Source: a virus (taxonomy: Duplodnaviria > Caudoviricetes). Taken from it: DNA of 64,000 nucleotides. Made by a program: the position numbers and the translations under genes. Positions 1 to 64,000 of the stretch are shown here, piece after piece; positions within the stretch are counted from its first letter, which is position 1, and every line of letters starts with the position of its first letter. The notes under the pieces were generated by a model, which worked only from the letters and a program-made list of their open reading frames with translations, was not told the DNA's origin and did no database searches. The stretch covers positions 26,006 to 90,005 of IMG/VR virus record IMGVR_UViG_3300043391_000675; one strand, written 5' to 3'.

Positions 1-1888
1 CATTGGTATATGAAAGTAATTCAACTAAATAGCTATTGTCTAGCTTATCTTTAGCTAATGTTCTTAGACCAGATAACAGTACAACTAATTCTACTGGAGT
101 TAAGCCTAGAAGATTAGCTTTTTCTACTAGTAGTACCTCTTCTGGCTCTGTAATGCTCCAATGAACATAGTTACGGAAAGGATCAAACTTTGGTTCAAGA
201 ACTGCAAATGATTCAACATCTGTCTGCTCTTGCGTTGCATCTCCACGCATAAACTTTGCAGTGATATCAGCACCAAATCCAGAATTCTTAGCACCAATTC
301 CGACACCAACGCTTCCAGCAAACACAATTAGATCTGCTAGAGATACGTTGAAGTCTGCCTTAATACTATTTAAAACAGAAACTACTCTGTTAATAGCTTC
401 ATGGTCATTTACTTCCCATGTATTCTGTGGAGCAAGAACAATTCTTGCACCATTAGCTCCACCACGCTTGTCTGTCTTGCGGAATGTTGATGCAGATGCC
501 CAAGCAGTTGCAACTAAATCAGAAACAGAAAGCCCAGATTCAATAATTCTTTCCTTAATGATATCTACTTCCTCTTGTACCAATGTAGTTCTTGTTACAT
601 TTCCAACTGGATCCTGCCAGATTAATACTTCAGAAGGAACTTCCTTACCAAGGTATCTTGAAATAGGACCCATGTCTCTGTGTGTTAATTTAAACCATGC
701 ACGAGCAAAGACATCTGAGAAGTAATCAAAGTCTTCAAGGAATCTTCGTGAAATTTTTTCATACTCTGGATCAAATCTCATTGCAAGGTCTGCTGTTGTC
801 ATTACTGGAGCGTGAAACTTTCCTTCAATGTGTGCATCTGGAACTAAATTAGCAGCAGACTCATCTGAAGGAATCCATTGCGTTGCGCCAGCAGGTGATT
901 TGGTTTGCTTCCAATCATACTTAAACAATAGCTTAAGGTATGAGTTATCCCACTTAGTAGGAGTTGCAGTCCATGCACCTTCAATACCACTTGTTATTGT
1001 GTCTTCTGCATTTCCCTTGCCAAAAGAGCTCTTCCATCCGAGACCAAGCTCTTCAATAGGAGCAGCCTCTGGGTTTGGACCAACATGTGAAGGATCTCCA
1101 GCGCCATGTGCCTTACCAAATGCGTGTCCACCTGCAATAAGTGCAACAGTCTCTTCATCATTCATTGCCATACGAGCAAAGGTTTCACGAATATCTCGTG
1201 CAGAAAGAACTGGATCGGGGTTTCCGTTAGGTCCTTGAGGGTTTACATAAATCAAACCCATCTGTACAGCAGCAAGGGGATTTTCTAATTCACGGTCTCC
1301 GCTATAGCGGTTATCTGCAAGCCATTCTTTTTCTGCACCCCAGTATGTGTCATCTGATTCCCAAACATCTGCACGTCCACCAGCAAAACCAAATGTCTTA
1401 AATCCCATGTTTTCAAGAGATACATTGCCTGCAAGAATCATTAGGTCTGCCCATGAAATCTTCTTGCCATACTTCTGCTTAATAGGCCATAATAGTCTGC
1501 GAGCCTTGTCTAAGTTACCATTATCTGGCCACGAGTTTTGTGGAGCAAATCTGTGCAGACCTTCTCCAGCACCACCACGTCCATCAGTTGTTCTGTATGT
1601 ACCAGCAGAGTGCCACGCCATGCGAATAAAGAAAGGACCATAGTTTCCGTAATCTGCAGGCCACCAATCTTGCGAGGTAGTTAAAAGAGTATTGATATCA
1701 TCTTTTACAGCATCAAGGTCTAAACTATTAAACTCTGTAGCATAGTCAAAATCATCTGACATGGGGTCAGACTTTTCTGAATGATTTCGCAATCCTGATA
1801 GATCTAGTCTGTTAGGCCACCAATCTTTGTTCGTATTGTTTTCTGTAGAATGTGCTCTACCTGTTACTGGACATCTTTCTTCGCTCAT
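1..1888 (-). CDS. katG: Catalase-peroxidase KatG (3' end beyond left edge; absent from ORF track)
   Basis: Manual translation from ATG 1888 (RBS AGGAG) stays open to position 2: [10 protein letters not shown]...DWWPNRLDL...[25 protein letters not shown] (distal R/W/H)...[12 protein letters not shown] (adduct Tyr)...[26 protein letters not shown] (adduct Met, proximal His)...[10 protein letters not shown]...[12 protein letters not shown]. Confidence 0.97.
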
Positions 1889-1926
1889 TTTTTCTCCTAT
1901 TTTATAAGTGATGATATTTCATATCG

Positions 1927-1998
1927 CACCCCTGGCTGGATTCGAACCAGCGGCCAACAGATTAGAAGTCTGTTGCTCTTCCTCTGAGCTACAGAGGT
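1927..1998 (-). tRNA. tRNA-Arg(UCU), CCA not encoded
   Basis: Cloverleaf: acceptor ACCTCTG/CAGGGGT, anticodon arm ACAGA-CTTCTAA-TCTGT, T-arm GCTGG-TTCGAAT-CCAGC. Confidence 0.93.
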
Positions 1999-2006
1999 AT
2001 AGCTAA

Positions 2007-2035
2007 AGTATACTATTAAAAATCAAAATCTTCAA
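2007..2035 (-). promoter_or_regulatory. Putative sigma70-type promoter upstream of tRNA-Arg and katG
   Basis: TTGAAG-17 nt-TATACT ending 8 nt before the tRNA 5' end. Confidence 0.4.
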
Positions 2036-2345
2036 TATCTTCTAAAGGAATTATTCCTTTTCTTTTAGCGATATCAAATCCTTCTCTGGTAAAATGATAA
2101 GTAGCTTTTAGCTCCTCATCATACTCTACCTGCATTAAATCATTATTAACTAAATCTATTAATTCAGACTCTATGTAATCTTCATGAGCCTGCCATAAAT
2201 CTGGAGCAAGTAATGGGGTAACATCTTCATTTAGCTCAAAGATAGCTTCTCCATCTTTTGTAAAGCCCGCAACTCTTATTGCACCAATATCTAGATAATG
2301 TTGAATTTTTAACATTATCTCTTCTTCATCATAATCTTCAAACAT
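2016..2345 (-). CDS. Hypothetical acidic protein between the two tRNAs
   Basis: 109-aa ORF with upstream GGGGG/AAGGGG RBS-like sequence. Confidence 0.75.
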   Translation of the reverse strand: MFEDYDEEEIMLKIQHYLDIGAIRVAGFTKDGEAIFELNEDVTPLLAPDLWQAHEDYIESELIDLVNNDLMQVEYDEELKATYHFTREGFDIAKRKGIIPLEDIEDFDF

Positions 2346-2357
2346 ATTACCCCCTTG

Positions 2358-2431
2358 TGCAACAAGTAGGACTTGAACCTACGATTACCGAATTATGAGT
2401 TCGGGGCTTTAACCAACTAAGCTACTGTTGC
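2358..2431 (-). tRNA. tRNA with CAU anticodon (Ile2/lysidine type or elongator Met), CCA not encoded
   Basis: Acceptor GCAACAG/TTGTTGC, anticodon arm CCGAA-CTCATAA-TTCGG, T-arm GTAGG-TTCAAGT-CCTAC; lacks the three G-C anticodon-stem pairs of initiator tRNA. Confidence 0.9.
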
Positions 2432-2439
2432 CTAGTTGA

Positions 2440-2469
2440 ATTATAGTATTTTACTATCAGTTTTGTCAA
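2440..2469 (-). promoter_or_regulatory. Consensus sigma70-type promoter for the CAU tRNA
   Basis: TTGACA (2469-2464)-18 nt-TATAAT (2445-2440), 8 nt upstream of the tRNA. Confidence 0.7.
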
Positions 2470-2689
2470 TAGATTGCTCAACTATCTGCTGAACATACTC
2501 TGAAAAATGCTTTCTAATGCTTCCTGGAGGCCTATGCCCAATGTCAGACCACACTCTTCTATACTCATGAATGTTATCAAATGTAGTTGGGCAGATTAGA
2601 ATACCATTGTATTCTTTTAATCTTGTAGGAAGCGGAACATGCTTGCTGCAGCATTTACACTCCTTAGCTTTTTCTTGATATATACTCAT
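2441..2689 (-). CDS. Hypothetical protein with CxCC and C motifs
   Basis: 82-aa ORF, start overlaps the terminase stop. Confidence 0.7.
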   Translation of the reverse strand: MSIYQEKAKECKCCSKHVPLPTRLKEYNGILICPTTFDNIHEYRRVWSDIGHRPPGSIRKHFSEYVQQIVEQSIDKTDSKIL

Positions 2690-4476
2690 ACTATTTCCAT
2701 TCCACTTAATGCATCAGAAAGATCTCTTGGCATTTGAGAAGGTGCTCTAATTAGATTAGGGGCATCTGCTGCTAAAGATTCTCTATACTGTTTCTTAACA
2801 GATGAATAATCATGAACCTCTATATCTCCAAATGCCGCCCTAGTTAAACTAATTGCATTATAGATAGACCCACAAACTGCGTCAGCTAAGTCCTTAGAAC
2901 CCTTTCTAGGGTGGTCTACCTTATCTCTCATAATTCTTAGCTCTAGCAATTCGTCAACAAGCAACGGTATGTGTGGGCCATTTAACCTTTCTTCCAACAC
3001 AACCATAGCCATGTCGTCATAATGTTTTTTAGATACAGATAAAGTTTCTGTATTAATTCCATACTGCTTTAGCTGCTGCATCATATCATGAGAGTTCCAT
3101 CTGTCAAATGTACATATCTTGATATTAAAACCTCTTGACCTTAAAGACAATATGTAATCTCTAACTTCACCAAAGTCTACAGACTTATCTGAAGTAGGAG
3201 TCCAATACATTACAGCATCTACCTTAACAATTGGCGCTGGCTGTGAGTATGTGTCAGTAACCTTTACGCTAACAAACTTTTCAATATGCGCCATAGAAAC
3301 CGCACAGTGGTCATGCTTTTGAGCTAAGTCTACGTGGATGTAATAATCTGTTTCTTCTTTTGGATTAAACCATTCTTCAAATCTTCCAAACCCATCTACA
3401 GCTAATGATAAATCATTAAATGCCATCTCAATTTTTTCACGTGATTTAAAGAAAGCATCTATTGCTTCTGGCGGCATGCAAGCAAATCTTCCCAGAGCGT
3501 CCGTAACATCTCGGTAGAAAGCAATCTTAAAATCCTCAATACTTCTAGTTGGATTTACTTCCCAGGTTGGCCTGCGAATAGCATAAACTCTAGGAAACTT
3601 GTAGGAAACTATATGGTCTTCATCCCAGAATATTTCAAACTCGTTTCCAACTGTATGATCTGGTAAATCTGGATCTAATTTAAATTTGTGTGACCTAGAA
3701 ATAATTTCTTTTTCAGATATAATCTCATCATATCTTTGTTGAATATAATCATTTTTAAATCTTGGAAAAGAAAGAAGTATTACTTTTCCATAATCTGGGA
3801 AACGAGAGTCTACGGATGCCCTGTACATATCATATATTCCGCTAGCAGTTTTTGCCTGATCATGTCCGCTTGTATTGTCTAAAGCAAAGCCAGAGATTTC
3901 ATCGAGTACCGCAACAAGAACGTTATAACCTTCAAATGCTTCTCTTTCTGAGTGGCCAGAGTATACCGTTACATTCTTATCAAATTTAATTTCAGATGCC
4001 TTCTCAAAGTATCTGCCAGCAAACCATGGTGAGTGTGTTACTCTATTTTTAAATCCTTTAAAGAAAACGTTGTTCGCCTGCTGAGCGTTAATAGCAATGT
4101 TAATAATATCTATTGAATCACCTGGTGGCTTACCGTAATATGACGCTGGGTCTTTTAAGCATAATAGTAAATAAACTATATAAGCCACAGATATAGTAGA
4201 GCAATAATCTTTACCGCTGCCCTTGCCAAGCTGTGCAACAACTTCGTTGCAGGTCTGCCTGTATCTAAGAGATCCTTCTTCTTCACCAAATAGCTTGATT
4301 AAAGTTGACTCTTTATATATCTGAGATGATTTTTCTATAAGCGTGTACTGGTGTTCAGATAAGTCTGGTAGCCCTAAGTATTTTTTGTCTGTCACAAAAG
4401 TTCTAAGGTCTACTGGTCTTTCATCAAACTCTTCGCCATCGAGGATGTCAATGAGATCATTAAAATTAAACTCCAC
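2686..4476 (-). CDS. terL: Terminase large subunit
   Basis: Walker A-like AQLGKGSGKD, Walker B LVAVLDEISG, RNase H-like nuclease HVDLAQKHD and DHPRKGSKDLADAV. Confidence 0.93.
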   Translation of the reverse strand: MEFNFNDLIDILDGEEFDERPVDLRTFVTDKKYLGLPDLSEHQYTLIEKSSQIYKESTLIKLFGEEEGSLRYRQTCNEVVAQLGKGSGKDYCSTISVAYIVYLLLCLKDPASYYGKPPGDSIDIINIAINAQQANNVFFKGFKNRVTHSPWFAGRYFEKASEIKFDKNVTVYSGHSEREAFEGYNVLVAVLDEISGFALDNTSGHDQAKTASGIYDMYRASVDSRFPDYGKVILLSFPRFKNDYIQQRYDEIISEKEIISRSHKFKLDPDLPDHTVGNEFEIFWDEDHIVSYKFPRVYAIRRPTWEVNPTRSIEDFKIAFYRDVTDALGRFACMPPEAIDAFFKSREKIEMAFNDLSLAVDGFGRFEEWFNPKEETDYYIHVDLAQKHDHCAVSMAHIEKFVSVKVTDTYSQPAPIVKVDAVMYWTPTSDKSVDFGEVRDYILSLRSRGFNIKICTFDRWNSHDMMQQLKQYGINTETLSVSKKHYDDMAMVVLEERLNGPHIPLLVDELLELRIMRDKVDHPRKGSKDLADAVCGSIYNAISLTRAAFGDIEVHDYSSVKKQYRESLAADAPNLIRAPSQMPRDLSDALSGMEIV

Positions 4477-5002
4477 TTACTTCCTCAATAATCTCTATAG
4501 GCTCAACAATTCCAGTAATTTGAGACAAACGCTTAGCAACTTCCATCTTACACTTTGGGCAAGACGCAGTTACTTCTTTTAAAATTCTTACTATTACTTC
4601 TTGCTTTCTTTCTGACTCTGCAATCTGCCCCGCAAGTTCTGCGTTATCAAGCAGTCCAACTTCTTGAAGCATGCCAATTCTTTTTCCTTCAATATCAGCA
4701 ATTAGTTTTAGCGCTCCAGATTTAACGCTAAGCTGTCCAGCTTGATCTGCATCCTCAACTGTTTTCCAAGCTTCTTTAATAAGCATTGCGTAGTGTTGAT
4801 CTGCTCCAGAGATAGCCTCCTTAGCACGTTCACGGGCTGATGTGTCGTTGTGGACTACATTTTTCCACTCATCGATCAGGTCAATAACATCTGCCCTCTT
4901 AATGCCTGTTAGGGTAGCAATCTGGGTAGGGTTGTTTCCCCTAAGTAGTTCTTCAACTACTTTATTCATGCGATCAAAGTGATCAGCTAATTCAATTTCC
5001 AT
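4466..5002 (-). CDS. Putative terminase small subunit (N-terminal HTH, helical)
   Basis: NPTQIATLTGIKRADV HTH-like start, helical oligomerisation-like core, overlaps terL start. Confidence 0.55.
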   Translation of the reverse strand: MEIELADHFDRMNKVVEELLRGNNPTQIATLTGIKRADVIDLIDEWKNVVHNDTSARERAKEAISGADQHYAMLIKEAWKTVEDADQAGQLSVKSGALKLIADIEGKRIGMLQEVGLLDNAELAGQIAESERKQEVIVRILKEVTASCPKCKMEVAKRLSQITGIVEPIEIIEEVSGV

Positions 5003-5010
5003 ATGACTTT

Positions 5011-5039
5011 ATTATACTTCTAGTCGACTGAAATAGCAA
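5011..5039 (-). promoter_or_regulatory. Promoter for the terminase operon, near-leaderless
   Basis: TTGCTA-17 nt-TATAAT, ATG only 8 nt after the -10 box. Confidence 0.55.
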
Positions 5040-5361
5040 ATTCTTTAGCAACTTTTAGCAATATTAGATATCCAATTAGATCATCAATATCATTATCTCC
5101 TGGGTATTCTTCACCCTTAATAAGTCTATTTAGTTTATCATCAATTCTAACGTATAGTTGCTCTTTTGGTCCCGCCTTTGAAAATATACGAACTGGATCT
5201 AGAGCTGAGTTTCCATATGATATATTCTTTTTAATTAGCATGTGAGCAATATCAAGGCAGGTTGTTAAAATTTCATGCCCTGCTTCAGTTCCAACTGTAA
5301 GCAAATAAAGGTCATCATATCTAAATTCTTTTGAGTCTTCAAAAATTGGCTTTAGCTTCAT
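5020..5361 (-). CDS. DUF1599 / nucleotide-modification-associated domain 1-like protein
   Basis: LIKKNISYGNS...VRIDDKLNRL...DDLIGYLIL pattern recognised by eye. Confidence 0.65.
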   Translation of the reverse strand: MKLKPIFEDSKEFRYDDLYLLTVGTEAGHEILTTCLDIAHMLIKKNISYGNSALDPVRIFSKAGPKEQLYVRIDDKLNRLIKGEEYPGDNDIDDLIGYLILLKVAKEFAISVD

Positions 5362-5498
5362 TTAATTAAACCTTTTTCTTTTAGTGCTCTATATATGGTC
5401 ATAACGGTTACGCCACATTCGCTAGCAATTTCTTCCATGCTTTTTCTTTGGATAACATATCTTCTATGTAGCCAGTCTTTATTCTTGTACAATTTCAC
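5358..5498 (-). CDS. Small HTH DNA-binding protein (46 aa; not in ORF track)
   Basis: VKLYKNKDWLHRRYVIQRKSMEEIASECGVTVMTIYRALKEKGLIK; GTGA and ATGA overlaps with both neighbours. Confidence 0.8.
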   Translation of the reverse strand: MKLYKNKDWLHRRYVIQRKSMEEIASECGVTVMTIYRALKEKGLIK

Positions 5499-6061
5499 CT
5501 CTTTGTCAACACTTCATTTGCGTAATGGGCGATACCAAAACTATCTGCGACGTCAAAATCAATTACATTTAATCCATACTTCTTGTTAAAATAATCAACA
5601 GTTCTTTGCTTTCTCATGTTACGCAATTTGTTTTTATACCATGAGTCTGCGTATCCTGGGTTTAACAATCTTATTGCTTCCTTCTCATCTTTGGTTGGAT
5701 TCTTGTTTCCTATATGTGCCTGCCAAGAGCTGGGGGATATAGTTATGACAGAGGCACCAGTAGACATAAGCTCGGCAATCACAACACCATAGACATATGA
5801 CAATTTTATCACAGCATCTGGTGATCTGACAAGTATGGCCCCTTCAACTGCTATATAGTCTGATTTAAGCTCATCAAGCATGAGGGCTGTTTTTACTTTA
5901 GCATCGTATATCTTTTCATATATATCATTGCCGAGTATGATTATCTTGCCCCACTTTATTGGCTTGTTGTTTTCCATTAGACAGAATGCAACAGAAGATG
6001 TTGAGGCATCTATGCCCAGCACCCTACTGGCTTTAGTCTTGGCTAATTTGGCCAGAGTCAT
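5495..6061 (-). CDS. ruvC: RuvC-like Holliday junction resolvase
   Basis: VLGIDASTSSVAF, IAVEG, DVADSFGIA catalytic acidic motifs. Confidence 0.8.
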   Translation of the reverse strand: MTLAKLAKTKASRVLGIDASTSSVAFCLMENNKPIKWGKIIILGNDIYEKIYDAKVKTALMLDELKSDYIAVEGAILVRSPDAVIKLSYVYGVVIAELMSTGASVITISPSSWQAHIGNKNPTKDEKEAIRLLNPGYADSWYKNKLRNMRKQRTVDYFNKKYGLNVIDFDVADSFGIAHYANEVLTKR

Positions 6062-6332
6062 TTAGCATCCTTAATACTTTTTCTTTATCTGAAGTTGATA
6101 TGCTTTTATCACACTTAGCACATATAGTTGAGGTATTGTATCTACTTAAACTAGAGTTGCACTTTTTACAGTGTCTTTTTTGTCCAGATCGTATAGCTTT
6201 TTTCTCGTAATACTTTTCCATAATCTTTTTATTAGTTGCAACTCTGCAGCATTCATCGCAGCAATATTTTTGATTATGAGTTTTTGGCTCAAAGTTCTTA
6301 TCGTTGAGGCAATCTGAATTAGCACAAATCAC
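6033..6332 (-). CDS. Cys-rich putative Zn-binding protein
   Basis: CANSDC, YCCDECC, CKKC, CAKC. Confidence 0.7.
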   Translation of the reverse strand: MICANSDCLNDKNFEPKTHNQKYCCDECCRVATNKKIMEKYYEKKAIRSGQKRHCKKCNSSLSRYNTSTICAKCDKSISTSDKEKVLRMLNDSGQISQD

Positions 6333-7120
6333 AGCACTGGCACCTGGAATCTTTCTATCTGAACTGTTCCAGTAGGTGTTTCTTTAGAGTAGCACTCTTT
6401 TTTAATTGGGCAGTAGGTGCAGGGCATCTTTGTTTTTGTGGCACCTGCTGGCTTCATTGGAAGGTCCCCATCTTTAAAGTTATCCCAAACTTCTCTCATC
6501 CAGATAAATGTATCTTCAATAATCTTCTTATTTTTATCGTTCATTACAACTGGAATGATAAGAATCTCTTGAGTATTTTTATTCTCATAAAGGAAGAAGC
6601 CTTCTTTAGCATCCTTAAGCTTCATATATGTTAAAAGCTGAAGCAAATGGTTTGCTGAAGGGCTCATCTCTGCCTGCCTTGCATCCCAAACTTCTTGCTT
6701 TGCAGTTTTGATTTCTCCAATTACAGTCTCATCATCATACTTCATGATAATGTCTATAAATCCACGGATTGGAGGGTACTCGTTAATAATTTCTTCTTCT
6801 TCTGCAACCCATTGAGGCATTGTTTTAATTAGATTCTGTAGCCTTTCATGCGCTTGTGTTCCTTGTGCCATGTTTGCAACTGCAACAGCATCATTGTTAT
6901 CAATAAATACTGCTCCTGAAAACGCCATGTACCAATATCTTGGGCAGGTTCCATGACCATATCCAAGCGAGCTTGGGCTAAATGATTTCTTTGTCATTTC
7001 TCCATCAGCTCTTTTGGTATTCCTGTAGGACTCATCAAGCATTTCTGCAAAGCCTTCGGGGTCAAAGAACTTCCCTGTGTGCTTTTTAAACTTTAAGTTC
7101 TTTACTATATTTCTTCCCAT
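6329..7120 (-). CDS. Stand-alone Cas4-like PD-(D/E)XK exonuclease
   Basis: CPRYWY, GFID, GEIKT, QLLTY, C-terminal CTYCPIKKEC (four Fe-S Cys). Confidence 0.85.
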   Translation of the reverse strand: MGRNIVKNLKFKKHTGKFFDPEGFAEMLDESYRNTKRADGEMTKKSFSPSSLGYGHGTCPRYWYMAFSGAVFIDNNDAVAVANMAQGTQAHERLQNLIKTMPQWVAEEEEIINEYPPIRGFIDIIMKYDDETVIGEIKTAKQEVWDARQAEMSPSANHLLQLLTYMKLKDAKEGFFLYENKNTQEILIIPVVMNDKNKKIIEDTFIWMREVWDNFKDGDLPMKPAGATKTKMPCTYCPIKKECYSKETPTGTVQIERFQVPVL

Positions 7121-7458
7121 TACAAATTATACCTAACGACATACTTAAGTGCATCTACAAGTTTGTCTATGGACTCCTTTGCTGAATAGTAAATATTCTT
7201 CTTATTGTTATTAGCCGTTCCAGCTTTGTCTTTTGCTATTGTTGAATAGTAAGAAGCCATCATGGCAAACTTAGTGGACATGGCCTGAAGCTCAATAATA
7301 AGTTGTGGTGCTTTAGCAGCAGGAACATCTGGGTTCAATAAAAGCTTTACTATAACAGCCAATGCTCTATCCAACTGAGCATCATTCATATACTCATGCA
7401 GATCATTAAACTCAGTTATAGAGTTAATCAATTCTAGAGTGTTTTTATCCTCTGTCAT
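7120..7458 (-). CDS. Hypothetical helical protein (likely start 7458; track starts 7515)
   Basis: MTEDKNTLELINSITEF...; coupled to the Cas4-like gene by TAATG. Confidence 0.75.
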   Translation of the reverse strand: MTEDKNTLELINSITEFNDLHEYMNDAQLDRALAVIVKLLLNPDVPAAKAPQLIIELQAMSTKFAMMASYYSTIAKDKAGTANNNKKNIYYSAKESIDKLVDALKYVVRYNL

Positions 7459-7549
7459 TTTTAATTTTCCTATCCCACTTGTCTGCAAATAAGCCCATGC
7501 CATACCCAAATACAATACCCACCATTAAACCCATTAAAAAAAATGTCAT
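7445..7549 (-). CDS. Small single-TM membrane peptide (34 aa; not in ORF track)
   Basis: MTFFLMGLMVGIVFGYGMGLFADKWDRKIKNDRG; TAATG overlap with upstream gene. Confidence 0.65.
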   Translation of the reverse strand: MTFFLMGLMVGIVFGYGMGLFADKWDRKIKNDRG

Positions 7550-7704
7550 TAAATAATCCTTTGAACTATTCCATACCCTAGCCATAGGCCAAAGATTCCC
7601 ATCAATCCAGAAAATACTGGAGGGGCAGGGATAGGTAATTTAAACAAACTAAATATCCCTCCTACGCCAACACCAACCAGTGTTGTAAGAAATATCTCTT
7701 TCAT
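7549..7704 (-). CDS. XapX/DUF1427-family small membrane protein (51 aa; not in ORF track)
   Basis: MKEIFLTTLVGVGVGGIFSLFKLPIPAPPVFSGLMGIFGLWLGYGIVQRII; LPIPAPP signature between two TM helices; TAATG overlaps. Confidence 0.8.
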   Translation of the reverse strand: MKEIFLTTLVGVGVGGIFSLFKLPIPAPPVFSGLMGIFGLWLGYGIVQRII

Positions 7705-8096
7705 TAAAAGGGAACCTCTGCGTATGTCTTATATGATGGGAAATCGTTATTGCTTGGTGCCTTATCCTTAGATAAAGTGTATGCTGTTACAGAGATTGAG
7801 TCAGCGTTAATCTCGTATGAAGTTCTCTTTGCGCCTTCTTTATCTGTCCAGCTTTCCTCATAAATTTTTCCTACAATAATAACTTCCATGCCTTTTTTAA
7901 TTACAGCTTTTGATTGTTCTGCAAGTGTGCGCCAGGCTTTGATTGTCCACCAAGAAGTGTTCTTATCTTCCCACTCTCCAGTAGTATCATTCTTAACACG
8001 ATCATTTGTTGCAACCCTAAAACGAAGACCATTTGATCCTACAGTTTCTGGTTCACTACCAACTCTGCCTACGATTGTAATCATTGGATTAGCCAT
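7704..8096 (-). CDS. ssb: Bacterial-type single-stranded DNA-binding protein
   Basis: ITIVGRVGSEPE, FRVATNDR, TSWWTIKAWRTLAE, KKGMEVIIVGKI, C-terminal EVPF; likely start 8096. Confidence 0.9.
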   Translation of the reverse strand: MANPMITIVGRVGSEPETVGSNGLRFRVATNDRVKNDTTGEWEDKNTSWWTIKAWRTLAEQSKAVIKKGMEVIIVGKIYEESWTDKEGAKRTSYEINADSISVTAYTLSKDKAPSNNDFPSYKTYAEVPF

Positions 8097-8397
8097 TTTT
8101 ATTTTCCTCCCAAAATGCAATCAGCTCTTCTAGAACTGACCACTCTATGATTCCAAGACGAACCTTGGAATCCTCACCGATAATAATTTTAAGTGCTGGA
8201 TGCATATCCCTGCTTACCTTAAAAGTATCTGTACATATTTTAGCCCATACATCTTTATTTAAATTAAATGATGAATTAGACTCCTTGTAATCCACTACAA
8301 AGCTTTTCCATTTTGCATCACCTTTTTGATAAGCGCCTCTGCCACTATTTTTTTGTGCCTTGGCGCCATCTCTTTTTACTTCTGCTCTTTCAGACAT
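8089..8397 (-). CDS. Hjc/PD-(D/E)XK-type putative Holliday junction resolvase
   Basis: SERAEVKR...KNSGRG...KGDA...VVDYKE pattern, two genes from recA. Confidence 0.6.
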   Translation of the reverse strand: MSERAEVKRDGAKAQKNSGRGAYQKGDAKWKSFVVDYKESNSSFNLNKDVWAKICTDTFKVSRDMHPALKIIIGEDSKVRLGIIEWSVLEELIAFWEENKNG

Positions 8398-8591
8398 CAG
8401 TTTAGCTTGTACTTTGTTTCATGCCCATCTGGGCATTTCCAGTACATTTCTAGACTTACTTCATCAAAATTATAAGAAGGAGAAGACAGATTGCATTTAC
8501 TGCATGGCCTTTCCTGATCTATTACTTTAACGTTGCTATTGTGATTAACTTCAGGTTTAGAAGTAAAAAATTCATTAATTTTTGGCATCAA
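8397..8591 (-). CDS. Small Zn-ribbon protein
   Basis: CSKC...WKCPDGH. Confidence 0.65.
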   Translation of the reverse strand: MMPKINEFFTSKPEVNHNSNVKVIDQERPCSKCNLSSPSYNFDEVSLEMYWKCPDGHETKYKLN

Positions 8592-9579
8592 TTTCTTTCC
8601 TTATATCTTCAAGCACTTCTTTATTGTCACGTAAGTACTGTACAGCCTTTGCACGTCCCTGGATTCTTTCTTTATTAATTGTATACCAAGCTCCGCCCTT
8701 TTCAATAGCTCCGCACATCTCTGCAACGTCTAGCGTTTCTCCAACATAATCTATACCGAGAGCTTCCCCTTGGTAGTAAAAGTCGTATTGTCCTGATAAA
8801 TTTGGGGGACCGACCTTGTTGTAATCAATAATCCAATTGACTGGCCTGCCAACTCTTTGTTCAATAATCTTGTCGCCAACTTTAATACCTGCTTTAATAG
8901 CGTTAGCTTCGGCTTCCGAAGACCATAGCTTGACAACGGTAGAGGAGAAGAACTTAACTGCCATTCCGCCCGTGGGTATGTGGCTAGCATGCATAGATCC
9001 AAACTGGTTTCTTTGTTGTGAAATGAGAACAAGTAATGTATTTTTGTTTGCATAATTTAACATTTTGACTGCGTGGGTCATATCCTTTGCTTCTGCGCCG
9101 ATCTGCTTAGTGTCTTGCAAATCTTTCATTTCGTTTCCGTCTTTTTCAAAGTAAATTGCTGGAAGCAATGCTGAAATAGAATCAACTACTATTAGATCTA
9201 CTCCTGCTTCCATAAGCTTTGTTGCAACATCAACCATATCGTTAATGGTTTTAGCTGGTGAATAGATTAGCTCTTTTGAGTTAACCCCAAGCTTTTCTGC
9301 CCACTGAGGATCATAGGAATGCTCAGCATCTATCCAAGCACAAGTCTTTCCTTCTTTTTGGGCAAGTGCTATCATCTGCAAACAAAAAGAAGATTTTCCA
9401 GCAGACTTATTTCCCCATACAAGTATCTGTCTACCGTAAGCAAATCCGCCATTTAGCGCAAGGTTTAAACCGATGCTTGGTGTTGGCTGCTTATGTATTT
9501 GAATATCAACGGCCGATTGAACCCTGGCTCTTGTTTTAGGATCTAGCTTTGCTAAAATATCATCTAATTGAATGTCCAT
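8575..9579 (-). CDS. recA: RecA/UvsX-like recombinase
   Basis: Walker A GNKSAGKS, WIDAEH, IVVDSISAL, TGGMAVKFFSS, KGGAWY. Confidence 0.95.
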   Translation of the reverse strand: MDIQLDDILAKLDPKTRARVQSAVDIQIHKQPTPSIGLNLALNGGFAYGRQILVWGNKSAGKSSFCLQMIALAQKEGKTCAWIDAEHSYDPQWAEKLGVNSKELIYSPAKTINDMVDVATKLMEAGVDLIVVDSISALLPAIYFEKDGNEMKDLQDTKQIGAEAKDMTHAVKMLNYANKNTLLVLISQQRNQFGSMHASHIPTGGMAVKFFSSTVVKLWSSEAEANAIKAGIKVGDKIIEQRVGRPVNWIIDYNKVGPPNLSGQYDFYYQGEALGIDYVGETLDVAEMCGAIEKGGAWYTINKERIQGRAKAVQYLRDNKEVLEDIRKEIDAKN

Positions 9580-9584
9580 GCTAA

Positions 9585-9809
9585 TTAATTGTTAGCCAAT
9601 TCTTCATCAGAATCTGCAGGCTTTGCCTCTAGCTTAAACTCAAATGATCTAGACTCGTCATTGTAAGAAACTGAAAGCTGAGTGTCTTTATCATTAGACT
9701 TAATAAAATCTTCTGTTGGTATCTCAATTGATCCAATTTTATTTAGAATTGCAACTAACACTCTAGATGCGTTCATTGTCTTAAAAATATCTTCTGTGCT
9801 ATCTGTCAT
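9585..9809 (-). CDS. Hypothetical protein
   Basis: 74-aa ORF with ATGA overlap to dnaE stop. Confidence 0.7.
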   Translation of the reverse strand: MTDSTEDIFKTMNASRVLVAILNKIGSIEIPTEDFIKSNDKDTQLSVSYNDESRSFEFKLEAKPADSDEELANN

Positions 9810-12800
9810 TTTACTTCCTTAACCATAAGTGTTCCATCTTCTAAAGTTTTTAGAACTGGTTCGCATATCATTCCTTCTCGCATTTTTGCCAACGATAATG
9901 GGTACATGCTTGAGAATACAATTGCTCTATTTAGATTCTTATCTTTATCTGACAGAACCAGGTGTGCCATAGTCTTGCCAGCTTTTGTTTTGTATGGTGT
10001 ATAGCTTATCACAAACCTTTGATTTTCGTCAATAGGATAAGACTGTGCATACAGGTATTTAACAAAAGCATCTTCAGAGTCTTTATTAATTAAATCAACC
10101 TCTACATATCTAGATATTCTATTGTCACCAACAAGAACAAAATACATTTTGTTTGTTTCTATTTTTGTTTGTTCTATATCAAATAAACCAACTGATCCGC
10201 TCTCATCAACAATCTCAATTCTGGACCAGCCAGCGCCACGCTTTATAGCCTTAGCCATTCCAAACATAACGAACGAGCCCAGCTCTTCAAACTCATCAAT
10301 TGGTCTAGCTTGTGCTTTAATCTTTGGGTCTAAATTAGAAAGGTTAAAGGAAGGTATTCCTAAAAATTCGTAATAAGACTCGGCTTCTTTGCCGCTTCTA
10401 GGGTTATCATCAAAAGCAGCGCCCCCAATAGCGTTAAGAGAAGCAATGGCCCTAGAATTAATGCCGCTACCTTTCTTGGATGCCTTGTCAACAAAGTCTT
10501 TGTAGTTTTCATACGGTCTCTTTTCTATAATTTTATTTGCAATACTGTCTGAAATAAATTTAATCTCTGCTAATCCAAATCTAATTGAATCTTTTTGTAA
10601 TGAAAAGTTTACGTCTGATTCATTTACATGGGGAAGCTTTACTTTAATCCCAAGTCTTTTTGCTTCAATCAAATAACCTGTTCTGGCGTCTTTGTCGCCT
10701 TCGTTTTTGAGGATCGAGAATAAAAATTCCAAAGGATAATAGCACTTAAGCCAAGCGGTATAATAAGAAAGCATAGAATAAGCGACAGCGTGACTACGAT
10801 TGAATGAGTATCCAGCGTGAGCTTCGAATGTTTTCCAGAGGTTGTCTGCTTCTTCTGCGCTGATATGCTTTTTAGCGCCTTGAATAAATTTATCTTTGAA
10901 TGGACTGAGTTCTTTTGCATCTTGCTTTTTACCAATAACCTTTCTAACTTTGTCAGCCTCTGACCAAGTCATTCCTCCTAGGTGTACGCATGCTTGCATA
11001 ACCTGCTCTTGATAGATAATAACTCCATATGTATTTTCTGTAAACGGTTTCATGATTGGATGAATATAATTTACCGCTTCATTACCATGCTTACGCTTAA
11101 TGTAAGAAGCTCCAACTGTATTCATAGCTCCTGGTCTAACCAAAGCATTTGATGCAGCCAAGTCTTCAAACTTATCGACACGCATCTTTATGAGTAGGTT
11201 GGTGTATGGAGTTGCTTCCGCTTGGAATATACCCTTTGTGTAACCATCATTAAAAATCTTATATACATTTTTATCATCTAAAGCGATATCGTAAAGATTT
11301 ATATCCTTACTGTATCTATCTTTAATTGATTTTAAAGTATCAGAGATTACAGATAAAGTCTTAAGACCTAGGGCATCTAGCTTAATAAGACCTATATCTG
11401 CAACCGTATCCATATCGTATGCCACGACTGGAATTCTTCCAGACACATCGTCATTTGCGTCTGCTCTTGATTCTATTGGTGCATACTTTCTTAAATCATC
11501 TTTTGCAACCACAACACCAGCAGCATGAACTCCAACACTTCGAATCTTTCCACGAAGTCTTTCTGCAAGCCAAGTTACCTCTGGATACTTTGCTCTAAAT
11601 TCTTTTGTATTAGGAGAATCCATAAAGTCTTCGAAGGTGTCAATTGATTTCATTGCACGATTAACATCAGATAGGGGCACCATAAACACACGGGCAGCAT
11701 CTCTAATTACACCCTTATCTTTAAAGTAGGTGTATGTGGAAATAGAAGCAACGTGCTTAAACTTCTTCTTTAAATAATCTTTAACTTCTTTACGGCGACG
11801 GTCTTCAAAGTCGGTATCAATATCTGGAAAGTCATTACGCTCAGGGTTAATAAATCGGAAGAAAAGTAGGTCATACTTAATTGGATCTACATCTGTAATG
11901 CCAAGAGCGTAGCAAACCAATGAGCCAGCTGCAGAACCACGTCCTGGACCAACCATAATATTATTTGACTTAGCCCATGTAATCATATCTGCTACAACTA
12001 GGAAATATGAGGCAAATGCTTTATCTTTAATTATAGATAACTCTTCTGCAATTCTATCCAAGTAGACCTGATCTTTGTCTAGGGATAGTCTTTTAAGGCC
12101 TTCTAAGGCCATATCAGACAGTTTCTTGTCAGCATTGGTCTTTGGGATAGGTAGCAGATCTAATCCGCTATGGAAGTCATACTCCTCAATCTTATCAGCA
12201 ATATCCATTGTATTATCATATATATCTGTACGAGTAATGCCTGCCTTATTAAAGTCCGCCTCAATTTCAGACCTACTTTGAATAAATAGATTATAGTCTT
12301 GGAATGATATTCTGCGGTCTGGGTACAAGTAATTAAATCTATCCAGCATATCTGGCATTTGTCTAGACATTTCAAAGTCTGCATCTTTATCCGACTTAGG
12401 AGATGTTGATAGAATAAGCATTGCTTCTTCTAATACTCTATCTTCTTCTTTAGCAAAGTGGGCATCTCCTGTTGCCACCGCTTTAATCTTAAGCTTGTCC
12501 GCTAATTCTAAAAGGGCGGAGTTGATCTCCACAGGGTTATGTGATTGCACTTCCACGTAAAAATCTTGTCCGAAAGTTTGTTTAAAGCTTTTGAGAAGAA
12601 GTTCTGCTTCCTCCATGTTACCTTTATCGATAGCCTTACTAATGAGTCCATTAAGACATCCGCTGAGAACGATAATACCTTCGCTATAATCATTTAAAAC
12701 CTCTCTGTCAATTCTTGGCTTATGATAAAAGCCTTCTGTCCAAGCAAGCTCTTGGAGAGTATTAATATTTTCTAAACCTTTTTTATTTTTAGCTAAAAGA

Positions 12801-13075
12801 ATAATATGATTGTAAGCCTGAATAGACTTATCAGTCTTTGAGGATCTATCAAATCTATCTGTTGGTGAAATGTATGCTTCTACTCCAAGGATCGGCTTAA
12901 TGCCTTGCTCCTTACATGCAATTTGCATGTCACGGTGTGAAGATAATGTTCCGTGGTCAGTAATTGCCAAGGAAGTTTGTCCAGCTTCTTTTGCAGCCTT
13001 TACGAGTTCGGCAGGAGAATTAAGTCCATCCATTAATGAATAGAAAGAATGCACATGCAAATGTGTGAAGTTCAA
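9806..13075 (-). CDS. dnaE: DNA polymerase III alpha subunit (family C), no intein
   Basis: PHP motifs HLHVHSFYSLMDG, ITDHG, TGDAHF; GRGSAAGS, PDIDTDF, GVHAAG, YSFNRSHA; likely TTG start 13075 after GGAG. Confidence 0.97.
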   Translation of the reverse strand: MNFTHLHVHSFYSLMDGLNSPAELVKAAKEAGQTSLAITDHGTLSSHRDMQIACKEQGIKPILGVEAYISPTDRFDRSSKTDKSIQAYNHIILLAKNKKGLENINTLQELAWTEGFYHKPRIDREVLNDYSEGIIVLSGCLNGLISKAIDKGNMEEAELLLKSFKQTFGQDFYVEVQSHNPVEINSALLELADKLKIKAVATGDAHFAKEEDRVLEEAMLILSTSPKSDKDADFEMSRQMPDMLDRFNYLYPDRRISFQDYNLFIQSRSEIEADFNKAGITRTDIYDNTMDIADKIEEYDFHSGLDLLPIPKTNADKKLSDMALEGLKRLSLDKDQVYLDRIAEELSIIKDKAFASYFLVVADMITWAKSNNIMVGPGRGSAAGSLVCYALGITDVDPIKYDLLFFRFINPERNDFPDIDTDFEDRRRKEVKDYLKKKFKHVASISTYTYFKDKGVIRDAARVFMVPLSDVNRAMKSIDTFEDFMDSPNTKEFRAKYPEVTWLAERLRGKIRSVGVHAAGVVVAKDDLRKYAPIESRADANDDVSGRIPVVAYDMDTVADIGLIKLDALGLKTLSVISDTLKSIKDRYSKDINLYDIALDDKNVYKIFNDGYTKGIFQAEATPYTNLLIKMRVDKFEDLAASNALVRPGAMNTVGASYIKRKHGNEAVNYIHPIMKPFTENTYGVIIYQEQVMQACVHLGGMTWSEADKVRKVIGKKQDAKELSPFKDKFIQGAKKHISAEEADNLWKTFEAHAGYSFNRSHAVAYSMLSYYTAWLKCYYPLEFLFSILKNEGDKDARTGYLIEAKRLGIKVKLPHVNESDVNFSLQKDSIRFGLAEIKFISDSIANKIIEKRPYENYKDFVDKASKKGSGINSRAIASLNAIGGAAFDDNPRSGKEAESYYEFLGIPSFNLSNLDPKIKAQARPIDEFEELGSFVMFGMAKAIKRGAGWSRIEIVDESGSVGLFDIEQTKIETNKMYFVLVGDNRISRYVEVDLINKDSEDAFVKYLYAQSYPIDENQRFVISYTPYKTKAGKTMAHLVLSDKDKNLNRAIVFSSMYPLSLAKMREGMICEPVLKTLEDGTLMVKEVK

Positions 13076-13100
13076 CTTAATTCTCCGCCTATACTCTCTG

Positions 13101-13775
13101 TTACCAGTCGACGCTGCTACTGGTTGAAGATGATTCTCTTTCTTCTGGAGATGATTCTCCATTATAAAAAGCTTCTTGCTCTGCGTATGGAACGCTACGA
13201 ACTGCTGTCTTCTCTAAATCAAACAGCTCCACAGAAGAGAAATCAAATGGCTTTTCATCTTTAGCCAAAGGAATGATTGTGTAACTTGTATCTGTTTTAA
13301 GACCGCTACGCTTTACTCTCCACATTAGATTTGAGATGCTTCCCATTTCATTTGCGTATTCAATTAGTGTTGGTGTAATTGTTTTTCCACTTACACCCTG
13401 AGAAAGAATGGCAACATATGGCTCAGTCTTTCCATCATCAACTAATACGTTAATATAAAGACGCTTTCTTGCACCCCATCCAGCTTTTGGATCTTTGCGA
13501 TGCTGTTCTTGAGCCCAGTCACGGCCTTCGTCTTCCATTGTATCTAATGCCTTACGGCGATAATCTTTAGGGTTTGTGTGTTCAATTGCAAAAAATCCGC
13601 AACCCATTTTTTCATTATAGTTTGGTGAATCTGGATCAAGCTCTTGCAAAAAGCGAATCTTTACTGCTTCTCCATCTTCAATCTTTAACCACTTTGCCTT
13701 GCTGTCTTCTGAACTAGTATATGTAACCTTGTCCATTGCCTTTGTCATCCCTGACAAACCTTTTACTATTCCCAT
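13101..13775 (-). CDS. Phage-type ssDNA-binding protein (gp32/gp2.5-like)
   Basis: KWLKIEDGEAVKIRFLQE, RLYINVLV, WRVKRSGLKTDTSYTIIP, acidic/Ser tail; between primase and polymerase; RBS AAGGAG. Confidence 0.65.
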   Translation of the reverse strand: MGIVKGLSGMTKAMDKVTYTSSEDSKAKWLKIEDGEAVKIRFLQELDPDSPNYNEKMGCGFFAIEHTNPKDYRRKALDTMEDEGRDWAQEQHRKDPKAGWGARKRLYINVLVDDGKTEPYVAILSQGVSGKTITPTLIEYANEMGSISNLMWRVKRSGLKTDTSYTIIPLAKDEKPFDFSSVELFDLEKTAVRSVPYAEQEAFYNGESSPEERESSSTSSSVDW

Positions 13776-13833
13776 TTTATTCTCCTTATGTATGTAACGG
13801 TGTATATCCGTTTGTAATCACTTATATTGTTGT

Positions 13834-14823
13834 TTAATTTTTATATTCAAAATTAGATATGGCATTTGTTATGCAGGCTTTAATATCTTCATCAGACATA
13901 TCACCTGCATCTTTTACACCCTCTGGATATATTCTACCATAAGAATGCGATGCCCACAAGATGTTTTTATTACTTAGTTTATATGCAATTGTTGAGCCTA
14001 AATCTCTTCCCGCCTTATCTGCATCAGTCATAATAATAACTGTATTGAAGTATCTATTTAGCAAGTTAAGGTTTTGTCCAGATATGTGGCCCCCAAGTGT
14101 GGCCACAACATTTGGAAACCCAGCCTGATGAACACGAATTGCATCGAAGCTGGACTCCACAACTATAACCCTATCTCCAATTTTTTTGGCACGGTGGATA
14201 TTAAACATAGTTTTGCTTCTTGGCAAGTCTTTGCTATTCTTAAACCTTTTATCTGATATAGATCTACCAACTACACCGACTGGAACTCCATCTGGGCTAT
14301 GTACTGGAACAGTTATCATATCCATATTTTCAGAATACCCTAATGAAAAATGTTCAATTGATTGTAAATCAATACCACGTGATTTTAAATACTCTTTTGC
14401 TTTGTCGCTTCCGACTAATCCATTATATAAACTTTTTAATGTCTCATCTGGAAATTCAACAAAGTCTGGCTTATCCTCTAGAATGTCTTTAAGAGATTCA
14501 TCAAAGTTTTCTAGGGCCTCAGATTGTTTTGATTCAATATACCTCAAAGATTGGAACTCATTTTTATTTAAAATCTTTTTTACTAGATCGCTTAGAGTAC
14601 CTGCTTCTCCACAAGAAGGATTAAAGCATAGGTAGGCCCCTTTTGTTTTGCTTACGCTAAAGCTTGAGGTATGTCTATTGGAATGAAATGGGCAGTATGC
14701 TAGGTAATCATTAGATGTTTCACCCACCATATCTATTCCAAGGCTTTGGATTATTGATTTGATATGGACGGGGCTATACTCCGAGCTATCAACTTGCCTT
14801 GAGTTATACCCTCTAATTGCCAT
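13834..14823 (-). CDS. dnaG: DNA primase
   Basis: CHC2 finger CPFH...CFNPSC, TOPRIM VESSFDA and MTDADKAG; likely start 14823. Confidence 0.92.
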   Translation of the reverse strand: MAIRGYNSRQVDSSEYSPVHIKSIIQSLGIDMVGETSNDYLAYCPFHSNRHTSSFSVSKTKGAYLCFNPSCGEAGTLSDLVKKILNKNEFQSLRYIESKQSEALENFDESLKDILEDKPDFVEFPDETLKSLYNGLVGSDKAKEYLKSRGIDLQSIEHFSLGYSENMDMITVPVHSPDGVPVGVVGRSISDKRFKNSKDLPRSKTMFNIHRAKKIGDRVIVVESSFDAIRVHQAGFPNVVATLGGHISGQNLNLLNRYFNTVIIMTDADKAGRDLGSTIAYKLSNKNILWASHSYGRIYPEGVKDAGDMSDEDIKACITNAISNFEYKN

Positions 14824-15050
14824 GCCTTCTTCTTTCCTACGTATATACCATGAAGAGTCATTAAGAATCTCCACGTTTCTCCAGTAAACTCTATTGAGAA
14901 AGCTGGGTCAACATCTAACACCCTGATATACCCTTTGCCACGCATATCTTGAACTAACAAGTTTTCGTACTGTGGTCTTAAACTTATTAACTGTGCGTTA
15001 TCATAAAATTCAACCTGTATTTGAAACCTTTTTATATTTCTATGGGTCAC
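14751..15050 (-). CDS. Hypothetical protein between helicase and primase
   Basis: 99-aa ORF, GTGA overlap with dnaB stop. Confidence 0.7.
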   Translation of the reverse strand: MTHRNIKRFQIQVEFYDNAQLISLRPQYENLLVQDMRGKGYIRVLDVDPAFSIEFTGETWRFLMTLHGIYVGKKKAWQLEGITQGKLIARSIAPSISNQ

Positions 15051-16282
15051 TTGCTCAACTCTGGTAAGTCTTCATAGATTGGGGTAATAATTCCTCTATT
15101 AATGTCCCAGTCAAGGAAGAATCTAAAATCGTGACCGTGCCTATTTTTTCTAGATACAATCTCAATCAAATCTGTATTAGCATGCTTATGGATAGCAATG
15201 GCCATATCGGCATCATATTCAATAGCCTTTGACCATGCAACCTGACTCATCATCGGTGGCTCTTTTTGATCTGAAATATCATCTGCTGTAGCAGCAGTAA
15301 TATCAATAATAGGAATTCCATTTGTTACAGCTAATAACTTAAAGTCTCTTGAAATATTTCTATTTCTTTCAACTTCAGAATTGCTTCGCTTATTATCATT
15401 AAACAGCTGATGATAATCAAGAATAACTAAGTCTGGTTTATGCTGATCAATCTTGCCCTGAATAGTTGCTGGAGTTACTTCTCCTGCACCCTCGTTTGAA
15501 ACAAGAATGAAACTGTTCTTACCCTCAGTCTTTTTCTTTCCCCATGTTTTAAAATCGTCAATGTTAATGTCACCCTTAGACAAATCGCTTGCTCTAAATA
15601 AACCAGAACCAAGCATTGTATAAATTCTATCTCGCATATTCTCTGGTGCCATTTCAAGAGAGACAATCATTGGCTTAAAACCTTGCTCCCAAGCTTTACA
15701 AGCAAGGTACGACGTAAACCAAGTCTTACCGCGACCTGGCCAACCAATTGCGACAATAAGATGTCCTGGAGCCATTCCAGTTGGGTATGCTTTATCAATT
15801 GCATCAAAGCCCGTTAAGATTCCTGGGCTTCCGCCCATTGCTAAAGATCTAGTTCTTACTGACTCATAGTGTCTTTCTGCTGAATCTAAATCTGTTATGT
15901 CTAGGTCTTTAACATTGTTTGTGTACCTACTTAAGTTTGCAAGTTGCGATTGCATTGTTCCAAGCACTCTAGACGGAGCATCTTCTTTTAAAGATGAGCC
16001 AGCCTGCATAAGAATTGTCTTTAGCTTATTTCCTACAAATTCATTCTTTAGCTTATCTAGATAATAACCAGTCTCTCCTTTTGTTTCAACTGGCTCAAAA
16101 TCTTTAAACTTATCCTTTAATATTGAAGCTTCTGGTACTGCTCTAAACTTATAATAGTATGACTTAAGGCCATCCCAAATATCCTTATGAGATACAAATA
16201 GGTCGTCTGAATTATCGGCAAGGATAGTGCTTATATCTTTATTCTTACAAACTGCTGAAATTAGTTCGGCTTCTGTATTCAT
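15047..16282 (-). CDS. dnaB: DnaB-like replicative helicase
   Basis: GWPGRGKT, VSLEM, VILDYHQL, IEYDAD, KNRHG. Confidence 0.93.
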   Translation of the reverse strand: MNTEAELISAVCKNKDISTILADNSDDLFVSHKDIWDGLKSYYYKFRAVPEASILKDKFKDFEPVETKGETGYYLDKLKNEFVGNKLKTILMQAGSSLKEDAPSRVLGTMQSQLANLSRYTNNVKDLDITDLDSAERHYESVRTRSLAMGGSPGILTGFDAIDKAYPTGMAPGHLIVAIGWPGRGKTWFTSYLACKAWEQGFKPMIVSLEMAPENMRDRIYTMLGSGLFRASDLSKGDINIDDFKTWGKKKTEGKNSFILVSNEGAGEVTPATIQGKIDQHKPDLVILDYHQLFNDNKRSNSEVERNRNISRDFKLLAVTNGIPIIDITAATADDISDQKEPPMMSQVAWSKAIEYDADMAIAIHKHANTDLIEIVSRKNRHGHDFRFFLDWDINRGIITPIYEDLPELSK

Positions 16283-16596
16283 TAGTTATCCTCAACCATT
16301 CTTTTAGTCTCTTGCAACAGACGGCTTCTGTTAATTTTATCTTCTTTAATCTGAATCATCATATTTTCTATTCGATCAAAGTTGTTGTAAAAAAAATTAA
16401 GCGGGTGCCTATTCTTTCCAGTTTTAAAGTAATACTCTAACACATCTTTAGATCTATCAAACCCTATGCTATCTATGACATCTTGCATAGCCCATTTTTC
16501 TTTGTACCTATTAATGGTTGGCTTTGTTTTATAAGCCTCCTCATATAAATTAGAATATAAAGAAAGAAGAATGTAGGGTTCTTTATTTACTGCCAC
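16282..16596 (-). CDS. Hypothetical protein upstream of helicase
   Basis: 104-aa ORF coupled to dnaB. Confidence 0.7.
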   Translation of the reverse strand: MAVNKEPYILLSLYSNLYEEAYKTKPTINRYKEKWAMQDVIDSIGFDRSKDVLEYYFKTGKNRHPLNFFYNNFDRIENMMIQIKEDKINRSRLLQETKRMVEDN

Positions 16597-16792
16597 GCAA
16601 TTCCTCTTCTACTTCTTGTGTCTTTTGTATTAGCTTATCTTCAACAAACTTATATACTCTATCTGCTGCGGCATCGACTGTTTCACCTTCTCTAACAAAA
16701 TCGTCTACGCCAATACCGATTTTGATGCTCTCAAAATTACCGAGGTTGCGTGTAAAAGATAAGTCTACTCTAACTTGAGTTCCTTTTTCCAT
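16583..16792 (-). CDS. Hypothetical protein
   Basis: 69-aa ORF in coupled gene chain. Confidence 0.7.
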   Translation of the reverse strand: MEKGTQVRVDLSFTRNLGNFESIKIGIGVDDFVREGETVDAAADRVYKFVEDKLIQKTQEVEEELRGSK

Positions 16793-16899
16793 TAGTGCTC
16801 AGCCTTTCTATGTCTGCTTAAACTGTCATGAGCAAAGATGCCCCAACGTAATTCTATCTCTTTCTTGCATATGTCACAGACTACTACCCTGTTAGACAT
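16792..16899 (-). CDS. Small C2H2-type Zn-finger-like peptide (35 aa; not in ORF track)
   Basis: MSNRVVVCDICKKEIELRWGIFAHDSLSRHRKAEH; TAATG overlaps at both ends. Confidence 0.7.
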   Translation of the reverse strand: MSNRVVVCDICKKEIELRWGIFAHDSLSRHRKAEH

Positions 16900-17381
16900 T
16901 ATTCTGCTTTCCATACTGGTACAAAATTTCCTTCATTGGTCTTAGTATACAATATAGTGTTGTGTTTGAGAAGAGCTCTCATCTCATTCTTTGATGGCAT
17001 ATCCTTAGAGTATCCTGATTCTAATATAAACTCATGTATGTCCATAATGTCCGATTCACTATACATAAACTTATACCAAGTACTATCTGGATTACCTATT
17101 GGATATACTTTCTGAGGATATCTTATCTTCCCGTCCAAAATATAATCTTCTATGGTGACCTTATGCTTACCAAGCATTTGAGCTACTTGACTAGTTGAAT
17201 ATGCATTCTCCATAGTTTTTAAAACTTGTGAATAGGAATAAAGCAATCTTTTTTTATCTGGATAGCACCAAGCAACCATTTGGTCTTTAGATCTTGAATG
17301 ACTTAATACTTTATGTATCTTGTTATTTAAGAAGAAATACCGAATGCTTTTAACTGAATTTTTTCTCTTTTTTCTAACCAT
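16899..17381 (-). CDS. MerR/excisionase-like HTH protein
   Basis: YSTSQVAQMLGKHKVTIEDYILDGKI...YSESDI. Confidence 0.65.
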   Translation of the reverse strand: MVRKKRKNSVKSIRYFFLNNKIHKVLSHSRSKDQMVAWCYPDKKRLLYSYSQVLKTMENAYSTSQVAQMLGKHKVTIEDYILDGKIRYPQKVYPIGNPDSTWYKFMYSESDIMDIHEFILESGYSKDMPSKNEMRALLKHNTILYTKTNEGNFVPVWKAE

Positions 17382-17515
17382 TTACCTAGTGCACTCGTAT
17401 CCTTATTAATCATCCATCTTTTACCGCACATCATGCAGAAAAGCTCTACGTGTAGTTTTTGTGAAAATACCCTATCAACAAAAACTCTTCCTTGGCATTT
17501 ACTACATTTCATCAT
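17327..17515 (-). CDS. Zn-ribbon protein
   Basis: CSKC...CMMCG. Confidence 0.65.
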   Translation of the reverse strand: MMKCSKCQGRVFVDRVFSQKLHVELFCMMCGKRWMINKDTSALGKWLEKREKIQLKAFGISS

Positions 17516-18312
17516 AGTGTAAATAGCTTCCCATCAACAACACATGAATAGTCTGGTGCCACATGAATCATCTGAATATGTGGATAGTCATTTACAATAT
17601 GTGCAATAGCAAAACCTTTTTGCCAATCGTGGTGCTGCATATATTTCATACCTGGTCCTTTTTCATCACACATATGTCCAAGCTCATACCCACGAAGAGT
17701 TTCTCCCTCGCCACCATTTCTTAGTTCATATGTTACAAGGTGCGAAGCAATTCTATGAGAGTGCCCTCTGATTAAAGATACCTGTAAGTCTTCCATGTCT
17801 TTACGAACAGATCCAGTTGATGCAATTGAAAGTCCATGGTGTACATGTATGTCTCCAAATCGTCGTTTAGGCAATTCGTTATAATGAATGTATTCGTAAC
17901 CTAGTGAATCTAATCCCCACAGTGCTTCTGCAGTAACTTCATTAATATAGTCGGGAAGTTTTGCATCCACATAGTTAAAAATTCTAACATCATGGTTTCC
18001 TAATGCTGAAAAAAGTTGAGCTTCTGGAAGCATCTCTCGTGTCTTTGTATAAAAATCTCTAGCGCCTTTTGCTTCATGGCGCATCATTGGAACAATAAGA
18101 TCTCTACTGTCAGTCTTGTGAAGGTTTAAAAATTCTGCTGATCTTCCTTCTGTGTACTTGCTATAACAGGCCTGATCATCCGTATCGCCAAGGTAGTCAA
18201 CGACGTCTGGCTTAAACCACTTAATGACCTTAAACCATAGTGCAATCATTTTATCATCTTGATACGGGAACTGCTGGTCGGATGAAATCATCCACTTTAA
18301 ATCGTTGCTCAT
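17512..18312 (-). CDS. Calcineurin-like metallophosphoesterase
   Basis: SDQQ, LGDTDD, GNHD, HHG, GHSH motifs. Confidence 0.88.
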   Translation of the reverse strand: MSNDLKWMISSDQQFPYQDDKMIALWFKVIKWFKPDVVDYLGDTDDQACYSKYTEGRSAEFLNLHKTDSRDLIVPMMRHEAKGARDFYTKTREMLPEAQLFSALGNHDVRIFNYVDAKLPDYINEVTAEALWGLDSLGYEYIHYNELPKRRFGDIHVHHGLSIASTGSVRKDMEDLQVSLIRGHSHRIASHLVTYELRNGGEGETLRGYELGHMCDEKGPGMKYMQHHDWQKGFAIAHIVNDYPHIQMIHVAPDYSCVVDGKLFTL

Positions 18313-18333
18313 TAAAACCCTTAATATATATAA

Positions 18334-18353
18334 AAGCCACGATATCGTGGCTT
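18334..18353. terminator. Perfect 20-bp palindrome: terminator, attenuator or operator
   Basis: AAGCCACGATATCGTGGCTT; followed on the minus strand by TTATATAT. Confidence 0.55.
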
Positions 18354-18365
18354 AATGTTATAGTA

Positions 18366-18393
18366 ATTGTAACATATTAAACTGGTGTGTCAA
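18366..18393 (-). promoter_or_regulatory. Strong sigma70-type promoter for the replication module
   Basis: TTGACA-16 nt-TACAAT with extended -10 TGn. Confidence 0.65.
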
Positions 18394-18401
18394 TAGTAAT
18401 G

Positions 18402-18824
18402 TTATGGTGCAGAAACAATTTTTTTACCAGCGCTAATCCAATGAAAATTAATTGGGCCTTTAACATTTTTTTCAGCGTAAACATTTAGCTTGGTGGAGTC
18501 TTTGTTTCCAGAAATAGACCATCTAATATTATTTGTCTTTGGGTCTTGTAGTCTTGGGGTTGCTACGACATACGCAACTTCATAGTCAGCGCCCCAACCT
18601 AATTCTATTTCAATTGTATTTACCTTGCCACCTACTAATCCGTTTTCAAATGTGGCTACGTCAGCGTTTAGATGCATTACAGAAAGTTTAGTTACGCTAT
18701 TTGCAGTAGTTGTGCTTAAGTTATAAGACTCATCAGATTGAAGTTTTATTTGATCTATCTGAGTTTGAAGGTCTTGAAGCTTTTTTGGATCTACTGGCTC
18801 ACCGTCTGCAAATGTTACTGTCAA
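18402..18824 (-). CDS. Hypothetical, possibly virion-associated protein
   Basis: 140-aa ORF (TTG start) at the distal end of the tail module. Confidence 0.65.
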   Translation of the reverse strand: MTVTFADGEPVDPKKLQDLQTQIDQIKLQSDESYNLSTTTANSVTKLSVMHLNADVATFENGLVGGKVNTIEIELGWGADYEVAYVVATPRLQDPKTNNIRWSISGNKDSTKLNVYAEKNVKGPINFHWISAGKKIVSAP

Positions 18825-19013
18825 TTACATTTCCTCCAGCTTAGATTGAATTTCATCGGAATAACTATCTAAAGCTTTTTGTTTATCATCTGATTGATTA
18901 GATAGCACTGTAAGTTCTGCTCTTAGCATAGCAATTTGCAACTCATAATTAGCTGCGAGTTGCCCAATTCTTTCCTGCATAGCAGTTATAATTAGCTCTT
19001 CTTTATTTTGCAT
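18825..19013 (-). CDS. Small coiled-coil protein
   Basis: 62-aa heptad-rich ORF. Confidence 0.65.
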   Translation of the reverse strand: MQNKEELIITAMQERIGQLAANYELQIAMLRAELTVLSNQSDDKQKALDSYSDEIQSKLEEM

Positions 19014-19021
19014 TTTTGTCC

Positions 19022-19240
19022 TTAGCTAACTAAAAGTAGTTCTGCTTCAAGGGCAGCTATTTTTTTATTAATTGAAACAAGCTGCGAGTTCAACTGACTT
19101 AAAGATTCTGCAGAAGGTGTCGTTAAAGACTGCTCTTCTAGAATTGAAAGATCTGTATTATACTTAGTATAAGATAGATTTCTTAGGTGAGTTGTAATCA
19201 CCGTTGCTTTTTCTTCATTTGTTAATTCATAATCTGACAT
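19022..19240 (-). CDS. Small coiled-coil protein
   Basis: 72-aa ORF, RBS GGAGG, upstream TGGTATAAT at 19266-19274. Confidence 0.7.
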   Translation of the reverse strand: MSDYELTNEEKATVITTHLRNLSYTKYNTDLSILEEQSLTTPSAESLSQLNSQLVSINKKIAALEAELLLVS

Positions 19241-19274
19241 TTTATACCTCCATGTTTATTATATTATTATACCA

Positions 19275-19511
19275 TTACCATTTGTCTACAGGACAAGTGG
19301 CTAATTGAAGCTTTGTTTTAGCCGCCATAAAGCAGCCACATTCAGAACATGTTTTAGTTGTCTGATTAAAAAGAGGGCATTCTAAGCATATAGAATACCT
19401 TTTATCAGCTAAATCCTTATCTGCATACTCTGTATTTGGATCTAGAAAATCCCATGGCTTTACCCCATCGGAAGTTACTAGATTTTTCATCTGTTGCCAT
19501 TTGCTAGCCAA
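19275..19511 (-). CDS. Small Cys-rich protein (CLEC...CSECGC...C; DUF6171-like)
   Basis: RYSICLECPLFNQTTKTCSECGCFMAAKTKLQLATCPVDKW; likely TTG start 19511. Confidence 0.75.
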   Translation of the reverse strand: MASKWQQMKNLVTSDGVKPWDFLDPNTEYADKDLADKRYSICLECPLFNQTTKTCSECGCFMAAKTKLQLATCPVDKW

Positions 19512-19743
19512 TTTCTTCTCGCTTTTCAAAACCCGTTCCATTCCACAAATATCCTTCTGCGGGAGTTGGTAAATCATCAATATCTAATTGAAGATCTTCC
19601 ATATCAATAATGGTTGGATTGCTTGCTAGTGCTGATCTAAGAAGAAATGTTTCTTGTGTTCCAGTAGGTATATTAAACCAACCAGCAAACTCTCCTTCAA
19701 TTAAAACCATATAGGTGCTTCCACCTAGATCTAATTTATTCAT
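19504..19743 (-). CDS. Hypothetical protein
   Basis: 79-aa ORF, RBS GAAAGG, own promoter upstream. Confidence 0.7.
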   Translation of the reverse strand: MNKLDLGGSTYMVLIEGEFAGWFNIPTGTQETFLLRSALASNPTIIDMEDLQLDIDDLPTPAEGYLWNGTGFEKREEIG

Positions 19744-19765
19744 TTATTACCTTTCGAGTTACTAT

Positions 19766-19793
19766 ATTCTATCATTTTTAGTGATATTGTCAA
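19766..19793 (-). promoter_or_regulatory. Sigma70-type promoter
   Basis: TTGACA-16 nt-TAGAAT with extended -10 TGn; same architecture as 18366-18393. Confidence 0.65.
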
Positions 19794-19799
19794 TACCAT

Positions 19800-22700
19800 T
19801 TAGTACCCCCGAAATGTTGGAGGGAAGAACGGTGTTGCAAATGTAGGTGGGAAGAACGGTGGGAAGAACGGTGGGAAGAACGGTGGGAAGAACGGACCGC
19901 CCTTAAAGCTTGGGAAGAACGGTGGGAAGAATGGGAAGAACGGTGGGAAGAATGGGAAGAACGGTGGGAAGAATGGGAAGAACGGTGGGAAGAACGGTGG
20001 GAAGAATGGAGATTCAAAGAACGGTGGGAAGAACGGTGGGAAGAACGGTGGGAAGAACGGTGGGAAGAACGGACCGCCCTTAAAGCTTGGGAAGAATGGC
20101 CCAACTACACATGCCTGAGTTTCTGAAGTTACGCATGGGTTTCCAGAAGGACATGTTCTTGTTCTTGATTGAGAAGAGTTTACACAAGTACTCCATGCTG
20201 ACCAAGCGGTGCAACCAGCTGCTTGTGTTGCATCGCAATTGCAAGGTGTTCCGCATGCTGGATATCCAGATGTGCTGCAGGAAGTTGAATATCCAGATCC
20301 GCTACCACTAATGTTAGAGGCTTCAATTGATTGTGAGCAACCAGCGCAGTTAAAGTTAACACTTGTTGTACAGTACCATGTACTGCATGCTTCAGTTTCA
20401 GATGTTGTACAAACATTTCCTGAAGGACAAGTTCTAGTTCTAGTTCGTGTGCCACCAGAACAAGCGCTCCAGGCAGACCATGCCCCACACTGACTTGCAA
20501 CGCAAACACAAGGTGTTCCGCATGCTGGATATCCAGATGTGCTGCAAGCGGTTGAGTAGCCAGATCCGCTGCCGCTTATGTTGCTACTTTCAATTGATTG
20601 TGAACAGCCAGCACAGTTGGAGTTAACGCTTGTTGTACAGTACCATGTACTACAAGTTTCAGTTTCAGATGTTGTACATGGTGATCCTGATGGGCAAGTT
20701 CGTGTTCTAGTTCTTAGTCCTCCAGAACAAGCGCTCCAAAAGCTCCAAGACCCACAAGCGTTGCTTGCAGTGGCATCACAAACGCAAGGCGTCTGGCATG
20801 CTGGATATCCAGATGTGCTGCAAGCGGTTGAGTAGCCAGATCCGCTGCCGCTAATATTACTTCCTTCAATTGAATACCCACAACCATAACAGTTAGCTGG
20901 CGTACTTGTTGTGCAATACCAACACTGTTGTGATTCTGAAGTTGAGCATGGAGATCCAGAAGGGCAGACTCTTGTTCGAGTTCTGTATCCTCCAGAACAA
21001 GCACTCCAAGCAGACCAAGCTCCGCAAGCACTATTCTGTGTCGAATCACAAACGCAAGGAGTAGCACAAGCGTAGTAAGATCCATTTTGATTACATGCCG
21101 TTGAGTAGCCAGATCCACCACCGCTTATGTTACTGGACTGAATGGTGTAAGAACAGCCAGCACAGTTTGAGTTAAGGCTTGTTGTACAATACCAGCACTG
21201 CTCTGTCTGTGTTGTTACGCAGGGGTTACCAGCAGGGCAAGTTCTAGTTCTTGTTCTTGTATGGCTTGCAGAACAAGCACTCCATTCACCCCACGCACCG
21301 CATGCGCTTTCTGCAGATGCACTGCAAACACAAGGTGTAGCGCATTCGTAGTAAGTTCCAGTTTGGTTGCATGCCGTTGAGTAGCCAGATCCACCACCGC
21401 TTATGTTACTGGACTGAATGGTGTAAGAACAGCCAGCACAGTTTGAGTTAAGGCTTGTTGTACAGTACCAGCACTGCTCTGTCTGTGTTGTTACGCAAGG
21501 GTTGCCAGCGGGACAAATTCTTGTACGGGTTCTTGTGTGGCTTGCAGAACAAGCACTCCACTCACCCCAAGTACCACATGCGCTTTCTGCAGATGCACTG
21601 CAAACGCAAGGGGTAGCGCAAACTGGATATGCTATTGAACTGCATGCTGTTGAATATCCAGACCCACTACCGCTTATGTTAGTTGATTCTATTGTTTGGC
21701 TACAACCAGCACAATTAAAATTAACGCTTGTTGTACAGTACCAGCAATTTTCAGTTAATACATCGTCACTTTCAACTATAGTACAATCTAACATATTTTC
21801 AATCTTAGTTCTAGTTTTTGTTCTAGTTCCATTAGAACATTCAGAATATGGTCCGTACTCAGTATATGTAGTAGATACGCAACATGATGGAGTAGTATAA
21901 CATGCAATGGAGTAGCCAGATCCAGTTGCACTTACATTTGTTGGTGACTCAAAAGTACTGCAAGATATTGGTGTCGATTGAACATAAGAAACACAATACC
22001 ATGTACCTGTTGTTTCACAAATTGGAGCCGATACTTCATAGTCATAAGAAAATGCAGTTAAATCTATATCATTAATTTTTGAAGTTGTTACAGTTACACA
22101 GGACGGTTGATCTGATTCTATGTCTGTAACGAATATTGTATTTCCAGTTCTAGAAGCATTTCCATTTGTGCAGCTTAGCTCTATATCAAATGAGCTGATG
22201 TCTGAGTAGTTTAATATTGTAACTTTAAAAGAAGTGGCGGTAGCGTCAAATGCTCTTGATAGCATAGCCTGAATACCCCAATTAAGAACTCTAATGCTTT
22301 CTGTAACAGTATTACTTTCTTTTAGCGGTATAGATGTTCCGCCTAATGCAGTAACAGATACATTATACAAAGCATTCTCAGTAAGTCCAGTAACTACTGC
22401 AGATGAATCTGTAGTAGTTACTGGGTATCCAGGTATAGAAATACCTGTTTGATTTCTTTTTATATCTACACGATATTGTGTTGCATTTGTAGAAAGCCAA
22501 TCTACAGAAAATGATGTTCTTGTTCTATTAGAAAATGTAATAGTTGGATCTTCAATAACTCCTGGCTGCCAGTCTATAAACGCAAGCTCTTGAGTTGGAC
22601 CAATTTCAGAATATCTTACACCAGTAAATTCTCTATAATAATCATCAGCTATGATTGACAGCTCCCACTGATAGCTATCATTAGGGTCTAAACTATTTGG

Positions 22701-23516
22701 CAAATTGATTGTTACTGAAGTGTCAGTGAGCAATACTGGTTCTGGCACATAAAGCTTTTGAACACCTGCACTATCATATAAGCTTATTATCTGTGACCAC
22801 ATATATGTCGGAACCTGAGCGGGTGTTATTGTTGCTGGATCGTATGCCCAAGATAGGGTTACAGATGTCTGAGTTTCATCTGTAATATCAAATGATGATA
22901 TGTTAAACCAGTATCTGGCTGCAATTCCTAGGCCTGGAAAATTAACATCAGCTTCCCCACTACTATTTTCAGCTTTTATTTTGCCTCTAAATTTTACTTT
23001 ATTAAGCACATTTGCTTTTGTTATTAATGGCCTGTTAGATGCGCTCACTGGGACTTGATATAGATAATCTGCATCTGAATAATCATCATATTGTTTAACT
23101 ACAGGTGTTATTAAATCTGTCCATGTAGAATATGGAGGATCTGATTTTTGTATATACATAGTAAATTTTGTAGGCTCTTCATTCCATTGGCCTCTTACTA
23201 AATACATTTTGTCCCCATTAAAAGGAGAATCTATTGATTCAAATCCGTCAGAGCTAATAAATGTAAGTGATGGTGGATTTGCTGTTTCAGCATTAGGCAC
23301 ATTAGTTCCAAATATTTTAAACCAAAGTCCTGACGTTCCTAGTTGCCAAACACTTTTTACTCTTAGCCAGCCATCAATAACCCATGGGTTAGAGCTTAAT
23401 CCAGAGTTTATTGTGTCTGAAACAGAAGCTTTTCTCCAGATGCTTCGAATCTTTACCCATCCGTTTATATTATGAGCACCAGTATCGGTTGCGCTAGTTT
23501 TTCTCCAGATGCTCAT
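19800..23516 (-). CDS. Large putative virion appendage: W-rich N-terminus, FN3-like domains, seven Cys-rich thrombospondin-1-like repeats, C-terminal (PPFF)n-FRGY
   Basis: FN3-like FSVDW...VTGLTENALYNVSVTA; repeats WYCTT...GYSTAC...CGxWxxWSACS..RTRTRTC; Pro/Phe tail. Confidence 0.85.
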   Translation of the reverse strand: MSIWRKTSATDTGAHNINGWVKIRSIWRKASVSDTINSGLSSNPWVIDGWLRVKSVWQLGTSGLWFKIFGTNVPNAETANPPSLTFISSDGFESIDSPFNGDKMYLVRGQWNEEPTKFTMYIQKSDPPYSTWTDLITPVVKQYDDYSDADYLYQVPVSASNRPLITKANVLNKVKFRGKIKAENSSGEADVNFPGLGIAARYWFNISSFDITDETQTSVTLSWAYDPATITPAQVPTYMWSQIISLYDSAGVQKLYVPEPVLLTDTSVTINLPNSLDPNDSYQWELSIIADDYYREFTGVRYSEIGPTQELAFIDWQPGVIEDPTITFSNRTRTSFSVDWLSTNATQYRVDIKRNQTGISIPGYPVTTTDSSAVVTGLTENALYNVSVTALGGTSIPLKESNTVTESIRVLNWGIQAMLSRAFDATATSFKVTILNYSDISSFDIELSCTNGNASRTGNTIFVTDIESDQPSCVTVTTSKINDIDLTAFSYDYEVSAPICETTGTWYCVSYVQSTPISCSTFESPTNVSATGSGYSIACYTTPSCCVSTTYTEYGPYSECSNGTRTKTRTKIENMLDCTIVESDDVLTENCWYCTTSVNFNCAGCSQTIESTNISGSGSGYSTACSSIAYPVCATPCVCSASAESACGTWGEWSACSASHTRTRTRICPAGNPCVTTQTEQCWYCTTSLNSNCAGCSYTIQSSNISGGGSGYSTACNQTGTYYECATPCVCSASAESACGAWGEWSACSASHTRTRTRTCPAGNPCVTTQTEQCWYCTTSLNSNCAGCSYTIQSSNISGGGSGYSTACNQNGSYYACATPCVCDSTQNSACGAWSAWSACSGGYRTRTRVCPSGSPCSTSESQQCWYCTTSTPANCYGCGYSIEGSNISGSGSGYSTACSTSGYPACQTPCVCDATASNACGSWSFWSACSGGLRTRTRTCPSGSPCTTSETETCSTWYCTTSVNSNCAGCSQSIESSNISGSGSGYSTACSTSGYPACGTPCVCVASQCGAWSAWSACSGGTRTRTRTCPSGNVCTTSETEACSTWYCTTSVNFNCAGCSQSIEASNISGSGSGYSTSCSTSGYPACGTPCNCDATQAAGCTAWSAWSTCVNSSQSRTRTCPSGNPCVTSETQACVVGPFFPSFKGGPFFPPFFPPFFPPFFPPFFESPFFPPFFPPFFPFFPPFFPFFPPFFPFFPPFFPSFKGGPFFPPFFPPFFPPFFPPTFATPFFPPTFRGY
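19803..20099 (-). repeat. In-frame 12-nt/9-nt tandem repeat encoding PPFF/PFF (array 1)
   Basis: Units CCACCGTTCTTC and CCATTCTTC; internal duplication of PSFKGGPFFPPFF. Confidence 0.95.
20109..22004 (-). repeat. Seven ~90-aa Cys-rich modules (one degenerate), each with a TSR-like WxxWxxC...RxRxC half
   Basis: Direct alignment of the units in the translation; about 12 Cys per unit. Confidence 0.9.
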
Positions 23517-26500
23517 TATGCTTTCCTACTTAATATTATGTCTCCAACAGAAAACGCTTTAGTTCCTTGATCTCCATCATTAAATTGTGATCTAGAAGAT
23601 GCTCCGTCTGGATAATTGTTTCCAGCATAAAAGAAAGCTCTACCCGTAGTCAAAAATCCATCTTGATTTTGTACAACCGTTGTATCTCCAGCTGTTCCAT
23701 TGTTGTCGCTTTGAACAGCTAATGCAATTTTAAAAGCAGCATAAGCTTTTTTATCTGGATTTATTGAAAAAATTCCATTTTCATAAACAATAGATCTGTT
23801 TCCTAGGCTAAAGTTTCCAGCAGATTTTGTTACCCCACCTATAGTTGTGCTTTTGCCAAGAAGGTAATCACTTGAAAAACTAGCTCCGCCCAAAAATACG
23901 TTAGATGCAACTAAATCTGTTTTAACTTTAAACTCAGATCCATTGTATGTTAAGTTGCCATTAGCTAGTCTAAAATTACCAGATGAGGATATATAATCAA
24001 TATTGCCTGGGTTTCCAGTTCCGCTTCCTGTCTCTGGGTTCCATGTGCCTGGATCGGGTGAATCTGCGCCAGTATTTGCTGCGTACCAATTTGTAGGATT
24101 CCAAAAGAAAACATTTGATCCAACAATATTTCCTCCAGCAATTGTTCCCTGTAAACCATCTAGTTTAACTTTTACTGTGCTACTTCCATCGATAAATGAT
24201 TCTAAAAACTTTCCGTTTATTTTCCATCCACTAGTTATCTTTTTGCTTGTTGCATCATACAATCCAAAGTATCCTGACCTGGCCTCTATAGATCCAGATA
24301 GTGTTGCTTCCTTTGCAATTAAAGATCCACCATATGTTACTGAGAAATTAGGACCAGGAGTTCCTGCCCTATTTCCGCCTGCCCAAATAGCAATATCTGA
24401 TAAAGTTGTTGTATTATAAAAGCCAATATTTTCTCCGTTATTAATAGAAGTATCGGTAATGGCCCAACCACCAATACTTCCCTTCCTTGCAATAATTCCA
24501 TTAACTGGATCTAGCTGAGCATAAATTCCATTTGTTGTATTTGTAACCTGTATGCCAGAACCTACTGTGGATCCAAGCACTGTAGCAAGTTGCCCAATTT
24601 CTACCTTGCCACCAGATGTTCCAGGAACGGTAACCCTCAGCTGTCCAGGGAACACAGTGTCAACACCATTGACTTTAATTGTACCGCCAATATCTATTGA
24701 GCCAAGTATTCCAGATGATGCTTTTATTACTCCACTGAGTTCTGCATTAACCGCTTTAACCAATCCATCAGTATCAACTTCAAAATTAGAACCAACCTTA
24801 ATTGTTCCACCAGTAATATGAAGATTTTTTGCTTTTACATATCCTGCACTAGTTACTGAGAATTTAGCATCTTCATTTGCATTTACTGAATACCCACCAG
24901 CTACTCCTCCGCCTGCCCAAAATGCGTAGGTGCCGCTTGGAGATAAGCCAGCATACGTTCCAGTTGTTGCATTTAAAGTATTTTCAATTTTGCCGCTAGA
25001 TATAACCCAGTTAGCAATTTTTGCTTTTTGAGTTATAAATGTTGCTGTAACACCGTTGTCTTCACCAATTATTTGCGTTGTTGGATTTGTTCCATTTAAA
25101 TCATTTGAGTCGTATAAAAATAAACCACGCTTATTTATAAGCATTCTTGCACCAGATAAAACTGGATTGTCATTAGCATCTAAAGTGCCAGCAAAAATAG
25201 ATCCATCTGTTTTTATCTTGACAGGATTTTCAATTAAAGAAAGAGATGCGACATCTATTATAGTAACCGAAACTGCAGCAGAAATAGTAGCAAGACCCTC
25301 TTCACATGTCCACTGGCCTTTAACCCAAACTATATTGCCAGCATTTGCTTCATCGTAAACAATCACTGGGCTTGAGTTAGAAGACGCAACAAGAGAGTAA
25401 GTTCCGTTTTCTGTCGAACTTTGGTAAACCTTTATTCCAGTAGCACTGGCATTTAAATTAGAAGATACGCTATACCCATTAGACAATGCTGTTACAGATA
25501 TAGTGGTTGTAATTCCAGAAAGAGGATTTGGTTTTACTGCTGTTGCTAATCCAGATATTGCAACTTGCGTTGTATTTTCATTTCTATATATATCAAGGTC
25601 CGTAACATATCCGCTTGAAAAAGAGCTTGGGCTATCTCCGAATGCGTCTATAATTTTTGATCTAGTTATCTTGACTGAAGTTGTTGCAGATGCTGCTGCA
25701 GAAACTGGATACTCAAAGGATCTAGTTTTGGTTCCAGATGTAAGGTGTACTATAACATAAGATGGTAAATTTAGTGCTGGCATCGTGAAAGAAACATCTA
25801 AGTCTCTAACATTCCATACAGCTGATGGATTAATTACTGGGTCTGGAGGTAGGTCATCAAATACAATTTGATCATAAGCTTTTCCTTCAACAATTGGGGA
25901 ATCAATAGACTGGCACCCAGAATCAGACAAGTGATTTAATTTAACATATACTGTATTCAATGTATATAATGTTATTGATGCTGGACCAAAGCCTGTGTAC
26001 CTAAGAACCCAATTATATGGAGATGCTGTTTCTGAAACATAAACTCTAGTTTCTCTGTATGTTCCAATTTTAGTTGCAGGATCTTGCCAAGAAACAATTA
26101 TGCTGCTATCTGCACTTACAACTGTAGGGGCAAGCGTCGATGCTACACATATAGGGTCTACATAAACAGGTATAGTAAATGGACAATCGTCAGATGATCC
26201 GTCTCCATATATACTTGTTATCTTTCCTGTTATTGTTGTTTGAAACACTCCGCCAAAGTTTGCCATGTTATTTGCTTGGCTAAGTGTATAGCTGTATTGG
26301 CTTACTCCAGCTTTTGTAGCAAATGGGACGAAGATTGGCTCTTCTCCTGCTGCAGTTAAAGTTAATTGGAAAAGTCTTATTCTTTCATCACGAGTTACAT
26401 TGTCTTCTAAAAATGGCTTTTCCCAAGAAACTTTTAAATCTGCAGTGCTTTCATCCCATACCGCAACAACATTAATTGGGCAAGTTCTTCTTGGGCCAGG

Positions 26501-26674
26501 TGTTCTAAAATTAAATCTGTCAGAGAACTCGCTTGTACCTAAAGTTTTATCGCTAAACACCCAGGCTGCTTGAAGAGCATAATCGGTACTACAATCTAAA
26601 TCTGGAATTACAACATCCCAGTAATCACCATCTTGTTTTTGTGTGATACCTAGATCTGGATATTGTTCTGACAT
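23516..26674 (-). CDS. Minor tail / host-specificity protein with FN3/Ig-like domains
   Basis: Beta-rich FN3-like segments, repeated GxIGGWxI-type motifs, position in tail module. Confidence 0.7.
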   Translation of the reverse strand: MSEQYPDLGITQKQDGDYWDVVIPDLDCSTDYALQAAWVFSDKTLGTSEFSDRFNFRTPGPRRTCPINVVAVWDESTADLKVSWEKPFLEDNVTRDERIRLFQLTLTAAGEEPIFVPFATKAGVSQYSYTLSQANNMANFGGVFQTTITGKITSIYGDGSSDDCPFTIPVYVDPICVASTLAPTVVSADSSIIVSWQDPATKIGTYRETRVYVSETASPYNWVLRYTGFGPASITLYTLNTVYVKLNHLSDSGCQSIDSPIVEGKAYDQIVFDDLPPDPVINPSAVWNVRDLDVSFTMPALNLPSYVIVHLTSGTKTRSFEYPVSAAASATTSVKITRSKIIDAFGDSPSSFSSGYVTDLDIYRNENTTQVAISGLATAVKPNPLSGITTTISVTALSNGYSVSSNLNASATGIKVYQSSTENGTYSLVASSNSSPVIVYDEANAGNIVWVKGQWTCEEGLATISAAVSVTIIDVASLSLIENPVKIKTDGSIFAGTLDANDNPVLSGARMLINKRGLFLYDSNDLNGTNPTTQIIGEDNGVTATFITQKAKIANWVISSGKIENTLNATTGTYAGLSPSGTYAFWAGGGVAGGYSVNANEDAKFSVTSAGYVKAKNLHITGGTIKVGSNFEVDTDGLVKAVNAELSGVIKASSGILGSIDIGGTIKVNGVDTVFPGQLRVTVPGTSGGKVEIGQLATVLGSTVGSGIQVTNTTNGIYAQLDPVNGIIARKGSIGGWAITDTSINNGENIGFYNTTTLSDIAIWAGGNRAGTPGPNFSVTYGGSLIAKEATLSGSIEARSGYFGLYDATSKKITSGWKINGKFLESFIDGSSTVKVKLDGLQGTIAGGNIVGSNVFFWNPTNWYAANTGADSPDPGTWNPETGSGTGNPGNIDYISSSGNFRLANGNLTYNGSEFKVKTDLVASNVFLGGASFSSDYLLGKSTTIGGVTKSAGNFSLGNRSIVYENGIFSINPDKKAYAAFKIALAVQSDNNGTAGDTTVVQNQDGFLTTGRAFFYAGNNYPDGASSRSQFNDGDQGTKAFSVGDIILSRKA

Positions 26675-26675
26675 G

Positions 26676-27536
26676 CTAAACTCCGAACGATAGGTCTAGT
26701 TTAAATTCTATTGCTGCTTCTCTTCCAATTACTTTAATTAATGTTGAATCCAACATAGATCTGGCAATCAGTCCATACTCTGGGTCAAAGGTGTCCTCAT
26801 CATTTATTCTAAGACCATCCATAGATACGGATGTTTGAGCAGATGTTGGAGTAACTACAATACCTAATTTTACAACGCTTTGTGCATTAAATGTTCCTGT
26901 TGATACTCCAGCAGACATATTTAAATTTTTAATATTATAACCAACTGAATGTCCAGTAAATGTAAATTGCAGATAATCTGTATCTGAGCTATATAGTCTT
27001 ACTTTTAATGAAGACAGATTAGCATCATTTACTTTATATGAAAATGATAATGTGTCTGATGGGTTATATCCAGATAGGTCTATATCTCCAAGGTCATAGG
27101 TATATTCTTTTGCCGCCGCCCCGTTTGAAGTAAATATTAATGAGCTGTCTCCAACTCTATAATCAGTTTGATCTAATGCTGGTTCTGGGCTCCACTTGTA
27201 TGGTAATTCAAAGTTAGATATGAACTTGCTTTCGTATAAATTCTTTGAGTAAGATTGTCCAGAGTATATTCCAATCTCGTTAATCTTACCTGCAATGTTT
27301 GTAGGAATTGTAGCAGAATATATAACTGTATACCTTGCTGGTGATACAGATGTGTCTATATCTATTCCGCCCTGCCTAATTGGAACTCTATAAAATTCAA
27401 ATCCTAATCTTGAGTTTGTGTTAGATAAAGCATACTCAGTTGATGTTGCAATTCCTAATGCCATCTCCTTTGAAGAAAATGCGGAGTTACCAGCAACAAA
27501 GTTGGCTAGAAATCTTTTACCAAATTTAGTTATCAT
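26676..27536 (-). CDS. Minor tail/baseplate protein
   Basis: MITKFGKRFL...RLGFEFYRVP...INEIGIY pattern; tail module position. Confidence 0.6.
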   Translation of the reverse strand: MITKFGKRFLANFVAGNSAFSSKEMALGIATSTEYALSNTNSRLGFEFYRVPIRQGGIDIDTSVSPARYTVIYSATIPTNIAGKINEIGIYSGQSYSKNLYESKFISNFELPYKWSPEPALDQTDYRVGDSSLIFTSNGAAAKEYTYDLGDIDLSGYNPSDTLSFSYKVNDANLSSLKVRLYSSDTDYLQFTFTGHSVGYNIKNLNMSAGVSTGTFNAQSVVKLGIVVTPTSAQTSVSMDGLRINDEDTFDPEYGLIARSMLDSTLIKVIGREAAIEFKLDLSFGV

Positions 27537-27874
27537 GATCTTCCTCCTTGCGTATCTGATATTGTTATTGCATAAAGGAAGCCATCTATTTGCTCTTCAC
27601 TTGAATTATAAATTCTAAACTTTGCTCTCGCCCTTTGCATTCCAGATGCATCCTCATATAGCTCAAAGCCTTTTAAGACTATGTCTGAAAGTTGTGGCCT
27701 CTTTCCAGTCCTTGGATCTGGATCCCCGTCTCCAGGAGCTCCACCAGAAGCTGTTGCTGAGAATGGAAACGATGCGGTAGAGGCTTGAGTCTCTCCAGAC
27801 TTGCCTTTCCATACTGCAGCTAAGCGTGGGTCATCATCAAATATGACCGCAATTTTTCCTGCTTCGATTCCCAT
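27533..27874 (-). CDS. Hypothetical tail-module protein (leaderless)
   Basis: 113-aa ORF; TGGTATAAT ends 6 nt before ATG. Confidence 0.65.
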   Translation of the reverse strand: MGIEAGKIAVIFDDDPRLAAVWKGKSGETQASTASFPFSATASGGAPGDGDPDPRTGKRPQLSDIVLKGFELYEDASGMQRARAKFRIYNSSEEQIDGFLYAITISDTQGGRS

Positions 27875-27897
27875 TTATTTATTATACCATTACGTTA

Positions 27898-30800
27898 TTA
27901 GATCGCTCTACACGAAACTGTGGTAGTTACCCCTTCCGAATACTCTAATGAGCACCTTGTTATTATGTATTTATCGCTGGTTTCTGTCATTCCCAGAATG
28001 GGATAATTTATAGTAACAATATCTCCAGCGGAAAGAATTGGGTTTCCAAAAACTGTCATGTCTATGAACTTTCCTTTATTTAAGCTATTAGATTTAATCC
28101 ATTCAGCCAAGGCTTTTGCATCTTCTTGTGTTTGAATCCATGAAGAGTCAAATACAACAGACTCTTTATTTTCTGAATCCGTGGACTGATCTGTATCATA
28201 ATCTATTGCTCCAGAACGCTGAATCTTGTTTCCAAGGATGTATAGGCTGGTGTAATTATTATCGTGAAGAACTACTGAAGTAGATGTATTATTTAATAAA
28301 TAGGCTTCGGCAGAAAATGGCTGTAGTCTTTGGTCTAATACTGTTACAAATTTATTGTTTGCGGTTCTAACCTGAATTGGAACTGCAGGCCTATCCTGAT
28401 AAGATTCTTTCACTTTTCTTATTTCTCTTCCGATAGTACCAAATTCATATAGAGATCCTGATTGATCTGCAACATCCTTGCCGTTATTATATATTAAATC
28501 TCCGTACAGCATTGATAAAGTGTCATCTGCGTACAAACCATTATACTGGTAAGCCTTGCTTGAATTTTTTGTTTTATAAGTTGGCTCATCAATGCTCTTG
28601 GCATATACGAATTCAAAGTAAGCAATGCCCTGGCCGCAATGTAGGCCTATGTTTTTTGTAATAGAAGTTGGAGGAATATAATCATTTACAGAATCAGATC
28701 CTGAATCAACTGCTGTTATCTTATACCCATTTATAAAAGCAGTAATAGTATTTTTAAATGTACCCCCAGATACAGATTCCCTTTTAACAAGGACGTCGAC
28801 TGAGTATGAGCTTCCTGCATATATACCAGACATTGTTTTTGTAGATGTCTGCTGGCTATCTTTTAAAACAGTTAGCTTATTGTTTAAAACTTTTACAATC
28901 ATAATATCTTTTTGCAAGCCAGCGAACGCAGTAGTACGAATTAGAATATAATATCCGTTTTTACCAGTTGAATCAAGACAGAATCCGATGCCGCCGACTT
29001 GTTCTGGGCTTACATCTTGACTGTCAAAAAACATTCTTGTTCCGCAAGACATGTATGAATCAGATGTATTAATTGAATTAAATGGCTTTACTACAATATC
29101 AAAAGTCTTCTTATCTTTGTCTAAGTTAGATACCGTAAGAAAGCTTTTTGATACAGTTTCTCCTGAAGTTCTTGCTGGAGAAGTTACTGATCCAACTCCT
29201 GGGACTAGCTTAGCAACATCAGGTGTGGCTAGCGTAATATTGTATTTGTTAAATTTATTTGAATCTGTTTCTCCAGCACCATTAACATAGGATCCCAAAG
29301 TTTTTTTGTGTATGGACTTAGAGGTAGATAAGGCACCCCTTGTTTTAATATTATATTCTCCTGTTGGGTAGAAATTTTTATATCCTGGTTTTTTCAAAGC
29401 CTCGTACTTCCATATATCCGATTGGCTTTTAATCAAAACGGGAATAGGCACACTGCCTCCTGCTGGAACGTATTGATACCATAAGCCATCATACTCAATA
29501 ATTTCTCCGTTAATCATAACATAACCGCTGAATGCATCAAGTACCTTGTCTGGTCTTGCTGAGTTTATTGTGTTTGGGCTTAGCTGAAATACTGTAGTGT
29601 CATCATTAATATCTGTAGATAGTGATCCAGCTCCAAGAAATGAATCTTCAGAGGTCCAAAGTGGTGAACTTGAAGTGCTGTTTGCTGCAACAAATGCTGT
29701 AGCGTATCTTACTCTAACCTGGTTTGCAGAAAATATTTCTCTCGAAGACAGTTTTATTATGTTAGGAGCATACGTAACTGTTTGCCCAGTTTTAATTTCT
29801 TCGCTTGTAAATGTCCAAGATGGAGTTGCAGATTTGTCATAGATTAAATTTCTGCTATAAAAATTTAACACATTGTTTTCATCAACAAATGCGTTCATCT
29901 GAATATCTCTACACAATTCTTGCAATACATCCCATACGGTTTTATCTCCATCAGACCACCAATAAGATAAAGATGGAATTGAATTGTCATCAATAACACC
30001 ATTTGTTCTTTTAACATTAATCTTGTAGTTAGAGAATCCAACAGAGTCTAGAACTCTTTTTATAATTGCTGTTATTGGTGAATCTTGAACTAGTAACTGT
30101 GGACATAAAGTATCTTGCAATATCTTAGCTGCATCTGTTGCCTCAACAGAAGCATCTCCAAATTCAGATATGGACCATGAGTTAACATAGAAAGTTCCTT
30201 GCACAGTTTTTTGTGAGGATGTTCCATCTCCAATGTTAACATGAGGCTTAATAACTGCATTCTTAAATAGATATATCTTTGTGTTATCTATAGTATTCTT
30301 TACATTGTATTCAACAATGGATCTTGAAGTTGTATGTGGCTTCATTAATGACATGCTTAAATAGTTTGCTGTAATTATTCCAACTGGAACAATTGATCCG
30401 TCATCTGCTGATGTTTCTTTGTTAATAATAAAGCTTACTATGTCTGAATCAATTGGAAGAACCCATCTTGGGCTAAATTCAATTACACCAATTAACTTGC
30501 CCGTATTTGAATTAACTGCAGTTAAAGATATCTTCTTTAGATACTGAGTTGTAGTATATGTAGTAGGTTCTGTTGTTGACCAAGTAGTTCCATTGTAATA
30601 TATTACTGCTTCCCCGCTTGAATTAAGCGTAGTGCCAGAGGCAGTTATTGTTGTGTTATCCTGCTTAACTCCGCTTATTGTCCAGGAGGTGGGTGTGTCG
30701 TGGCTAGTTTCAAACCTAGCAATGATCTTGTTGGCAGGAACTAACTTTGCTACAGTCTTTGCTTCATCTGAAAAGTATTCTAGTGAAAGGTTTATATTTG

Positions 30801-31167
30801 TATTCTTAGGGGCAAGCCAATATTTGTACACCATATCTGGTCCAGGATAATACAGTCTAGGCTTTGTTCCAAGAGATATGTCGCGGGGTGGTTCAAAAGA
30901 GTTTACAGGTGTATCTGTATTATTAGTTGTATTAATTAAATACTTAATACCTGGGGCTAATGGTCTAAATGGTTTATATATTGTATCTATTGGGAATAGC
31001 TTCTTAAAAGCATTTGAATAAGCATGGACTATATTTTCTGGAATAGTTGTTGGCTTTATATATTCAACCATAGAATTTAGGTTATATTCCATTACGGCAC
31101 CAGCCGAAGTTGAAATAGAATATCCCTTTTTAAGTAAATCTTTAGTTGCGTCTGATACCGTTATCAT
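27898..31167 (-). CDS. Large minor tail (hub/baseplate) protein
   Basis: 1089 aa downstream of tape measure and Dit-like genes; hub-like WDVLQELCRD...FVDENNVLNFY and C-terminal WIQ...GNP.L..GD.V. Confidence 0.75.
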   Translation of the reverse strand: MITVSDATKDLLKKGYSISTSAGAVMEYNLNSMVEYIKPTTIPENIVHAYSNAFKKLFPIDTIYKPFRPLAPGIKYLINTTNNTDTPVNSFEPPRDISLGTKPRLYYPGPDMVYKYWLAPKNTNINLSLEYFSDEAKTVAKLVPANKIIARFETSHDTPTSWTISGVKQDNTTITASGTTLNSSGEAVIYYNGTTWSTTEPTTYTTTQYLKKISLTAVNSNTGKLIGVIEFSPRWVLPIDSDIVSFIINKETSADDGSIVPVGIITANYLSMSLMKPHTTSRSIVEYNVKNTIDNTKIYLFKNAVIKPHVNIGDGTSSQKTVQGTFYVNSWSISEFGDASVEATDAAKILQDTLCPQLLVQDSPITAIIKRVLDSVGFSNYKINVKRTNGVIDDNSIPSLSYWWSDGDKTVWDVLQELCRDIQMNAFVDENNVLNFYSRNLIYDKSATPSWTFTSEEIKTGQTVTYAPNIIKLSSREIFSANQVRVRYATAFVAANSTSSSPLWTSEDSFLGAGSLSTDINDDTTVFQLSPNTINSARPDKVLDAFSGYVMINGEIIEYDGLWYQYVPAGGSVPIPVLIKSQSDIWKYEALKKPGYKNFYPTGEYNIKTRGALSTSKSIHKKTLGSYVNGAGETDSNKFNKYNITLATPDVAKLVPGVGSVTSPARTSGETVSKSFLTVSNLDKDKKTFDIVVKPFNSINTSDSYMSCGTRMFFDSQDVSPEQVGGIGFCLDSTGKNGYYILIRTTAFAGLQKDIMIVKVLNNKLTVLKDSQQTSTKTMSGIYAGSSYSVDVLVKRESVSGGTFKNTITAFINGYKITAVDSGSDSVNDYIPPTSITKNIGLHCGQGIAYFEFVYAKSIDEPTYKTKNSSKAYQYNGLYADDTLSMLYGDLIYNNGKDVADQSGSLYEFGTIGREIRKVKESYQDRPAVPIQVRTANNKFVTVLDQRLQPFSAEAYLLNNTSTSVVLHDNNYTSLYILGNKIQRSGAIDYDTDQSTDSENKESVVFDSSWIQTQEDAKALAEWIKSNSLNKGKFIDMTVFGNPILSAGDIVTINYPILGMTETSDKYIITRCSLEYSEGVTTTVSCRAI

Positions 31168-31757
31168 ACCTGCTCCAGGGATATATTAACACTCCAGAAG
31201 GGCTGTAAGCCTCTTTTAACGACAGTAAAATCACATGATGTAAACATTACAGTGTATGTGTAATCATCGGCTAAAGCCCCGCCTGACTCCTCTATTAACT
31301 CTGTAGAAAAGACTGTAGGGTTTAGTTTAATACGAAATGCTCCACGGCCTGCAGCGCTTTCGTAAAAGGCTTTTAAGTCTTCTGCGCCCCAGCCACCATC
31401 GACTGTTTCGTTTCTAAAAGACGGAACCATTTCCCAAGATGCGGATACATTTAATTTATCTGCAATAAAATATTTTCTTAATGTTCCATTTGACATTCTT
31501 TGGCCAGATTCAATTCTTTCAACATTTAATGAAAGAGGTGCTCTATTATGCTCAGTAACTCTTCTAAATTTTGTTGCAGTTGTTTTATTACTATACGCCA
31601 GCCCATTTCTATTTGCAGTTGTAGCGTCATATGTATTTCCTGGTGCAGTAATAGTTGTACCTTTATAATCAAATTGATTATTAGCTGGATCAATTGCAAA
31701 TGGGTCTAATGCTTCTATATATAGGATTGATCCTTTTGATAAGTTTTGGAAACTCAT
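31164..31757 (-). CDS. Distal tail (Dit-like) protein
   Basis: Directly after tape measure; RMSNGTLRKYFIADK...W.VNISLEQV. Confidence 0.65.
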   Translation of the reverse strand: MSFQNLSKGSILYIEALDPFAIDPANNQFDYKGTTITAPGNTYDATTANRNGLAYSNKTTATKFRRVTEHNRAPLSLNVERIESGQRMSNGTLRKYFIADKLNVSASWEMVPSFRNETVDGGWGAEDLKAFYESAAGRGAFRIKLNPTVFSTELIEESGGALADDYTYTVMFTSCDFTVVKRGLQPFWSVNISLEQV

Positions 31758-34700
31758 GGTCTACCAACCTTTCTATTTACTCCAGCAGCCATTTCTCTAA
31801 GTCTCATTTCTTTATGAATTGAAGCGGCAACATCATCTGCTGTAAGATTGGTTCCACTTAAAGATACATTTATATTATACAATGAGCTTGAAGAGGAAGC
31901 AAGACCGCCTTCGTTAAATTTTACCCTGCCACCGCTTGACATCTTTGGAACATTATAACTAACCATTCCGCCAGAAGCCATTTTATTAATATTGTCTAAC
32001 ATAGGTACGCCAGCTGCTTGGACTGCTTTTGCACTAATTACGTATTCACCATTTGAAAGCATAGCTGGAATTGAATCAGATGTTGCACTGCCAGGACCTG
32101 ATATATATCCTCCATAAGCTTTTTTAATTCTCTTTCCCATTGTTTTTGTTTTTTCGTCCCATGGACGGATATCAACACCATTGTTATCACTTACATAGGT
32201 TTGTCCATTATATTTAAACTTGTACCATGTCTGATCGTTTATGCTAACCATTGTTCCTTGGCCTTTAGAATAAGCTGATTTGAATCCATCAAATACAGTT
32301 TTGCCAGTTCCTGTTTGAGCTTTATCTGGGCCGAACTCTACAGTTCCTTTAGGAGGTGTGCCTGGGGCTTTTCCAAGTGCTACCAAAAGATCGGCACGAA
32401 GCTTAGCCAAGGTTACTCCTCCAGTAATTGAAGTTGCTAGTTTTTCTACGGCAGCTAAGTCTTTTTGGAATACATCAAGTGCTCCTCCGCTAATTCCAGT
32501 TGAAAATACTGGCTTTCCTTTTGCATCAAATCCAGTTGGAGATCCAGTTGGCGCTGTTACTGCAATAGGCTTTCCAGTCTTTGGATCGAAGTACCCACCG
32601 AATGCATCCCGAACTGTTTTTGCAGATAGTCCAGATCCAGATCCAGATTTTTGAATCTCTTTTACTAATGCTATTAACTCTGCAGTAATTTTTGCTTGCT
32701 CTGCGGCCTTTTCTTTTTCAGGAAGTAGTCTTGAGCTTATTGCTCTAGTGCTTAAATCATTGTATCTTGTTTGGAATCCAGTAATGGTTGTGTTTATTTC
32801 ACCTGCAAGGGCTGCATTGTCCTGTTGTCCTTGAAGCGCTAAAGCTTTCTTATCTGATTTATTTTGTATAGACTCAGCATCTTTTTCCAAAGGAGCCTTT
32901 GCTTTGTTAGCTGCATCTTCAATTGCTTTTGAAGCAAGCTCGCTCTGTCTATTTGAAGTTAGCTGATCAATATCTATTCTTGCTCTTGCAGCTGTTGCCA
33001 TATCTCCACGAGCAACTGCATCAGCATATTCTATTTGAAGTTTTTGCAACTCTAATGCATAGTTTGATGCATCTTGAGTTGCTCTTAAAGATTCTAGCTT
33101 TTTGTTTTTTTCTTCTTCAATAAGTTTAATCTTTTTAGCAATTGCTTTTAGCTCTTCTTGTGCACTTCTTTGTGAAGCTGCAGCTGCTCTTTGAGAAGCA
33201 GCAGAATTTGCATTAATTGTCTTTTGCAATTTAGCCAAGGCTGCGCCTGTTTGTCCATATGTTGTAGCGCTGTCAGCAGCTTTAGTTAAATCCGAAATTC
33301 CAGTTCCTATTGCAGATGTAAATCCAGCTAATTTATTTGCTAATGTAGAATCAATCTTGCTTAAATCAATATTAATTCCAGATGTAAACAGCTTCCACTT
33401 GGCGAGTATGCCTTTAATTGTATCTGAAGAGTTTGTTATTGATGCAAGTAACGGCTGAGTCTTTTGAAGATTTTCATATGCATTTCTTCCAATTTCTTCA
33501 TTCATCTTTGGATTATTTGCTTCTGATTTTGACATAACTAATTGATAAGCTTCATACTCATCAATTACATTACCCAACTCATCTTTAGTTCCCACCAAAG
33601 CCGACGTTGCGTTTGAGAAAACATTTATTAATCCTTCAAATCCATTTCCAACTTCTTTGCCCCAGTCTGCAGTTCCTGCGCCACTGTTTAAAGTATTGAC
33701 TAAGTTTCCAACTGCAAACTCTGCAGCAGATGACTTGTCTACAATTGATCCAAACTGTACATCGGCTAAAACTTTGTAAGCCTGTGAAGCTTTTTTACTA
33801 TTTGCTAAAGCTCCATATATTTTTTTGTTTGCTTCTTCAATGCTCATTCCTCCAGCAACCATTTGTGCCTTTTGATTATTAAGCAATCTTTGCGTTTCTT
33901 CAGTACTGCCCGATCTATTTATAGACTCAATTAAATCCTTGAGTCCCTTACCTTCTTCTTTAGCTTTCTTCATGTCTTCTATAGATTGAGGTATACCAGG
34001 AATACCAATTGAATTGTTTGCAGATCCTTTAGCTGCTGCGCTCACTAGCTTTTGCTTATCTAAGTAGCCCTGCATTGTTTCTTTAAGATTAAAGTATTTT
34101 ATACCAGCTTGCTCTGCAGCTTTTGCTGTCATAGAAAGACCCATTGAAGCGTCTTGCTTTGCATCTTGATAGTCTTTATATACTTTAAATGCTAATCCAG
34201 CGGCTGTGATCGCTGCACCAACAAGCCCAAATGCTTTTGCAAATCTTAACACTTGTGCGCCCATTGCGGCTAGCTTTGCTGTTGCTCCAGTGACTCCTGT
34301 AATTCCAGCTTTAGCTGAGGCTGCTCCAGTTTTTATTGAACCAAACATTCTAGCATAAGGAATTGGCATTGAAAGAAGAGAAGATCCTATCATCAACCCC
34401 ATACCTGCTTGCATTCCAGACATGCTGCCAACTTTTTCCTGGTTCATTAAAGCCATTCCGCCCATTGACCCAGCCATACCAATTCCCATTTGAGCACCCA
34501 TGCCCATGCCGCCAGCTCTTTGTGGAACTCTTATGCCTTCTTTTTTTGCTTGTGCCGCAGTCATAGAGTTTCCGTTTACAAGGTATTCGGTTTTTCTCAT
34601 TCCCAGAGTTCCTACTTTTCTAGTCTGAACTCCATCTCCTGCATCTCTATACTGACCAATCATTCCTGGCCCAAATAGTCCTTGTGCTGGTGCTTGTCCT

Positions 34701-37700
34701 ACAGGATAATTCCTTGCGGCAAATGCGTTTTGCTCTCTAATAATTGCATTCTGTGCTCTATTGGCAAATTTTGTAATTGAGCTTTGAGCACTTTTTCCAA
34801 AATTTACAATCATTTCAGAAGATTTCTTATAACCATTTCCAACTTTATTAGCTGCTGCAAGCAGTTCAAGATTTAATCTTATAGATCCTTTTATTACAGA
34901 AGATGATACAGACGAGAATGCTGCTGATAGATATTGAGCTTTCATTGCTGCCGAATTTTTAAATGGGTCCATCATGTTGTTAACCATTACTTGTCCAGGA
35001 TTATAGAAGCTTGTTGTTCCAGTTCTTACCGCCTGTCTTCCTAGTCCGCTTGTTAATGCTTGCTGGCCAGTAATTTGTCTAGATGAAGCTCTAGATCTTT
35101 CTGCTGCAGCATCTCTTTCTGCCTGCTCACGTCGTTTAGCTTCCCACGCAGCTCTAGCTGCTGGGTTTCCTGGTCTCTGTGCACCTTTCTTTGCTCCATA
35201 AGCGCTTCTGCCTTTTTTAACTGGCCCACCACCAACTGGTCCTCCATCATTAAGGTATGTTGGGTTAGAGTGTACGGAATGATATTTACTCCAATCAACC
35301 TCTATTCCATCATCCAACCTTTTGAGCATTGCTTGATAAGGTGGTCTAAGATCTACAGGTAGATCATTTATTATTTTTACCAATTTTGGACGAGCATCTT
35401 CTAGAACCTTTTTCATCTTTCGACCATATTTTTTAGGGCTCATTTTAGCAATTATTGGGGCAGTATCACGTGCAAAATCTTTTCTTGCTCCACCTTTAAC
35501 AGCAAGAAGATTGATCATTGCTTGTTTTTCCATAGAGTTCATTTCATCAGCTTTTGCAAGTGATGTGTTGCCAGATGCTGCTTTAAACACTCCAGCATTT
35601 CCAACATCTGGATTAAAGTTTCCATATACGTTTGATCTAGATAGATCTTTATTATTCATAAGAAGAGAGTTAGCAAGCTGTCTAATTATTGTGTCTTCTT
35701 CCCATGGCACATTAGTGTTTGCAAAGCGTGGGTCATAATCTGATTCTAGTGCAAGCAGCTTGCTTTTCTTTGATGGGTCTAATGGGTTGACAACTGTTCT
35801 AGCTGTTTGAACTGGAGATGATATTCCAAAAAGGTCTCTTGAAATTTGTGTGCCAATTGGCTCATGAACTGCAGTTAATTCATTAGGAACTCCTTTAACA
35901 AAAACCTTTTTCTTACCAACCTTATATAATCCAGATACACCAGGTACAGGATAACTCATTCCTGTACTTGCAGAAATTTGATGTCCATATTCAGTTACTG
36001 GTGTATCAGCAAACTTTCCTAGCGAGCTTCTTGAGCTTAATTCTCTTGCTTTTGCTAAAATCTTTAGTTGTTTTTCTGCAGGTAATAGTTTTAATAAAGG
36101 AGAAACGTTTCCATAATTTGATCTGCCTTTAGATATAGATCCTCCTGGAATCATTCCACCCATATTAAATGATCCAGCAAGTGCACCTAGTTTTGGTCTT
36201 GCATAAGAATTTCCCATTGCGAATAATCTTCCGCCAAGTGTTGTGATCATTTTAGAGTTAAAGCCCGATGCAGATTTCATTCTCGTCAAGGTAAGTTGTC
36301 TAATAATTTCCTTCATTGTTGTGGGGCCCGTAATTCCCAACTTAGCTTTAAGTTTTTTAATTCCTGCTATAAAGTTGCTCTTTGCTTCATCCTGAAATGG
36401 TGAAACTTCATCTAGAAAAACACCATCTGTACTTTGCTGTAACCAGTTGCCCATCTCGTTAAATGATTTCGCAAGCCCAGTAGATTGACCAACAAAATTA
36501 TTTGATCTGACTCCAGTAACATCAGCAAATTTGGCTGCTTCTGCTCTTGACATTCCTTCTTCAACAAGCAGGGCTTGCAACTCTCCTGGCTTAAATATTG
36601 AAGCAGATCTTTTTGCAGTCATAGTGTGAGATTTAGAAACTGGATCGGGTCCATCTGATACTCCGCCTAAAATTCCAAAAACTTTTTTTGCTTGAGCTGT
36701 AGTTAAAACTCCCTCTTTTATTAAATCGTCAATTACAGATTTCATTGCTCCTGTATATGTCTGAGGAGCTATAGCTTTCATACGAGCTGCTTTTGCACTT
36801 TGATCGTATTTATTTTTACTTGAATATTCATCTAGAATTAAGTTTGCACCTGGGAACTCTTTGCTTAATCTAATAAGTTGAGCTGTTCTTGCCTTTACAA
36901 ACTCTTCTGTTTTTCTTGTCCCATTTTTATTTGCTGCTTTTTTAGCATGCTCTGTTGCTGAATCATAATCTGCAGAAACTCTCTTTGTGGCATCTTTAAT
37001 ATCCATTCCAGTAAGCTGTGATAATATGGCAGCATCAGAAGCGACTGTTGCTGCTCTAATTACCTTTGGATAATCTTTAGAATTAACTAATCTTGCCCAT
37101 ATGGATAGATTGCTTTCTCTTCCATACCCATATGTACCTCTCATTATCTGACCACCAAAACTGTATCCATTATTAGCCGCATCGACTGCTGCATAAAGCT
37201 CGGGCATTCTTTGAATTTTTGGACCAAACACTGTTTCCTGTGGAGTTAATGCTGCTGTAATCTTTCCGCCGTTTTCATATGTAGCAGAAGCCATAGCAAC
37301 AAGTGGTGCGTTTTCTGGATCTAAAGATGCACCCTGGTTTAATACATATCCCCCAACAGGTACACTTCCAAGCCTATCGTCGTAGTTAATTGAAGACGGA
37401 CCAGAAACTGTTGTTCTACTTGGCCCGAACTCTTCAATTCCTCCACCATCTGCAAACTTAGGAATTCTTGTTGCCTGTATACTGTAAGGTGCTCCGAATG
37501 TTCTTACTCCACGAACTCTTCCAAACTCTTCCATTACAGCAGCGTTTGCTTTCTTTTTGTAAAGATCTCTTAAAGTAAATTGTCCGTTGGCATCTACAAC
37601 TGGTTGGTTCATCATAGGAGCTTTTGTTAAATCTATAGATCTTCCTTTACTAGCTGCGTACATGCTGACAGCGGACCCCATGTCTGCTTCTATCTGTGCA

Positions 37701-40150
37701 TTAAGTGCAAGTATTCTTGCCTTTGCTTGCTCAACAGTTATCTCTGCGCTTCTCATTTGCTGTACTATTAATGCAGATTGCTCAGCTGCGCTATTTGCAA
37801 ACCTTTGTGTTATAGGAAGTATGTCATCGAAGGTGTCTAGTAATTCTCTGCTTACTGTTCCGCCCATTGCAATTGTTTTCTTAAGCATTGCAACTTCTTG
37901 TTCTGTTTGCATACCAAGCGTGGCCATTAATGCGTGGAATTTTGCTGCTTCCCCTGAAACAATTCCTGTAGATATATTCTTTACGCTTGTTAGTCCTTCA
38001 ACATTTGGAAGCCTATCATGCATATACATCTGAGGAGTTCTTGATATTCCTCTGTTAACTGGGATAGCTCCTGGTACCCCACCAAATATTGTTGCAGGAT
38101 TATTTGGATCTCTTGGTCTAATGTGAGACATTGCTCTAGTGTTAGCATCTCCAACATATGGATCGTTCGGATCTACGACTCTTCTTCCAGCAGCCATAAC
38201 TGTGCGGCCATCAACAGTGCTAATTCCTCCATTAACTGGAACTGCACTCTTCATAGATGCTGTCTGAAGGCTTTGATAATCTAAAACAAGTTTTTGTAAT
38301 GCATTGTGAAGAACTTGAGCTGCTGCAGCATCTGAATAAAATGCATTTTCAACCATTTCAGCAGCTTTTTGAGCGGCAATAATTTCTGGCGTGAGCATCT
38401 TCCAGCCATTTGCTTTCATAAAGAATGCTCTTAGCTGAACAACACCCTTAGTAATATAGCCAAAGAAGTTTGCAAGCAAACCAGTTAACATAATAAGCGG
38501 TCCAACGATTGCAGTAAATCCAGCTAAAAATGTAAGTGCTTTTTTAATTGGTGCTGGAAGCCTTGTAAAGAAATCTAATATTTTTGATCCTGCTTCAATA
38601 AGCTTAGTAGCAACTCCAAGGAACTCCTCGCCAACATCTGCTAGCTCTGCTTTAAGTCCTTCAATTGCTCTTTTGTATTTACCAGAGGCAGATTCTGTAA
38701 CCATTTTTAATTCTCGGCTAGCTACATCTGCTAATTCTCCAGTTGTTGCTTTCATTAAATTTAAAACTTGAAGCGTCTGGCTTCCTTCTTTTCCTAAGTT
38801 ATTAAGCAATGCGCTCATTCTTGCAAACTGGAACTTTCCAAACATCTGCTCCATCGCTCTTGCTTTGCTCAATGGATCAAGTGCATCTAATGCTTTTTGC
38901 AAATCCATAAGTAGACCAGTTGTATCTCCAGTATTTTTTGCTACCATACCCATTACATCGATACCAAAATCTGACATCATTCCTACAGTTTGTTTTGTTG
39001 GGTTAATAAGAGATGCAAGACCAGACTTTAAGGCGTTGGCGCCTTCTGATGCGCTGATTCCACCCTCTCTCATTGCAGTTAAATAAAGAGCTAAATCTTG
39101 AACGCTACCACCAAGCTGTTGAACTACTGGTCCAGCTTTTGGAATTGCTTCCACAAGGTCGTTAAGAGTTGTTGATGTCTGGTTTTCAACTGCGTTAAGA
39201 AAGTTAATAGACTCCGTTAGCTCTTCAGTATTTTGTTTAAAAGCTGTTTGAATTGATAGTGTTGCTTTCATTGCATCTTGTCTGTCAACTTCACCAAGGA
39301 TTGCTAGTCTTGTTGTTTCTGCAATTGAGCCTAGCAACTCATTGCCAGTTTGTCCTGTAGCCGCAATATCTGCACCAAGTGCAATTGTATCTTTAAAAGA
39401 TGCACCCATTGTTTTGGATAATGTTTTTGCAGTCTGAATAACTTCTTCTCTAATTGCTTTTAAGTCTGCAGCAGATGTGGCAGCTAATCCACCATAAACC
39501 TTTGTTAATCTTACTAGCTCTGTATCTGCTTCTCTAAATGCTTTGCTTGCTGCCGCTCCAAACATCGTAATAGGAACTGTAAGACCTACTGTAAGCTGTC
39601 TACCTGCCCACTGAGTATTCTTACCAAAGTTAATTAAAGAGCCTGCTCCTTCGGACAATGCACGATTCATAATCTGCATTTCCATTCGAGCTAACTTTCC
39701 TTTATTTGCTATTGCATCCAGACCTCTAGGAATCATAACGTTGTACTGCATTAAGCCCTGAGCATTTCTGCCTAGCGGTTGCAGTACTGAATTTTGAAGC
39801 ATTACCTGTTCTTTGGCAAGCTCTCTGATCATACCCTTTTGGGTAGTAGCGTGTTCTCTAAATGTTGAGAAGTAGTTCTTAAGCTTTAATCTACCAGCGT
39901 CTAAGTTTTTACCAAACTTGTCTACATCTGAATTAAGGTTTACGAAGTGGCTAGAGAACTGTCCGCTGCTAGTTAATGTATCTCTAAATAAATTATTTGC
40001 TAATTTTGTTGAAGAAGAAATTGCTTTGTTTGAAGCAAGTAACTCTCTTTGCAGTTGCTGAAGACTAGCACTAGCCCTGTGTACTTCAGACACAAGGCTA
40101 GACAAGTCGGCTTTGGCGACTATACTGGTTACAATTTGTTCGTCAGCCAC
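31754..40150 (-). CDS. Tape measure protein with embedded cargo domains
   Basis: 2798 aa, Ala/Gly-rich helical; N-terminal TMP domain (FREADTELVRLTKVYG); C-terminal GPGSATSDSIPAMLSNGEYVI; follows tail chaperones. Confidence 0.93.
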   Translation of the reverse strand: MADEQIVTSIVAKADLSSLVSEVHRASASLQQLQRELLASNKAISSSTKLANNLFRDTLTSSGQFSSHFVNLNSDVDKFGKNLDAGRLKLKNYFSTFREHATTQKGMIRELAKEQVMLQNSVLQPLGRNAQGLMQYNVMIPRGLDAIANKGKLARMEMQIMNRALSEGAGSLINFGKNTQWAGRQLTVGLTVPITMFGAAASKAFREADTELVRLTKVYGGLAATSAADLKAIREEVIQTAKTLSKTMGASFKDTIALGADIAATGQTGNELLGSIAETTRLAILGEVDRQDAMKATLSIQTAFKQNTEELTESINFLNAVENQTSTTLNDLVEAIPKAGPVVQQLGGSVQDLALYLTAMREGGISASEGANALKSGLASLINPTKQTVGMMSDFGIDVMGMVAKNTGDTTGLLMDLQKALDALDPLSKARAMEQMFGKFQFARMSALLNNLGKEGSQTLQVLNLMKATTGELADVASRELKMVTESASGKYKRAIEGLKAELADVGEEFLGVATKLIEAGSKILDFFTRLPAPIKKALTFLAGFTAIVGPLIMLTGLLANFFGYITKGVVQLRAFFMKANGWKMLTPEIIAAQKAAEMVENAFYSDAAAAQVLHNALQKLVLDYQSLQTASMKSAVPVNGGISTVDGRTVMAAGRRVVDPNDPYVGDANTRAMSHIRPRDPNNPATIFGGVPGAIPVNRGISRTPQMYMHDRLPNVEGLTSVKNISTGIVSGEAAKFHALMATLGMQTEQEVAMLKKTIAMGGTVSRELLDTFDDILPITQRFANSAAEQSALIVQQMRSAEITVEQAKARILALNAQIEADMGSAVSMYAASKGRSIDLTKAPMMNQPVVDANGQFTLRDLYKKKANAAVMEEFGRVRGVRTFGAPYSIQATRIPKFADGGGIEEFGPSRTTVSGPSSINYDDRLGSVPVGGYVLNQGASLDPENAPLVAMASATYENGGKITAALTPQETVFGPKIQRMPELYAAVDAANNGYSFGGQIMRGTYGYGRESNLSIWARLVNSKDYPKVIRAATVASDAAILSQLTGMDIKDATKRVSADYDSATEHAKKAANKNGTRKTEEFVKARTAQLIRLSKEFPGANLILDEYSSKNKYDQSAKAARMKAIAPQTYTGAMKSVIDDLIKEGVLTTAQAKKVFGILGGVSDGPDPVSKSHTMTAKRSASIFKPGELQALLVEEGMSRAEAAKFADVTGVRSNNFVGQSTGLAKSFNEMGNWLQQSTDGVFLDEVSPFQDEAKSNFIAGIKKLKAKLGITGPTTMKEIIRQLTLTRMKSASGFNSKMITTLGGRLFAMGNSYARPKLGALAGSFNMGGMIPGGSISKGRSNYGNVSPLLKLLPAEKQLKILAKARELSSRSSLGKFADTPVTEYGHQISASTGMSYPVPGVSGLYKVGKKKVFVKGVPNELTAVHEPIGTQISRDLFGISSPVQTARTVVNPLDPSKKSKLLALESDYDPRFANTNVPWEEDTIIRQLANSLLMNNKDLSRSNVYGNFNPDVGNAGVFKAASGNTSLAKADEMNSMEKQAMINLLAVKGGARKDFARDTAPIIAKMSPKKYGRKMKKVLEDARPKLVKIINDLPVDLRPPYQAMLKRLDDGIEVDWSKYHSVHSNPTYLNDGGPVGGGPVKKGRSAYGAKKGAQRPGNPAARAAWEAKRREQAERDAAAERSRASSRQITGQQALTSGLGRQAVRTGTTSFYNPGQVMVNNMMDPFKNSAAMKAQYLSAAFSSVSSSVIKGSIRLNLELLAAANKVGNGYKKSSEMIVNFGKSAQSSITKFANRAQNAIIREQNAFAARNYPVGQAPAQGLFGPGMIGQYRDAGDGVQTRKVGTLGMRKTEYLVNGNSMTAAQAKKEGIRVPQRAGGMGMGAQMGIGMAGSMGGMALMNQEKVGSMSGMQAGMGLMIGSSLLSMPIPYARMFGSIKTGAASAKAGITGVTGATAKLAAMGAQVLRFAKAFGLVGAAITAAGLAFKVYKDYQDAKQDASMGLSMTAKAAEQAGIKYFNLKETMQGYLDKQKLVSAAAKGSANNSIGIPGIPQSIEDMKKAKEEGKGLKDLIESINRSGSTEETQRLLNNQKAQMVAGGMSIEEANKKIYGALANSKKASQAYKVLADVQFGSIVDKSSAAEFAVGNLVNTLNSGAGTADWGKEVGNGFEGLINVFSNATSALVGTKDELGNVIDEYEAYQLVMSKSEANNPKMNEEIGRNAYENLQKTQPLLASITNSSDTIKGILAKWKLFTSGINIDLSKIDSTLANKLAGFTSAIGTGISDLTKAADSATTYGQTGAALAKLQKTINANSAASQRAAAASQRSAQEELKAIAKKIKLIEEEKNKKLESLRATQDASNYALELQKLQIEYADAVARGDMATAARARIDIDQLTSNRQSELASKAIEDAANKAKAPLEKDAESIQNKSDKKALALQGQQDNAALAGEINTTITGFQTRYNDLSTRAISSRLLPEKEKAAEQAKITAELIALVKEIQKSGSGSGLSAKTVRDAFGGYFDPKTGKPIAVTAPTGSPTGFDAKGKPVFSTGISGGALDVFQKDLAAVEKLATSITGGVTLAKLRADLLVALGKAPGTPPKGTVEFGPDKAQTGTGKTVFDGFKSAYSKGQGTMVSINDQTWYKFKYNGQTYVSDNNGVDIRPWDEKTKTMGKRIKKAYGGYISGPGSATSDSIPAMLSNGEYVISAKAVQAAGVPMLDNINKMASGGMVSYNVPKMSSGGRVKFNEGGLASSSSSLYNINVSLSGTNLTADDVAASIHKEMRLREMAAGVNRKVGRP

Positions 40151-40530
40151 TAATTACTCCTAGAGTATCCTAACCCTGCGCCAATTCCAAATCCAGCTTG
40201 CGCTGCAAGAGGTCCTTGTAATCCAACAACATCATCTGCTGATGCTGTAATTCCAAGAGCTCTTCTTTGGATATCTTCAAAGGTAGAACCTTTTTGTTTT
40301 TCTTCTTCTGCCTCATCATCTAATTGGATTCCTTTTAGTGATGCTGCAAACTTTCTCTGGTTATGTTCTTTTTTATTGATTGCAGTGATGGTCTGAATCA
40401 ATTCTGGCATTGATAAATTTTCTTCTAACTCCTCGTAATTCTTCCAATGTCCTAAAAGAAAAACTTGGCCTTCTAAAGCGGCTAAATCTAGTTCTGACCA
40501 GCCAGTACCGCTGCCGCTATTAGGTTTGGG
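40150..40530 (-). CDS. Tail assembly chaperone, -1 frame extension (gpGT-like)
   Basis: -1 frame open from the slippery site (PKPNSGSGTGWSELDLAALEGQVFLLGHWKNYEELEENLSMPEL...) to TAA at 40150. Confidence 0.8.
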   Translation of the reverse strand, partial: PKPNSGSGTGWSELDLAALEGQVFLLGHWKNYEELEENLSMPELIQTITAINKKEHNQRKFAASLKGIQLDDEAEEEKQKGSTFEDIQRRALGITASADDVVGLQGPLAAQAGFGIGAGLGYSRSN

Positions 40531-40820
40531 TCGTCCATCTTAATTCCTCCGCAAACTTCAAGGATTCTGTTAATTGTTGGAACATCCAATGCATCTTCGA
40601 GCTTGTCAAGATCGGCAACTAGATCTGGCAGTTGAGTTTCTAATGCTACTCCACACGCTTCAACCAAAATGCCAAGTGTTGCAGTCTCGTCTTCTGCGTC
40701 TTGTACTTTTTTAATTACTTCCATAAACTTTCGTAGCTGCTTGATTGATAATGGCTTGAGCTTTACTTTAGCTCCGCTTTGTAGTTCAATCTCTTCTACA
40801 TCATATACTGTACTTGCCAA
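40488..40820 (-). CDS. Tail assembly chaperone (gpG-like)
   Basis: 110 aa between major tail and tape measure; RBS AAGGAGG. Confidence 0.85.
   Translation of the reverse strand: MASTVYDVEEIELQSGAKVKLKPLSIKQLRKFMEVIKKVQDAEDETATLGILVEACGVALETQLPDLVADLDKLEDALDVPTINRILEVCGGIKMDDPNLIAAAVLAGQN
40524..40530 (-). other. -1 programmed ribosomal frameshift heptamer C CCA AAC
   Basis: X XXY YYZ in the correct frame (gaC CCA AAC), lying after the last -1-frame stop. Confidence 0.8.
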
Positions 40821-40880
40821 TTTATCCTCCTTAAGGATCGTCTAAATTATTATAGCATAACCGTTATAAGGGTACAACAC

Positions 40881-40906
40881 AAAAGCCTCCAGAAATGGAG
40901 GCTTTT
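40881..40906 (-). terminator. Intrinsic terminator after major tail gene
   Basis: AAAAGCCTCC-ATTTCT-GGAGGCTTTT. Confidence 0.8.
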
Positions 40907-40925
40907 GTTTTAATTATTTATATAA

Positions 40926-41687
40926 TTAAACTGCTAGAACACGGTCAATAATCTTTCCATATTCTGAACCAACGTGAGCTGCGTCACCTGATGGTAGAAG
41001 ACGGAATGTTACTGGGAATGTTGTTGCTGCTGTACGAGCCAAAGAGAACTGTGACTGCTCAACAGACAAAACACGACGTGCATAATATACACGCTCAGTT
41101 GCTGATGCCTCTGATGTTGGAGCCTGTCCAACTGCAATTAGCTGACGCTCTGTTGGAGCTGCACCAAGTGCACCTGCTTCCAAACCTAGTGTGTCAACTG
41201 CGGTTGCGCCAGTTCCTGTTGATGTAAGTGTATCGGCTTTTTGACCAAATACTGCAAGAACGTTCTCTAGAGTACCTTCTGCCATTTCTGTTGAAATTTG
41301 AACCTGCATAGCAGACTTGAACAGTTTAGCTGTATCTAGCAACTGGTCAACAGTTACTGAATCGTATGTTGGTTGGTAGCTGATCTGAAGACCGTTATTT
41401 GTAAAACCAACGTTACGGTAAGCTCCACCAATTGCTGGTGATGCCTCTGTAGGTGATGCTGTTTGAGTAGCACCTGTTGTTGTTAAAACTTTGTTTAGTG
41501 TTGTAGTATAAGACTCTCCTGATGAGAATGCTGGTACAAAACGATTCTTTGATGCAACGAAAGCATTTGCTGCGCCTGCGTCCATGCTTGAATCATAACC
41601 AGAAACTGTTGAATCTTCTACTGACAAAAATAGTGGTGATGCGCCAACAAGAATATTCTTAGCGTCACCTGTATTTTGATATGCCAT
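40926..41687 (-). CDS. Major tail protein
   Basis: KNILVGASPLF, YRNVGFTNNGLQISYQPT, VDQLLD; flanked by promoter and terminator; likely start 41687 after AGGAGG. Confidence 0.88.
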   Translation of the reverse strand: MAYQNTGDAKNILVGASPLFLSVEDSTVSGYDSSMDAGAANAFVASKNRFVPAFSSGESYTTTLNKVLTTTGATQTASPTEASPAIGGAYRNVGFTNNGLQISYQPTYDSVTVDQLLDTAKLFKSAMQVQISTEMAEGTLENVLAVFGQKADTLTSTGTGATAVDTLGLEAGALGAAPTERQLIAVGQAPTSEASATERVYYARRVLSVEQSQFSLARTAATTFPVTFRLLPSGDAAHVGSEYGKIIDRVLAV

Positions 41688-41760
41688 AATTGTATTGCCT
41701 CCTGATTTCATGAAATTGATATATATATATTTGGCTGGCTAGGCCCTTTCCTCTGTTCTA

Positions 41761-41791
41761 ATTTTACTCTACTAAGGTATAAAAGGCAAAT
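41761..41791 (-). promoter_or_regulatory. Putative late promoter for major tail gene
   Basis: ATTTGCCTTTT; TTGCCT-17 nt-TAAAAT. Confidence 0.55.
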
Positions 41792-42300
41792 CAGGCAAAT
41801 CTTCCTTGGCCATTGGTTATTCTTGAATACTTTACCTCTAATATTACATCTGCTGCATAGAAGCCTTGTATCTCTTCTGATGGAGCTGTAGATGATATGT
41901 CTGCTATATGGATGCTATGGAACTTGAATTTATCTGATAGCCCCGCCCATTTATTTACATCCTTGGCAGACTCATCCATTCTTCTAAACTCATCAGTTAG
42001 GAAGTTTCTTATTTCAACAATATCAAGGAGATCTGGTGAATATAGGGTTAATAGGATTTGTTCGCAGCATATCATCCAGTTGTTCTCATAAGACATACCT
42101 ATCTTATCGTAGACTATGTGCTTCTTACCGCTCAAGAATTGATTCATTTCTGGCTGTTGCTGAACTGGGACAATTGGGACAAGGGTCTCATTCAGATTGT
42201 CTGAATAATAGTCTTCTTGATTAAATATATCAAGTGCTGTAAGTCTGCTCCATAGAAACTTTCTTATTTCAAACATCGCATCTAATTTATAATTAGCCAT
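41791..42300 (-). CDS. Tail terminator/completion protein
   Basis: Position before major tail gene; size and beta-rich pattern. Confidence 0.6.
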   Translation of the reverse strand: MANYKLDAMFEIRKFLWSRLTALDIFNQEDYYSDNLNETLVPIVPVQQQPEMNQFLSGKKHIVYDKIGMSYENNWMICCEQILLTLYSPDLLDIVEIRNFLTDEFRRMDESAKDVNKWAGLSDKFKFHSIHIADISSTAPSEEIQGFYAADVILEVKYSRITNGQGRFA

Positions 42301-43084
42301 GTGCTAACCTCGCAAACGCTGCTGATGTTGCAGCCTCAGCTTCATTTGCCAATTGATTTGGCGAGAAGCTATATTTAACTGATTTAACTTGTGCTGGAAC
42401 ACCTAATGCTCTAGATAATGAGGAGTTAAAAAGCTTTTGGAATCCCGATTTTTTAATAGACATGTTGACTAGCTGTCCAGTAAAGAAGTATCTGTATGCA
42501 GAAAAGAAAGAGTTCTTGGTTGCCGCTCCGCCTGGCTTTCTAACGGTAACAGATTCTCCCTTTGGCATAAACACAGTATATCCATCAACTTCAAATACCA
42601 ATCTTTCTGAAAATCTTGGAGCAATAACTACTGTTTTGCCCTGCTCCATTATCTCAGCTTTTTTAACAAAGACATGTTTATTGTTAGAGTTTTCAGATGG
42701 TACGAAAGATTTAGAATCTATTAATTCATAATTAACTTTTAGGGATAGCCCATCTGCTGGAAGCTTTTTTAATTTAAATAATCTAGCCTCATCCTGACCA
42801 GCTCTGCCCCATTCATAAACATGATGAAAAGACTTTGGAGAGGTTCTTGCTTTTGCATCAACATAGTCTCCAAAATCAACCTGAAGTTGATCAAAGATTA
42901 CGCTTCTAAATGCTGATTGAAATTGAGAGTTAGATGCAAGCTTAGCCATGACATTTGTCTTATAAAATAAAGCTGCAGATATTTGAGCAACAGTACTGTC
43001 TTTTATTGCACCGCTCATTGGCTTATTAGACATTAAGTTAACTAATCCGCTTGCTGCTTTAATTGCTAAAATTTCAGACGCCAA
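42293..43084 (-). CDS. Neck/tail completion protein (likely TTG start 43084)
   Basis: Position in head-tail connector cluster. Confidence 0.6.
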   Translation of the reverse strand: MASEILAIKAASGLVNLMSNKPMSGAIKDSTVAQISAALFYKTNVMAKLASNSQFQSAFRSVIFDQLQVDFGDYVDAKARTSPKSFHHVYEWGRAGQDEARLFKLKKLPADGLSLKVNYELIDSKSFVPSENSNNKHVFVKKAEIMEQGKTVVIAPRFSERLVFEVDGYTVFMPKGESVTVRKPGGAATKNSFFSAYRYFFTGQLVNMSIKKSGFQKLFNSSLSRALGVPAQVKSVKYSFSPNQLANEAEAATSAAFARLAHG

Positions 43085-43499
43085 TTTGCTGATTCTCCGC
43101 TCTTTGTAGTGATGAGTTATATCCAACTACATTTCCAAATGGATCTGCTATTGGAGTTGTTCCTATCACATCAAATACAGTATCTGTATCACTTGGGTAA
43201 TTTAATTCATACCAGATTGCGTTGCCATTGGCATCAATAATGTTTTTAATTTTATCTCTGGCAGTTAGTCTATCAGATGTTCTTACTTCTATATATTGGT
43301 TATTTGAATACTTGTTTGAAAACTTTTGGTTATCATTAGACCTATTTCGGCTTTCTGTAATAACTCCTCTGGCATAACAATCTATTGTTTTTATATAAGA
43401 GAATTCTCTAACCATGGCACCAGTATTTGGATCCTGCCGTTCTGATTGACGGTAGACATCCATTTTCATGGTCATTAAACCATCAACCACGTCAAACAT
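43074..43499 (-). CDS. Head closure (stopper) protein
   Basis: MKMDVYRQSERQDPNTGAMVREF...; position after adaptor. Confidence 0.65.
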   Translation of the reverse strand: MFDVVDGLMTMKMDVYRQSERQDPNTGAMVREFSYIKTIDCYARGVITESRNRSNDNQKFSNKYSNNQYIEVRTSDRLTARDKIKNIIDANGNAIWYELNYPSDTDTVFDVIGTTPIADPFGNVVGYNSSLQRAENQQIGV

Positions 43500-44482
43500 T
43501 ACACCAGTACCATTTGTGTTATGACATAGTCTGCTAGAAGTTTATCTGCGTAAGAAGATCCTGTTCCGCTGAAAGCTTCAGAAGAATACTCAAAGTCCCA
43601 GTCTGTTGTAGATATCTTTTTAACATATCTGTCTCGCCATACACGGTCTTTGGCAAAGTACATCTTCATTAGCTCTACAGTTGCGTCACGTACTTCATTT
43701 GGAACATGATCCCAGCCAAATCGTGCATATACTGTGTAGTGCTTTGATCTTCTAAATATATTTGGTGATGCATCATTAATTGAAGGAGGCACCATTCCAT
43801 TTGCAATATATACATCATTATCAAGATACGAAGCCTGATTTACTTTTATTCCAAATCCGCTAACAGTATTTTCAACAACTAATCCTAGGTTATTTACATT
43901 GTTTATTTTGTCCACTAATAGCTGATCATTAGCATATAGAGTGTGTAGACGATTAACTTTCTTTGTTAATGGCAGAGTGTCTGAGTCATTTCCTATTGAA
44001 TAATAATGATCATCGTGCAGGTAAAACTTTTGTCCAGTATGTCCTTCAATTATATTTCTAGCATATCTTTCCGCCAACTTTAGCTCTTGGTAAGTTTTAT
44101 GATTTGGATCGTTTGCATCTGATCCAAGCCCCATCTCTTGTGCTGCTTCTTGTATATCAACATAAGGTGCAACAACATCAAGGTAGGTTGTGTTGGAATA
44201 CGATACAGAGTCATACTGCCAGTCCCAGACTAGCTTAAACTTTCTAGTTCTTGCTGTGTGCTGTGCTGGAAGGTAAACATTAAATGAACCCAAGTCGACT
44301 TCATTTGCTTCTGCTGTGACGGTAGCAACGATTGATGAAGGGCTAATCTGTGGAGAGATAAGTGGATCGCCAGTTATGTCGTAAAATTTTACAACTACTG
44401 AGGAGCTAGGCGTGATAGCCTCACCTTTTACGTAAAGCTTTGTTGTTGCTGCTGAGCTTGTGTTTTGGTATATCTCTGCCAT
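43499..44482 (-). CDS. Head-tail adaptor protein
   Basis: AERYARNIIEGHTGQKF...YARFGWDHVPNEVRDATVEL. Confidence 0.75.
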   Translation of the reverse strand: MAEIYQNTSSAATTKLYVKGEAITPSSSVVVKFYDITGDPLISPQISPSSIVATVTAEANEVDLGSFNVYLPAQHTARTRKFKLVWDWQYDSVSYSNTTYLDVVAPYVDIQEAAQEMGLGSDANDPNHKTYQELKLAERYARNIIEGHTGQKFYLHDDHYYSIGNDSDTLPLTKKVNRLHTLYANDQLLVDKINNVNNLGLVVENTVSGFGIKVNQASYLDNDVYIANGMVPPSINDASPNIFRRSKHYTVYARFGWDHVPNEVRDATVELMKMYFAKDRVWRDRYVKKISTTDWDFEYSSEAFSGTGSSYADKLLADYVITQMVLV

Positions 44483-44491
44483 GTGTTAGGC

Positions 44492-44890
44492 TTAGTTGTA
44501 GTACTCCTGTACTTCTCTAGGTGTAGCCAATCTAAACCCTTCCTCCTTATCAAAAATTTCTTGAGCCAATTCTGGCTTCATTGCTACAAATGGATGCTCT
44601 ATTGTAAAAGTAAATCCAAGTGCGTCGTATCTGTAGTTTGGTCTATCCATCTTTACAAGAACCATATCTTCATCAAGCTTCTGATTTGGATCTAGTCTAG
44701 GAAGAATTTCATCTGCGTCTTCTTTTGCGTTCTCTATGTTTTTAAGTGTACCTTGGTAGACTGACCAGGTTACTCCTTCTTCTGTTAGGGCTGCAATAAC
44801 ATCTGCTTTATTTTTTAGGCCATCCACGTCAACTGCGAAGTCCGCTGCTAATGTTTTTAGTTCTTTGACCTTTAGTGTGTCAAATGACAT
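44492..44890 (-). CDS. Protein with Rho-N/HeH-like N-terminal domain
   Basis: FDTLKVKELKTLAADFAVDVDGLKNKADVIAAL; RBS AAGGAG; likely start 44890. Confidence 0.65.
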   Translation of the reverse strand: MSFDTLKVKELKTLAADFAVDVDGLKNKADVIAALTEEGVTWSVYQGTLKNIENAKEDADEILPRLDPNQKLDEDMVLVKMDRPNYRYDALGFTFTIEHPFVAMKPELAQEIFDKEEGFRLATPREVQEYYN

Positions 44891-44946
44891 ATATATACTC
44901 CTTTGGTATGTATACAAATTATAGCACTATAAAATTAAAATGAAAA

Positions 44947-44968
44947 GCCCCTAAAATTAATTAGGGGC
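44947..44968 (-). terminator. Intrinsic terminator after major capsid gene
   Basis: GCCCCTAA-TTAATT-TTAGGGGC followed by TTTTCATTTT on the minus strand. Confidence 0.8.
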
Positions 44969-44993
44969 CTTTCGGTAGTTATTTCTTATTTAA

Positions 44994-46043
44994 TTAAGAA
45001 GCAACCTTAACGTCTTTAACGACTACCCATGCGTCTGCCTGCTCAATTTGGGTACCCACGCGAGTATACATTGTATATTCGATTGAGTCCTTCTTTGGCC
45101 AGAAGAAGCGGTAAACAGTTACATCGCGCTTGATACCAATAACAACGTTATTTGGGAATGTCAAGTGGACGTCTCCGTGCTCTCCTGTTGGTGTTGCATA
45201 TGATCCTACCTGAGTTTCCTTAAGTAGTGGAACTTCAACAATTGGAATACCAAATGCGAATGGTGCAACATATCCTGCTGGACCACCTAGACCACCCTGG
45301 TCTCCACGGATAATGCTTGAAGCAATATCTTGTGGGTTAATGTTCTGGATGTTCTGTGAAGTTGAATACAAGTAATCTTGTATAAGGTTTGAGCCTGCAA
45401 GGAAGCGTAGGTCTGGACGACGCTGCTTGTACTTACGTGGCATTGCCTTTAGAGCCTTGTTGAAGATGTCACGAGATACTCCTGCACCCGCTCCAGCTAC
45501 TACACGACCATTTGTCTTTGCAATCTTGACAATACCGTCGAATGCCTTATAAAGGTTATCTCCAGATAGTGCTGTGTTACCGTTAAGGACTACGTCCTCT
45601 AGGTCGTTACCAGCCTGTGTTGCCATAAGTCTTGCAATGTGATCTTCTAGATCTGCACCTTCAATGTTGTCTTCTAGAGACTCAGTTGAAAGCTCCCAAT
45701 CTAGGCGAAGTTTCTTTGTTGTGAGAGAAATCTTTGAGAACTGTACGGCTGCATTTGAGCCAGTGTTCTCTGCTTCAGATGCAAGCTTCATAAGCTTTTC
45801 TCCGACGCCGATACGATCAATCTCTGTAGTGTCAGCTCTCATTCGAACTGTACGTGCTACTTTACCGATTACTGTTGCATCGAACATGTAATCAAGGAAT
45901 CTTGCGGATTGCTCAGGATTGAGCAAGCCTCCCTTACCCTCGGAACCTACGTGAATTCCGTCGGTAGGGTTTGCTGCGCCAGTCATTCCACCTGTTAGTG
46001 TTGTGCCTGCTTCAGCTGCTTTTGCTAATAGTTCATTACTCAT
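44994..46043 (-). CDS. Major capsid protein (HK97 fold)
   Basis: GGLLNPEQSARFLDY, LTTKKLRLDWELSTESLEDNIEG, NVVIGIKRDVTV. Confidence 0.92.
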   Translation of the reverse strand: MSNELLAKAAEAGTTLTGGMTGAANPTDGIHVGSEGKGGLLNPEQSARFLDYMFDATVIGKVARTVRMRADTTEIDRIGVGEKLMKLASEAENTGSNAAVQFSKISLTTKKLRLDWELSTESLEDNIEGADLEDHIARLMATQAGNDLEDVVLNGNTALSGDNLYKAFDGIVKIAKTNGRVVAGAGAGVSRDIFNKALKAMPRKYKQRRPDLRFLAGSNLIQDYLYSTSQNIQNINPQDIASSIIRGDQGGLGGPAGYVAPFAFGIPIVEVPLLKETQVGSYATPTGEHGDVHLTFPNNVVIGIKRDVTVYRFFWPKKDSIEYTMYTRVGTQIEQADAWVVVKDVKVAS

Positions 46044-46062
46044 TAGTTTTTCACCTTACCCT

Positions 46063-47376
46063 TTATTTTGTTAATTCGCTAACGGAACCGAGGAAAGTGC
46101 CGTTCCATTTTGATTTTTTGATTGTTACTCCTGTTGACCCGCCAAGGTCAGAGGACTTCTTGATTGCAGTGTCTGATTCTACTGCGTCTACTCTTTTTTC
46201 AACTGTGTCCATGATAGACTTAATTGAATCAACTGCTGTTGAGAGTTCTGTGTGCTTTTCTGCTAATTCTGAAATTCTCAAATCGACATTCTTGCTAAAA
46301 GCTTCGACTGTCTCCTTGATTGTTGAAACCTGAGCAGCGTTTGCCTCAGAGGCCTTTTCCAAAGTCTCTGAGAAGAAACCCTTAAGGTCGCCTAGCATTT
46401 TAACAAAGTCAGGTGATTCCTGAGCTGTTAGTTCTGCTGATTTTTCCAGAACTTCGGCAGAAGTTACTTCAGCTACAACTTCAGCAGAATCTTGTTCTAC
46501 TGGGGCAACTTCTTCAATAATTTCTGCAGGTGTTTCTACAACTGCTTCTTCTACTACTGGAGTTGCTTCTGTTACATTAAGCTTTTCCACTTCATTTCCT
46601 CCTTCTGCAATTGCCGTATTTATATTTTGTGTTTCAGGCAATGTTTGCAATCTTGATCTACGTGAATCAAGAATCTTTTCTATTTCTTTTCCTTTGTTTA
46701 CGTCGTTTGACTCTACCCATCCAATGAGCTCTGTCTTTTTTCCAGTAACTGGAGACAAGTATTCTGACTCTGTTGACATAAATACAGAGTCGCTGTCTGC
46801 ACAATAAAAAATATTTTCCATTTTAACATCTGCTGCGATGCCTTTAAAAACCATTTGTCCGTTTACTTTTTCAATAGAAAAAATGTTACATAGTTCGTTT
46901 GCTGGTGAATCAACGATTGATAATTCAACTAGTGCATAATCTTTAATAAATCTTACTGATGCTCCTGTTGATTTGTTTACTTCGTTATCTGATTCAAGAA
47001 TCTTTCCGCCAATTGAGAAACCTGTTAGTGTTCCGTCTAGAACCTTCTCCCATGTATCCTGAGCGCCTTTTGAAATGTATGCATCAACGTAAACTCCGTT
47101 GTAAAATTCTTTTGTTATTGGGTCGTAAAAAGTTTCTGGTCTGAATGAAGCAACCTTGCCGACTGCAAGTGGCTGATGCATTTCTCTTAGGTTTCCTCTG
47201 AAACCTTCAAATGCTTTCATGCTTGCTTCTTGTGTAACGACGTCACCAGTCTGATCTAGGTTGTCTAATGTTGCAAAACCTGAGACTGTTCTTTTTTCTC
47301 TATTGACCTTTGTAAACGGAACAGCTAAATTAATAGCATTTCCATTTGAAGACCAATGTGACTTTTCGATAATCAT
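46063..47376 (-). CDS. Prohead protease fused to acidic scaffold domain
   Basis: VSGFATLDNLDQTGD, REMHQ, GFSIGG, ELSIVDSPAN; E/V/A-rich linker and coiled coil. Confidence 0.88.
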   Translation of the reverse strand: MIIEKSHWSSNGNAINLAVPFTKVNREKRTVSGFATLDNLDQTGDVVTQEASMKAFEGFRGNLREMHQPLAVGKVASFRPETFYDPITKEFYNGVYVDAYISKGAQDTWEKVLDGTLTGFSIGGKILESDNEVNKSTGASVRFIKDYALVELSIVDSPANELCNIFSIEKVNGQMVFKGIAADVKMENIFYCADSDSVFMSTESEYLSPVTGKKTELIGWVESNDVNKGKEIEKILDSRRSRLQTLPETQNINTAIAEGGNEVEKLNVTEATPVVEEAVVETPAEIIEEVAPVEQDSAEVVAEVTSAEVLEKSAELTAQESPDFVKMLGDLKGFFSETLEKASEANAAQVSTIKETVEAFSKNVDLRISELAEKHTELSTAVDSIKSIMDTVEKRVDAVESDTAIKKSSDLGGSTGVTIKKSKWNGTFLGSVSELTK

Positions 47377-47385
47377 ATGTTATAT

Positions 47386-47416
47386 ATTATAGAGATTATT
47401 GTATCAAAAGGCAAAT
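47386..47416 (-). promoter_or_regulatory. Putative late promoter for protease-capsid operon
   Basis: ATTTGCCTTTT; TTGCCT-17 nt-TATAAT; ATG 9 nt downstream. Confidence 0.6.
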
Positions 47417-47432
47417 AAGTAGTTGAGTAGAA

Positions 47433-49013
47433 CTAGTTAACTTGTCTTCCATCTCCCTTTGCATTTCTGCCCTCCCCAGATTTATCTGGCGAATTAGCGG
47501 ATCTTTCTTGATCACGGGCTCTGCTTTGGGTTGCTTGGGCTTTAATTTCTGCGGCTTGGGCTGCAAGATCTACTGGGACATCTCCACCATCTCGTGGAAC
47601 CATTCCCATTCTTACTCTAATTTCATTTGGAGTTATTACCTGGAATCTAAGATATCTTTCATCTATCTTTGATTGGGTGTCAGCATCCGTCAAACTTAAT
47701 TCATTAAATTTAAGTTCTAGGGCATCAGTCATTTCTTGAATTATCTTATTCAATTTCTTTTCTAGGTTTTCCTGTGCTGGGCGACAAACCTGCTCTTTAA
47801 ATGTCTTATCTGCATCTCTAGCAGCAGCTAAATTAATACCTGCTGGAGTACCAATTTTATTAATTGGAACTCTGTGGGCCATTAATATTTCATCTCTATT
47901 TGAGCTTCTGTATTTTTCAAATGAGCCTTCCTGTGCTCCTGCCTCAATTGGCTCCATTTTAAATTCAGTTTTTGAGTCTGGAGAATCTGGAGGAAGTGGA
48001 ATATATAGAGATCTGTGGTTCTTTCCTCTTAGTCCTACCTGGAAAAACTCAAGTAATTTTCTTTCTGATTCTGGTGAAAGCTTTGCGCCTTTTACTGTAA
48101 TAATATATCTTGGTACCGCTTTATTTTCAAAGTAGTCTAGATTATATTTACCAGCAAATTCATTACCAGCCATTGAATTTTGTGCAGCAATAATATCTGG
48201 AATTCCATAATAGTTATTCTTTGGAGTGTACTTCTTTATATGAATAATTTCATTTGGTCTATCTTCTTGACCTGCTATTGGATTAACTGTTTTAGTGTCT
48301 CCAAAGTTTCTAAAATATACCGCCTTGCCATAAAGAAGCTGTATGAATCCGTCTCTGAAGCGTCTTACACGCATTGTCTTTGACGGTATATGTCCTATGT
48401 ACCCTATCTTGCCAGTTGTCGTTCTACCGACCTCCAGATAGCCATTACCAGTGGCTTCGTAGTCAGTGTAGAACTTAACGAGGGTCTCTTTAAATGTTTC
48501 ATCTTCATTGCAATCTTCAAGCCATTGGTGAAGGTCTTGCTTAATTCTATTTAACTTTTTACGAGCTCTTTCTAGCTGCTTCTCGTCTTCAATATCTTCA
48601 AGTGTGTCTGTAGTTTTTTTTGATTCAATAAAGTCAAAACCAAGGCCAACAATATTAGCAACCTTTGCATTTATTGCTGCATAGTTGTATGGAGAAATTT
48701 CATAAATTGTTGAAAGATAATCAAGGTTGTACTCTGGCTGAATTAAGTCAAATGTGGCGTATCCGCTTACTGCCTGTTGATGTTGAAGTTGCTGGCTTAC
48801 TGAGCCATCCTTACCAACAAAAGCTTTTTGAAGATCTCTAGATATTTTTCTTCTAAATGATGGTCCAAGGCCTGAAAGCTTTAATAGTTCTTCTGAGTCT
48901 ATATCAAATGCGTCATCAGTTTTTTGTGTTGTAGGATTATTAAATCTCATCCAGTCAGCAACATTAGATATCTCTACGCTATCTGTAACTGCATCTTCAT
49001 CGTATTCAATCAT
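47433..49013 (-). CDS. Portal protein (HK97 family)
   Basis: DYEATGNGYLEV, EIIHIKKY...YYGIP, YFENKAVP, ILMAHRVP, ITPNEIRVRMG. Confidence 0.93.
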   Translation of the reverse strand: MIEYDEDAVTDSVEISNVADWMRFNNPTTQKTDDAFDIDSEELLKLSGLGPSFRRKISRDLQKAFVGKDGSVSQQLQHQQAVSGYATFDLIQPEYNLDYLSTIYEISPYNYAAINAKVANIVGLGFDFIESKKTTDTLEDIEDEKQLERARKKLNRIKQDLHQWLEDCNEDETFKETLVKFYTDYEATGNGYLEVGRTTTGKIGYIGHIPSKTMRVRRFRDGFIQLLYGKAVYFRNFGDTKTVNPIAGQEDRPNEIIHIKKYTPKNNYYGIPDIIAAQNSMAGNEFAGKYNLDYFENKAVPRYIITVKGAKLSPESERKLLEFFQVGLRGKNHRSLYIPLPPDSPDSKTEFKMEPIEAGAQEGSFEKYRSSNRDEILMAHRVPINKIGTPAGINLAAARDADKTFKEQVCRPAQENLEKKLNKIIQEMTDALELKFNELSLTDADTQSKIDERYLRFQVITPNEIRVRMGMVPRDGGDVPVDLAAQAAEIKAQATQSRARDQERSANSPDKSGEGRNAKGDGRQVN

Positions 49014-49354
49014 TTTTGAGGACCCCTAAGTTTAGCCATTTCTTCCTTATGGACTCCTATGTCCAATGGATCTGGGGTTAATCCCCATCTTAATCTTTGT
49101 TTTTGATATTCAAATTCTTCGTCATCAATTTGTCGGCTGCCCTCAATAAACTTAGGCTGGCCTTCTTCAATTCCATAGTGAGCAACTGCCTTTGCTAGCA
49201 ATTCAATTCTTTCTTTATTACCAAACATTGATGCTATTGAAAGAAAGCTGTTGTCTTCGTCGCCAATCCATCTTCCATCAGGCATTTCCCAGACATAGAC
49301 TCCCAGCCTAGTTTCGCCAGATTTCATTTGAGCATTGATTCTTTTAATGTCCAT
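49010..49354 (-). CDS. Hypothetical protein upstream of portal (near-leaderless)
   Basis: 114-aa ORF; TGGTAAAAT ends 8 nt before ATG; ATGA overlap with portal. Confidence 0.75.
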   Translation of the reverse strand: MDIKRINAQMKSGETRLGVYVWEMPDGRWIGDEDNSFLSIASMFGNKERIELLAKAVAHYGIEEGQPKFIEGSRQIDDEEFEYQKQRLRWGLTPDPLDIGVHKEEMAKLRGPQK

Positions 49355-49394
49355 AGTTAATTATTTTACCATTCTTATATACATAAGTCCAGCT

Positions 49395-49417
49395 TTTTGT
49401 CACACAACCTGACAAAA
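49395..49417. terminator. Inverted repeat directly after LamG gene stop
   Basis: TTTTGTCA-7 nt-TGACAAAA. Confidence 0.4.
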
Positions 49418-51181
49418 TTACAGGATTTGGAACACAACCCTGTCTCTAGAGTATGTTGAGACTGACTCTTCTGTCATTGCCATTGACGAACCTTGGCCAA
49501 TAGATAAAGTTTTGCCTATATAAAGGTCATAATGCTCTTGATGGCTAATTAAAGGGTTTGAGTATAGAGCTATATTTTGATAAAGGTTATCATCAAGGAC
49601 ATTGGATCTTACTCCCAAAAGCTGCTTACCATTAAACCAAATTGGGCCAGATATAATGCTAGAGGTTTTTATCAATATATAGTTTGGCTCATCTAGATAT
49701 AAGTAGGAGGATATGTTTGTTGCTGAGGATACATCCTGACCATTTATATAGATATTGCTAATATTAGATTTTGATATCGCTCCGCCTGCCGCCCAAGAAA
49801 AAGATGTCTCTGTTGCGCCAGTCTTATTAAATATTAAGTTTCCGCTAGAAAGAGTTTTTGGAGTAAATATCATTTCAATATTCCGCACATCATTTACTGA
49901 GTCTATAAAGAAGGCTGAAGATTTTGGCCTTATTCCATTATCATAATTTCTAGTTCTAATTGGATAGCTGTTATTTGATACATCAAAATCCCAAGTAGCA
50001 CCAGATGTTGGCTGAGATATTGATAGGTTGCTTCCTCCATTATGGGCAAACATTTTCTTTTCAGAGTAGAAATAGATCTTTAAAGAATACAGCTCTGGAA
50101 TGTAAAGATCTGAATTTGATGAAGCAAATACTATTTTAAAGTATAGAACCTTAGTTGAAGAAAATGCAGACCCCTGAGTGAATCCTGGTATTGAAGACCC
50201 GTTTGAACATATCTGCCAGGGACCTGAGCTAGATACCTCAGATACATACACGGATACTCCTTTAGAGGCAACCCAATCTATCTTTGAAGATACATATTGT
50301 TTTGTAATATTTAGAACTAAATCTTCTACAAACTCTCCAGTTGTAAATCCTGAATTTAAATAAACACTATTGTTTCTTGAATTATATCCTAATGCTGCGT
50401 TGTCATAGATAAGTGATTCCCAAGATACTTGAACTGGATAAACATATCTAGTTTCAATGTCTTGATATTTTTCTGCCCCTCTAAATAGTTCTCCTAGATC
50501 TGGAACTGAAATCTGCTCATCTGTATTTAAAAATAAATTATTATAATGTGACAACACTGCATCTGCAGTAAGTGCGTATCTATAAACTGCTGGACAGTCA
50601 ATTAAAAAATGTTCTCCCGCTGTTGTGGGACCTGAAGATAAAGTTATGCTGGGATTGGTAAAAGATATTGATATTGCTTTAGATGCAACAAGATGGCCGT
50701 CTACATATAGACTCATCGAGTTTACTGAGTACACTCCAACAACATGAATCACCCTATTTGAGTTAGGCACAGAGTAATCAAGTCTTTCTGATTCTAATTT
50801 AAATATTACATTTCCATTTTGCCAATACAGGCCTATACCGTCTATGTCTGCAAATAGTGGGGTTAAAGATGTTAATGTTTTTGGGTGAATCCAAGCTTCA
50901 AGAGTAAAGTCATTGTCGTAGGTTGATGGAGTTGCAAACCCTCCAGTACCAGTAGTTCCAGAAAAATCTTTTGAGATAACAAACTGAATTGATTTAGTGC
51001 TATCTATTTTATTTGAGTGTCTACCACCAGATACTATTGGCATTCCAGATATTTCAATCCCGCCTACATAGGACCCGTTGTTTCCGCATCCAGAAATATC
51101 GTAGGCAATGGTGCCAGAAGTTTCATCGAGCTTCCATAGTCCAGTAGGCGAGTCTTTTATTGTAGAAAGATAGTATGACAT
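49418..51181 (-). CDS. LamG/ConA-like domain virion protein
   Basis: PTGLWKLDETSGTIAYDISG, FTLEAWI, HVVGVY...LYVDG, AVYRYALTAD. Confidence 0.8.
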   Translation of the reverse strand: MSYYLSTIKDSPTGLWKLDETSGTIAYDISGCGNNGSYVGGIEISGMPIVSGGRHSNKIDSTKSIQFVISKDFSGTTGTGGFATPSTYDNDFTLEAWIHPKTLTSLTPLFADIDGIGLYWQNGNVIFKLESERLDYSVPNSNRVIHVVGVYSVNSMSLYVDGHLVASKAISISFTNPSITLSSGPTTAGEHFLIDCPAVYRYALTADAVLSHYNNLFLNTDEQISVPDLGELFRGAEKYQDIETRYVYPVQVSWESLIYDNAALGYNSRNNSVYLNSGFTTGEFVEDLVLNITKQYVSSKIDWVASKGVSVYVSEVSSSGPWQICSNGSSIPGFTQGSAFSSTKVLYFKIVFASSNSDLYIPELYSLKIYFYSEKKMFAHNGGSNLSISQPTSGATWDFDVSNNSYPIRTRNYDNGIRPKSSAFFIDSVNDVRNIEMIFTPKTLSSGNLIFNKTGATETSFSWAAGGAISKSNISNIYINGQDVSSATNISSYLYLDEPNYILIKTSSIISGPIWFNGKQLLGVRSNVLDDNLYQNIALYSNPLISHQEHYDLYIGKTLSIGQGSSMAMTEESVSTYSRDRVVFQIL

Positions 51182-51348
51182 TATTTCCTAAAGAATATCT
51201 TTTTTAATTTTTTAAATACGCTAGAAACATCCTGCTTATTTTTTTCATAAGCTTTATCCGTTCTGTCAATAAAGGCATGGCTTTTAAAGTATGGGTTAAA
51301 TTGAACATCTGTAAAATGTCTTCTAGGGATTCTTTTATAAGGAGTCAT
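51181..51348 (-). CDS. Small basic protein (55 aa, leaderless; not in ORF track)
   Basis: MTPYKRIPRRHFTDVQFNPYFKSHAFID...KKIFFRK; TATAAT 7 nt upstream; TAATG overlap. Confidence 0.65.
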   Translation of the reverse strand: MTPYKRIPRRHFTDVQFNPYFKSHAFIDRTDKAYEKNKQDVSSVFKKLKKIFFRK

Positions 51349-51379
51349 ATTTAATATTATACTACAATAAGTCCTAAAA

Positions 51380-51844
51380 TCAACAGTCTAGCTTTTTGTC
51401 AATTCCCAAATTTGATAAGAATCTCTCTGGGTCAAATCTCCAGTTATCTTTGGCAAATGAGGTCATTATCTCCATACAGGTATTCTCATATGCTTGAATT
51501 GAAATTAAAGGCTTTAGGCCTAATAAGGTTTCTGTAACATCTATATAGTTTGTTCTTAAGAATGTTGGATCCCCCGCCTGATTTCTTTTAAACACCTTTT
51601 CATTTATTTTGCCTGTAGGCTCATATAGCCTAACTGTAAGATATTGTTTTGCAAATCCCCAGTCGTTGTACATATTGTATGCTTGTGCTGCCTCTATAGC
51701 ATTTGGGAAGAATATAATTGATCTTGCTGGCTCTTCCCCATCTCTTGCAATTGTAAGCATATAGGCATCGGACTTTTTATTTGCTACAGTCTCAATGTAC
51801 TCTCTAACAACATCGTGATGCTCTTGCTTTAGCTGTCCGCTCAT
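51380..51844 (-). CDS. Hypothetical protein closing the oxygenase operon
   Basis: 154-aa ORF abutting the methyltransferase stop. Confidence 0.7.
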   Translation of the reverse strand: MSGQLKQEHHDVVREYIETVANKKSDAYMLTIARDGEEPARSIIFFPNAIEAAQAYNMYNDWGFAKQYLTVRLYEPTGKINEKVFKRNQAGDPTFLRTNYIDVTETLLGLKPLISIQAYENTCMEIMTSFAKDNWRFDPERFLSNLGIDKKLDC

Positions 51845-52444
51845 TTATGTCCACGCCATCTTAAATTTTTCTCTAAAATCCAAATACGGTATAGCGTATG
51901 GATCTACCCACCAATCTTCATGCCACTCTCTAACAACTAGCTTATAACCAAATGAAGAAAGAATTTCTCTTTGCGCCTCACGCATTCCCTTATTGTTATA
52001 TTCAATTTGAGAGTCATGTTCAAAAGTAATTACAGAAAACCTATACTTGCTTAAAGGAATAGCAAGTAGTCCGTGTAAAGTTAAGTAGGGATTCCCCACA
52101 GAGTTTCCTTCTGGGGTATACCCAGCATCTATGTCAACCTGCAAGTAGTCTATTTGTTTTGGAAAATTATTGTCTTCAAAATAGGAAAGATAATTAAAAT
52201 GTGTTGCGTCTCCCAAAATGCATGGGTTTTTTCTATTTGAAACGAACTCTGCGTGTCTTTCTGGGTCTATTTCAAATGAAACACCGTTCCACTTATAATC
52301 TGTTTCTAGATGATAGGTGTTGCTTCCTTTTTTAGAATCAAATGCGCCTAGCTCTACGTAGTAACCATTTTCTTTATTTTTAAGTAAATCCAGCACAAAT
52401 TTTTCTTGTCCACTATTTCCCTTATACTCCATGATATTCTCCAA
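51845..52444 (-). CDS. FkbM-like SAM-dependent methyltransferase
   Basis: YYVELGAFDSKKGSNTY, IDYLQVDID, ITFEHD; ATG at 52432 may be the true start. Confidence 0.75.
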   Translation of the reverse strand: MENIMEYKGNSGQEKFVLDLLKNKENGYYVELGAFDSKKGSNTYHLETDYKWNGVSFEIDPERHAEFVSNRKNPCILGDATHFNYLSYFEDNNFPKQIDYLQVDIDAGYTPEGNSVGNPYLTLHGLLAIPLSKYRFSVITFEHDSQIEYNNKGMREAQREILSSFGYKLVVREWHEDWWVDPYAIPYLDFREKFKMAWT

Positions 52445-53015
52445 ATAAGTCTTTGTTTAATGATATACCTTTATCATCAACGTGATGTTTTACAAATACT
52501 GTTGATATATATCTAACTACATCATTTTTTACTGGCTTTGTACCATGTAAAATTTTCCCGCCATGAATAACCAGCGATCTACTTTTTGGTTTGTGCACTA
52601 TATTTAAATCAGGATAATCTAATTCACCGCCGCTGTAGTCATCATTATAATAAAGAACAGCACCATAAAATACCTTTTGATTAGAAGCCCTATGACCCTC
52701 ATGATCATCGGTGTGAAGTCCAAGGAAGTCATCCATTTTATATCTTTGTAAATTTATTCCAGTAACATCAACATTGCCAGAAAACAGTGCAGATATTCTA
52801 TTATAAAAATCTAAAAAAATGCTACATGAATTTACAAGTTTTCTATTTAAAACTCTAGAATCCCAAAACTCATATGTTAGATCTTCTTCATGCCACTCAG
52901 AATCATTTCTAAGATTTATAAATTGCATTACCTGATCAAGCTCTTCTTCTGTTATAAAATTTTGTATTTCATAAACTTGATCAGATAACTTTGCAATTTT
53001 ATAGTCTAACATCAA
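52422..53015 (-). CDS. 2OG-Fe(II) oxygenase, prolyl-4-hydroxylase-like (6th of array)
   Basis: HTD, YYNDDYSGGEL, HGTKPVKNDVVR. Confidence 0.9.
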   Translation of the reverse strand: MMLDYKIAKLSDQVYEIQNFITEEELDQVMQFINLRNDSEWHEEDLTYEFWDSRVLNRKLVNSCSIFLDFYNRISALFSGNVDVTGINLQRYKMDDFLGLHTDDHEGHRASNQKVFYGAVLYYNDDYSGGELDYPDLNIVHKPKSRSLVIHGGKILHGTKPVKNDVVRYISTVFVKHHVDDKGISLNKDLFGEYHGV

Positions 53016-53020
53016 CTACA

Positions 53021-53779
53021 TTATTCTTGGTTTTGTTCGTGATAAGCTTTGATGTATTCTTCTGATGGTCCTCCTGGACCTCCAACAACATAACCATCAA
53101 CAAATATGAATCCAGGAGTAATAAACTTATCTCCTTGTTTCATGATATGAACCTGATGCTTGTATGGATCTGTAGATGGGAAAATTAATGCACTACCAGC
53201 TTTTGGCTTTGCAGTAAATGTAACCATGTCTTTGGTTCTTGGATCTAGTGCATCATCTGGTGGTCTAAGGTGACCATTTACTTCTAATCTTAGATCTTCT
53301 GGTCTAATAACAAATGAAATCTCTCCGCCTTCGTAGTCATCGTTCCAGTAAATGATAATTGACCACTCTAAGCTGTTGTCTCCAGCTTGTCTATCGAAGT
53401 GTGCTCCCATTGCACAACCCTCAATATATTTTTGAATACCAACAAATGGTGATACGTTTGGAACACCCTTAAGACCTCTATCAACAATAAAAGATTCTGA
53501 TATATTCTTAATAGCATTTCTAATTGTTGATATGATAAAGTCTACATCTTTTCTTATATCTTCATCTAAATTTTCTACCTCAGAAAGATTAAAGTCCTTT
53601 TTCTTTCCAAAGATGTTACCGTCTCTGCTGCTTGAATTCCAGTTTTTCCATTTTGGAATAACCTTGTGAACTCTTTCATCAGAATCTAGCTTATTTATTA
53701 AATCAATAATTGCTTGTGGATTCTCAATTACATCTGAGTACATGTAAACATTTTCATGTAATTTTTCTTCTAGCTTCAT
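53021..53779 (-). CDS. 2OG-Fe(II) oxygenase, P4H-like (5th)
   Basis: [25 protein letters not shown]. Confidence 0.9.
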   Translation of the reverse strand: MKLEEKLHENVYMYSDVIENPQAIIDLINKLDSDERVHKVIPKWKNWNSSSRDGNIFGKKKDFNLSEVENLDEDIRKDVDFIISTIRNAIKNISESFIVDRGLKGVPNVSPFVGIQKYIEGCAMGAHFDRQAGDNSLEWSIIIYWNDDYEGGEISFVIRPEDLRLEVNGHLRPPDDALDPRTKDMVTFTAKPKAGSALIFPSTDPYKHQVHIMKQGDKFITPGFIFVDGYVVGGPGGPSEEYIKAYHEQNQE

Positions 53780-54522
53780 TAGTCGTTCTCCTCTATTTTG
53801 TATTTATTTCCGTCTAGATCTATCTTATAACCTTCTTTTAATGCATCCTGCCATTCCGATTTAATAACTTCTTGCTCTTCTCTAATCTTTTTCATTTCTG
53901 CATCCCAGGCATCTATTGTTTCTTGAGGATAATCCTCTGGGGCCCGATCATCCCAAAATGATCCTAGTGTGTATCTTATACCAGAAGTTATCATTGTAAC
54001 CTCATGAGTATTATCAAAGCCTCCTGCAAAAGCCGCTAAAGTCCCAGTCTCTGGAATAAGTGTATGGTTTTGTTTATTAAATATTAGCTGTCCGCCTTCA
54101 AACTCATCATTTAAATACAAGAAAGCTGCGTACCTACTTCTTTCAAATGGCCCCGTGTTTCCCTGTAAATCTGTATTGTCTGAGTGTTCTTTTGCGTAAG
54201 CTCCAGGCTCCCATTTTTGAGCATGAAATCCAATCTTATGAATATCTGAAGAAGAGTTTCCATGAACTTCAGCAACTGAATCAATAATCTTATTTTGAAG
54301 TGTAGAGAAAAAATCTGAAGCTAAACCAAATTGTTCTAGCTCCTCGTCACCGTCTTGTGGCAAGACAGAAGAGTATGATTCGTAAAAAGTGATTGGAGTC
54401 CATGACAATTTTTCATTTGCAACTTGAGCCTCTAAAACTTTTATTATTGCAGAAGATTCTTCTTTTGTTAAAAAGTTTTTAAATACTAAAATATCTGCTG
54501 TTAATCTTTCTGAAGTACTCAT
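53779..54522 (-). CDS. 2OG-Fe(II) oxygenase, P4H-like (4th)
   Basis: HSD, YLNDEFEGGQL, HEVTMITSGIR. Confidence 0.9.
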   Translation of the reverse strand: MSTSERLTADILVFKNFLTKEESSAIIKVLEAQVANEKLSWTPITFYESYSSVLPQDGDEELEQFGLASDFFSTLQNKIIDSVAEVHGNSSSDIHKIGFHAQKWEPGAYAKEHSDNTDLQGNTGPFERSRYAAFLYLNDEFEGGQLIFNKQNHTLIPETGTLAAFAGGFDNTHEVTMITSGIRYTLGSFWDDRAPEDYPQETIDAWDAEMKKIREEQEVIKSEWQDALKEGYKIDLDGNKYKIEEND

Positions 54523-55250
54523 TTATTTATATCTCCATCTAGTAGTGTTCTGTAATATTTTTTATTTGGATCTGGCTGGTTTTCTCCAGTATGCTCTAGA
54601 ATCTCCCAGAAAAATGGGCAGGTGTATCTTATGGCACCTTTAATTTCAGTTACTCCATGAATATAATTCATATCTCCTGGAAAGAAATATGCTGCTCCTT
54701 TTTTAGGCTTAAACTGTACATCTTGGAGAGGAAAATATAATTCTCCGCCCTCATAGTCGTCATTTAAATAAAACAGACTTGAGAGGTCATAGTTTGGAAA
54801 ATCATTTGGCAATCCAATATCTGGAAGTTCATGAAGCTCTTTATCTGCATGTGGTTTCTGGAACTGTCCAGGAAGCCAACGAACAATTGTTGTTCCAGTT
54901 GGAGTTACTTTAACCTTATAAAAATCTTCAACAATTGGCTTTAGTCTTTCAAACAAGCCTTGAAGAATAGGTCTAATCTTTGGATCATTCTTATCTAAAG
55001 ACGGGCTTGTGCAAACTCTATCTTTCCAGTAATTAGCATCGTATACCGTTGTACCATTTTCATTAACATGGCTTTCAGTTACATCCCAAATAGTTATTTT
55101 TCTAGCAGCTGCCTCAAGAAAATCTATCTCTTCTTGAGTCATAAAGTTTTCTAGTTCAACTATCATGTCCTTGCCATACCCAAAGAATCCAGAAGGCGTG
55201 AGAGATGGTGTCTTGTATACTACTGAAGCATCCTGATTTGTTGAGTTCAT
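54519..55250 (-). CDS. 2OG-Fe(II) oxygenase, P4H-like (3rd)
   Basis: [25 protein letters not shown]. Confidence 0.9.
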   Translation of the reverse strand: MNSTNQDASVVYKTPSLTPSGFFGYGKDMIVELENFMTQEEIDFLEAAARKITIWDVTESHVNENGTTVYDANYWKDRVCTSPSLDKNDPKIRPILQGLFERLKPIVEDFYKVKVTPTGTTIVRWLPGQFQKPHADKELHELPDIGLPNDFPNYDLSSLFYLNDDYEGGELYFPLQDVQFKPKKGAAYFFPGDMNYIHGVTEIKGAIRYTCPFFWEILEHTGENQPDPNKKYYRTLLDGDINK

Positions 55251-55262
55251 TTTTCTATTATA

Positions 55263-55979
55263 TCATTTCTTGTCTTTAGAGGTAAGATCAGTAATCTTTA
55301 GCTTTAAAGACTTTACCTCGTGACTGCCTAGGCTATTTCCTAAATAGTCTACTGCATCTCTATAAAAATTTGTAAATCCGCCCTTTTTAGTAATTTCGTC
55401 CCAAACTTTTTGTCTTTTTTCTTGTTCTTTTAAATCCATACCTTCAAACACTTTGTCTTTAATTTCAAGCTCGACATTTTGATACTCTTTTAATGATATT
55501 GGAATAAAAGTAGCAACTGGCATTCCAGCTGGAATTTTAATTATAGTATTTGGCCTTGTAATTCTCCAGGCAATAGGGATTGCTTCTTTTAAAACTGAAG
55601 TTGATATTACTGTTGTAAATGGGGTTGCTCCATCAACAAAAAAGTTAGGGGGAACGATTTGTAACATTGAAACGTTTTCAGGTGTATCAAAATAGAATCC
55701 AGAATAAAAACTTATAGTAGCGTTTCCTCTTACTGTTGTGGGAACACCTACTGGGCCTGATAATATGGTTACATGATCTGGGGTTGTATCTGAAATTCCA
55801 TCCCAAATAAACTCAATATCATCTAAAAAAGAAATTGACCAGCCAACTGTATTTGCCAGAGAAACTGGAAAACATTTGTAGGCATGAGCATCTAAAGTAT
55901 CATCCATCCAGTCTCTTTTGACTTTAGTCTGTTCAATTTTAGATCTAGTCTGTTTATTTTTATATACTGTTATTTTCAT
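55263..55979 (-). CDS. DUF6065-like protein
   Basis: RDWMDDTLDAHAYKCFPVSLANTVGW, KIPAGMPVATFIP. Confidence 0.7.
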   Translation of the reverse strand: MKITVYKNKQTRSKIEQTKVKRDWMDDTLDAHAYKCFPVSLANTVGWSISFLDDIEFIWDGISDTTPDHVTILSGPVGVPTTVRGNATISFYSGFYFDTPENVSMLQIVPPNFFVDGATPFTTVISTSVLKEAIPIAWRITRPNTIIKIPAGMPVATFIPISLKEYQNVELEIKDKVFEGMDLKEQEKRQKVWDEITKKGGFTNFYRDAVDYLGNSLGSHEVKSLKLKITDLTSKDKK

Positions 55980-56670
55980 TTACTTCATTGTCCCATTTTG
56001 GATCATACATGTCTGGAGTATGAAATTTTTTACTGTAGTCAAGCATTGTTACTATAGAGTATTTTGTTCCCTTAGTTACCGCTTTTGCCTGATGGGCATA
56101 CATAAAATTAGATGGGAAAACATATAGATCTCCAGCCTTTGGTTTAATGTCTAGATTCTGAAGTCTAAAATAAAGCCCACCATCTTCATAATCATCGTTA
56201 ACATATCCTACAAGAGAAACAACACAATTGTAAGAATACCCATGATCTTGATGCTCCATAAAATGCTGGCTTTCTCCATATTTAATAAAGTTAAAAGCTT
56301 CCCAGTACTTAAGCTCCATAATATTGTGTGCTTTGCAATAATCTACAACTGCTGGATATTGAACATCATATACATCTTGCCACAGAGCTTTTAGCTTTTC
56401 TGCATCTTCGCTTTTGTCTAAAGCAATATCACTTTTTTTAAACTTAATATCTACACAGTCTCTATAGTCTGGCATTAGTTGTTGATAGCCAACGTATGCT
56501 GGCTGGAAAGTATATCTTTTTTCTTTAGTTCCAACTTGTCCAACTGCACCCTCAAGCCTATTAATTATATCAAGGTCTTTTTTTAAGACATCTCTGTATA
56601 CAAATATTCCAGGGGCTAGCTCTTCTTTGCTGCTCCAAGTAGGTGCTGTGCTTTTAGTTGCTGTTGTCAT
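55960..56670 (-). CDS. 2OG-Fe(II) oxygenase, P4H-like (2nd)
   Basis: HQD, YVNDDYEDGGL, HQAKAVTKGTK. Confidence 0.9.
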   Translation of the reverse strand: MTTATKSTAPTWSSKEELAPGIFVYRDVLKKDLDIINRLEGAVGQVGTKEKRYTFQPAYVGYQQLMPDYRDCVDIKFKKSDIALDKSEDAEKLKALWQDVYDVQYPAVVDYCKAHNIMELKYWEAFNFIKYGESQHFMEHQDHGYSYNCVVSLVGYVNDDYEDGGLYFRLQNLDIKPKAGDLYVFPSNFMYAHQAKAVTKGTKYSIVTMLDYSKKFHTPDMYDPKWDNEVNENNSI

Positions 56671-57440
56671 TTATAATCCCTCTTTGTCCAAACTTTTGAT
56701 TTATATACTCCACCGTCAGGCTGACGATAAAAATTTGCATTTTCAACTAATCTGTCTTGCATTTCTTTTATTTTTAAATATTCAACATCGTGATCCCAAT
56801 CTTCTCTTTTAAATGGAAGAATCTGTAAGAATGGCGTTCCTTTTGGAATAGTGCCTTCCCAGTCTTTTGCAATAAAAAACGGAAATGTTCCAAGTAAGTG
56901 AACTTTATCGTTGTCAACAACACCACTTGTATTTAAAAATGGTAAATCAAATCTATTCATTGGTGTCATAAATAATGCACTATAGCCTTCTGGAACTTGA
57001 ATTCCCCATTCTGGGTACCATGCAAAATGATCTTCGTAATATCCTATAGGAGATGGGAATTGTTCCATAGGAGTTCTTTCTGTTACAAAACTAATATGCT
57101 TTTTGTCTTTTACTTCTACAGAAATCTTTCCATTTTTATTTTTTGAAAATACTAAATCGCATGGAGTGCTTAAAACATATCCAGTCATAAATGCATCTAA
57201 TATTGCTGGGCAGGCTTTCCATGTAGGAATCTTGCCAAAATCTTTTGGGTCCCCTTCTTTTGAAACAGGACATACCTCTTTTGTGGCCTTATAGTATTCA
57301 CCATTTGGCATCTTTGCAAATCTATCAGCCTCTTTATACCATGCAGGTATGCTTTGCTGTGTTGGTTTTGGCACTGATGGGCTAAACTTGTTTAGCCATG
57401 GCCTAAACGATTGAAATAATATTTTAATAGGTTTTGCCAT
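56667..57440 (-). CDS. DUF6065/dUTPase-fold-like protein (likely start 57440)
   Basis: [50 protein letters not shown]. Confidence 0.65.
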
Positions 57441-58131
57441 TCTCTTTGTCATGATAAAGATCATTGTAGTCCATCATAATAACAACAGCATACTTTGTGC
57501 CAGATAATAAATTTAAAGATGCATGCTCATAAACAAAATTAGAAGGGAAAAGAATTATGTCTCCTGCCTTTGGTTTTAAGACAAGGTCGTGTCGTGGAAA
57601 TTCAATTTCCCCGCCCTCATAATCGTCATTTAAATAAACAACTGCAGAAACTGTACATGTGTAATATGGACCATGATCAGCATGAATTTTAAAAAATTCT
57701 CCTGGTAGATATTTAACAAAGTTAAATGCTTCTTTGTAATTAATGTTAAAATTCCAAACGGACTCATAATGTCTTAGTGATTTATTTAATCCAACATCAA
57801 CAATATCATAGCATTCTCTTAAAACATCACTATCTGCAAGATAGTTACCAAGCTGATCTCTTTTAAACTTTAAATCATAACAATTTCTAGCATGACTAGT
57901 TGGCTCGGCTTTAGCATTAACGGTTGCTCCGTGCCACTTTATTCCACGTTTATCCAAAGATATTTCTTCTTCAAGCATGTTGATTAATCTTTGGCAATCT
58001 TCTTTACTAATTGCATTTCTATAAAGATTTATTCCATATTCAAGATTTTCAACAATCATGCCATTGTCAATTTTTTTTGGTTCAACTCTTGAAGTTGTTT
58101 TTTCAATTCGTGGTAGGTCATACCATTCCAT
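57424..58131 (-). CDS. 2OG-Fe(II) oxygenase, P4H-like (1st)
   Basis: [25 protein letters not shown]. Confidence 0.9.
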
Positions 58132-58193
58132 AGTATCTCATTTCTACTATAACATCTTATCATACTATTCTAGAAAAGAAAAGTATATTTTAT

Positions 58194-59240
58194 TTAGTAT
58201 CCTCTAAAGTATGGGAAGTATGGTCCGCCGCCAAATGATGGGAAGAATGGGAAGTATGGTCCGAATCCTGGGAAGAACGGTCCGAATCCTGGGAAGAACG
58301 GTGCCTTAAATCCTGGGAAGTATGGTCCGAATGTTGGTGGGAAGAACGGTGGGAAGAATGGGAAGTACGGTGGGAAGAATGGGAAGAACGGTGGGAAGAA
58401 CGGTGGGAAGAACGGTGGGAAGAATGGTGGGAAGAATGGGAAGAACGGTGGGAAGAACGGTGGGAAGAACGGTGGGAAGAATGGTGGGAAGAATGGGAAG
58501 AATGGTGGGAAGAATGGGAAGAACGGTGGGAAGAACGGTGGGAAGAACGGTGGGAAGAATGGTGGGAAGAATGGGAAGAACGGTGGGAAGAACGGGAAGA
58601 ATGGTGGGAAGAAAGGCGGGAAGAACGGGAAGAACGGTGCTATGGTAGTAATATTAGCACTATTATTTGAAGCCAAAGAAGTTCCATTAGCATTAGTTGC
58701 TGTAGCTGAATATGTTTGAGAAGTATTTGCTGTATCAGCAATAACTACAGAAGTTGCATTAGCCGCTAAATTTCCAGATGAAGATCCATCTGATCCAGTA
58801 ACATTATGCCGTGTTAATGCAGATCCTCCAGAAGCTCCTATTTGCCAGTTAATTGTATTTTGATTAACACCAGCAGTTGCAGTAAGTGATTGTGGCGCTT
58901 GAGGAACTGTGCTTACTGTAACTGCTGATGAAGCAATTGAAACAAGAGAGGTTCCAGCAGCATTTGATGCTGTCATTGTAAATGTTGGATTTGCTGTTGA
59001 TGCAAAGCCAGTTACAGTAATTGGAGATGATGATCCAGTTGCTGTTTGTCCAGTGCTAGCTGTTATAGTATAAGATGTTGCTGGTGGAGATGCTGCTGGC
59101 AAAGAGAAAGTTAATATTACGGCTCCGTTGTTGTAAGGCCGATCTGTTCCGACGTTTGTAACACTATCAATTATTGGTCTGCTTGGCTCCAAAAAATTGT
59201 CTTGCGCCGAAGATTTTCTACCTATTCTTTTGTTTGCCAT
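58194..59240 (-). CDS. Two FN3 domains plus C-terminal (PPFF)n-FRGY tail
   Basis: FN3 motifs TFTMTASNAAGTS, VPQAPQSLTA, YSATATNANGTS; about 147-aa Pro/Phe tail. Confidence 0.88.
   Translation of the reverse strand: MANKRIGRKSSAQDNFLEPSRPIIDSVTNVGTDRPYNNGAVILTFSLPAASPPATSYTITASTGQTATGSSSPITVTGFASTANPTFTMTASNAAGTSLVSIASSAVTVSTVPQAPQSLTATAGVNQNTINWQIGASGGSALTRHNVTGSDGSSSGNLAANATSVVIADTANTSQTYSATATNANGTSLASNNSANITTIAPFFPFFPPFFPPFFPFFPPFFPFFPPFFPPFFPPFFPPFFPFFPPFFPFFPPFFPPFFPPFFPPFFPFFPPFFPPFFPPFFPPFFPFFPPYFPFFPPFFPPTFGPYFPGFKAPFFPGFGPFFPGFGPYFPFFPSFGGGPYFPYFRGY
58197..58637 (-). repeat. In-frame 12-nt/9-nt tandem repeat encoding PPFF/PFF (array 2)
   Basis: Same CCACCGTTCTTC and CCATTCTTC units as array 1; distal PYF/PGF variants. 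Confidence 0.95.
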
Positions 59241-59269
59241 TTATTTAACCCCTGTCTTTAATTTTTTCA

Positions 59270-62200
59270 TTACGCTGTTAGATCTCCAGCTAGTAACCAA
59301 GTGTCTGTTGCAACCTTAGTCAATGTTGCTGATGAATATGTTGTTCTTAATTTTAATCCTGGTGTAGCTTGGATTGTAACTCCACCTGCTCCAGCAAAAC
59401 TTGCAGCAGTTCCTGCTGATTGATAAAAATCAATTGAAGTTCCAACTGGGAATGCTGTTGTTGCATTTGTTGGCACAGTTACAACATGTGTTCCTGATAT
59501 TGGAATTAATTGATCTCTCAATGTAAGTCCACCTGTTGAAAGGTTATATGCTGCAGATATTGTTGTTCCAATTGTTGTAAGTGATGGGACACCAGCTTTT
59601 GTTTGAGTACCATCTGTAAATGCTACTCCAGATGCTGCAACTGTTACTGTACCAGTAAATGTAGGTGAAGCAAGCGGTGCGAATCCTGAAATGCTTGCGC
59701 CTGCTGGTATGGTAACTGTTCCTGTAAATGTTGGTGAATCTGTTGGTGCTAATACGGAATATGTTGTTCCATCGTTTGTAAACTCCCATTTATCAGAAGA
59801 CTCGTTCCATCGAATCTGAACTGCATTTGAATCTCCACGCATAACTCTTATTCCTGAATTCTCTGTTGGAGCTCCAGTGGTAAAATTGCTATTTAGATCA
59901 ATGATGTTGTCAGCCAAAGAAATTGTTTCTGTATTAACGCTTGTGGTTGTTCCGTTTACTGTAAAGTTTCCAGTAACAACTAGGTTTCCATTTACTTCTG
60001 CGTTATCGTTAAGATAAACTTTTCCTGTACCATTTCCTGATAGAGATAGGTCTGTATTTAATGACTTGCTTGCTAATGTATCTGACTTTAGACCATTGCT
60101 AAAGCTAATTCCATTACCGTCAGCACTTGAGAAATTAGCTCCTGCTTCTACAACTAGAGGGCCTTTAATATTAACAGAACCAGTTCCTGTTGGGTCTAGC
60201 TCAATATTACCGCTTCCGCTTGTTCTTAATCCTAGGTTTTCATCAGGATCAGCAGAAATAACGATTGCTCCTGATTCATCCTGAATAACTTTCTGACCAT
60301 TAACATAAAGTGATCCTGGACCTACGTAAATATCTTTCCACATCTTTGTAGGAGAACCTAGATCGTAAACGTTATCTGTACCTGGAACTATGCTTCCGCC
60401 TGCTGTTACTGTTGGAAGAACTACTGTGCCAGTAAATGTTGGAGAAGCAAGATTTGCTTTTAATCCAAATGAGGTGCTAAGCCCATCAATTTTTGATTGA
60501 GCAATTGCTGCTGATGGATTTATATCAGCATTTACAATTGTGTCTGGTGCAATCTTTCCAGTTGTTACTGCATCATTTGCAATTTTTCCAGTTGTTATTG
60601 CTGAATCTGCAATTTTTCCAGTTGTTATTGCTAAATCTGCAACATCTGCTGTTGCAACCGCTCCATCAGCAATCATTCCAGATGTAACTGTTCCTGCTGG
60701 AAGTGTTACTGTGCCAGTAAATGTTGGAGAAGCTAGTGGTGCTTTAAGATCAATCTGTGTTTGAATGTTTGAGCTTGCTCCATTAAGAAGATCTAGCTCA
60801 ACTGATGAAATATTTCCAATGCTTGTTGTTGCAGGAAGAGATACCGTTCCTGTAAATGTTGGTGAAGCAAGTGGGGCGTATGTAGTTGCTGCTGTTGCTG
60901 AAGCCAACTTAGCATCAATCTGTGTTTGAATGTTTGAGTTTGCTCCGTTAAGAAGCTCTATCTCTTCTGCTGAGATATTTCCAATGCTTGTTGTTGCAGG
61001 AAGAGATACTGTTCCAGTAAATGTTGGTGCTGCAAGTGGGGCGTATGTAGTTGCTGCTGTTGCTGAAGCCAACTTAGCATCAATCTGAGTCTGTACGTTT
61101 GCTGTAACTCCGTTAAGAAGCTCTAGCTCAGTTGATGAAACCAAGCCTATGCTTGTTGTTGCAGGAAGAGATACTGTTCCAGTAAATGTTGGTGAAGCAG
61201 AAGGTGCCTTAGCATCAATCTGAGTCTGTACGTTTGCTGTAACTCCGTTTATCAGCTGCATTTCATCTGCAGAAACATTTCCAATGCTTGTAGTTATTGG
61301 AAGAGAAAATGTTCCAGTAAATGTTGGGGCATCAATTGTTGGAGCATTAATTGTTTTATTAGTTAGAGTTTGAGTTTCAGTTGTTCCAACAACTGTTCCT
61401 GGAAGAGTTTTTCCTAAAACTGTGCTTACTGTTAAAACGTCAATATTGTTTATCTTAACAGCCTTGTCTCCAGGAATATTAATATTTTCTGAAATATCCC
61501 ATGCTGATTTTGCAAGGCTATACTTGATTGATTTATCAGTTGTTCCCTTTAGAATTATTCCGCCTTGATCTGCAGCGGCATCAGTTGGTGTTGCTGTTTG
61601 TCCTAAAACAATATCTTTATCTTGAACTGTAAGTGTGGTTGAGTTAATTGTTGATGTTGATCCATTTACTGTCAAGTTTCCAGAAAGTGTTAGGTTAACT
61701 GCAGTAGCGTCTCCAGTAAGTGCTGGTGAATTTAATGGGGCTTTTAAAGCAATTGCTGATAATGCTGCAAGTGAGACTGGCTTATTTTCATCTGAAGTAT
61801 TATCAACATTAGACAAGCCAACATCTGATTTAGTAATTCCAGTTGGGGTATTTATTGCTGGAGATGTAAGAGTCTTATTTGTAAGAGTTTGTGTTCCTGT
61901 TGTAGTCGCAAGTATGCTTGTGTCTGCAATGCCATGTACTGCTGTTGTGTCTGCTTCGTGTGTTGCAATTGCTGCTGATATAGCAGCTGTCGCTGATATT
62001 TCTCGCCAGTTACCATTTGTGCTTGCAGGGGAAGAAGCGAGTACATATGTTGTACCATTATCTGATTGAATTGCAATATCGCCAGGTTCTGCGGTTAAAG
62101 CTAAACGTGCAGCTTGGTTTGCTGCTGAAGAAACTGTTACTTTAGCAAGTGGAGGTAGCTGTGCTGAAGGGATAAATCCTGATGAGTCTAGTGAAGCGAC

Positions 62201-62413
62201 TCCGTTTGCAACACCTTTTGTACTTAAAAGAATATAGTCGTCTACTGTTTGAGAGAGAGCATAACTTAGTGAATTCCAAGCGGTGCTTCCATCTCCAAAT
62301 TTAAATGTATTAGTATCTGTTTCAATACCAATTTCTCCAGCTGCTAGGGTTGGATTTGCTGCGACCCATTGAGCTTCTGTGCCTCTTCTTAACTGTAATC
62401 TTACTGTTGCCAT
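59270..62413 (-). CDS. Tail fibre with Mtd/hyaluronidase-type N-terminal domain and internal repeats
   Basis: RLQLRRGTEAQWVAANPTLAAGEIGIETDT..FKFGDG; four ~46-55-aa PTFTGTVSLPATTSIG...QTQIDAK repeats; ITTGKIAD repeats. Confidence 0.82.
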   Translation of the reverse strand: MATVRLQLRRGTEAQWVAANPTLAAGEIGIETDTNTFKFGDGSTAWNSLSYALSQTVDDYILLSTKGVANGVASLDSSGFIPSAQLPPLAKVTVSSAANQAARLALTAEPGDIAIQSDNGTTYVLASSPASTNGNWREISATAAISAAIATHEADTTAVHGIADTSILATTTGTQTLTNKTLTSPAINTPTGITKSDVGLSNVDNTSDENKPVSLAALSAIALKAPLNSPALTGDATAVNLTLSGNLTVNGSTSTINSTTLTVQDKDIVLGQTATPTDAAADQGGIILKGTTDKSIKYSLAKSAWDISENINIPGDKAVKINNIDVLTVSTVLGKTLPGTVVGTTETQTLTNKTINAPTIDAPTFTGTFSLPITTSIGNVSADEMQLINGVTANVQTQIDAKAPSASPTFTGTVSLPATTSIGLVSSTELELLNGVTANVQTQIDAKLASATAATTYAPLAAPTFTGTVSLPATTSIGNISAEEIELLNGANSNIQTQIDAKLASATAATTYAPLASPTFTGTVSLPATTSIGNISSVELDLLNGASSNIQTQIDLKAPLASPTFTGTVTLPAGTVTSGMIADGAVATADVADLAITTGKIADSAITTGKIANDAVTTGKIAPDTIVNADINPSAAIAQSKIDGLSTSFGLKANLASPTFTGTVVLPTVTAGGSIVPGTDNVYDLGSPTKMWKDIYVGPGSLYVNGQKVIQDESGAIVISADPDENLGLRTSGSGNIELDPTGTGSVNIKGPLVVEAGANFSSADGNGISFSNGLKSDTLASKSLNTDLSLSGNGTGKVYLNDNAEVNGNLVVTGNFTVNGTTTSVNTETISLADNIIDLNSNFTTGAPTENSGIRVMRGDSNAVQIRWNESSDKWEFTNDGTTYSVLAPTDSPTFTGTVTIPAGASISGFAPLASPTFTGTVTVAASGVAFTDGTQTKAGVPSLTTIGTTISAAYNLSTGGLTLRDQLIPISGTHVVTVPTNATTAFPVGTSIDFYQSAGTAASFAGAGGVTIQATPGLKLRTTYSSATLTKVATDTWLLAGDLTA

Positions 62414-62466
62414 TTTGTTACCCCTTATATATTTTATTTATACTGCTTATTGTATCATTTATTGCT

Positions 62467-62832
62467 TTAAGATATGACTCCAGAGTCAAAAACCATAGAA
62501 ACATCGGCATCTGTAGAGGATGGCGATCCACCATCTACAAATTTGCTTGTTCCTTCAGGGCTAACTCCATTTCCCTGTACTGTGTATATTGGTGCTCCGT
62601 TATAGTCAATGGCTAGACCAATATCCATAAAAGTAACCTGTGTACTTGTATCTGGAATATCTGAATTAAAAGCTATTGGAACCCATGTTCCATTTAGCTG
62701 TATTTGTAGCTTGTTTGTTGCTGTATCAAATCTAAGGGGTGTTGTTCCTAAAACGACGTTAGACCCAAATGTGGCAGTACCTGCTACATTGAGTCCATTT
62801 TTTACTCTAAAGTTTTTATCTGTTGTTGCCAT
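62467..62832 (-). CDS. Small virion-associated protein
   Basis: MATTDKNFRVKNGL...; between fibre genes; RBS AGGGG. Confidence 0.65.
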   Translation of the reverse strand: MATTDKNFRVKNGLNVAGTATFGSNVVLGTTPLRFDTATNKLQIQLNGTWVPIAFNSDIPDTSTQVTFMDIGLAIDYNGAPIYTVQGNGVSPEGTSKFVDGGSPSSTDADVSMVFDSGVIS

Positions 62833-62863
62833 TTAAGTTCACATATCCCCTAAGTGTTTTGGT

Positions 62864-62886
62864 GGGGGATTTTTAAGGAATCCCCC
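62864..62886 (-). terminator. GC-rich hairpin without U-tract after fibre gene
   Basis: GGGGGATT-7 nt-AATCCCCC. Confidence 0.5.
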
Positions 62887-62901
62887 AAAACCTTTATTAA
62901 A

Positions 62902-64000
62902 TTATTTAATTAGTGTTCCAACAACGACAACTTCAGTGTTAGCGTTTGCTGGTGTTACTCTAACTCTTACATCTGTTCCAGAATAATCTGCTGTTACTGC
63001 AGCCAATTCTGTTCCGTTTGAATATGTAATTCCATATTCAGAAACTGCTACGTTATTTGCAGTATCAAGTGTTACTACTAGATCAGAAACCTGAGTGTGA
63101 ACACCATTCTTTACCTTAACAACAAGCTTAGCGCTTCTGTAGTCTGTTGCGGTCCACGCAATAGCTGTTGTTTCTGCTGCTACTGCAATATTTCCAGTTG
63201 TTGCTGCAACTTGCTTAGCAACAGAGTTGTAATTAATTGCTGTAAATGCTGTAGTTCCATTTTGCTGTGCTGTGTTAGCTGCTGCTGCAGTTGCTTCTGC
63301 TGCTGCTTGAGCTGCGTTAGCCTTTGTAGTAGCATCTGTTGCTGCTGCTGAGATAGCTGCTGCTTGAGCTGCGTTAGCCTTTGTAGTAGCATCTGTTGCT
63401 GCTGCTGAGATAGCTGCTGCTTGAGCTGCGTTAGCCTTTGTAGTAGCATCTGTTGCTGCTGCTGAGATAGCTGCTGCTTGAGCTGCGTTAGCCTTAGATG
63501 TTGCGTCTGCTGCTGCAGTTGATACTGAAGCTGCGTCTCCTGATACTCTAAGTGCTGCTTCTGCTGCTACCTTAGATGTTGCATCTGCTGCTGCAGTTGC
63601 TTCTGCTGCTGATTGAGCTGCATCTGCTTCTGCTTTTGCAAATGCTGTGGTTGCAATCTGAGTTGTATTAGTATCTGCTGCTGCAGTAGGTGCTGTAGGT
63701 GTACCAGTAAGTGCTGGTGAAGCAAGTGGAGCTTTTGCTGACAAAGCAGTTGTCATTGTTGTTGCATAGTTTGCATCATCATTGATTGCTGCGGCTAATT
63801 CATTTAATGTGTCGAGAAGCTCTGGCGCACCAGTTGTTAGTACGCTTACTGCTGAAGAAATTGCTGTATTTCGGTCTGTAACCTCTGTTGCAATTGCTGT
63901 TGAAATTGCTGATGCTGAAGCTGAAGCTGCTGCAGAAATTGCTGCTGCTTGAGCTGCGTTAGCCTTTGTAGTAGCATCTGTTGCTGCTGCTGAGATAGCT
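62902..64000 (-). CDS. Ala-rich tail fibre protein (5' end beyond right edge)
   Basis: Frame open to 63999, including APELLDTLNELAAAINDDANYATTM and APLASPALTGTPTAPT fibre motifs. Confidence 0.85.
   Translation of the reverse strand, partial: AISAAATDATTKANAAQAAAISAAASASASAISTAIATEVTDRNTAISSAVSVLTTGAPELLDTLNELAAAINDDANYATTMTTALSAKAPLASPALTGTPTAPTAAADTNTTQIATTAFAKAEADAAQSAAEATAAADATSKVAAEAALRVSGDAASVSTAAADATSKANAAQAAAISAAATDATTKANAAQAAAISAAATDATTKANAAQAAAISAAATDATTKANAAQAAAEATAAAANTAQQNGTTAFTAINYNSVAKQVAATTGNIAVAAETTAIAWTATDYRSAKLVVKVKNGVHTQVSDLVVTLDTANNVAVSEYGITYSNGTELAAVTADYSGTDVRVRVTPANANTEVVVVGTLIK
63299..63495 (-). repeat. Perfect 57-bp tandem repeat (about 3.5 copies) encoding ISAAATDATTKANAAQAAA; further copy at ~63940-64000
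   Basis: Identical 57-nt units at 63299, 63356 and 63413. Confidence 0.95.

What the first reader, a model, noticed from the sequence alone, without database searches (positions are those of the whole stretch)
19800..59240. Two unrelated proteins 38 kb apart end in the same PPFF tract and the same FRGY C-terminus, written with different codons
Seen: the 1238-aa protein ends ...PPTFATPFFPPTFRGY* (ttt cgg ggg tac taa) and the 348-aa protein ends ...FPSFGGGPYFPYFRGY* (ttt aga gga tac taa). Both tails also contain PPTF, PSF and FKxx/FGG interruptions, while their N-terminal parts differ apart from FN3-type domains. Inference: identical residues with different Arg, Gly codons point to selection at the protein level. 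The PPFF-FRGY module may be a portable C-terminal signal for virion attachment, enzyme recognition, cleavage or cross-linking that can be added to different passenger domains.
Basis: partly seen in the sequence, partly recalled or inferred. Interest (0 to 1): 0.8.

Follow-up and report, generated by a model that had tools for sequence, protein, structure and literature searches.

The report
Phage Pro-Phe tails with matched caps
Two unrelated fibre-type proteins of an uncultured lake phage end in the same proline-phenylalanine tail and the same last four residues; in related phages this tail is a swappable module tied to batteries of collagen-type hydroxylase genes, and its last residues change in step in both proteins, which points to a shared partner that is still unknown.

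Summary
Both proteins end in (PFF/PPFF)n tracts and in FRGY. Only the Arg and Gly codons of FRGY differ. The tract itself uses the same 12-nt unit in both genes, and tracts in more than 119 other viral contigs share that unusual codon choice.

FRGY is not a universal signal. It is one allele of a conserved cap, Gly-rich x(0-3)-Tyr-COOH, found on "naked" tails. Orthologues of the 1238-aa protein end in FRGY, GFGY or QGDE[RF], have no tail, or carry a different linker plus a Hint domain.

The cap is under purifying selection: Arg is written three ways across seven genes. It is also matched within genomes. All three independent lineages with two short-capped tails on unrelated proteins share the last 4-7 residues (FRGY, GFGY, GCPPRC). 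They differ only synonymously, and their 3' flanks are unrelated.

The tract is predicted to be non-globular. It is virus-specific and tightly linked to P4H-like oxygenase arrays (47/50 records) and DUF6065 (39/50).

My reading is a hydroxylase-substrate stalk whose cap is read by a shared partner. No chemistry has been shown.

This scan has already reported the Pro-Phe tail plus hydroxylase pairing on other phage DNA. The cap analysis is what is new here.

The parts
19800..23516 (-). 1238-aa fibre-type protein (P0001), the last gene of the tail module. It has a conserved N-terminal 420 aa, an FN3 domain, about six Cys-rich TSR-like repeats and a Pro-Phe tail.
   Evidence: PF00041; neighbouring tail genes; orthologues 62-88% identical in the N-terminal part.
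19803..20099 (-). Pro-Phe tail of P0001 (aa 1140-1238), containing two PSFKGG punctuations.
19803..19901 (-). Distal segment of the P0001 tail: the 33 aa after the last Lys (aa 1205), interrupted by Thr/Ala and ending in the cap.
   Evidence: The same tail is present in orthologue L163.
19803..19814 (-). FRGY cap of P0001 (TTT CGG GGG TAC). CGG and GGG are rare codons in this phage (1% and 6%).
58194..59240 (-). 348-aa protein (P0002): a tandem FN3 N-domain followed by a Pro-Phe tail. It lies in a fibre-like gene cluster directly upstream of the oxygenase array.
   Evidence: pLDDT >90 for aa 20-200; tandem FN3; large family.
58641..59240 (-). Conserved N-terminal double-FN3 module of P0002 (aa 1-200).
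58197..58637 (-). Pro-Phe tail of P0002 (aa 202-348). It is predicted as coil without regular secondary structure (pLDDT 45-59).
58197..58304 (-). Distal segment of the P0002 tail: the 36 aa after the single PGFK (Lys 312), interrupted by Gly (GFG units) and ending in the cap.
   Evidence: The segment is conserved in L181, L199, L200 and L202 although their N-domains are only 60-85% identical.
58197..58208 (-). FRGY cap of P0002 (TTT AGA GGA TAC).
52422..58131 (-). Array of eight abutting genes directly downstream of P0002. Six are P4H-like 2OG-Fe(II) oxygenases (PF13640), one is DUF6065 (55263-55979) and one has no family assignment (56667-57464). These are the candidate tail-modifying enzymes.
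   Evidence: (nearest solved structures: B. anthracis P4H and the lysyl hydroxylase LH3).

Best explanation
The two tails are copies of one modular, virus-specific appendage placed at the distal (C-terminal) end of two different virion fibre-type proteins. The module has four parts: a core (PFF/PPFF)n tract, a single PxFK punctuation, a 33-36-aa distal segment interrupted by Gly or Thr, and a Gly-Tyr-COOH cap (here FRGY).

Shown here:
- The module is real coding sequence under protein-level purifying selection.
- It is shuffled among unrelated N-terminal parts.
- It is predicted to be non-globular.
- It is genomically tied to batteries of collagen-type prolyl/lysyl-hydroxylase-like enzymes plus DUF6065.
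- Its last 4-7 residues are matched between the two tail-bearing proteins of one phage but differ between phages.

Inferred:
- The tract is an extended stalk that the adjacent oxygenases hydroxylate, following the logic of collagen, extensin and the PBCV-1 P4H.
- The cap is a short docking or recognition element. It stays matched in both proteins because both tails meet the same partner, which could be a phage enzyme, a phage assembly site or a host-surface component.
For: Selection:
- Arg of FRGY is encoded by three codons, and a conserved subterminal Ser by TCA, AGT and AGC, across seven genes.
- The distal 40 aa are nearly unchanged at 60% N-domain identity.

Matched caps:
- G000 has FRGY on both proteins, G032 and G084 have GFGY on both, and G045 has GCPPRC on both.
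- In each case the N-parts are unrelated, the 3' flanks are unrelated, the subterminal sequence is gene-specific, and all 7 nucleotide differences are synonymous.
- The background rate of sharing the last four residues is 2.7%.

A conserved Tyr end:
- All naked tails of the P0002 family end in Gly-rich x(0-3)-Tyr, and 12 of 13 have PxFK 30-51 aa before the end.
- A different 917-aa fibre in G079 ends in GGGY after an FN3 domain.

Modularity.

Enzyme link:
- PF13640 occurs in 47/50 tract-bearing records, usually in 6-11 copies, and DUF6065 in 39/50.
- A P4H-like ORF starts within 400 nt downstream in 15/16 naked-tail and 20/24 Hint-type loci.
- The link holds across capsid clades only about 40% identical, and in fragments of roughly 200-kb genomes.
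- The nearest solved relatives are a bacterial collagen P4H and LH3.

The tract is essentially viral: 28 hits in about 186k species genomes, of which about 12 look phage-like. It is predicted as coil.
Against: - No chemistry, localisation or binding has been shown.
- P0001 orthologues in seven records end in QGDE[RF], one has no tail and one has a different linker plus a Hint domain. The cap is therefore dispensable or replaceable on that protein.
- The partner's cap in QGDE-type phages could not be seen. G057 (P0002-like ends in FRGY; its cut P0001-like is closest to a QGDEF type) may be discordant.
- Only three independent lineages support the matching.
- The tract-oxygenase link has no tract-negative control within the same lineage.
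- Hydroxyproline was never detected in PBCV-1 virions (PMC7019647).
Confidence: 0.5

Rival explanations
1. The match comes from concerted evolution. The near-identical repeat DNA of the two tracts promotes intragenomic gene conversion that copies the tail end from one gene to the other. The matched caps would then be a by-product of DNA mechanics and would need no shared partner.
For: - Both tracts share the same 12-nt unit and long identical stretches.
- Caps and tips are replaced often on the tree and among P0001 orthologues.
Against: - The 3' flanks are unrelated, so there is no second homology arm.
- The subterminal 10-30 aa remain gene-specific and orthologous between G000 and G032, while only the last residues changed in parallel.
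- The caps differ at synonymous sites in all three genomes, so any conversion is old and the identity has since been held by selection.
- The shared tract codons are a general property of all such tracts (TTC 86%, CCG 28% in 119 contigs, against 22% and 3% genome-wide), not a sign of recent exchange.
Confidence: 0.2
2. The segment after the last Lys is a removable pro-piece. Maturation would cut at PxFK and leave an FK-COOH end, and the cap would serve only as a transient folding, processing or export handle.
For: - FK-COOH is the commonest genetically encoded end (22 of 58 distinct tails).
- In Hint-bearing relatives, the residue before the catalytic Cys is Lys in a GFKG(Y)K context, so autoprocessing would also leave a Lys end.
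- PxFK lies 30-51 aa before the end in 12/13 Tyr-capped tails.
- The contig encodes a subtilase.
Against: - There is no evidence of cleavage.
- The distal segment and cap are conserved as strongly as a mature functional part would be.
- The subtilase lies far from both genes and was not tested for co-occurrence.
Confidence: 0.15
3. The tails are generic hydrophobic spacers or sticky ends with no specific partner. The shared FRGY would then reflect compositional convergence of low-complexity sequence built from F, P, G and Y.
For: - The tails are low-complexity and predicted as coil.
- Many different ends exist.
- Ends built from G, F and Y recur.
Against: - Only 2.7% of random tail pairs share the last four residues, yet 3 of 3 same-genome unrelated pairs do.
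- Arg is not a tract residue, yet it is kept through three different codons.
- GCPPRC is not tract-like at all.
Confidence: 0.1

Closest known systems
Chlorovirus PBCV-1 prolyl 4-hydroxylase with the virus's own proline-rich repeat ORFs (Eriksson et al. 1999, as cited in PMC7019647)
   Same: A virus encodes both a P4H-type enzyme and proteins with short proline-rich tandem repeats that are its plausible substrates. The biological role is unknown.
   Different: - The system here is in bacteriophages.
- There are 6-11 paralogous oxygenases plus DUF6065, not one enzyme.
- The repeat is Pro-aromatic (PFF/PPFF), not PAPK-like.
- It sits as a C-terminal tail or linker on fibre-type proteins and carries a selected terminal cap.
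- In vitro activity is known for PBCV-1, and none is known here.
Tandem dioxygenase array of Synechococcus phage Syn9, and the hydroxylate-then-sulfate proposal for collagen-like/tail-collar proteins (Iyer, Abhiman, de Souza, Aravind 2010, PMC2938197)
   Same: Both have a phage-encoded battery of about ten 2OG-Fe(II) dioxygenases from several families. That paper predicts that co-encoded structural proteins are hydroxylated. This contig also carries a sulfotransferase and an APS-kinase fusion.
   Different: No substrate was identified for the Syn9 array, and the authors favoured secondary metabolites. Here a specific, co-inherited and adjacent repeat tail is the candidate substrate. No halogenases were seen in the parts annotated.
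Hydroxyproline-rich structural proteins (collagen Gly-X-Y, plant extensins Ser-Pro3-5)
   Same: These are proline-rich, extended, non-globular repeats serviced by P4H-family enzymes.
   Different: There is no Gly at every third residue and no Ser-Pro(n). About 45% of the tract is Phe, which has no parallel in those families.
Modular distal tips of phage tail fibres / receptor-binding proteins
   Same: The N-terminal virion-attachment part is conserved, while the C-terminal tip is variable and horizontally exchanged.
   Different: The exchanged unit here is a low-complexity tail with a 4-7-residue cap (or Cys knot or Hint domain), not a folded receptor-binding domain. The same cap appears on two different proteins of one phage.

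Membership tests
Virus-encoded P4H plus Pro-rich repeat substrate pair (PBCV-1 type) | A virus-encoded P4H-family 2OG-Fe(II) oxygenase. | tested here: met
   Six PF13640 hits above the cut-off in window 52422-58131. The nearest solved structures are B. anthracis P4H and LH3. Catalytic residues were not inspected individually.
Virus-encoded P4H plus Pro-rich repeat substrate pair (PBCV-1 type) | A virus-encoded protein with tandem proline-rich repeats, genomically linked to the enzyme. | tested here: met
   Tails are 38-39% Pro. PF13640 occurs in 47/50 tract-bearing records. A P4H-like ORF lies directly downstream in 43/68 loci.
Virus-encoded P4H plus Pro-rich repeat substrate pair (PBCV-1 type) | Demonstrated hydroxylation of the repeat. 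| not testable with these tools
   This needs enzyme assays or mass spectrometry.
Collagen-like triple helix | Gly at every third residue (Gly-X-Y)n. | tested here: not met
   The tails have only 5 and 10 Gly in 99 and 147 residues, with no 3-residue Gly period.
Extensin / HRGP | Ser-Pro(3-5) repeats. | tested here: not met
   There are no Pro runs longer than two, and Ser is rare.
FN3-domain virion proteins | FN3 beta-sandwich domain(s). | tested here: met
   P0001 has a PF00041 hit at aa 326-402. The P0002 AF2 model shows two beta-sandwiches with pLDDT >90, and Foldseek finds tandem FN3 at E about 1e-10.
Known C-terminal sorting or anchoring signals (LPXTG sortase, T9SS CTD, PEP-CTERM) | The signature motif followed by a hydrophobic helix and basic tail, or a folded CTD. 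| tested here: not met
   No Pfam family matches either tail. Direct reading finds no LPXTG or PEP motif and no helix.
Hint/intein-type autoprocessing C-termini | A Hint domain with a nucleophile at +1 after the tract. | tested here: not met
   Neither window protein has one. Relatives do: P0003 carries PF05203, and 19 distinct N-domain sequences of the P0002 family have 155-214 aa after the tract with a K|C junction.
rSAM/SPASM-modified C-terminal Gly-x-Tyr peptides (mycofactocin type; recalled from memory, a lead only) | A small precursor ending in Gly-Val-Tyr, encoded beside its rSAM/SPASM maturase. | tested here: inconclusive
   The tails are on large proteins more than 35 kb from the contig's rSAM/SPASM gene. 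That gene is present in FRGY-type G079 and G057. It is absent from the GFGY-type fragments G032 and G084, but these are only about 52% complete.

The most novel reading that the evidence does not exclude
The phage makes a post-translationally tailored material of its own. Ribosomally made Pro-Phe tails on fibre proteins would be hydroxylated, and possibly further derivatised or cross-linked, by a dedicated multi-enzyme battery. The 4-7-residue C-terminal cap would act as an address code that co-evolves with that machinery or with a host-surface receptor. On this reading, all tail-bearing proteins of one phage carry the same code and different phages carry different codes. That would be a phage counterpart of collagen, extensin or mussel-glue chemistry, with a RiPP-like recognition element.
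Probability: 0.25. Interest if true: 0.85.

Novelty: new variant of a known kind. Interest (0 to 1): 0.62.

Why it matters
Phage 2OG-Fe(II) dioxygenase batteries have had no known substrate since they were described in 2010. A co-inherited, adjacent repeat tail offers a concrete, testable candidate.

The cap result adds a second handle. A very short C-terminal motif under purifying selection, matched between unrelated proteins of one phage, can be tested directly with synthetic peptides. It could identify the partner, whether that is an enzyme, an assembly site or a receptor.

The lineage is very abundant in lake viromes (at least 599 capsid matches), so whatever these tails do is likely to matter ecologically for phage adsorption in fresh water.

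Tried and rejected
- tblastn of P0002 and megablast of 20 kb against cultured phages found nothing.
- A word-indexed protein search with the distal 64 aa gave no scoring hit.
- The ESM Atlas gave no usable hit.
- The partner of QGDE[RF]-type P0001 orthologues could not be resolved. All seven IMG/VR records and the three metagenome loci are cut before the partner or within the gene.
- Family searches for Gp23 (PF07068) and Sulfotransfer_4 (PF17784) returned nothing anywhere, controls included, so they are uninformative.
- A tract-negative control from capsid relatives was not possible, because the best 80 relatives are 81-99% identical and belong to the same lineage.
- Assembly chimera is rejected. 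Each tail with its gene-specific subterminal sequence recurs in independent contigs (L163, L181, G032, G084).
- A wrong reading frame is rejected. The Pro-Phe frame is continuous with upstream domains and with downstream Hint, Cys or FN3 domains in relatives, and F/Y/W/H substitutions are conservative. The alternative-frame ORFs at 19790-20104(-) and 58322-58648(+) are repeat artefacts.
Full report
**Observation**

The window is the last 64 kb of a 90-kb IMG/VR viral contig that is 83% complete. Its capsid protein is about 62% identical to those of Streptomyces phages. It has at least 599 close matches in viral contigs, the best 80 at 81-99% identity, so this is an abundant uncultured lineage.

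- ORF 19800-23516(-) encodes 1238 aa and ORF 58194-59240(-) encodes 348 aa. Both end in long Pro-Phe tracts and in FRGY.
- The tails are 99 aa (38 P, 44 F) and 147 aa (58 P, 68 F).
- The N-terminal parts are unrelated.
- The tract itself does not use different codons. Both genes use CCA/CCG TTC TTC with the same 12-nt consensus unit.
- That codon choice is unusual for this phage, which genome-wide uses TTT for 78% of Phe and CCG for 3% of Pro. It is, however, general to such tracts: in 119 other contigs TTC is 86% and CCG 28%, and the dicodon TTCTTC occurs 1235 times against 33 for TTTTTT. Shared tract codons are therefore not evidence of recent exchange. Homopolymer avoidance is my inference.

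**What the tails are attached to**

- P0001 is the last gene of the tail module, which runs tape measure, minor tail protein, tail protein, a 1052-aa protein, then P0001. It has an FN3 domain and Cys-rich repeats.
- P0002 lies in a fibre-like cluster upstream of the portal gene.
- In the AlphaFold model of P0002, aa 20-200 form two confident beta-sandwiches that Foldseek matches to tandem FN3. The tract is coil with pLDDT 45-59.

**The tract is a widespread viral module**

It hit only 28 stretches in about 186k prokaryotic species genomes. About a dozen of those look phage-like on low-GC MAG contigs, and the rest are spurious frames.
- No paper in the library contains the repeat.
- The tract occurs as a C-terminal tail or as an internal linker followed by FN3, Cys-rich knots or Hint domains.
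- P0002 belongs to a large family with a conserved double-FN3 N-domain (40-85% identity) and highly variable ends. On the N-domain tree the tip type changes at least 16 times. Well-supported branches force at least 5 changes for Hint, 5 for Cys, 2 for FRGY and 2 for GGWxY.
- Orthologues of P0001 tell the same story. One (88% identical in the N-terminal part) carries a Thr-Ile-Asp-type repeat plus a Hint domain instead of the tail. Seven end in QGDE[RF], one has no tail and L163 ends in FRGY.

**FRGY and the cap**

FRGY is not a general signal, but it is not noise either.

- All naked tails of the P0002 family end in a Gly-rich stretch followed by Tyr-COOH. The variants are FRGY, GFGY, GGWxY, GGFY, GGGMY, GFGFY and GFRY.
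- In 12 of 13, a single PxFK lies 30-51 aa before the end. In the window it lies 33 and 36 aa before the end.
- FRGY and the preceding ~15 residues are unchanged in genes whose N-domains are only 60% identical. Meanwhile Arg is written AGA, CGG or AGG, and a conserved Ser as TCA, AGT or AGC. This is purifying selection at the protein level.

**Caps are matched within genomes**

- In the syntenic relative G032, and in G084, both orthologues end in GFGY. In the window both end in FRGY.
- The subterminal 10-30 residues stay gene-specific and orthologous between the two phages. Only the last residues changed, and they changed in parallel.
- In G045 two proteins with unrelated N-parts both end in GCPPRC.
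- In all three genomes the caps differ only synonymously (3, 1 and 3 nucleotides; random-placement P about 2e-5). The 3' flanks are unrelated.
- Among 58 distinct short-capped tails, 2.7% of pairs share the last four residues, so three out of three is unlikely by chance. The estimate of about 2e-5 is rough and has no phylogenetic correction.
- Paralogue pairs in other records also match (G034, G039, G049), but that is expected from duplication.

The open risk is the QGDE[RF] class. Its records never include the partner gene. In G057 the P0002-like gene ends in FRGY, while its truncated fibre gene is closest to a QGDEF type.

**Link to enzymes**

- Directly downstream of P0002 lie six PF13640 oxygenases, one DUF6065 gene and one gene with no family assignment. 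The first oxygenase is nearest to the B. anthracis collagen P4H and to the lysyl hydroxylase LH3 among solved structures.
- Of 50 whole records with a tract, 47 carry PF13640, mostly in 6-11 copies, and 39 carry DUF6065.
- A P4H-like ORF starts within 400 nt downstream in 15/16 naked-tail, 20/24 Hint-type and 8/28 Cys-type loci.
- The link spans capsid clades only 37-43% identical to this one, and also fragments that CheckV rates as 9-23% of much larger genomes.
- The rest of the contig adds a sulfotransferase, an APS-kinase fusion, two Asp/Asn-hydroxylase-like genes, two more PF13640 genes, an rSAM/SPASM gene and a subtilase.

**Interpretation**

I read the tails as extended stalks that are candidate substrates of the oxygenase battery. 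I read the cap as a short element recognised by a partner common to both proteins. Nothing chemical has been shown.

- Gene conversion alone fits poorly with the unrelated flanks, the gene-specific subterminal sequence and the synonymous differences.
- A pro-piece model (cut at PxFK) stays open. FK-COOH is the commonest encoded end (22/58), and Hint-type relatives have Lys before the catalytic Cys.

**Comparison with what is known**

- The closest known cases are the PBCV-1 P4H with that virus's Pro-rich repeats, where the role is unknown and no hydroxyproline was found in virions (PMC7019647), and the Syn9 dioxygenase array, whose substrates are unknown (PMC2938197).
- The tails fail the defining features of collagen, extensins and known sorting signals.
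- Earlier reports of this scan found the Pro-Phe tail plus hydroxylase pairing on other phage DNA. I re-tested that link here.
- What this report adds is the tail anatomy, the conserved Tyr cap, its purifying selection and its within-genome matching.

Noticed in passing
window 20109-22001 (-), within P0001: There are about six ~90-aa Cys-rich repeats with a CxxWSxWSxC...RTRTRxC pattern that resembles thrombospondin type-1 repeats. Pfam gave no TSP_1 hit at E 0.01. The repeat number varies among orthologues. The contig also encodes two Asp/Asn beta-hydroxylase-like enzymes, a family that modifies Cys-rich EGF modules in eukaryotes.
   Followed up: no
P0003 (orthologue of P0001, 88% identical in the N-terminal 420 aa): In place of the Pro-Phe tail it has a Thr-Ile-Asp/Asn/Ala repeat linker, then GGGG, then a Hint domain (PF05203). 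A different low-complexity linker therefore occupies the same slot.
   Followed up: partly
L190, L201, L204-L211, L215-L216, L219-L222, L225-L227, L251-L252, L254-L255, L257, L259 (P0002 family): Many family members carry a 155-214-aa Hint-like domain after the tract. The junction is typically ...GFKG(Y)K|C, or Ser at +1. Autoprocessing would leave, or activate, a Lys-terminated Pro-Phe tail, which would resemble Hedgehog-type C-terminal chemistry on a phage fibre protein.
   Followed up: partly
G039, G049, G001, G042 and others (L009, L022, L027, L054, L067, L071, L073-L074, L080, L082, L099...): Small 115-160-aa proteins consist of a ~60-aa head plus a (PPFF/PPYF/PPWF)n tract ending in PPxFK-COOH. 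They often occur twice per record and lie beside P4H-like and DUF6065 genes. The records are rated as only 9-23% of much larger genomes.
   Followed up: partly
window tracts 19846-20073 and 58336-58639; L009-L127: Tracts use TTC (86-95%) and CCG (28-40%), against a genome-wide preference for TTT (78%) and CCA/CCT. The dicodon TTTTTT is almost avoided. This may limit homopolymer slippage. The many Pro-Pro motifs would also make translation depend on EF-P (inference).
   Followed up: partly
G000 contig outside the window: L383 3221-3802, 5247-5879, 6666-7505, 9458-10459, 14031-15032, 17460-18095; L384 2473-3285, 3889-4449: Further protein-modification genes lie here: Sulfotransfer_4, two Asp/Arg-hydroxylase-like genes, two more PF13640 genes, an rSAM/SPASM gene, a subtilase and an APS-kinase fusion. 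The rSAM/SPASM gene is 91-95% conserved in the FRGY-type relatives G079 and G057.
   Followed up: partly
L262 (G079:C1:9000-16000), 917-aa ORF: A different fibre protein has an internal Pro-Phe linker followed by an FN3 domain, and it ends in ...GGGY. A Gly-rich Tyr-COOH end therefore also occurs without a terminal tract. L015 and L019 are similar.
   Followed up: no
window 55263-55979 (-) and 39 of 50 tract-bearing records: DUF6065 travels with the P4H array and the tract. It has no solved relative by sequence, and no paper in the library mentions it.
   Followed up: partly
window 19790-20104 (-) and 58322-58648 (+): These ORFs of 104 and 108 aa are alternative-frame readings of the repeat DNA. 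They are artefacts of the repeat, not genes.
   Followed up: yes

Follow-up and report, generated by a model that had tools for sequence, protein, structure and literature searches.

The tape measure protein (TMP) encoded in the window (the whole stretch of 64,000 nucleotides that was analysed) contains at residues ~1350-1634 a module that, according to its predicted structure, is a true protein-kinase-like (PKL) catalytic domain at the level of the fold. Sequence and model together place it as a new sequence family within the kinase-like superfamily, with CotH, CtkA and PI4KII as the nearest solved folds. Since the full set of residues for ATP binding and phosphotransfer is kept, the module is most likely an active ATP-dependent phosphotransferase. 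Within the TMP it sits as an exchangeable cargo cassette.

The tape measure gene and its surroundings

The TMP and the tail genes around it are all encoded on the minus strand:

40926..41711, minus strand: probable tail tube protein with Ig-like domain (PHROG 2175)
31754..40150, minus strand: TMP ORF, one unbroken frame of 2,798 aa with a GTG start
38837..39436, minus strand: PF10145 PhageMin_Tail core of the TMP, aa 239-438 (Pfam E=2e-26)
38450..38542, minus strand: hydrophobic segment 1 of the TMP, aa 537-567 (Kyte-Doolittle window 19, maximum 2.06)
34178..34243, minus strand: hydrophobic segment 2 of the TMP, aa 1970-1991, downstream of the kinase module
27898..31167, minus strand: minor tail protein of 1,089 aa (PHROG 10359, E=6e-84)

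The gene caller's version of the TMP (P0004) has 2,779 aa. The PF10145 core, the very long ORF and the place between tail tube/chaperone and distal tail genes all identify the protein as a TMP of the TP901 family, and the tape-measure families of PHROG were matched strongly (best E=1e-118). On one side of the gene lie the tail-tube-like gene, which Phage_TTP_17 of Pfam matched weakly (E=1.7e-4, under the curated cut-off), and two small ORFs in the chaperone position. Minor tail genes follow on the other side, after a 197-aa ORF (31164-31757) that separates the TMP from the downstream minor tail gene. The kinase module is placed between the two hydrophobic segments of the TMP. Segment 1, upstream of the module, is a candidate membrane-inserting helix, and segment 2 is preceded by a Gly/Met-rich stretch. 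The same phage genome contains a WhiB gene, and thus the host of this uncultured phage is probably an actinobacterium.

Motifs and predicted fold of the module

A preliminary description of this DNA had placed a kinase-like domain at 35260-36150. This range corresponds to aa 1334-1631 and is nearly exactly the folded module, and the four motifs that had been named for it are all present, where they had been placed, in the one unbroken TMP ORF:

35249..36103, minus strand: folded kinase-like domain, aa 1350-1634 (~285 residues), ordered in the AlphaFold2 model
35894-35941, minus strand: GVSGLYKVGKKKVFVK motif, aa 1404-1419
35924..35941, minus strand: Gly-rich loop G1404-V-S-G1407-L-Y1409 between beta1 and beta2 (family consensus GxGGxY)
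35894..35896, minus strand: K1419, beta3 lysine (VFVK), in strand E84-90 of the model
35861..35863, minus strand: E1430, helix-C glutamate, in helix H94-111 of the model (VHEPIG, aa 1428-1433)
35627-35668, minus strand: SLLMNNKDLSRSNV motif, aa 1495-1508
35630..35653, minus strand: catalytic loop N1500-K-D1502-L-S-R-S-N1507, after helix H155-167 (consensus D-K-D-L-x-x-x-N)
35591-35611, minus strand: PDVGNAG, aa 1514-1520
35600..35608, minus strand: D1515-V-G1517, DFG-equivalent metal-binding motif

AlphaFold2 modelled aa 1331-1638 with confidence (pLDDT 86.7, pTM 0.84), and the core that aligns with solved kinases comprises aa ~1382-1626. The predicted secondary structure runs beta1-beta2-beta3-helix-beta4-beta5, followed by helices, and a helical C-lobe is kept (helices 210-298 of the model). 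Order and spacing of the motifs fit the secondary structure of a kinase: the K lies in beta3 and the E in the helix that follows, D-x4-N comes behind helix E, and DxG is next.

Structure comparisons point to the atypical kinases

The model was compared by VIA-align with 48,161 PDB representatives, and a second list was obtained by VIA re-alignment of the top chains from Foldseek. The best 50 PDB matches in each of the two lists were kinase folds without exception, and the kinds among the listed rows belong to the atypical clade (CotH, CtkA, PI4KII, MavQ, LepB, Fam20C, PI3K/Vps34 and HipA/HipT). CotH was the best match, with 211-212 residues aligned at an rmsd of 3.8-4.0 and a Z of 11.1-11.5, while a Z of ~11 is only moderately higher than the stated VIA-align background of 7-8. 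CtkA reached 9.5 in the PDB-wide search and 10.9 in the re-alignment, and the values for the others were 9.9 (MavQ), 9.5 (PI4KIIa), 9.1 (LepB), 8.9 (Fam20C) and 8-9 (Vps34/PI3K). HipA, at Z 8.0-8.4, ranked below CotH, CtkA and PI4KII and is near background. The matches listed by Foldseek against PDB were also all kinase-like, but had E values of 6.7e-3 or worse (none at E<=0.001) and TM scores of 0.2-0.35. The fold call is based on the Z-scores of VIA-align, the purity of the lists and the conservation of the motifs. As an internal control, the neighbouring module upstream, modelled identically, reached a best PDB Z of only 3.4. The language-model neighbours of the kinase module were HipA_2, PI3_PI4 and actin-fragmin kinase clusters.

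With CotH, the atypical Ser/Thr kinase of the Bacillus spore coat (PDB 5JD9/5JDA; PF08757), the module has in common the bilobal kinase-like fold, the Lys, the Asp...Asn and the metal-binding Asp. Sequence identity between the two is only 10-11%, and CotH is a free protein of the sporulating cell, whereas the module is part of a virion protein. The secreted kinase CtkA of Helicobacter pylori, HipA/HipT, PI4KII, PI3K, MavQ and LepB have the same order of motifs as the module (Gly-rich loop, beta3 Lys, helix-C Glu, D-x4-N, DxG), and several of this group are delivered effectors or toxins. The fold agrees as well (Z 8-10.9), with HipA at the end of this range that is close to background. Members of the HipA family (HipA_C, PF07804; HipA_2, PF20613) have a HipB/HipS partner and a HipA N-domain; the module lacks both and is internal to the TMP ORF amid tail genes. 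The earlier assignment to the HipA/PI4K clade agrees with the fold, as seen in the VIA-align lists, but is not supported for HipA or PI3/4K proper, for which there was no Pfam match, an hhalign probability of 0.3% (family profile against E. coli HipA) and no His in the catalytic loop.

The presence of MavQ, PI4KII, LepB and Vps34/PI3K among the closest folds raises the question of a lipid or small-molecule kinase that would be delivered with the membrane-inserting TMP. Its substrate, a lipid of the membrane or a precursor of the envelope, would be phosphorylated at the entry site, so that the membrane is remodelled for the channel or the passage of DNA. The two hydrophobic segments flanking the module are in line with such a function, as is a sub-threshold match of one of 43 family members to the PI3_PI4_kinase family of Pfam (E=0.008). 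Actinobacteria make phosphatidylinositol, which is one candidate substrate, given the likely actinobacterial host. PI3/PI4 kinases have a DRHxxN loop, however, while the module has KDLSRSN, without this His or that of DxHxxN, and the KDLxxxN form of the loop argues against a lipid substrate. The helical domain of lipid kinases is absent from the module, and the top matches CotH and CtkA are protein kinases. Neighbours at Z 8-11 do not discriminate between substrates. We consider a lipid or small-molecule kinase a rather improbable reading.

The catalytic residues are nearly invariant in a new sequence family

Conservation was scored on 150 representatives of clusters at 50% identity, which reach down to 27% identity with the query. 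K1419 and E1430 were kept throughout (137/137 and 141/141, respectively). In the catalytic loop D1502 was found in 147/148, L1503 in 143/147 and N1507 in 146/147 representatives, and position 1500, an N in the query, has D in 141 representatives and N in another 7. D1515 was kept in 146/147 and G1517 in 142/147. The Gly-rich loop showed G1407 in 137/137, Y1409 in 133/137 and G1404 in 112/137 cases. The earlier assignment of the catalytic Lys, Glu, Asp, Asn and Asp is thus supported, these residues being essentially invariant and located on the expected secondary-structure elements, and their near-invariance across the 150 representatives rules out a motif set that arose by chance.

The same data bear on whether the module is an inactive pseudokinase, acting as a nucleotide- or protein-binding scaffold or as mere bulk of the TMP, or a domain with other chemistry, e.g., AMPylation or glutamylation as in SelO and SidJ. 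The pseudokinases PAN3 and Fam20A, as well as SidJ, do occur among the weaker matches by fold. As a rule, a pseudokinase has lost one or more of the residues K, D, N or D. In the module family none of the catalytic residues falls below 99% conservation among 137-148 widely diverged representatives, a signature of selection on canonical phosphotransfer. On the basis of these near-invariant residues the pseudokinase was set aside as the main reading, and we regard loss of activity or a different chemistry as very improbable.

The family comprises 336 IMG/VR loci in 158 clusters at 50% identity and is almost confined to giant TMPs of uncultured phages. A TMP N-terminus was recognisable in 112 of the 150 representatives, and the rest were mostly truncated fragments. 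Among 1.84 billion representatives searched, no clearly complete stand-alone copy was found; short matches resemble fragments, with a few ambiguous ones such as P0266 (652 aa). The module had no match in Pfam at E<=10, and none of the 43 family members had a passing Pfam match. There was also no match in PHROGs or in PDB by phmmer, and a profile of the 43 sequences gave only noise against PDB. Conversely, the HMMs of CotH, HipA_2 (PF20613) and PI3_PI4 (PF00454) had no match at E<=10 in the whole phage record. No match was obtained in the cultured phages of INPHARED by tblastn, whether the query was the module or a relative 41% identical to it, or by megablast with the TMP gene. With a 27%-identical relative, TMPs of Gordonia and Mycobacterium phages were matched, via the linker motif only and not the kinase part.

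The module is an exchangeable cassette

The module is bracketed on both sides by Gly-rich linkers of the type (F/Y)xxGG...KGRSxYG, and a further folded part lies directly upstream:

36161..37153, minus strand: second globular module, aa 1000-1330 (AlphaFold2 pLDDT 82.5, pTM 0.85)
36110..36169, minus strand: N-side linker FNMGG-MIPGG-SISKGRSNYG, aa 1328-1347, disordered in the model
35195..35257, minus strand: C-side linker YLNDGG-PVGGG-PVKKGRSAYG, aa 1632-1652, right-hand boundary of the cassette

At the DNA level, the N-side linker has a weak repeat (D2) on the C side. TMP relatives with 72-76% identical N-termini lack the kinase module, and in close relatives it is either absent or present as a 47-55% identical variant. 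In P0282, 168 aa stand in place of aa 1166-1626 and the alignment restarts at aa 1627. In P0098, the N-terminal region (aa 150-860) shows 98% identity, but the kinase only 55%. Other relatives of the same TMP family bear CHAP/LysM or lysozyme cargo. An essential structural role of the module in the ruler was ruled out, as close relatives do without it.

The TMP had been described as otherwise helical and rich in Ala and Gly, which does not hold, since at least the second module at aa 1000-1330 is also confidently folded and globular. It had been modelled to see whether it might be a regulator or an inhibitor, and no known fold was found among its PDB matches. Its identity between relatives is decoupled from that of the kinase, pointing to independent reassortment.

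Possible delivery with the tail or late action in the producer cell

The course of events that we infer, from delivery and topology to catalysis and substrate, would be as follows. A few copies of the TMP would be carried inside the tail tube, their kinase module in an unfolded or extended state. On docking of the tail, the TMP would be expelled and inserted into the host membrane, and the module would refold on the cytoplasmic side, where ATP is available. It could then phosphorylate a host protein or lipid near the entry site, which may favour DNA entry, early takeover or escape from defence. Unfolding and refolding must be assumed, since a folded domain of ~30 kDa cannot fit the lumen of the tail tube, and the module presumably needs access to the cytoplasm because a kinase needs ATP. 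The small number of module copies per virion would count against delivery. We lean slightly towards this view of the module as an active PKL kinase cassette that is carried in the tail, expelled with the TMP and phosphorylates a host target near the site of entry. Injection at DNA entry for takeover or anti-defence, as already proposed in the preliminary description, is plausible by analogy to known TMP cargo and from the behaviour of the cassette.

The TMP of mycobacteriophage TM4 is described as carrying peptidoglycan hydrolase motifs. Like the kinase module, such enzyme cargo (the hydrolase motifs of TM4; CHAP, LysM and lysozyme in the relatives) forms part of the TMP, is not required to build the tail and is exchanged between relatives. 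Its target is the cell wall, outside the membrane, and it works without ATP, whereas the kinase module needs it.

Alternatively, the kinase may act late in the producer cell, on phage structural proteins (perhaps the TMP) or on host proteins before or during tail assembly, its carriage in the virion being incidental. The TMP is made in quantity late, in an ATP-rich cytoplasm, and this would involve no assumption on refolding or membrane topology. Comparable cases are CotH, which polyphosphorylates proteins of the spore coat, and Fam20C, whose substrates are secreted proteins. During coat assembly, CotH phosphorylates the structural proteins CotB and CotG (PMC7821199). That these close structural neighbours modify structural or secreted proteins during assembly would, by analogy, fit action in the producer cell and count against delivery. 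An assembly role would, however, not be expected of a module that is dispensable and swappable among close TMP relatives, and the CHAP, LysM and lysozyme cargo of the same TMP family acts at entry. Moreover, an enzyme required only late could be a free protein, yet the search for stand-alone copies yielded no clearly complete one. We therefore consider action in the producer cell unlikely.

Kinase domains also occur in the phage 'polyvalent proteins', giant multidomain proteins that presumably reach the cell together with the DNA (Iyer et al. 2017, PMC5512222). Compared by description only, these kinases lack the whole C-terminal subdomain (PMC5512222), while the module has a helical C-lobe. 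Their carrier is a head protein, that of the module a TMP. Like the module, polyvalent-protein kinases and T7 gp0.7 are phage-encoded, and they are proposed or known to modify host proteins. The gp0.7 kinase of T7 is expressed after entry and is not virion-borne. Kinase-like folds were also found in portal-, MuF- and ART-fused giant phage proteins, including those of Gordonia and Mycobacterium phages.

Implications

In the literature on TMPs with kinase or CotH no description of such a domain was found, and if delivery holds true, no kinase effector would have been known before to be delivered by a bacteriophage tail, as far as the literature was searched. With neither a Pfam nor a PHROGs entry and no copy found in the cultured phages of INPHARED, the family is invisible to annotation, although it is abundant and testable. 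Its modular architecture, bracketed by linkers, suggests a natural scaffold for the exchange of cargo, and the adjacent module at aa 1000-1330, with no known fold, would be a second, unexplored cargo. Tentatively, the TMP of many uncultured actinobacterial siphophages might be a delivery platform with exchangeable enzyme cargo, one of which would be a new kinase family that enters with the DNA and, only seconds after adsorption and ahead of phage gene expression, phosphorylates a host protein or a lipid of the membrane. For an ATP-dependent kinase in a TMP to work, some of the tape measure would have to arrive in the cytoplasm in a state able to fold and catalyse. If so, the siphophage tail would rank with contractile injection systems as a device for injecting protein, and would offer a pre-transcriptional route to host takeover or anti-defence.

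Identification of a Kinase-Like Module within the Tape Measure Protein

The product of the long open frame at 31754-40150 is a tape measure protein (TMP).

31754-40150, minus strand: TMP gene, a single open frame of 2,798 codons
40926-41711: tail-tube-like gene, with the TMP gene downstream of it

PF10145 matched residues 239-438 of the TMP in Pfam (E=2e-26), and 12 PHROG TMP families matched the protein with a best E of 1e-118. The gene also lies downstream of two small ORFs in chaperone position, and precedes an ORF of 197 aa and the gene for a minor tail protein of 1,089 aa. The window comes from an IMG/VR virus contig of 90 kb with an estimated completeness of 83%. A preliminary description had placed a HipA/PI3-4-kinase-like domain at 35260-36150, which corresponds to TMP residues 1334-1631, and its four motifs were all found in place within the TMP ORF.

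No Pfam or PHROG family exists for this module: the query segment P0002 (TMP residues 1331-1638) had no Pfam match at E<=10, no PHROG match and no PDB sequence match. A word-indexed search confined to candidates of 1,538-4,897 aa yielded 161 giant proteins related to the module, and phmmer, run over all of 1.84 billion cluster representatives, gave 158 matches (among the 150 listed, 126 of at least 1,500 aa; median 2,873 aa). A TMP N-terminus was detectable in 112 of 150 representatives, and most of the others were fragments starting inside or just before the module. In IMG/VR the module was present at 336 loci. The family is essentially TMP-only.

The Module Is Predicted to Adopt a Kinase Fold

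An alignment of 43 relatives with 25-97% identity to the query (A2) was used as input for AlphaFold2. The model of P0002 had a mean pLDDT of 86.7 and a pTM of 0.84, with disorder restricted to the Gly-rich ends, and its secondary structure follows the canonical kinase order (P0002 numbering; K1419 and the like refer to the TMP):

61-64: strand beta1
between beta1 and beta2: Gly-rich loop
77-81: strand beta2
84-90: strand beta3, carrying K89 (K1419)
94-111: helix C, carrying E100 (E1430)
119-124 and 134-141: strands beta4 and beta5
155-167: helix E
after helix E: catalytic loop, D172/N177 (D1502/N1507)
D185-V-G: metal-binding motif (D1515-V-G1517)
210-298: helical C-lobe

As proposed in the preliminary description, structure searches returned a kinase fold, and nothing but kinase-like folds was listed by either Foldseek or VIA-align. 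Foldseek scores against the PDB were weak (best E=6.7e-3), and every listed protein was kinase-like. VIA-align against 48,161 PDB representatives listed kinase folds in 50 of 50 rows: CotH (Z 11.1, 212 residues, rmsd 4.0), MavQ (9.9), CtkA (9.5), PI4KIIa (9.5), Fam20C (8.9), ATM (8.7), actin-fragmin kinase (8.3), Vps34 (8.1) and HipA (8.0), where Z 7-8 is common background according to the tool's own warning. When the top 1,000 Foldseek chains were aligned again, Z values were 11.5 for CotH, 10.9 for CtkA, 9.5 for PI4KII, 9.1 for LepB, 8.8 for HipT and 8.4 for HipA. We consider the result to stand above this background, because the lists are pure, because the matches span some 210 of roughly 255 core residues, and because the TMP module directly upstream, modelled in the same way with similar confidence, reached only Z 3.4. 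Judged from the model, CotH and CtkA are structurally nearest.

Sequence-based assignment gave a different picture. HMMs for CotH, HipA_2 and PI3_PI4 had no match in the phage genome at E<=10, a PI3_PI4 Pfam match appeared below threshold (E=0.008) in one of the 43 relatives, and hhalign of A2 with E. coli HipA gave a probability of 0.3%. The catalytic loop lacks the His found in HipA (DxHxxN) and PI3/4-kinases (DRHxxN). As a lead only, protein-language-model neighbours were the HipA_2, PI3_PI4_kinase and actin-fragmin kinase clusters (scores 0.91-0.95). Membership in CotH, HipA, PI3/4K or any other sequence-defined family was rejected on these HMM and hhalign results and the absent His; the module therefore is a new sequence family, placed in the atypical branch of the kinase-like superfamily. 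The earlier term "HipA/PI4K-clade" thus holds for the neighbourhood, but not for membership.

Conservation was counted in 150 representatives aligned to the profile of A2: K1419 137/137, E1430 141/141, D1502 147/148, L1503 143/147, N1507 146/147, D1515 146/147, G1517 142/147, G1407 137/137 and Y1409 133/137. The family consensus is GxGGxY ... VFVK ... E ... DKDLxxxN ... DVG. Since the whole catalytic set is kept down to 27% identity, this argues for canonical phosphotransfer, rather than a pseudokinase, as the predicted activity.

A tblastn search of 50,697 GenBank phage records with the module gave no match, and the literature searched contained no description of a kinase in a TMP. Related ideas are known already. 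Phage "polyvalent proteins" include kinase domains described as lacking a C-lobe (PMC5512222), whereas our model has one, and kinase-like folds are found in BFVD as parts of portal-, MuF- and ART-fused proteins of phages, among them phages of Gordonia and Mycobacterium.

The Module Behaves as a Cassette

Comparison of TMP sequences indicates that the module behaves as a cassette.

36161-37153, minus strand: upstream module (TMP residues 1000-1330)
36110-36169 and 35195-35257, minus strand: linker copies bracketing the kinase module

When relatives were ranked by the TMP N-terminal region, six of the best 120, 72-76% identical there, lacked the kinase module; in one relative, P0282, 168 residues replace residues 1166-1626, and the alignment resumes at 1627, just before the LNDGG linker. 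N-terminal and kinase identity are decoupled (98% versus 55% in P0098, 92% versus 47% in P0112). The upstream module reassorts independently: locus L004 has a kinase 88% identical and an upstream module that can be aligned over just 100 residues (27%), while the values for L078 are 47% and 69%. The upstream module, a second globular one (pLDDT 82.5, pTM 0.85), may have a new fold, since its best PDB match (Z 3.4) is so low despite a confident model. CHAP, LysM, OmpA-like or phage-lysozyme domains occur elsewhere in TMPs of relatives.

The repeated linker (F/Y)xxGG-x3-GG-x3-KGRSxYG flanks the kinase module on both sides. (F/Y)xxGG motifs and the linker enclose the modules, also at residues 899-1001 and 2678-2749, and may act as joints for recombination or as sites of processing. 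The kinase module lies between hydrophobic segments at 537-567 and 1970-1991. P0266, a distant member of 652 aa, pairs a kinase with a phosphatase: a domain of HAD type (Acid_phosphat_B E=1.2e-6; PNK3P-like) comes after its kinase module.

Host and Other Features of the Phage

The host is likely actinobacterial. A WhiB-family gene, which marks actinobacteria and the phages that infect them, lies elsewhere in the record, outside the window (G000:C1:16987-17160), and scores above Pfam's cut-off with E=2.9e-13; of the 14 control genomes, only Corynebacterium gave a match to this family. Matches in Gordonia and Mycobacterium phage TMPs were obtained with the motif GE(F/Y)V(I/F)...N..GG, repeated in the TMP, and with the linker from a distant member of the family. 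In view of a GC content of 36-42%, the host presumably belongs to a low-GC freshwater lineage. Actinobacteria contain phosphatidylinositol, and this, together with the similarity to PI4KII, MavQ and LepB, makes a lipid a live option as substrate of the module.

Further features were observed in the window:

2-1888, minus strand: 629-aa ORF, open at the window end, with a strong haem peroxidase match (PF00141, E=2e-60), an unusual auxiliary gene in a phage
1926-1998 and 2357-2431, minus strand: tRNA-Arg(TCT) and tRNA-Met(CAT) genes
9806-16282, minus strand: replication genes of the phage's own, coding for a DNA polymerase III alpha-like protein (1,118 aa, with PHP, NTPase and finger domains), a primase of DnaG type and a DnaB-like helicase
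19800-23516, minus strand: 1,238-aa fn3-containing protein, inside which GC rises locally (20001-22000) to 0.46 versus about 0.37 around
52422-58131, minus strand: at least six diverged paralogues arranged in tandem (200-265 aa; identity 22-36%), with 2OG-Fe(II) oxygenases (PF13640) encoded by all four genes scanned
59270-62413, minus strand: 1,047-aa protein with an Mtd N-terminal domain (PF18454, E=5e-16) that may be targeted by a diversity-generating retroelement; the GC skew switches sign here

Possible Role of the Kinase Module

In siphophages the TMP fills the tail tube until docking expels it, and it then inserts in the host envelope and forms a DNA conduit; some TMPs contain cell-wall hydrolase motifs. 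As the main rival to a function at this stage, the module might act late in infection, in the producer cell, which would parallel the action of CotH in spore-coat assembly (PMC7821199). We favour a role at the entry stage, since the module behaves as a cassette and the other cargo in this TMP family acts at entry. A folded domain of ~30 kDa cannot fit the tail tube, and for such a role the module would have to travel there in an unfolded or extended state. After ejection it would refold on the side of the membrane where ATP is present, and could then phosphorylate a host protein or lipid nearby.

Follow-up and report, generated by a model that had tools for sequence, protein, structure and literature searches.

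Proteins with Pro/Phe repeat tails are linked to arrays of prolyl-hydroxylase-type oxygenases in an uncultured lake phage and other phages

The window analysed here, a stretch of 64,000 nt, comes from an uncultured lake phage. It encodes a protein ending in a long proline and phenylalanine repeat (PF tail), followed by a block of six prolyl 4-hydroxylase (P4H)-type oxygenase genes, two DUF6065-type genes and one methyltransferase-fold gene, all on the minus strand (Table 1). The locus raises the question of what the oxygenases act on, and whether the PF tail is their substrate. The first-pass annotation had located the Pro/Phe-tailed gene 62 nt upstream of the enzymes, which the ORFs and their coordinates bear out (stop 58194, next start 58131); a terminator-like site was looked for in this gap and none was found. 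Its placement of the block among virion genes also agrees with the Pfam and ORF annotation of the window, which shows the Mtd_N fibre upstream and the Laminin_G_3 protein and portal downstream. The location among late virion genes and the gap free of a terminator-like site both speak for the tail as a substrate.

Table 1. Features of the PF-tail and oxygenase locus and of the second PF-tailed protein (positions in the window).
Feature	Position	Strand	Basis and remarks
Tail fibre, 1047 aa, Mtd_N domain	59270-62413	-	PF18454 E 5e-16; ...SPTFTGTV... units repeated; adjoins PF gene upstream
PF-tail protein, 348 aa	58194-59240	-	ORF and translation; FN3-like part, Pro/Phe repeat, cap
Pro/Phe repeat tail, tandem 12-nt and 9-nt units, candidate substrate	58197-58640	-	Tandem repeats; pure PF run 58341-58640
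ox1, P4H-type Fe(II)/2OG oxygenase, first gene after PF gene	57424-58131	-	PF13640 E 6e-11
dufA, DUF6065-like, dUTPase/dCTP-deaminase fold	56667-57464	-	phrog_7084 E 4e-35
ox2, P4H-type oxygenase	55960-56670	-	PF13640 E 2e-11; triad kept
dufB, DUF6065 protein	55263-55979	-	PF19541 E 1e-30; phrog_7084 weaker than for dufA
ox3, P4H-type oxygenase	54519-55250	-	PF13640 E 7e-9
ox4, P4H-type oxygenase	53779-54522	-	PF13640 E 1e-8
ox5, P4H-type oxygenase	53021-53779	-	PF13640 E 1e-8; ~27-aa insert after YxNDDYEGG strand
ox6, P4H-type oxygenase, shortest of six	52422-53015	-	PF13640 E 2e-6, 28.9 bits vs cut-off 27
Class I SAM-dependent methyltransferase-fold protein, last enzyme of block	51845-52444	-	AF2 fold; syntenic in relatives
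Conserved 154-aa protein (g154)	51380-51844	-	No family match; after methyltransferase in all close relatives
Laminin_G_3 protein	49418-51181	-	Downstream of block
Portal	47433-49013	-	Downstream of block
Second PF-tailed protein, 1238 aa, Cys-rich repeats, distal tail/fibre protein	19800-23516	-	Translation; PF runs 19851-20075

The 348-aa PF protein consists of an FN3-like N-terminal part of ~200 aa and a 147-aa Pro/Phe repeat with a Gly/aromatic cap ending in ...FRGY. The last 147 residues comprise 68 Phe, 58 Pro, 10 Gly, 6 Tyr and five others, arranged in 17 PPFF, 12 PFF, four PYF units and one PPYF unit. The protein matched no Pfam or PHROG family, and the FN3 identity of its N-terminal part is a lead taken from an Atlas neighbour (0.95, 180 shared features). 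The same N-terminal family is found in 119 of 135 PF proteins from other contigs; altogether, the PF tail occurs on at least eight N-terminal families, and small Cys-rich caps are often present at the C-terminus of PF proteins. The 1238-aa protein encoded elsewhere in the window, which the first-pass annotation had overlooked as a PF-tailed protein, carries PF repeats in its C-terminal ~90 aa and has the same ...FRGY end. As this second tail is located ~35 kb from the oxygenase array, adjacency to the array is not required, which counts against the tail as a substrate.

The near-perfect tandem repetition of the DNA and its variable copy number could suggest a non-functional, slippage-prone repeat that is read through by accident, but this is hardly credible. 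The DNA units of 12 nt (CCA CCR TTC TTC) and 9 nt (CCA TTC TTC) are all multiples of three in length, and the differences between them are synonymous (CCA/CCG). Among close relatives the tail varies from ~94 to 185 aa, and it remains in frame throughout, always reaching the conserved Gly/aromatic cap and C-terminal Tyr. Accidental read-through is also hard to reconcile with a tail that is joined to several N-terminal families and that closes two proteins of this genome with one common end. The Pro/Phe repeat is neither chance nor artefact.

All six oxygenases exceeded the gathering score for PF13640 (2OG-FeII_Oxy_3), and the alignment showed that each keeps the HxD...H motif, the Y-x-N-D-[DE]-[YF] strand and a K/R ten residues past the distal His (H149, D151, H202 and K212 in ox1), which confirms the earlier description of six P4H-like 2OG-Fe(II) enzymes. 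That the enzymes are of P4H type, with an intact iron triad and 2OG-binding basic residue, is in favour of the tail as a substrate. The profile of ox1 orthologs matched best the P4H of Bacillus anthracis (3itq/5hv0, E 4e-6), and also LH3, P4H-TM and P3H1. The closest enzymes of solved structure are thus hydroxylases of peptidyl proline and lysine, which work on substrates with Pro-rich repeats. The B. anthracis enzyme, a collagen-like-peptide prolyl hydroxylase, is like ox1 a soluble bacterial-type P4H and is its best solved sequence relative, but the resemblance is weak and confined to the catalytic core. The natural substrate of the B. anthracis P4H is uncertain.

Both DUF6065-like genes of the first-pass annotation were recovered, dufB by PF19541 and dufA, which has no Pfam match, by phrog_7084, a family that dufB also matches. 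The two proteins are distant paralogues (13-19% identity). In the Foldseek and VIA-align comparison of the AF2 model of dufA (pLDDT 82), the top fold matches were all dUTPase or dCTP deaminase (Z 8.5-5.4, next 3.3). Judged by profile alignment, dufA is homologous to gp43 of phage Syn9 (hhalign 96%, E 1.8e-9). It keeps a G-V-V-D-x-D stretch resembling dUTPase motif III; the Asp residues of this stretch are absent from dufB in the alignment and are therefore not a feature of the family.

The last enzyme of the block had no Pfam, NCBIfam or PDB sequence match. Its AF2 model (pLDDT 78) gave 195 PDB fold matches at E ≤ 0.001 and, among the matches listed, every one was a methyltransferase. The label methyltransferase thus holds by virtue of the class I SAM-methyltransferase fold of the model, while the FkbM affiliation proposed earlier is a lead from a neighbouring Atlas cluster in which 52% of members carry PF05050.

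The gene order fibre, PF protein, ox1, dufA, ox2, dufB, ox3 and onwards is kept in every dufA relative with enough sequence to show it. A PF ORF is present in 74 of 80 dufA-relative loci, and the loci without it begin within or just past the PF ORF. In these loci, oxygenases lie downstream of 71 of the 72 PF genes having at least 4 kb of downstream sequence, and ox1 is the most constant neighbour. A second sample consisted of PF genes picked solely by the PPFF DNA pattern. Here, a same-strand oxygenase was found within 4 kb downstream in 39/47 cases and upstream in 1/27, and a fibre-like gene preceded the PF gene in 24/27 loci. The first-pass annotation had proposed asking whether PF-tail genes in phage genomes co-occur with, and lie next to, genes for 2OG-FeII_Oxy_3 and DUF6065 proteins; the association proved strong and directional. 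At the level of viral records, PF13640 is present in 43/49 and 30/37, i.e., 73/86 with PF tails, mostly in 5-11 copies, and in 0/9 control records from the same scan, with (GGKK)n or other repeats (Fisher p = 4e-7), where the PF records are partly interrelated, so that the counts overstate independence, and the control set is small. The adjacency recurs in complete phage genomes of 202-268 kb, in which no dufA-type gene and, in a search run without a positive control, no homologue of the portal of this phage were detected. A further instance follows a PF protein (L029 type) whose N-terminal part is unrelated.

The PF-oxygenase association holds in one direction: in six cultured marine phages, Syn9 among them, 2-11 such oxygenases occur in the absence of any PF repeat, which implies other substrates there. 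Of the two patterns that the first-pass annotation had named as contrary to its proposal, oxygenase-rich phages without the repeat are thus common, and the enzymes cannot be regarded as generally specific to PF tails; most PF-tail records do carry oxygenases. Fibre-proximal regions may merely be the usual seat of such islands, the Syn9 array likewise lying after fibre genes. Since tails and enzymes occur together across many phages, the tails offer a candidate substrate, open to testing, for oxygenases of phages that have lacked an assigned role since 2010. Our literature search found no publication on this PF-tail and oxygenase system.

The closest known system is the Syn9 tandem dioxygenase array gp41-gp54 (Iyer, Abhiman, de Souza and Aravind, NAR 2010, PMC2938197), for which secondary-metabolite synthesis was proposed and no protein substrate was named. 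Both arrays contain tandem, distinct classical 2OG dioxygenases and a dUTPase-fold protein with a conserved Cys, with functions that are predicted, and both are located directly downstream of tail-fibre genes on the same strand. Unlike the lake phage, Syn9 has no Pro/Phe repeat anywhere, has Gly-rich low-complexity proteins before the array, and includes two tryptophan halogenases and a JmjC/MINA-type enzyme in it; DUF6065 (PF19541) was not detected in Syn9. Chlorovirus PBCV-1 provides a precedent in favour of the tail as a substrate, since the prolines of short Pro-rich tandem repeats (-Pro-Ala-Pro-Lys-) are hydroxylated by its P4H (PMC3634087). It shares with our block a virus-encoded P4H-family enzyme and Pro-rich tandem repeats, but the PBCV-1 P4H is a single enzyme of a eukaryotic virus acting on hydrophilic repeats. 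It neither belongs to a set of enzymes nor has a partner with a dUTPase fold, and its gene is not reported to lie next to that of a substrate.

The content of the arrays varies greatly between phage lineages. In three dereplicated lineages, genes for PF11397 Skp1-type GlcNAc transferases are located 508-2733 nt downstream of PF genes; arrays of other lineages also contain a Gb3_synth-type glycosyltransferase, Sulfotransfer_2 with APS kinase, methyltransferases, an Asp/Asn beta-hydroxylase and radical-SAM/SPASM proteins. Such additions, which have hydroxylated proteins or peptides as their targets, favour the tail-substrate reading. In the Skp1 pathway of Dictyostelium and Toxoplasma, a cytoplasmic P4H (PhyA) makes hydroxyproline, and the hydroxylated Skp1 is the substrate of Gnt1, a GlcNAc transferase of the PF11397 family (PMC3515798). 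There, the target is a single Pro of a folded regulator in oxygen sensing, whereas here the candidate target is a virion-protein polymer; moreover, PF11397 is absent from the lake phage genome. In the L029-type lineage, the PF gene is followed by an Asp/Asn hydroxylase, a P4H, a sulfotransferase, an APS kinase and a methyltransferase-like gene. This set matches bacterial operons (beta-hydroxylase, PhyH-methyltransferase, sulfotransferase and PAPS synthetase) predicted by Iyer et al. to modify co-encoded tail-collar or collagen-like proteins (PMC2938197). What they share is the order of events, hydroxylation before decoration, on a repetitive or fibre-type protein encoded alongside; the operons differ from PF blocks in being cellular and in having Gly-rich collagen-like or T4 gp12-type tail-collar substrates, and are predicted, as PF blocks are. 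The sequence of hydroxylation and decoration proposed in the first-pass annotation is therefore consistent with the arrays of other lineages, but the lake phage genome contains no glycosyltransferase of the tested families.

From the linkage we infer, giving it about an even chance, that the PF tails are hydroxylated by the block enzymes before virion assembly. The block would then be a virion-protein tailoring unit serving two fibre-region proteins, the small FN3-like one and the large Cys-rich distal fibre protein, both ending in a very hydrophobic Pro/Phe polymer. Late in infection, the small PF gene and the six oxygenase genes are probably transcribed together, and the enzymes would hydroxylate tail residues in the host cytoplasm, most likely at proline C3/C4 and possibly at Phe C-beta. 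The methyltransferase may then cap part of the new hydroxyl groups in this genome, a step that glycosyltransferases, or a sulfotransferase fed by APS kinase, might perform in other lineages. The product could be a soluble, stiff, decorated polyproline-type rod or a sticky fibre tip, in the manner of hydroxyproline-rich glycoproteins. The two DUF6065 proteins with their dUTPase fold, which constantly accompany the oxygenases, could serve as a scaffold, as a substrate holder or in a nucleotide-dependent step. Its monotony tells against the tail as a substrate, because six different enzymes would find few chemically distinct sites in a sequence of Pro and Phe alone. The RiPP-like product also suggested in the first-pass annotation found no support, since each tail forms the end of a folded protein (200 to >1100 aa) and nothing resembling a leader or protease arrangement was seen.

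There is a smaller but appreciable chance that the array is a fibre-proximal accessory island directed at a small-molecule or peptide secondary metabolite or at host proteins, the PF gene being no more than a regular neighbour where the fibre module ends. The homologous Syn9 array, with gp43 as the dufA homologue in the same place and no PF repeat, fits this explanation, as do the five further marine phages, the metabolite synthesis argued for by Iyer et al. (2010) and the highly variable array content, which is typical of accessory islands. A mere neighbour, however, would hardly be expected to accompany the array in phages whose backbones are probably unrelated, or behind unrelated N-terminal domains, and the enzymes are present in most PF records. 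Furthermore, Pfam and PHROG profile searches of the block showed no gene for an NRPS, a precursor peptide or export, and the Skp1-type GlcNAc transferase and Asp/Asn hydroxylase of other lineages are protein-directed families. Rather improbable is modification of fibre-region proteins outside the repeat, at Asp, Asn, Lys or Pro of the FN3-like or Cys-rich domains or of large fibres, with the PF tail acting as a spacer, oligomerisation element or sticky tip. Known Asp/Asn beta-hydroxylases act on Cys-rich EGF-type domains; such enzymes are present in some arrays, Cys-rich caps are frequent on PF proteins, Cys-rich repeats abound in the second PF protein, and the arrays are flanked by fibre genes. 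Nevertheless, while N-terminal domains and caps differ, the feature that goes with the arrays is the PF repeat, and Pro-rich repeats are typical targets of P4H-type enzymes.

We consider it very unlikely that the block acts on nucleotides or DNA, with the dUTPase-fold proteins binding or processing a nucleotide that the oxygenases and methyltransferase modify. The fold of dufA and its G-V-V-D-x-D stretch are compatible with such a role, and halovirus homologues of dufA adjoin thymidylate synthase, DNA polymerase and adenylate kinase genes. This neighbourhood and the fold hint at nucleotide chemistry, against the tail as a substrate, and leave room for a nucleotide-related role of the DUF6065 proteins; DNA repair was earlier suggested for cyanophage 2OG enzymes (PMC3037559). 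On the other hand, dufB lacks the motif-III-like Asp residues, and PF13640 enzymes are distinct from the nucleic-acid-acting AlkB and TET/JBP enzymes, their nearest solved relatives being protein hydroxylases. Finally, the block is located in the virion module and not in the replication module, and the co-occurring enzymes of other lineages are protein- or glycan-directed.

Two proteins encoded on the 90,005-bp source contig, which is estimated to be 83% complete, end in a Pro/Phe repeat (PF tail), and a six-frame scan of the whole contig found exactly these two. All genes of the region are on the minus strand. The final 147 residues of the 348-aa protein consist of 68 Phe, 58 Pro, 10 Gly, 6 Tyr and five others, arranged as 17 PPFF, 12 PFF, 4 PYF and 1 PPYF units. 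The corresponding DNA is built of 12-nt and 9-nt tandem units, every length being divisible by three, and varies mainly by synonymous CCA/CCG changes. The first ~200 aa of this protein had no Pfam or PHROG match in profile searches; they lie nearest to viral FN3 clusters in Atlas, a language-model feature search (0.95, 180 shared features), and the FN3 label is a lead. The 1238-aa protein, encoded about 35 kb away from the enzyme block, is rich in Cys-rich repeats, ends in ~90 residues of PFF/PPFF units and shares the C-terminus ...FRGY with the 348-aa protein. About six of its Cys-rich repeats, each of ~90 aa with the motifs W-x-x-W-S-x-C and R-T-R-T-R, precede the PF tail. As the two tails are found on different proteins, the PF tail is a portable C-terminal module of fibre-region proteins.

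Positions of the features discussed in the text. Coordinates refer to the 64,000-nt window unless preceded by a locus or record name
Feature	Position	Strand	Description
Fibre	upstream of the PF gene	-	1047 aa, Mtd_N domain
PF protein	58194-59240	-	ORF, 348 aa
Enzyme block	51845-58131	-	includes ox1-ox6
dufA	56667-57464	-	DUF6065-type
dufB	55263-55979	-	DUF6065-type
Methyltransferase-fold protein	51845-52444	-	final gene of the block; AF2 model, pLDDT 78, pTM 0.81
Laminin_G_3 protein	downstream of the block	-	
Portal	47433-49013	-	downstream of the block
Second PF protein	19800-23516	-	translation, 1238 aa, distal end of the tail module
tRNA-Arg (TCT)	1926-1998	-	
tRNA-Met (CAT)	2357-2431	-	
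PF13640 genes outside the window	G000:C1:17493-17744 and 6837-7103		same contig, away from the array
L029 array	L029:972-9900		on an 88-kb record (G021)
GSHPx-like genes	L032:8184-9119, L034:2206-3159, L071:10457-11356		thioredoxin fold; nine more ORFs
~150-aa family	L104:472-939, L025:1873-2322, L166:268-711		15 more examples
HSTV-2 gene 40	L214, KC117376.1 28132-29001		dufA-type homologue
Syn9 gp36, gp38, gp39	L222:6856-7806, 8344-10328		between fibres and array

In relatives with a dufA of at least 83% identity, tail length varies between ~94 and 185 aa; the reading frame is kept throughout and leads in every case to a conserved Gly/aromatic cap with a terminal Tyr. Across all loci, the PF region is preceded by a ~200-aa domain, or by ~385 or ~480 aa when this domain is repeated, and is followed by a short cap whose type differs among loci: ...GGWGGY, ...FK or a small Cys-rich knot. 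The N-terminal family of the window protein is common to 119 of 135 PF proteins, and at least seven other N-terminal types bear the tail. The RiPP-like product proposed by the first-pass annotation does not agree with these results: a RiPP precursor is a short leader-core peptide freed by a protease, but here the repeat closes folded proteins 348 and 1238 aa long and occurs with at least eight N-terminal families. Pfam and PHROG searches of the block genes found no protease or transporter, and radical-SAM/SPASM genes are confined to some other PF lineages.

The enzyme block begins 62 nt after the PF gene, and its genes overlap or abut. No terminator-like site was predicted between the PF gene and ox1; predictions were overall no richer than in shuffled sequence, so the promoter and terminator scan says nothing firm on transcription units. 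Six block genes (ox1-ox6) match PF13640 with 28.9-45.2 bits against a gathering cut-off of 27. The iron triad H149, D151 and H202 is invariant in the six paralogues and in 19 ox1 orthologues; all six also keep the Y-x-N-D-[DE]-[YF] strand and K or R at His+10. In P4H, a basic residue about 10 positions after the distal His binds the C5 carboxylate of 2OG. Pairwise identity among the six is only 20-35%, which shows that they are different enzymes and not recent copies. A profile of the 19 ox1 orthologues, compared with all PDB sequences, retrieved the Bacillus anthracis P4H (E 4e-6), LH3, transmembrane P4H and prolyl 3-hydroxylase 1. At the sequence level, the solved relatives of ox1 are peptidyl hydroxylases of collagen-type substrates, which marks the family and not the activity. 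A complex of ox1 and a 60-aa PF segment, predicted without controls, scored 0.00 and counts neither way. Two more PF13640 genes lie outside the window.

The model of the last block protein matched 195 PDB chains at E<=0.001, all of those listed being methyltransferases, and an invariant V-E-x-G stretch resembles motif I. The modelled protein has a class I SAM-dependent methyltransferase fold; its sequence matched no family and no PDB sequence. It is the sole candidate for a second-step enzyme in the window's genome. The FkbM profile PF05050 had no match at E<=5 with hmmscan, nor at E<=10 in a six-frame search of the contig, and the label comes only from a neighbouring Atlas cluster with PF05050 in 52% of its members (score 0.97). 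The structural description in the first-pass annotation was thus accurate in every detail, with the FkbM and FN3 labels standing as leads.

Of the two DUF6065-type proteins, dufB matches PF19541 (E 1e-30, 107.5 bits, cut-off 26.6), and dufA has no Pfam match even at E 5. Both match phrog_7084 (dufA 4e-35, dufB 4e-5), and they are 13-19% identical to each other, with invariant C, G, D, P and Y residues in common. A search of PDB sequences found no match for dufA. The top Foldseek matches of its AF2 model (pLDDT 82) were all dUTPase or dCTP deaminase; likewise, the top 21 matches in VIA-align belong to these enzymes, with Z 8.5-5.4 over 110-128 residues, the next one having Z 3.3. The model of dufA carries the dUTPase/dCTP deaminase beta-barrel fold. 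At the site of dUTPase motif III, a by-eye comparison without structural superposition shows G-V-V-D-N-D in dufA and I-S-T-S in dufB and its orthologues, so nucleotide hydrolysis is not a conserved property of the family. The best 120 DUF6065 homologues in the database are all metagenomic proteins, and a single-protein scan for a cellular context of DUF6065 revealed no relative. The search with alignment A6 of DUF6065-type proteins retrieved only six short contigs, binned in MAGs of five unrelated phyla. These contigs (L208-L213) come from MAGs of Chitinophagaceae, Acidimicrobiaceae, Flavobacteriales, Luteolibacter and Beijerinckiaceae from Lake Mendota and Delaware Bay, and they are probably phage contigs of freshwater or estuarine habitat mis-binned into bacterial MAGs.

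The linkage of PF tails with oxygenases was analysed in two independent IMG/VR samples, one of dufA relatives (the best 80 of 260) and one of at least 119 contigs selected solely by a degenerate (PPFF)3 DNA pattern. Throughout the best 80 dufA relatives the order is fibre, PF protein, ox1, dufA, ox2, dufB and ox3 onward. A PF ORF is present in 74 of these 80 loci, and the rest begin inside or after the PF gene; oxygenases lie downstream of 71 of the 72 PF genes that have at least 4 kb of downstream sequence. In the pattern sample, among the matches listed, 47 PF genes have 4 kb or more of sequence downstream; 39 of them are followed by an oxygenase on the same strand within 4 kb, and 34 by a DUF6065-type gene. 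On the upstream side, again among the matches listed, an oxygenase was found in 1 of 27 cases and a fibre-like gene in 24 of 27. A whole-record search detected PF13640 in 43 of 49 PF contigs, mostly in 6-11 copies; the six contigs without it are fragments, three of which end right after the PF gene.

A second scan used the reversed pattern, which encodes F-[FL]-P-P in another register, with strands checked. It added 37 further PF records (PF13640 in 30) and nine records with non-PF repeats, mostly (GGKK)n, none of which contains PF13640. Pooled, PF13640 occurs in 73 of 86 PF records against 0 of 9 controls (Fisher p = 4e-7), the PF records being mutually related and the controls few. The proposed co-occurrence and adjacency of PF tails with PF13640 and DUF6065 genes is therefore borne out, both by these records and by the downstream against upstream counts (39/47 versus 1/27). 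The linkage runs one way: a PF tail implies an array, but the converse does not hold. Five cultured marine phages carry 2-11 PF13640 genes scattered among replication genes, and no (PPFF)2 motif was found in them or in the Synechococcus phage Syn9. Such an asymmetry would follow if the tail depends on the enzymes and the enzymes act on different substrates in other phages.

Three complete jumbo-phage genomes are PF-positive, namely G068 (267,766 bp), G085 (202,043 bp, DTR) and G093 (210,302 bp, DTR), with loci L232, L254 and L271. Their PF-tail genes encode 111-160 aa, end in ...PPVFK or ...PPGFK and lie beside fibre genes, and each genome has 7-10 PF13640 genes. In the large PF genomes the PF gene adjoins fibre genes, with oxygenases and a dufB-type gene within 2-10 kb. 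No homologue of the window phage's portal was detected at E<=0.001 in five PF records (the three complete and two other large ones) in a search that had no positive control, and a dufA-type gene is present in one of the five. Sequence comparison suggests that the PF-array linkage recurs on different phage backbones; given the lack of a positive control in the portal search, the suggestion draws on genome size and the missing dufA-type genes as well.

The arrays of other lineages extend the set of tailoring genes. In locus L029, the PF protein has an unrelated N-terminus, and the genes after it encode two dufA-type proteins, Sulfotransfer_2, an Asp/Asn beta-hydroxylase, a methyltransferase-like protein, a single P4H-type oxygenase and an APS kinase. 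APS kinase makes the sulfate donor, and judged by its gene content L029 is a putative variant of the system that combines hydroxylation with sulfation. Among 133 dereplicated ORFs that lie downstream of PF genes and had not been classified before, a Pfam census yielded 12 glutathione-peroxidase-like (GSHPx-like) proteins, seven further 2OG_Oxy_3 and five 2OG_Oxy_5 proteins, epimerases and short-chain dehydrogenases, three PF11397 'GlcNAc' glycosyltransferases, two Asp/Asn hydroxylases, two radical-SAM proteins with SPASM, two sulfotransferases and one each of TauD, PhyH and APS kinase. The distances downstream of the PF gene are 508-2733 nt for PF11397, 345 nt for a Gb3_synth-type glycosyltransferase and 766 nt for radical-SAM/SPASM. 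The PF11397 matches in these lineages have E 1e-25 to 1e-38, and this is the family of Gnt1, which glycosylates the Skp1 hydroxyproline made by a P4H. The repertoire is what 'hydroxylate a protein, then decorate the hydroxyl' would predict. The hydroxyproline-rich glycoprotein pathway needs a Hyp glycosyltransferase; family searches of the window's own genome found none of PF11397, GT2 or GSHPx, whereas other PF lineages have PF11397 and Gb3_synth-type glycosyltransferases within 0.3-2.7 kb of the PF gene. The glycosylation pathway of Skp1 hydroxyproline is described in PMC3515798.

In several lineages the GSHPx-like genes with a thioredoxin fold stand straight after the PF gene. Their products might assist in redox reactions, much as the PDI subunit does in collagen P4H, or guard against uncoupled turnover of the oxygenases. 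In many lineages the PF gene and ox1 are separated by a member of a ~150-aa family without Pfam match, which starts 31-68 nt after the PF gene and is not present in the window.

The closest known arrangement is that of Syn9, where ten dioxygenases (gp41-gp54) stand straight after the tail-fibre genes (Iyer et al. 2010, PMC2938197). Its gp43 is a homologue of dufA (hhalign 96%, E 1.8e-9; BLASTP E 9e-8). Tandem distinct dioxygenases (20-35% identity), an invariant-Cys dUTPase-fold protein and a position after fibre genes are found here as well. The Syn9 array also contains tryptophan halogenases and a JmjC/MINA-type member, for which Pfam and PHROG searches gave no match in the ten block genes. 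The components and their arrangement were described for Syn9 in 2010, and, given Syn9, an array of oxygenases and a dUTPase-fold protein beside fibres is already known, though unexplained. The novelty lies in the Pro/Phe polymer, a candidate substrate that recurs and is co-inherited, and in the wide range of tailoring genes around it. PBCV-1 is a known case of a virus that hydroxylates Pro-rich repeats (PMC3634087), and Iyer et al. predicted operons of hydroxylases and sulfotransferases acting on co-encoded tail-collar or collagen-like proteins (PMC2938197). Arrays of 2OG oxygenases in aquatic phages have been ascribed to DNA repair, 2OG/nitrogen signalling and secondary metabolism, none of which was experimentally tested (PMC3037559, PMC2938197). 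Our literature search found no paper that names DUF6065, reports such a Pro/Phe repeat or connects phage 2OG oxygenases with hydroxylation of fibres. In Syn9, gp36, gp38 and gp39 contain runs of 7-10 Gly, and these Gly-rich proteins could be the counterpart of PF tails as candidate low-complexity substrates.

We give an even chance to the reading in which the block tailors virion proteins and the PF tails are its substrate. The main competitor is an island with another target that the PF gene merely adjoins. The array of Syn9, which follows fibre genes and has no PF repeat, speaks for it, and the asymmetry between tails and arrays fits such a fibre-proximal island too; with tails nevertheless implying arrays, we regard it as rather unlikely. 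Modification of the same proteins at sites outside the PF tail seems improbable; in loci of the L020/L029/L122 type the N-terminus is unrelated to that of the window protein, yet an enzyme array also follows.

Nucleotide chemistry as the function of the block is a very improbable alternative. Homologues of dufA with 26-28% identity occur in 49 haloarchaeal tailed viruses, and the one in Halorubrum virus HSTV-2 adjoins thymidylate synthase and DNA polymerase, but the Asp stretch of motif III is absent from dufB and its orthologues. In HSTV-2 and the 48 other haloviruses, the dufA-type (phrog_7084) genes neighbour thymidylate synthase, DNA polymerase and adenylate kinase, and no oxygenase is annotated around them, so that the dUTPase-fold family has a different setting there. 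It is mainly this haloviral context, which leaves room for a nucleotide-linked role of the family, that keeps us from rating protein tailoring higher. The in-frame, variable tails with their caps exclude accidental read-through of a DNA repeat, and the probability of a non-functional repeat is negligible.

The fuller form of the tailoring reading, which we hold tentatively at slightly below even, is that lake and estuarine phages would make a type of post-translationally tailored virion polymer not known before. Their batteries of P4H-type oxygenases would hydroxylate several positions of the PF repeats of fibres, and these would later be capped by methylation, glycosylation or sulfation, depending on the lineage, which would give a stiff or adhesive tip, the counterpart in prokaryotic viruses of hydroxyproline-rich glycoproteins. 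As the repeat is co-encoded with the enzymes and tracks them, a direct experiment with peptide, enzyme and mass spectrometry can be made. Few unexplained gene sets of aquatic phages are as common as tandem 2OG oxygenase arrays, and the tails would be their first natural substrate. If modified, the tails would be the first structural polymer of bacteriophages to carry hydroxylation and, in some lineages, glycosylation or sulfation; they would also newly count among the factors that determine adsorption and host range in freshwater phages, which are abundant. The enzymes would then be regio-diverse peptide hydroxylases, and the dUTPase-fold DUF6065 proteins would have a role in protein tailoring. 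If the tails are unmodified, their tight linkage with oxygenases still calls for explanation.

Searches of 50,697 phage records with the block (megablast) and with the PF protein and dufB (tblastn) gave no match, the BLAST low-complexity filter hiding the repeat; at that sensitivity, the module has no cultured relative in these records. The portal is 56-58% identical to those of large Streptomyces phages such as BillNye and Yaboi, with genomes of 126-134 kb, although the G+C content of the contig is only ~37%. By portal similarity, the host may be actinobacterial, e.g., a low-GC freshwater member of Actinomycetota. Two tRNA genes, for Arg and Met, are present in the window.
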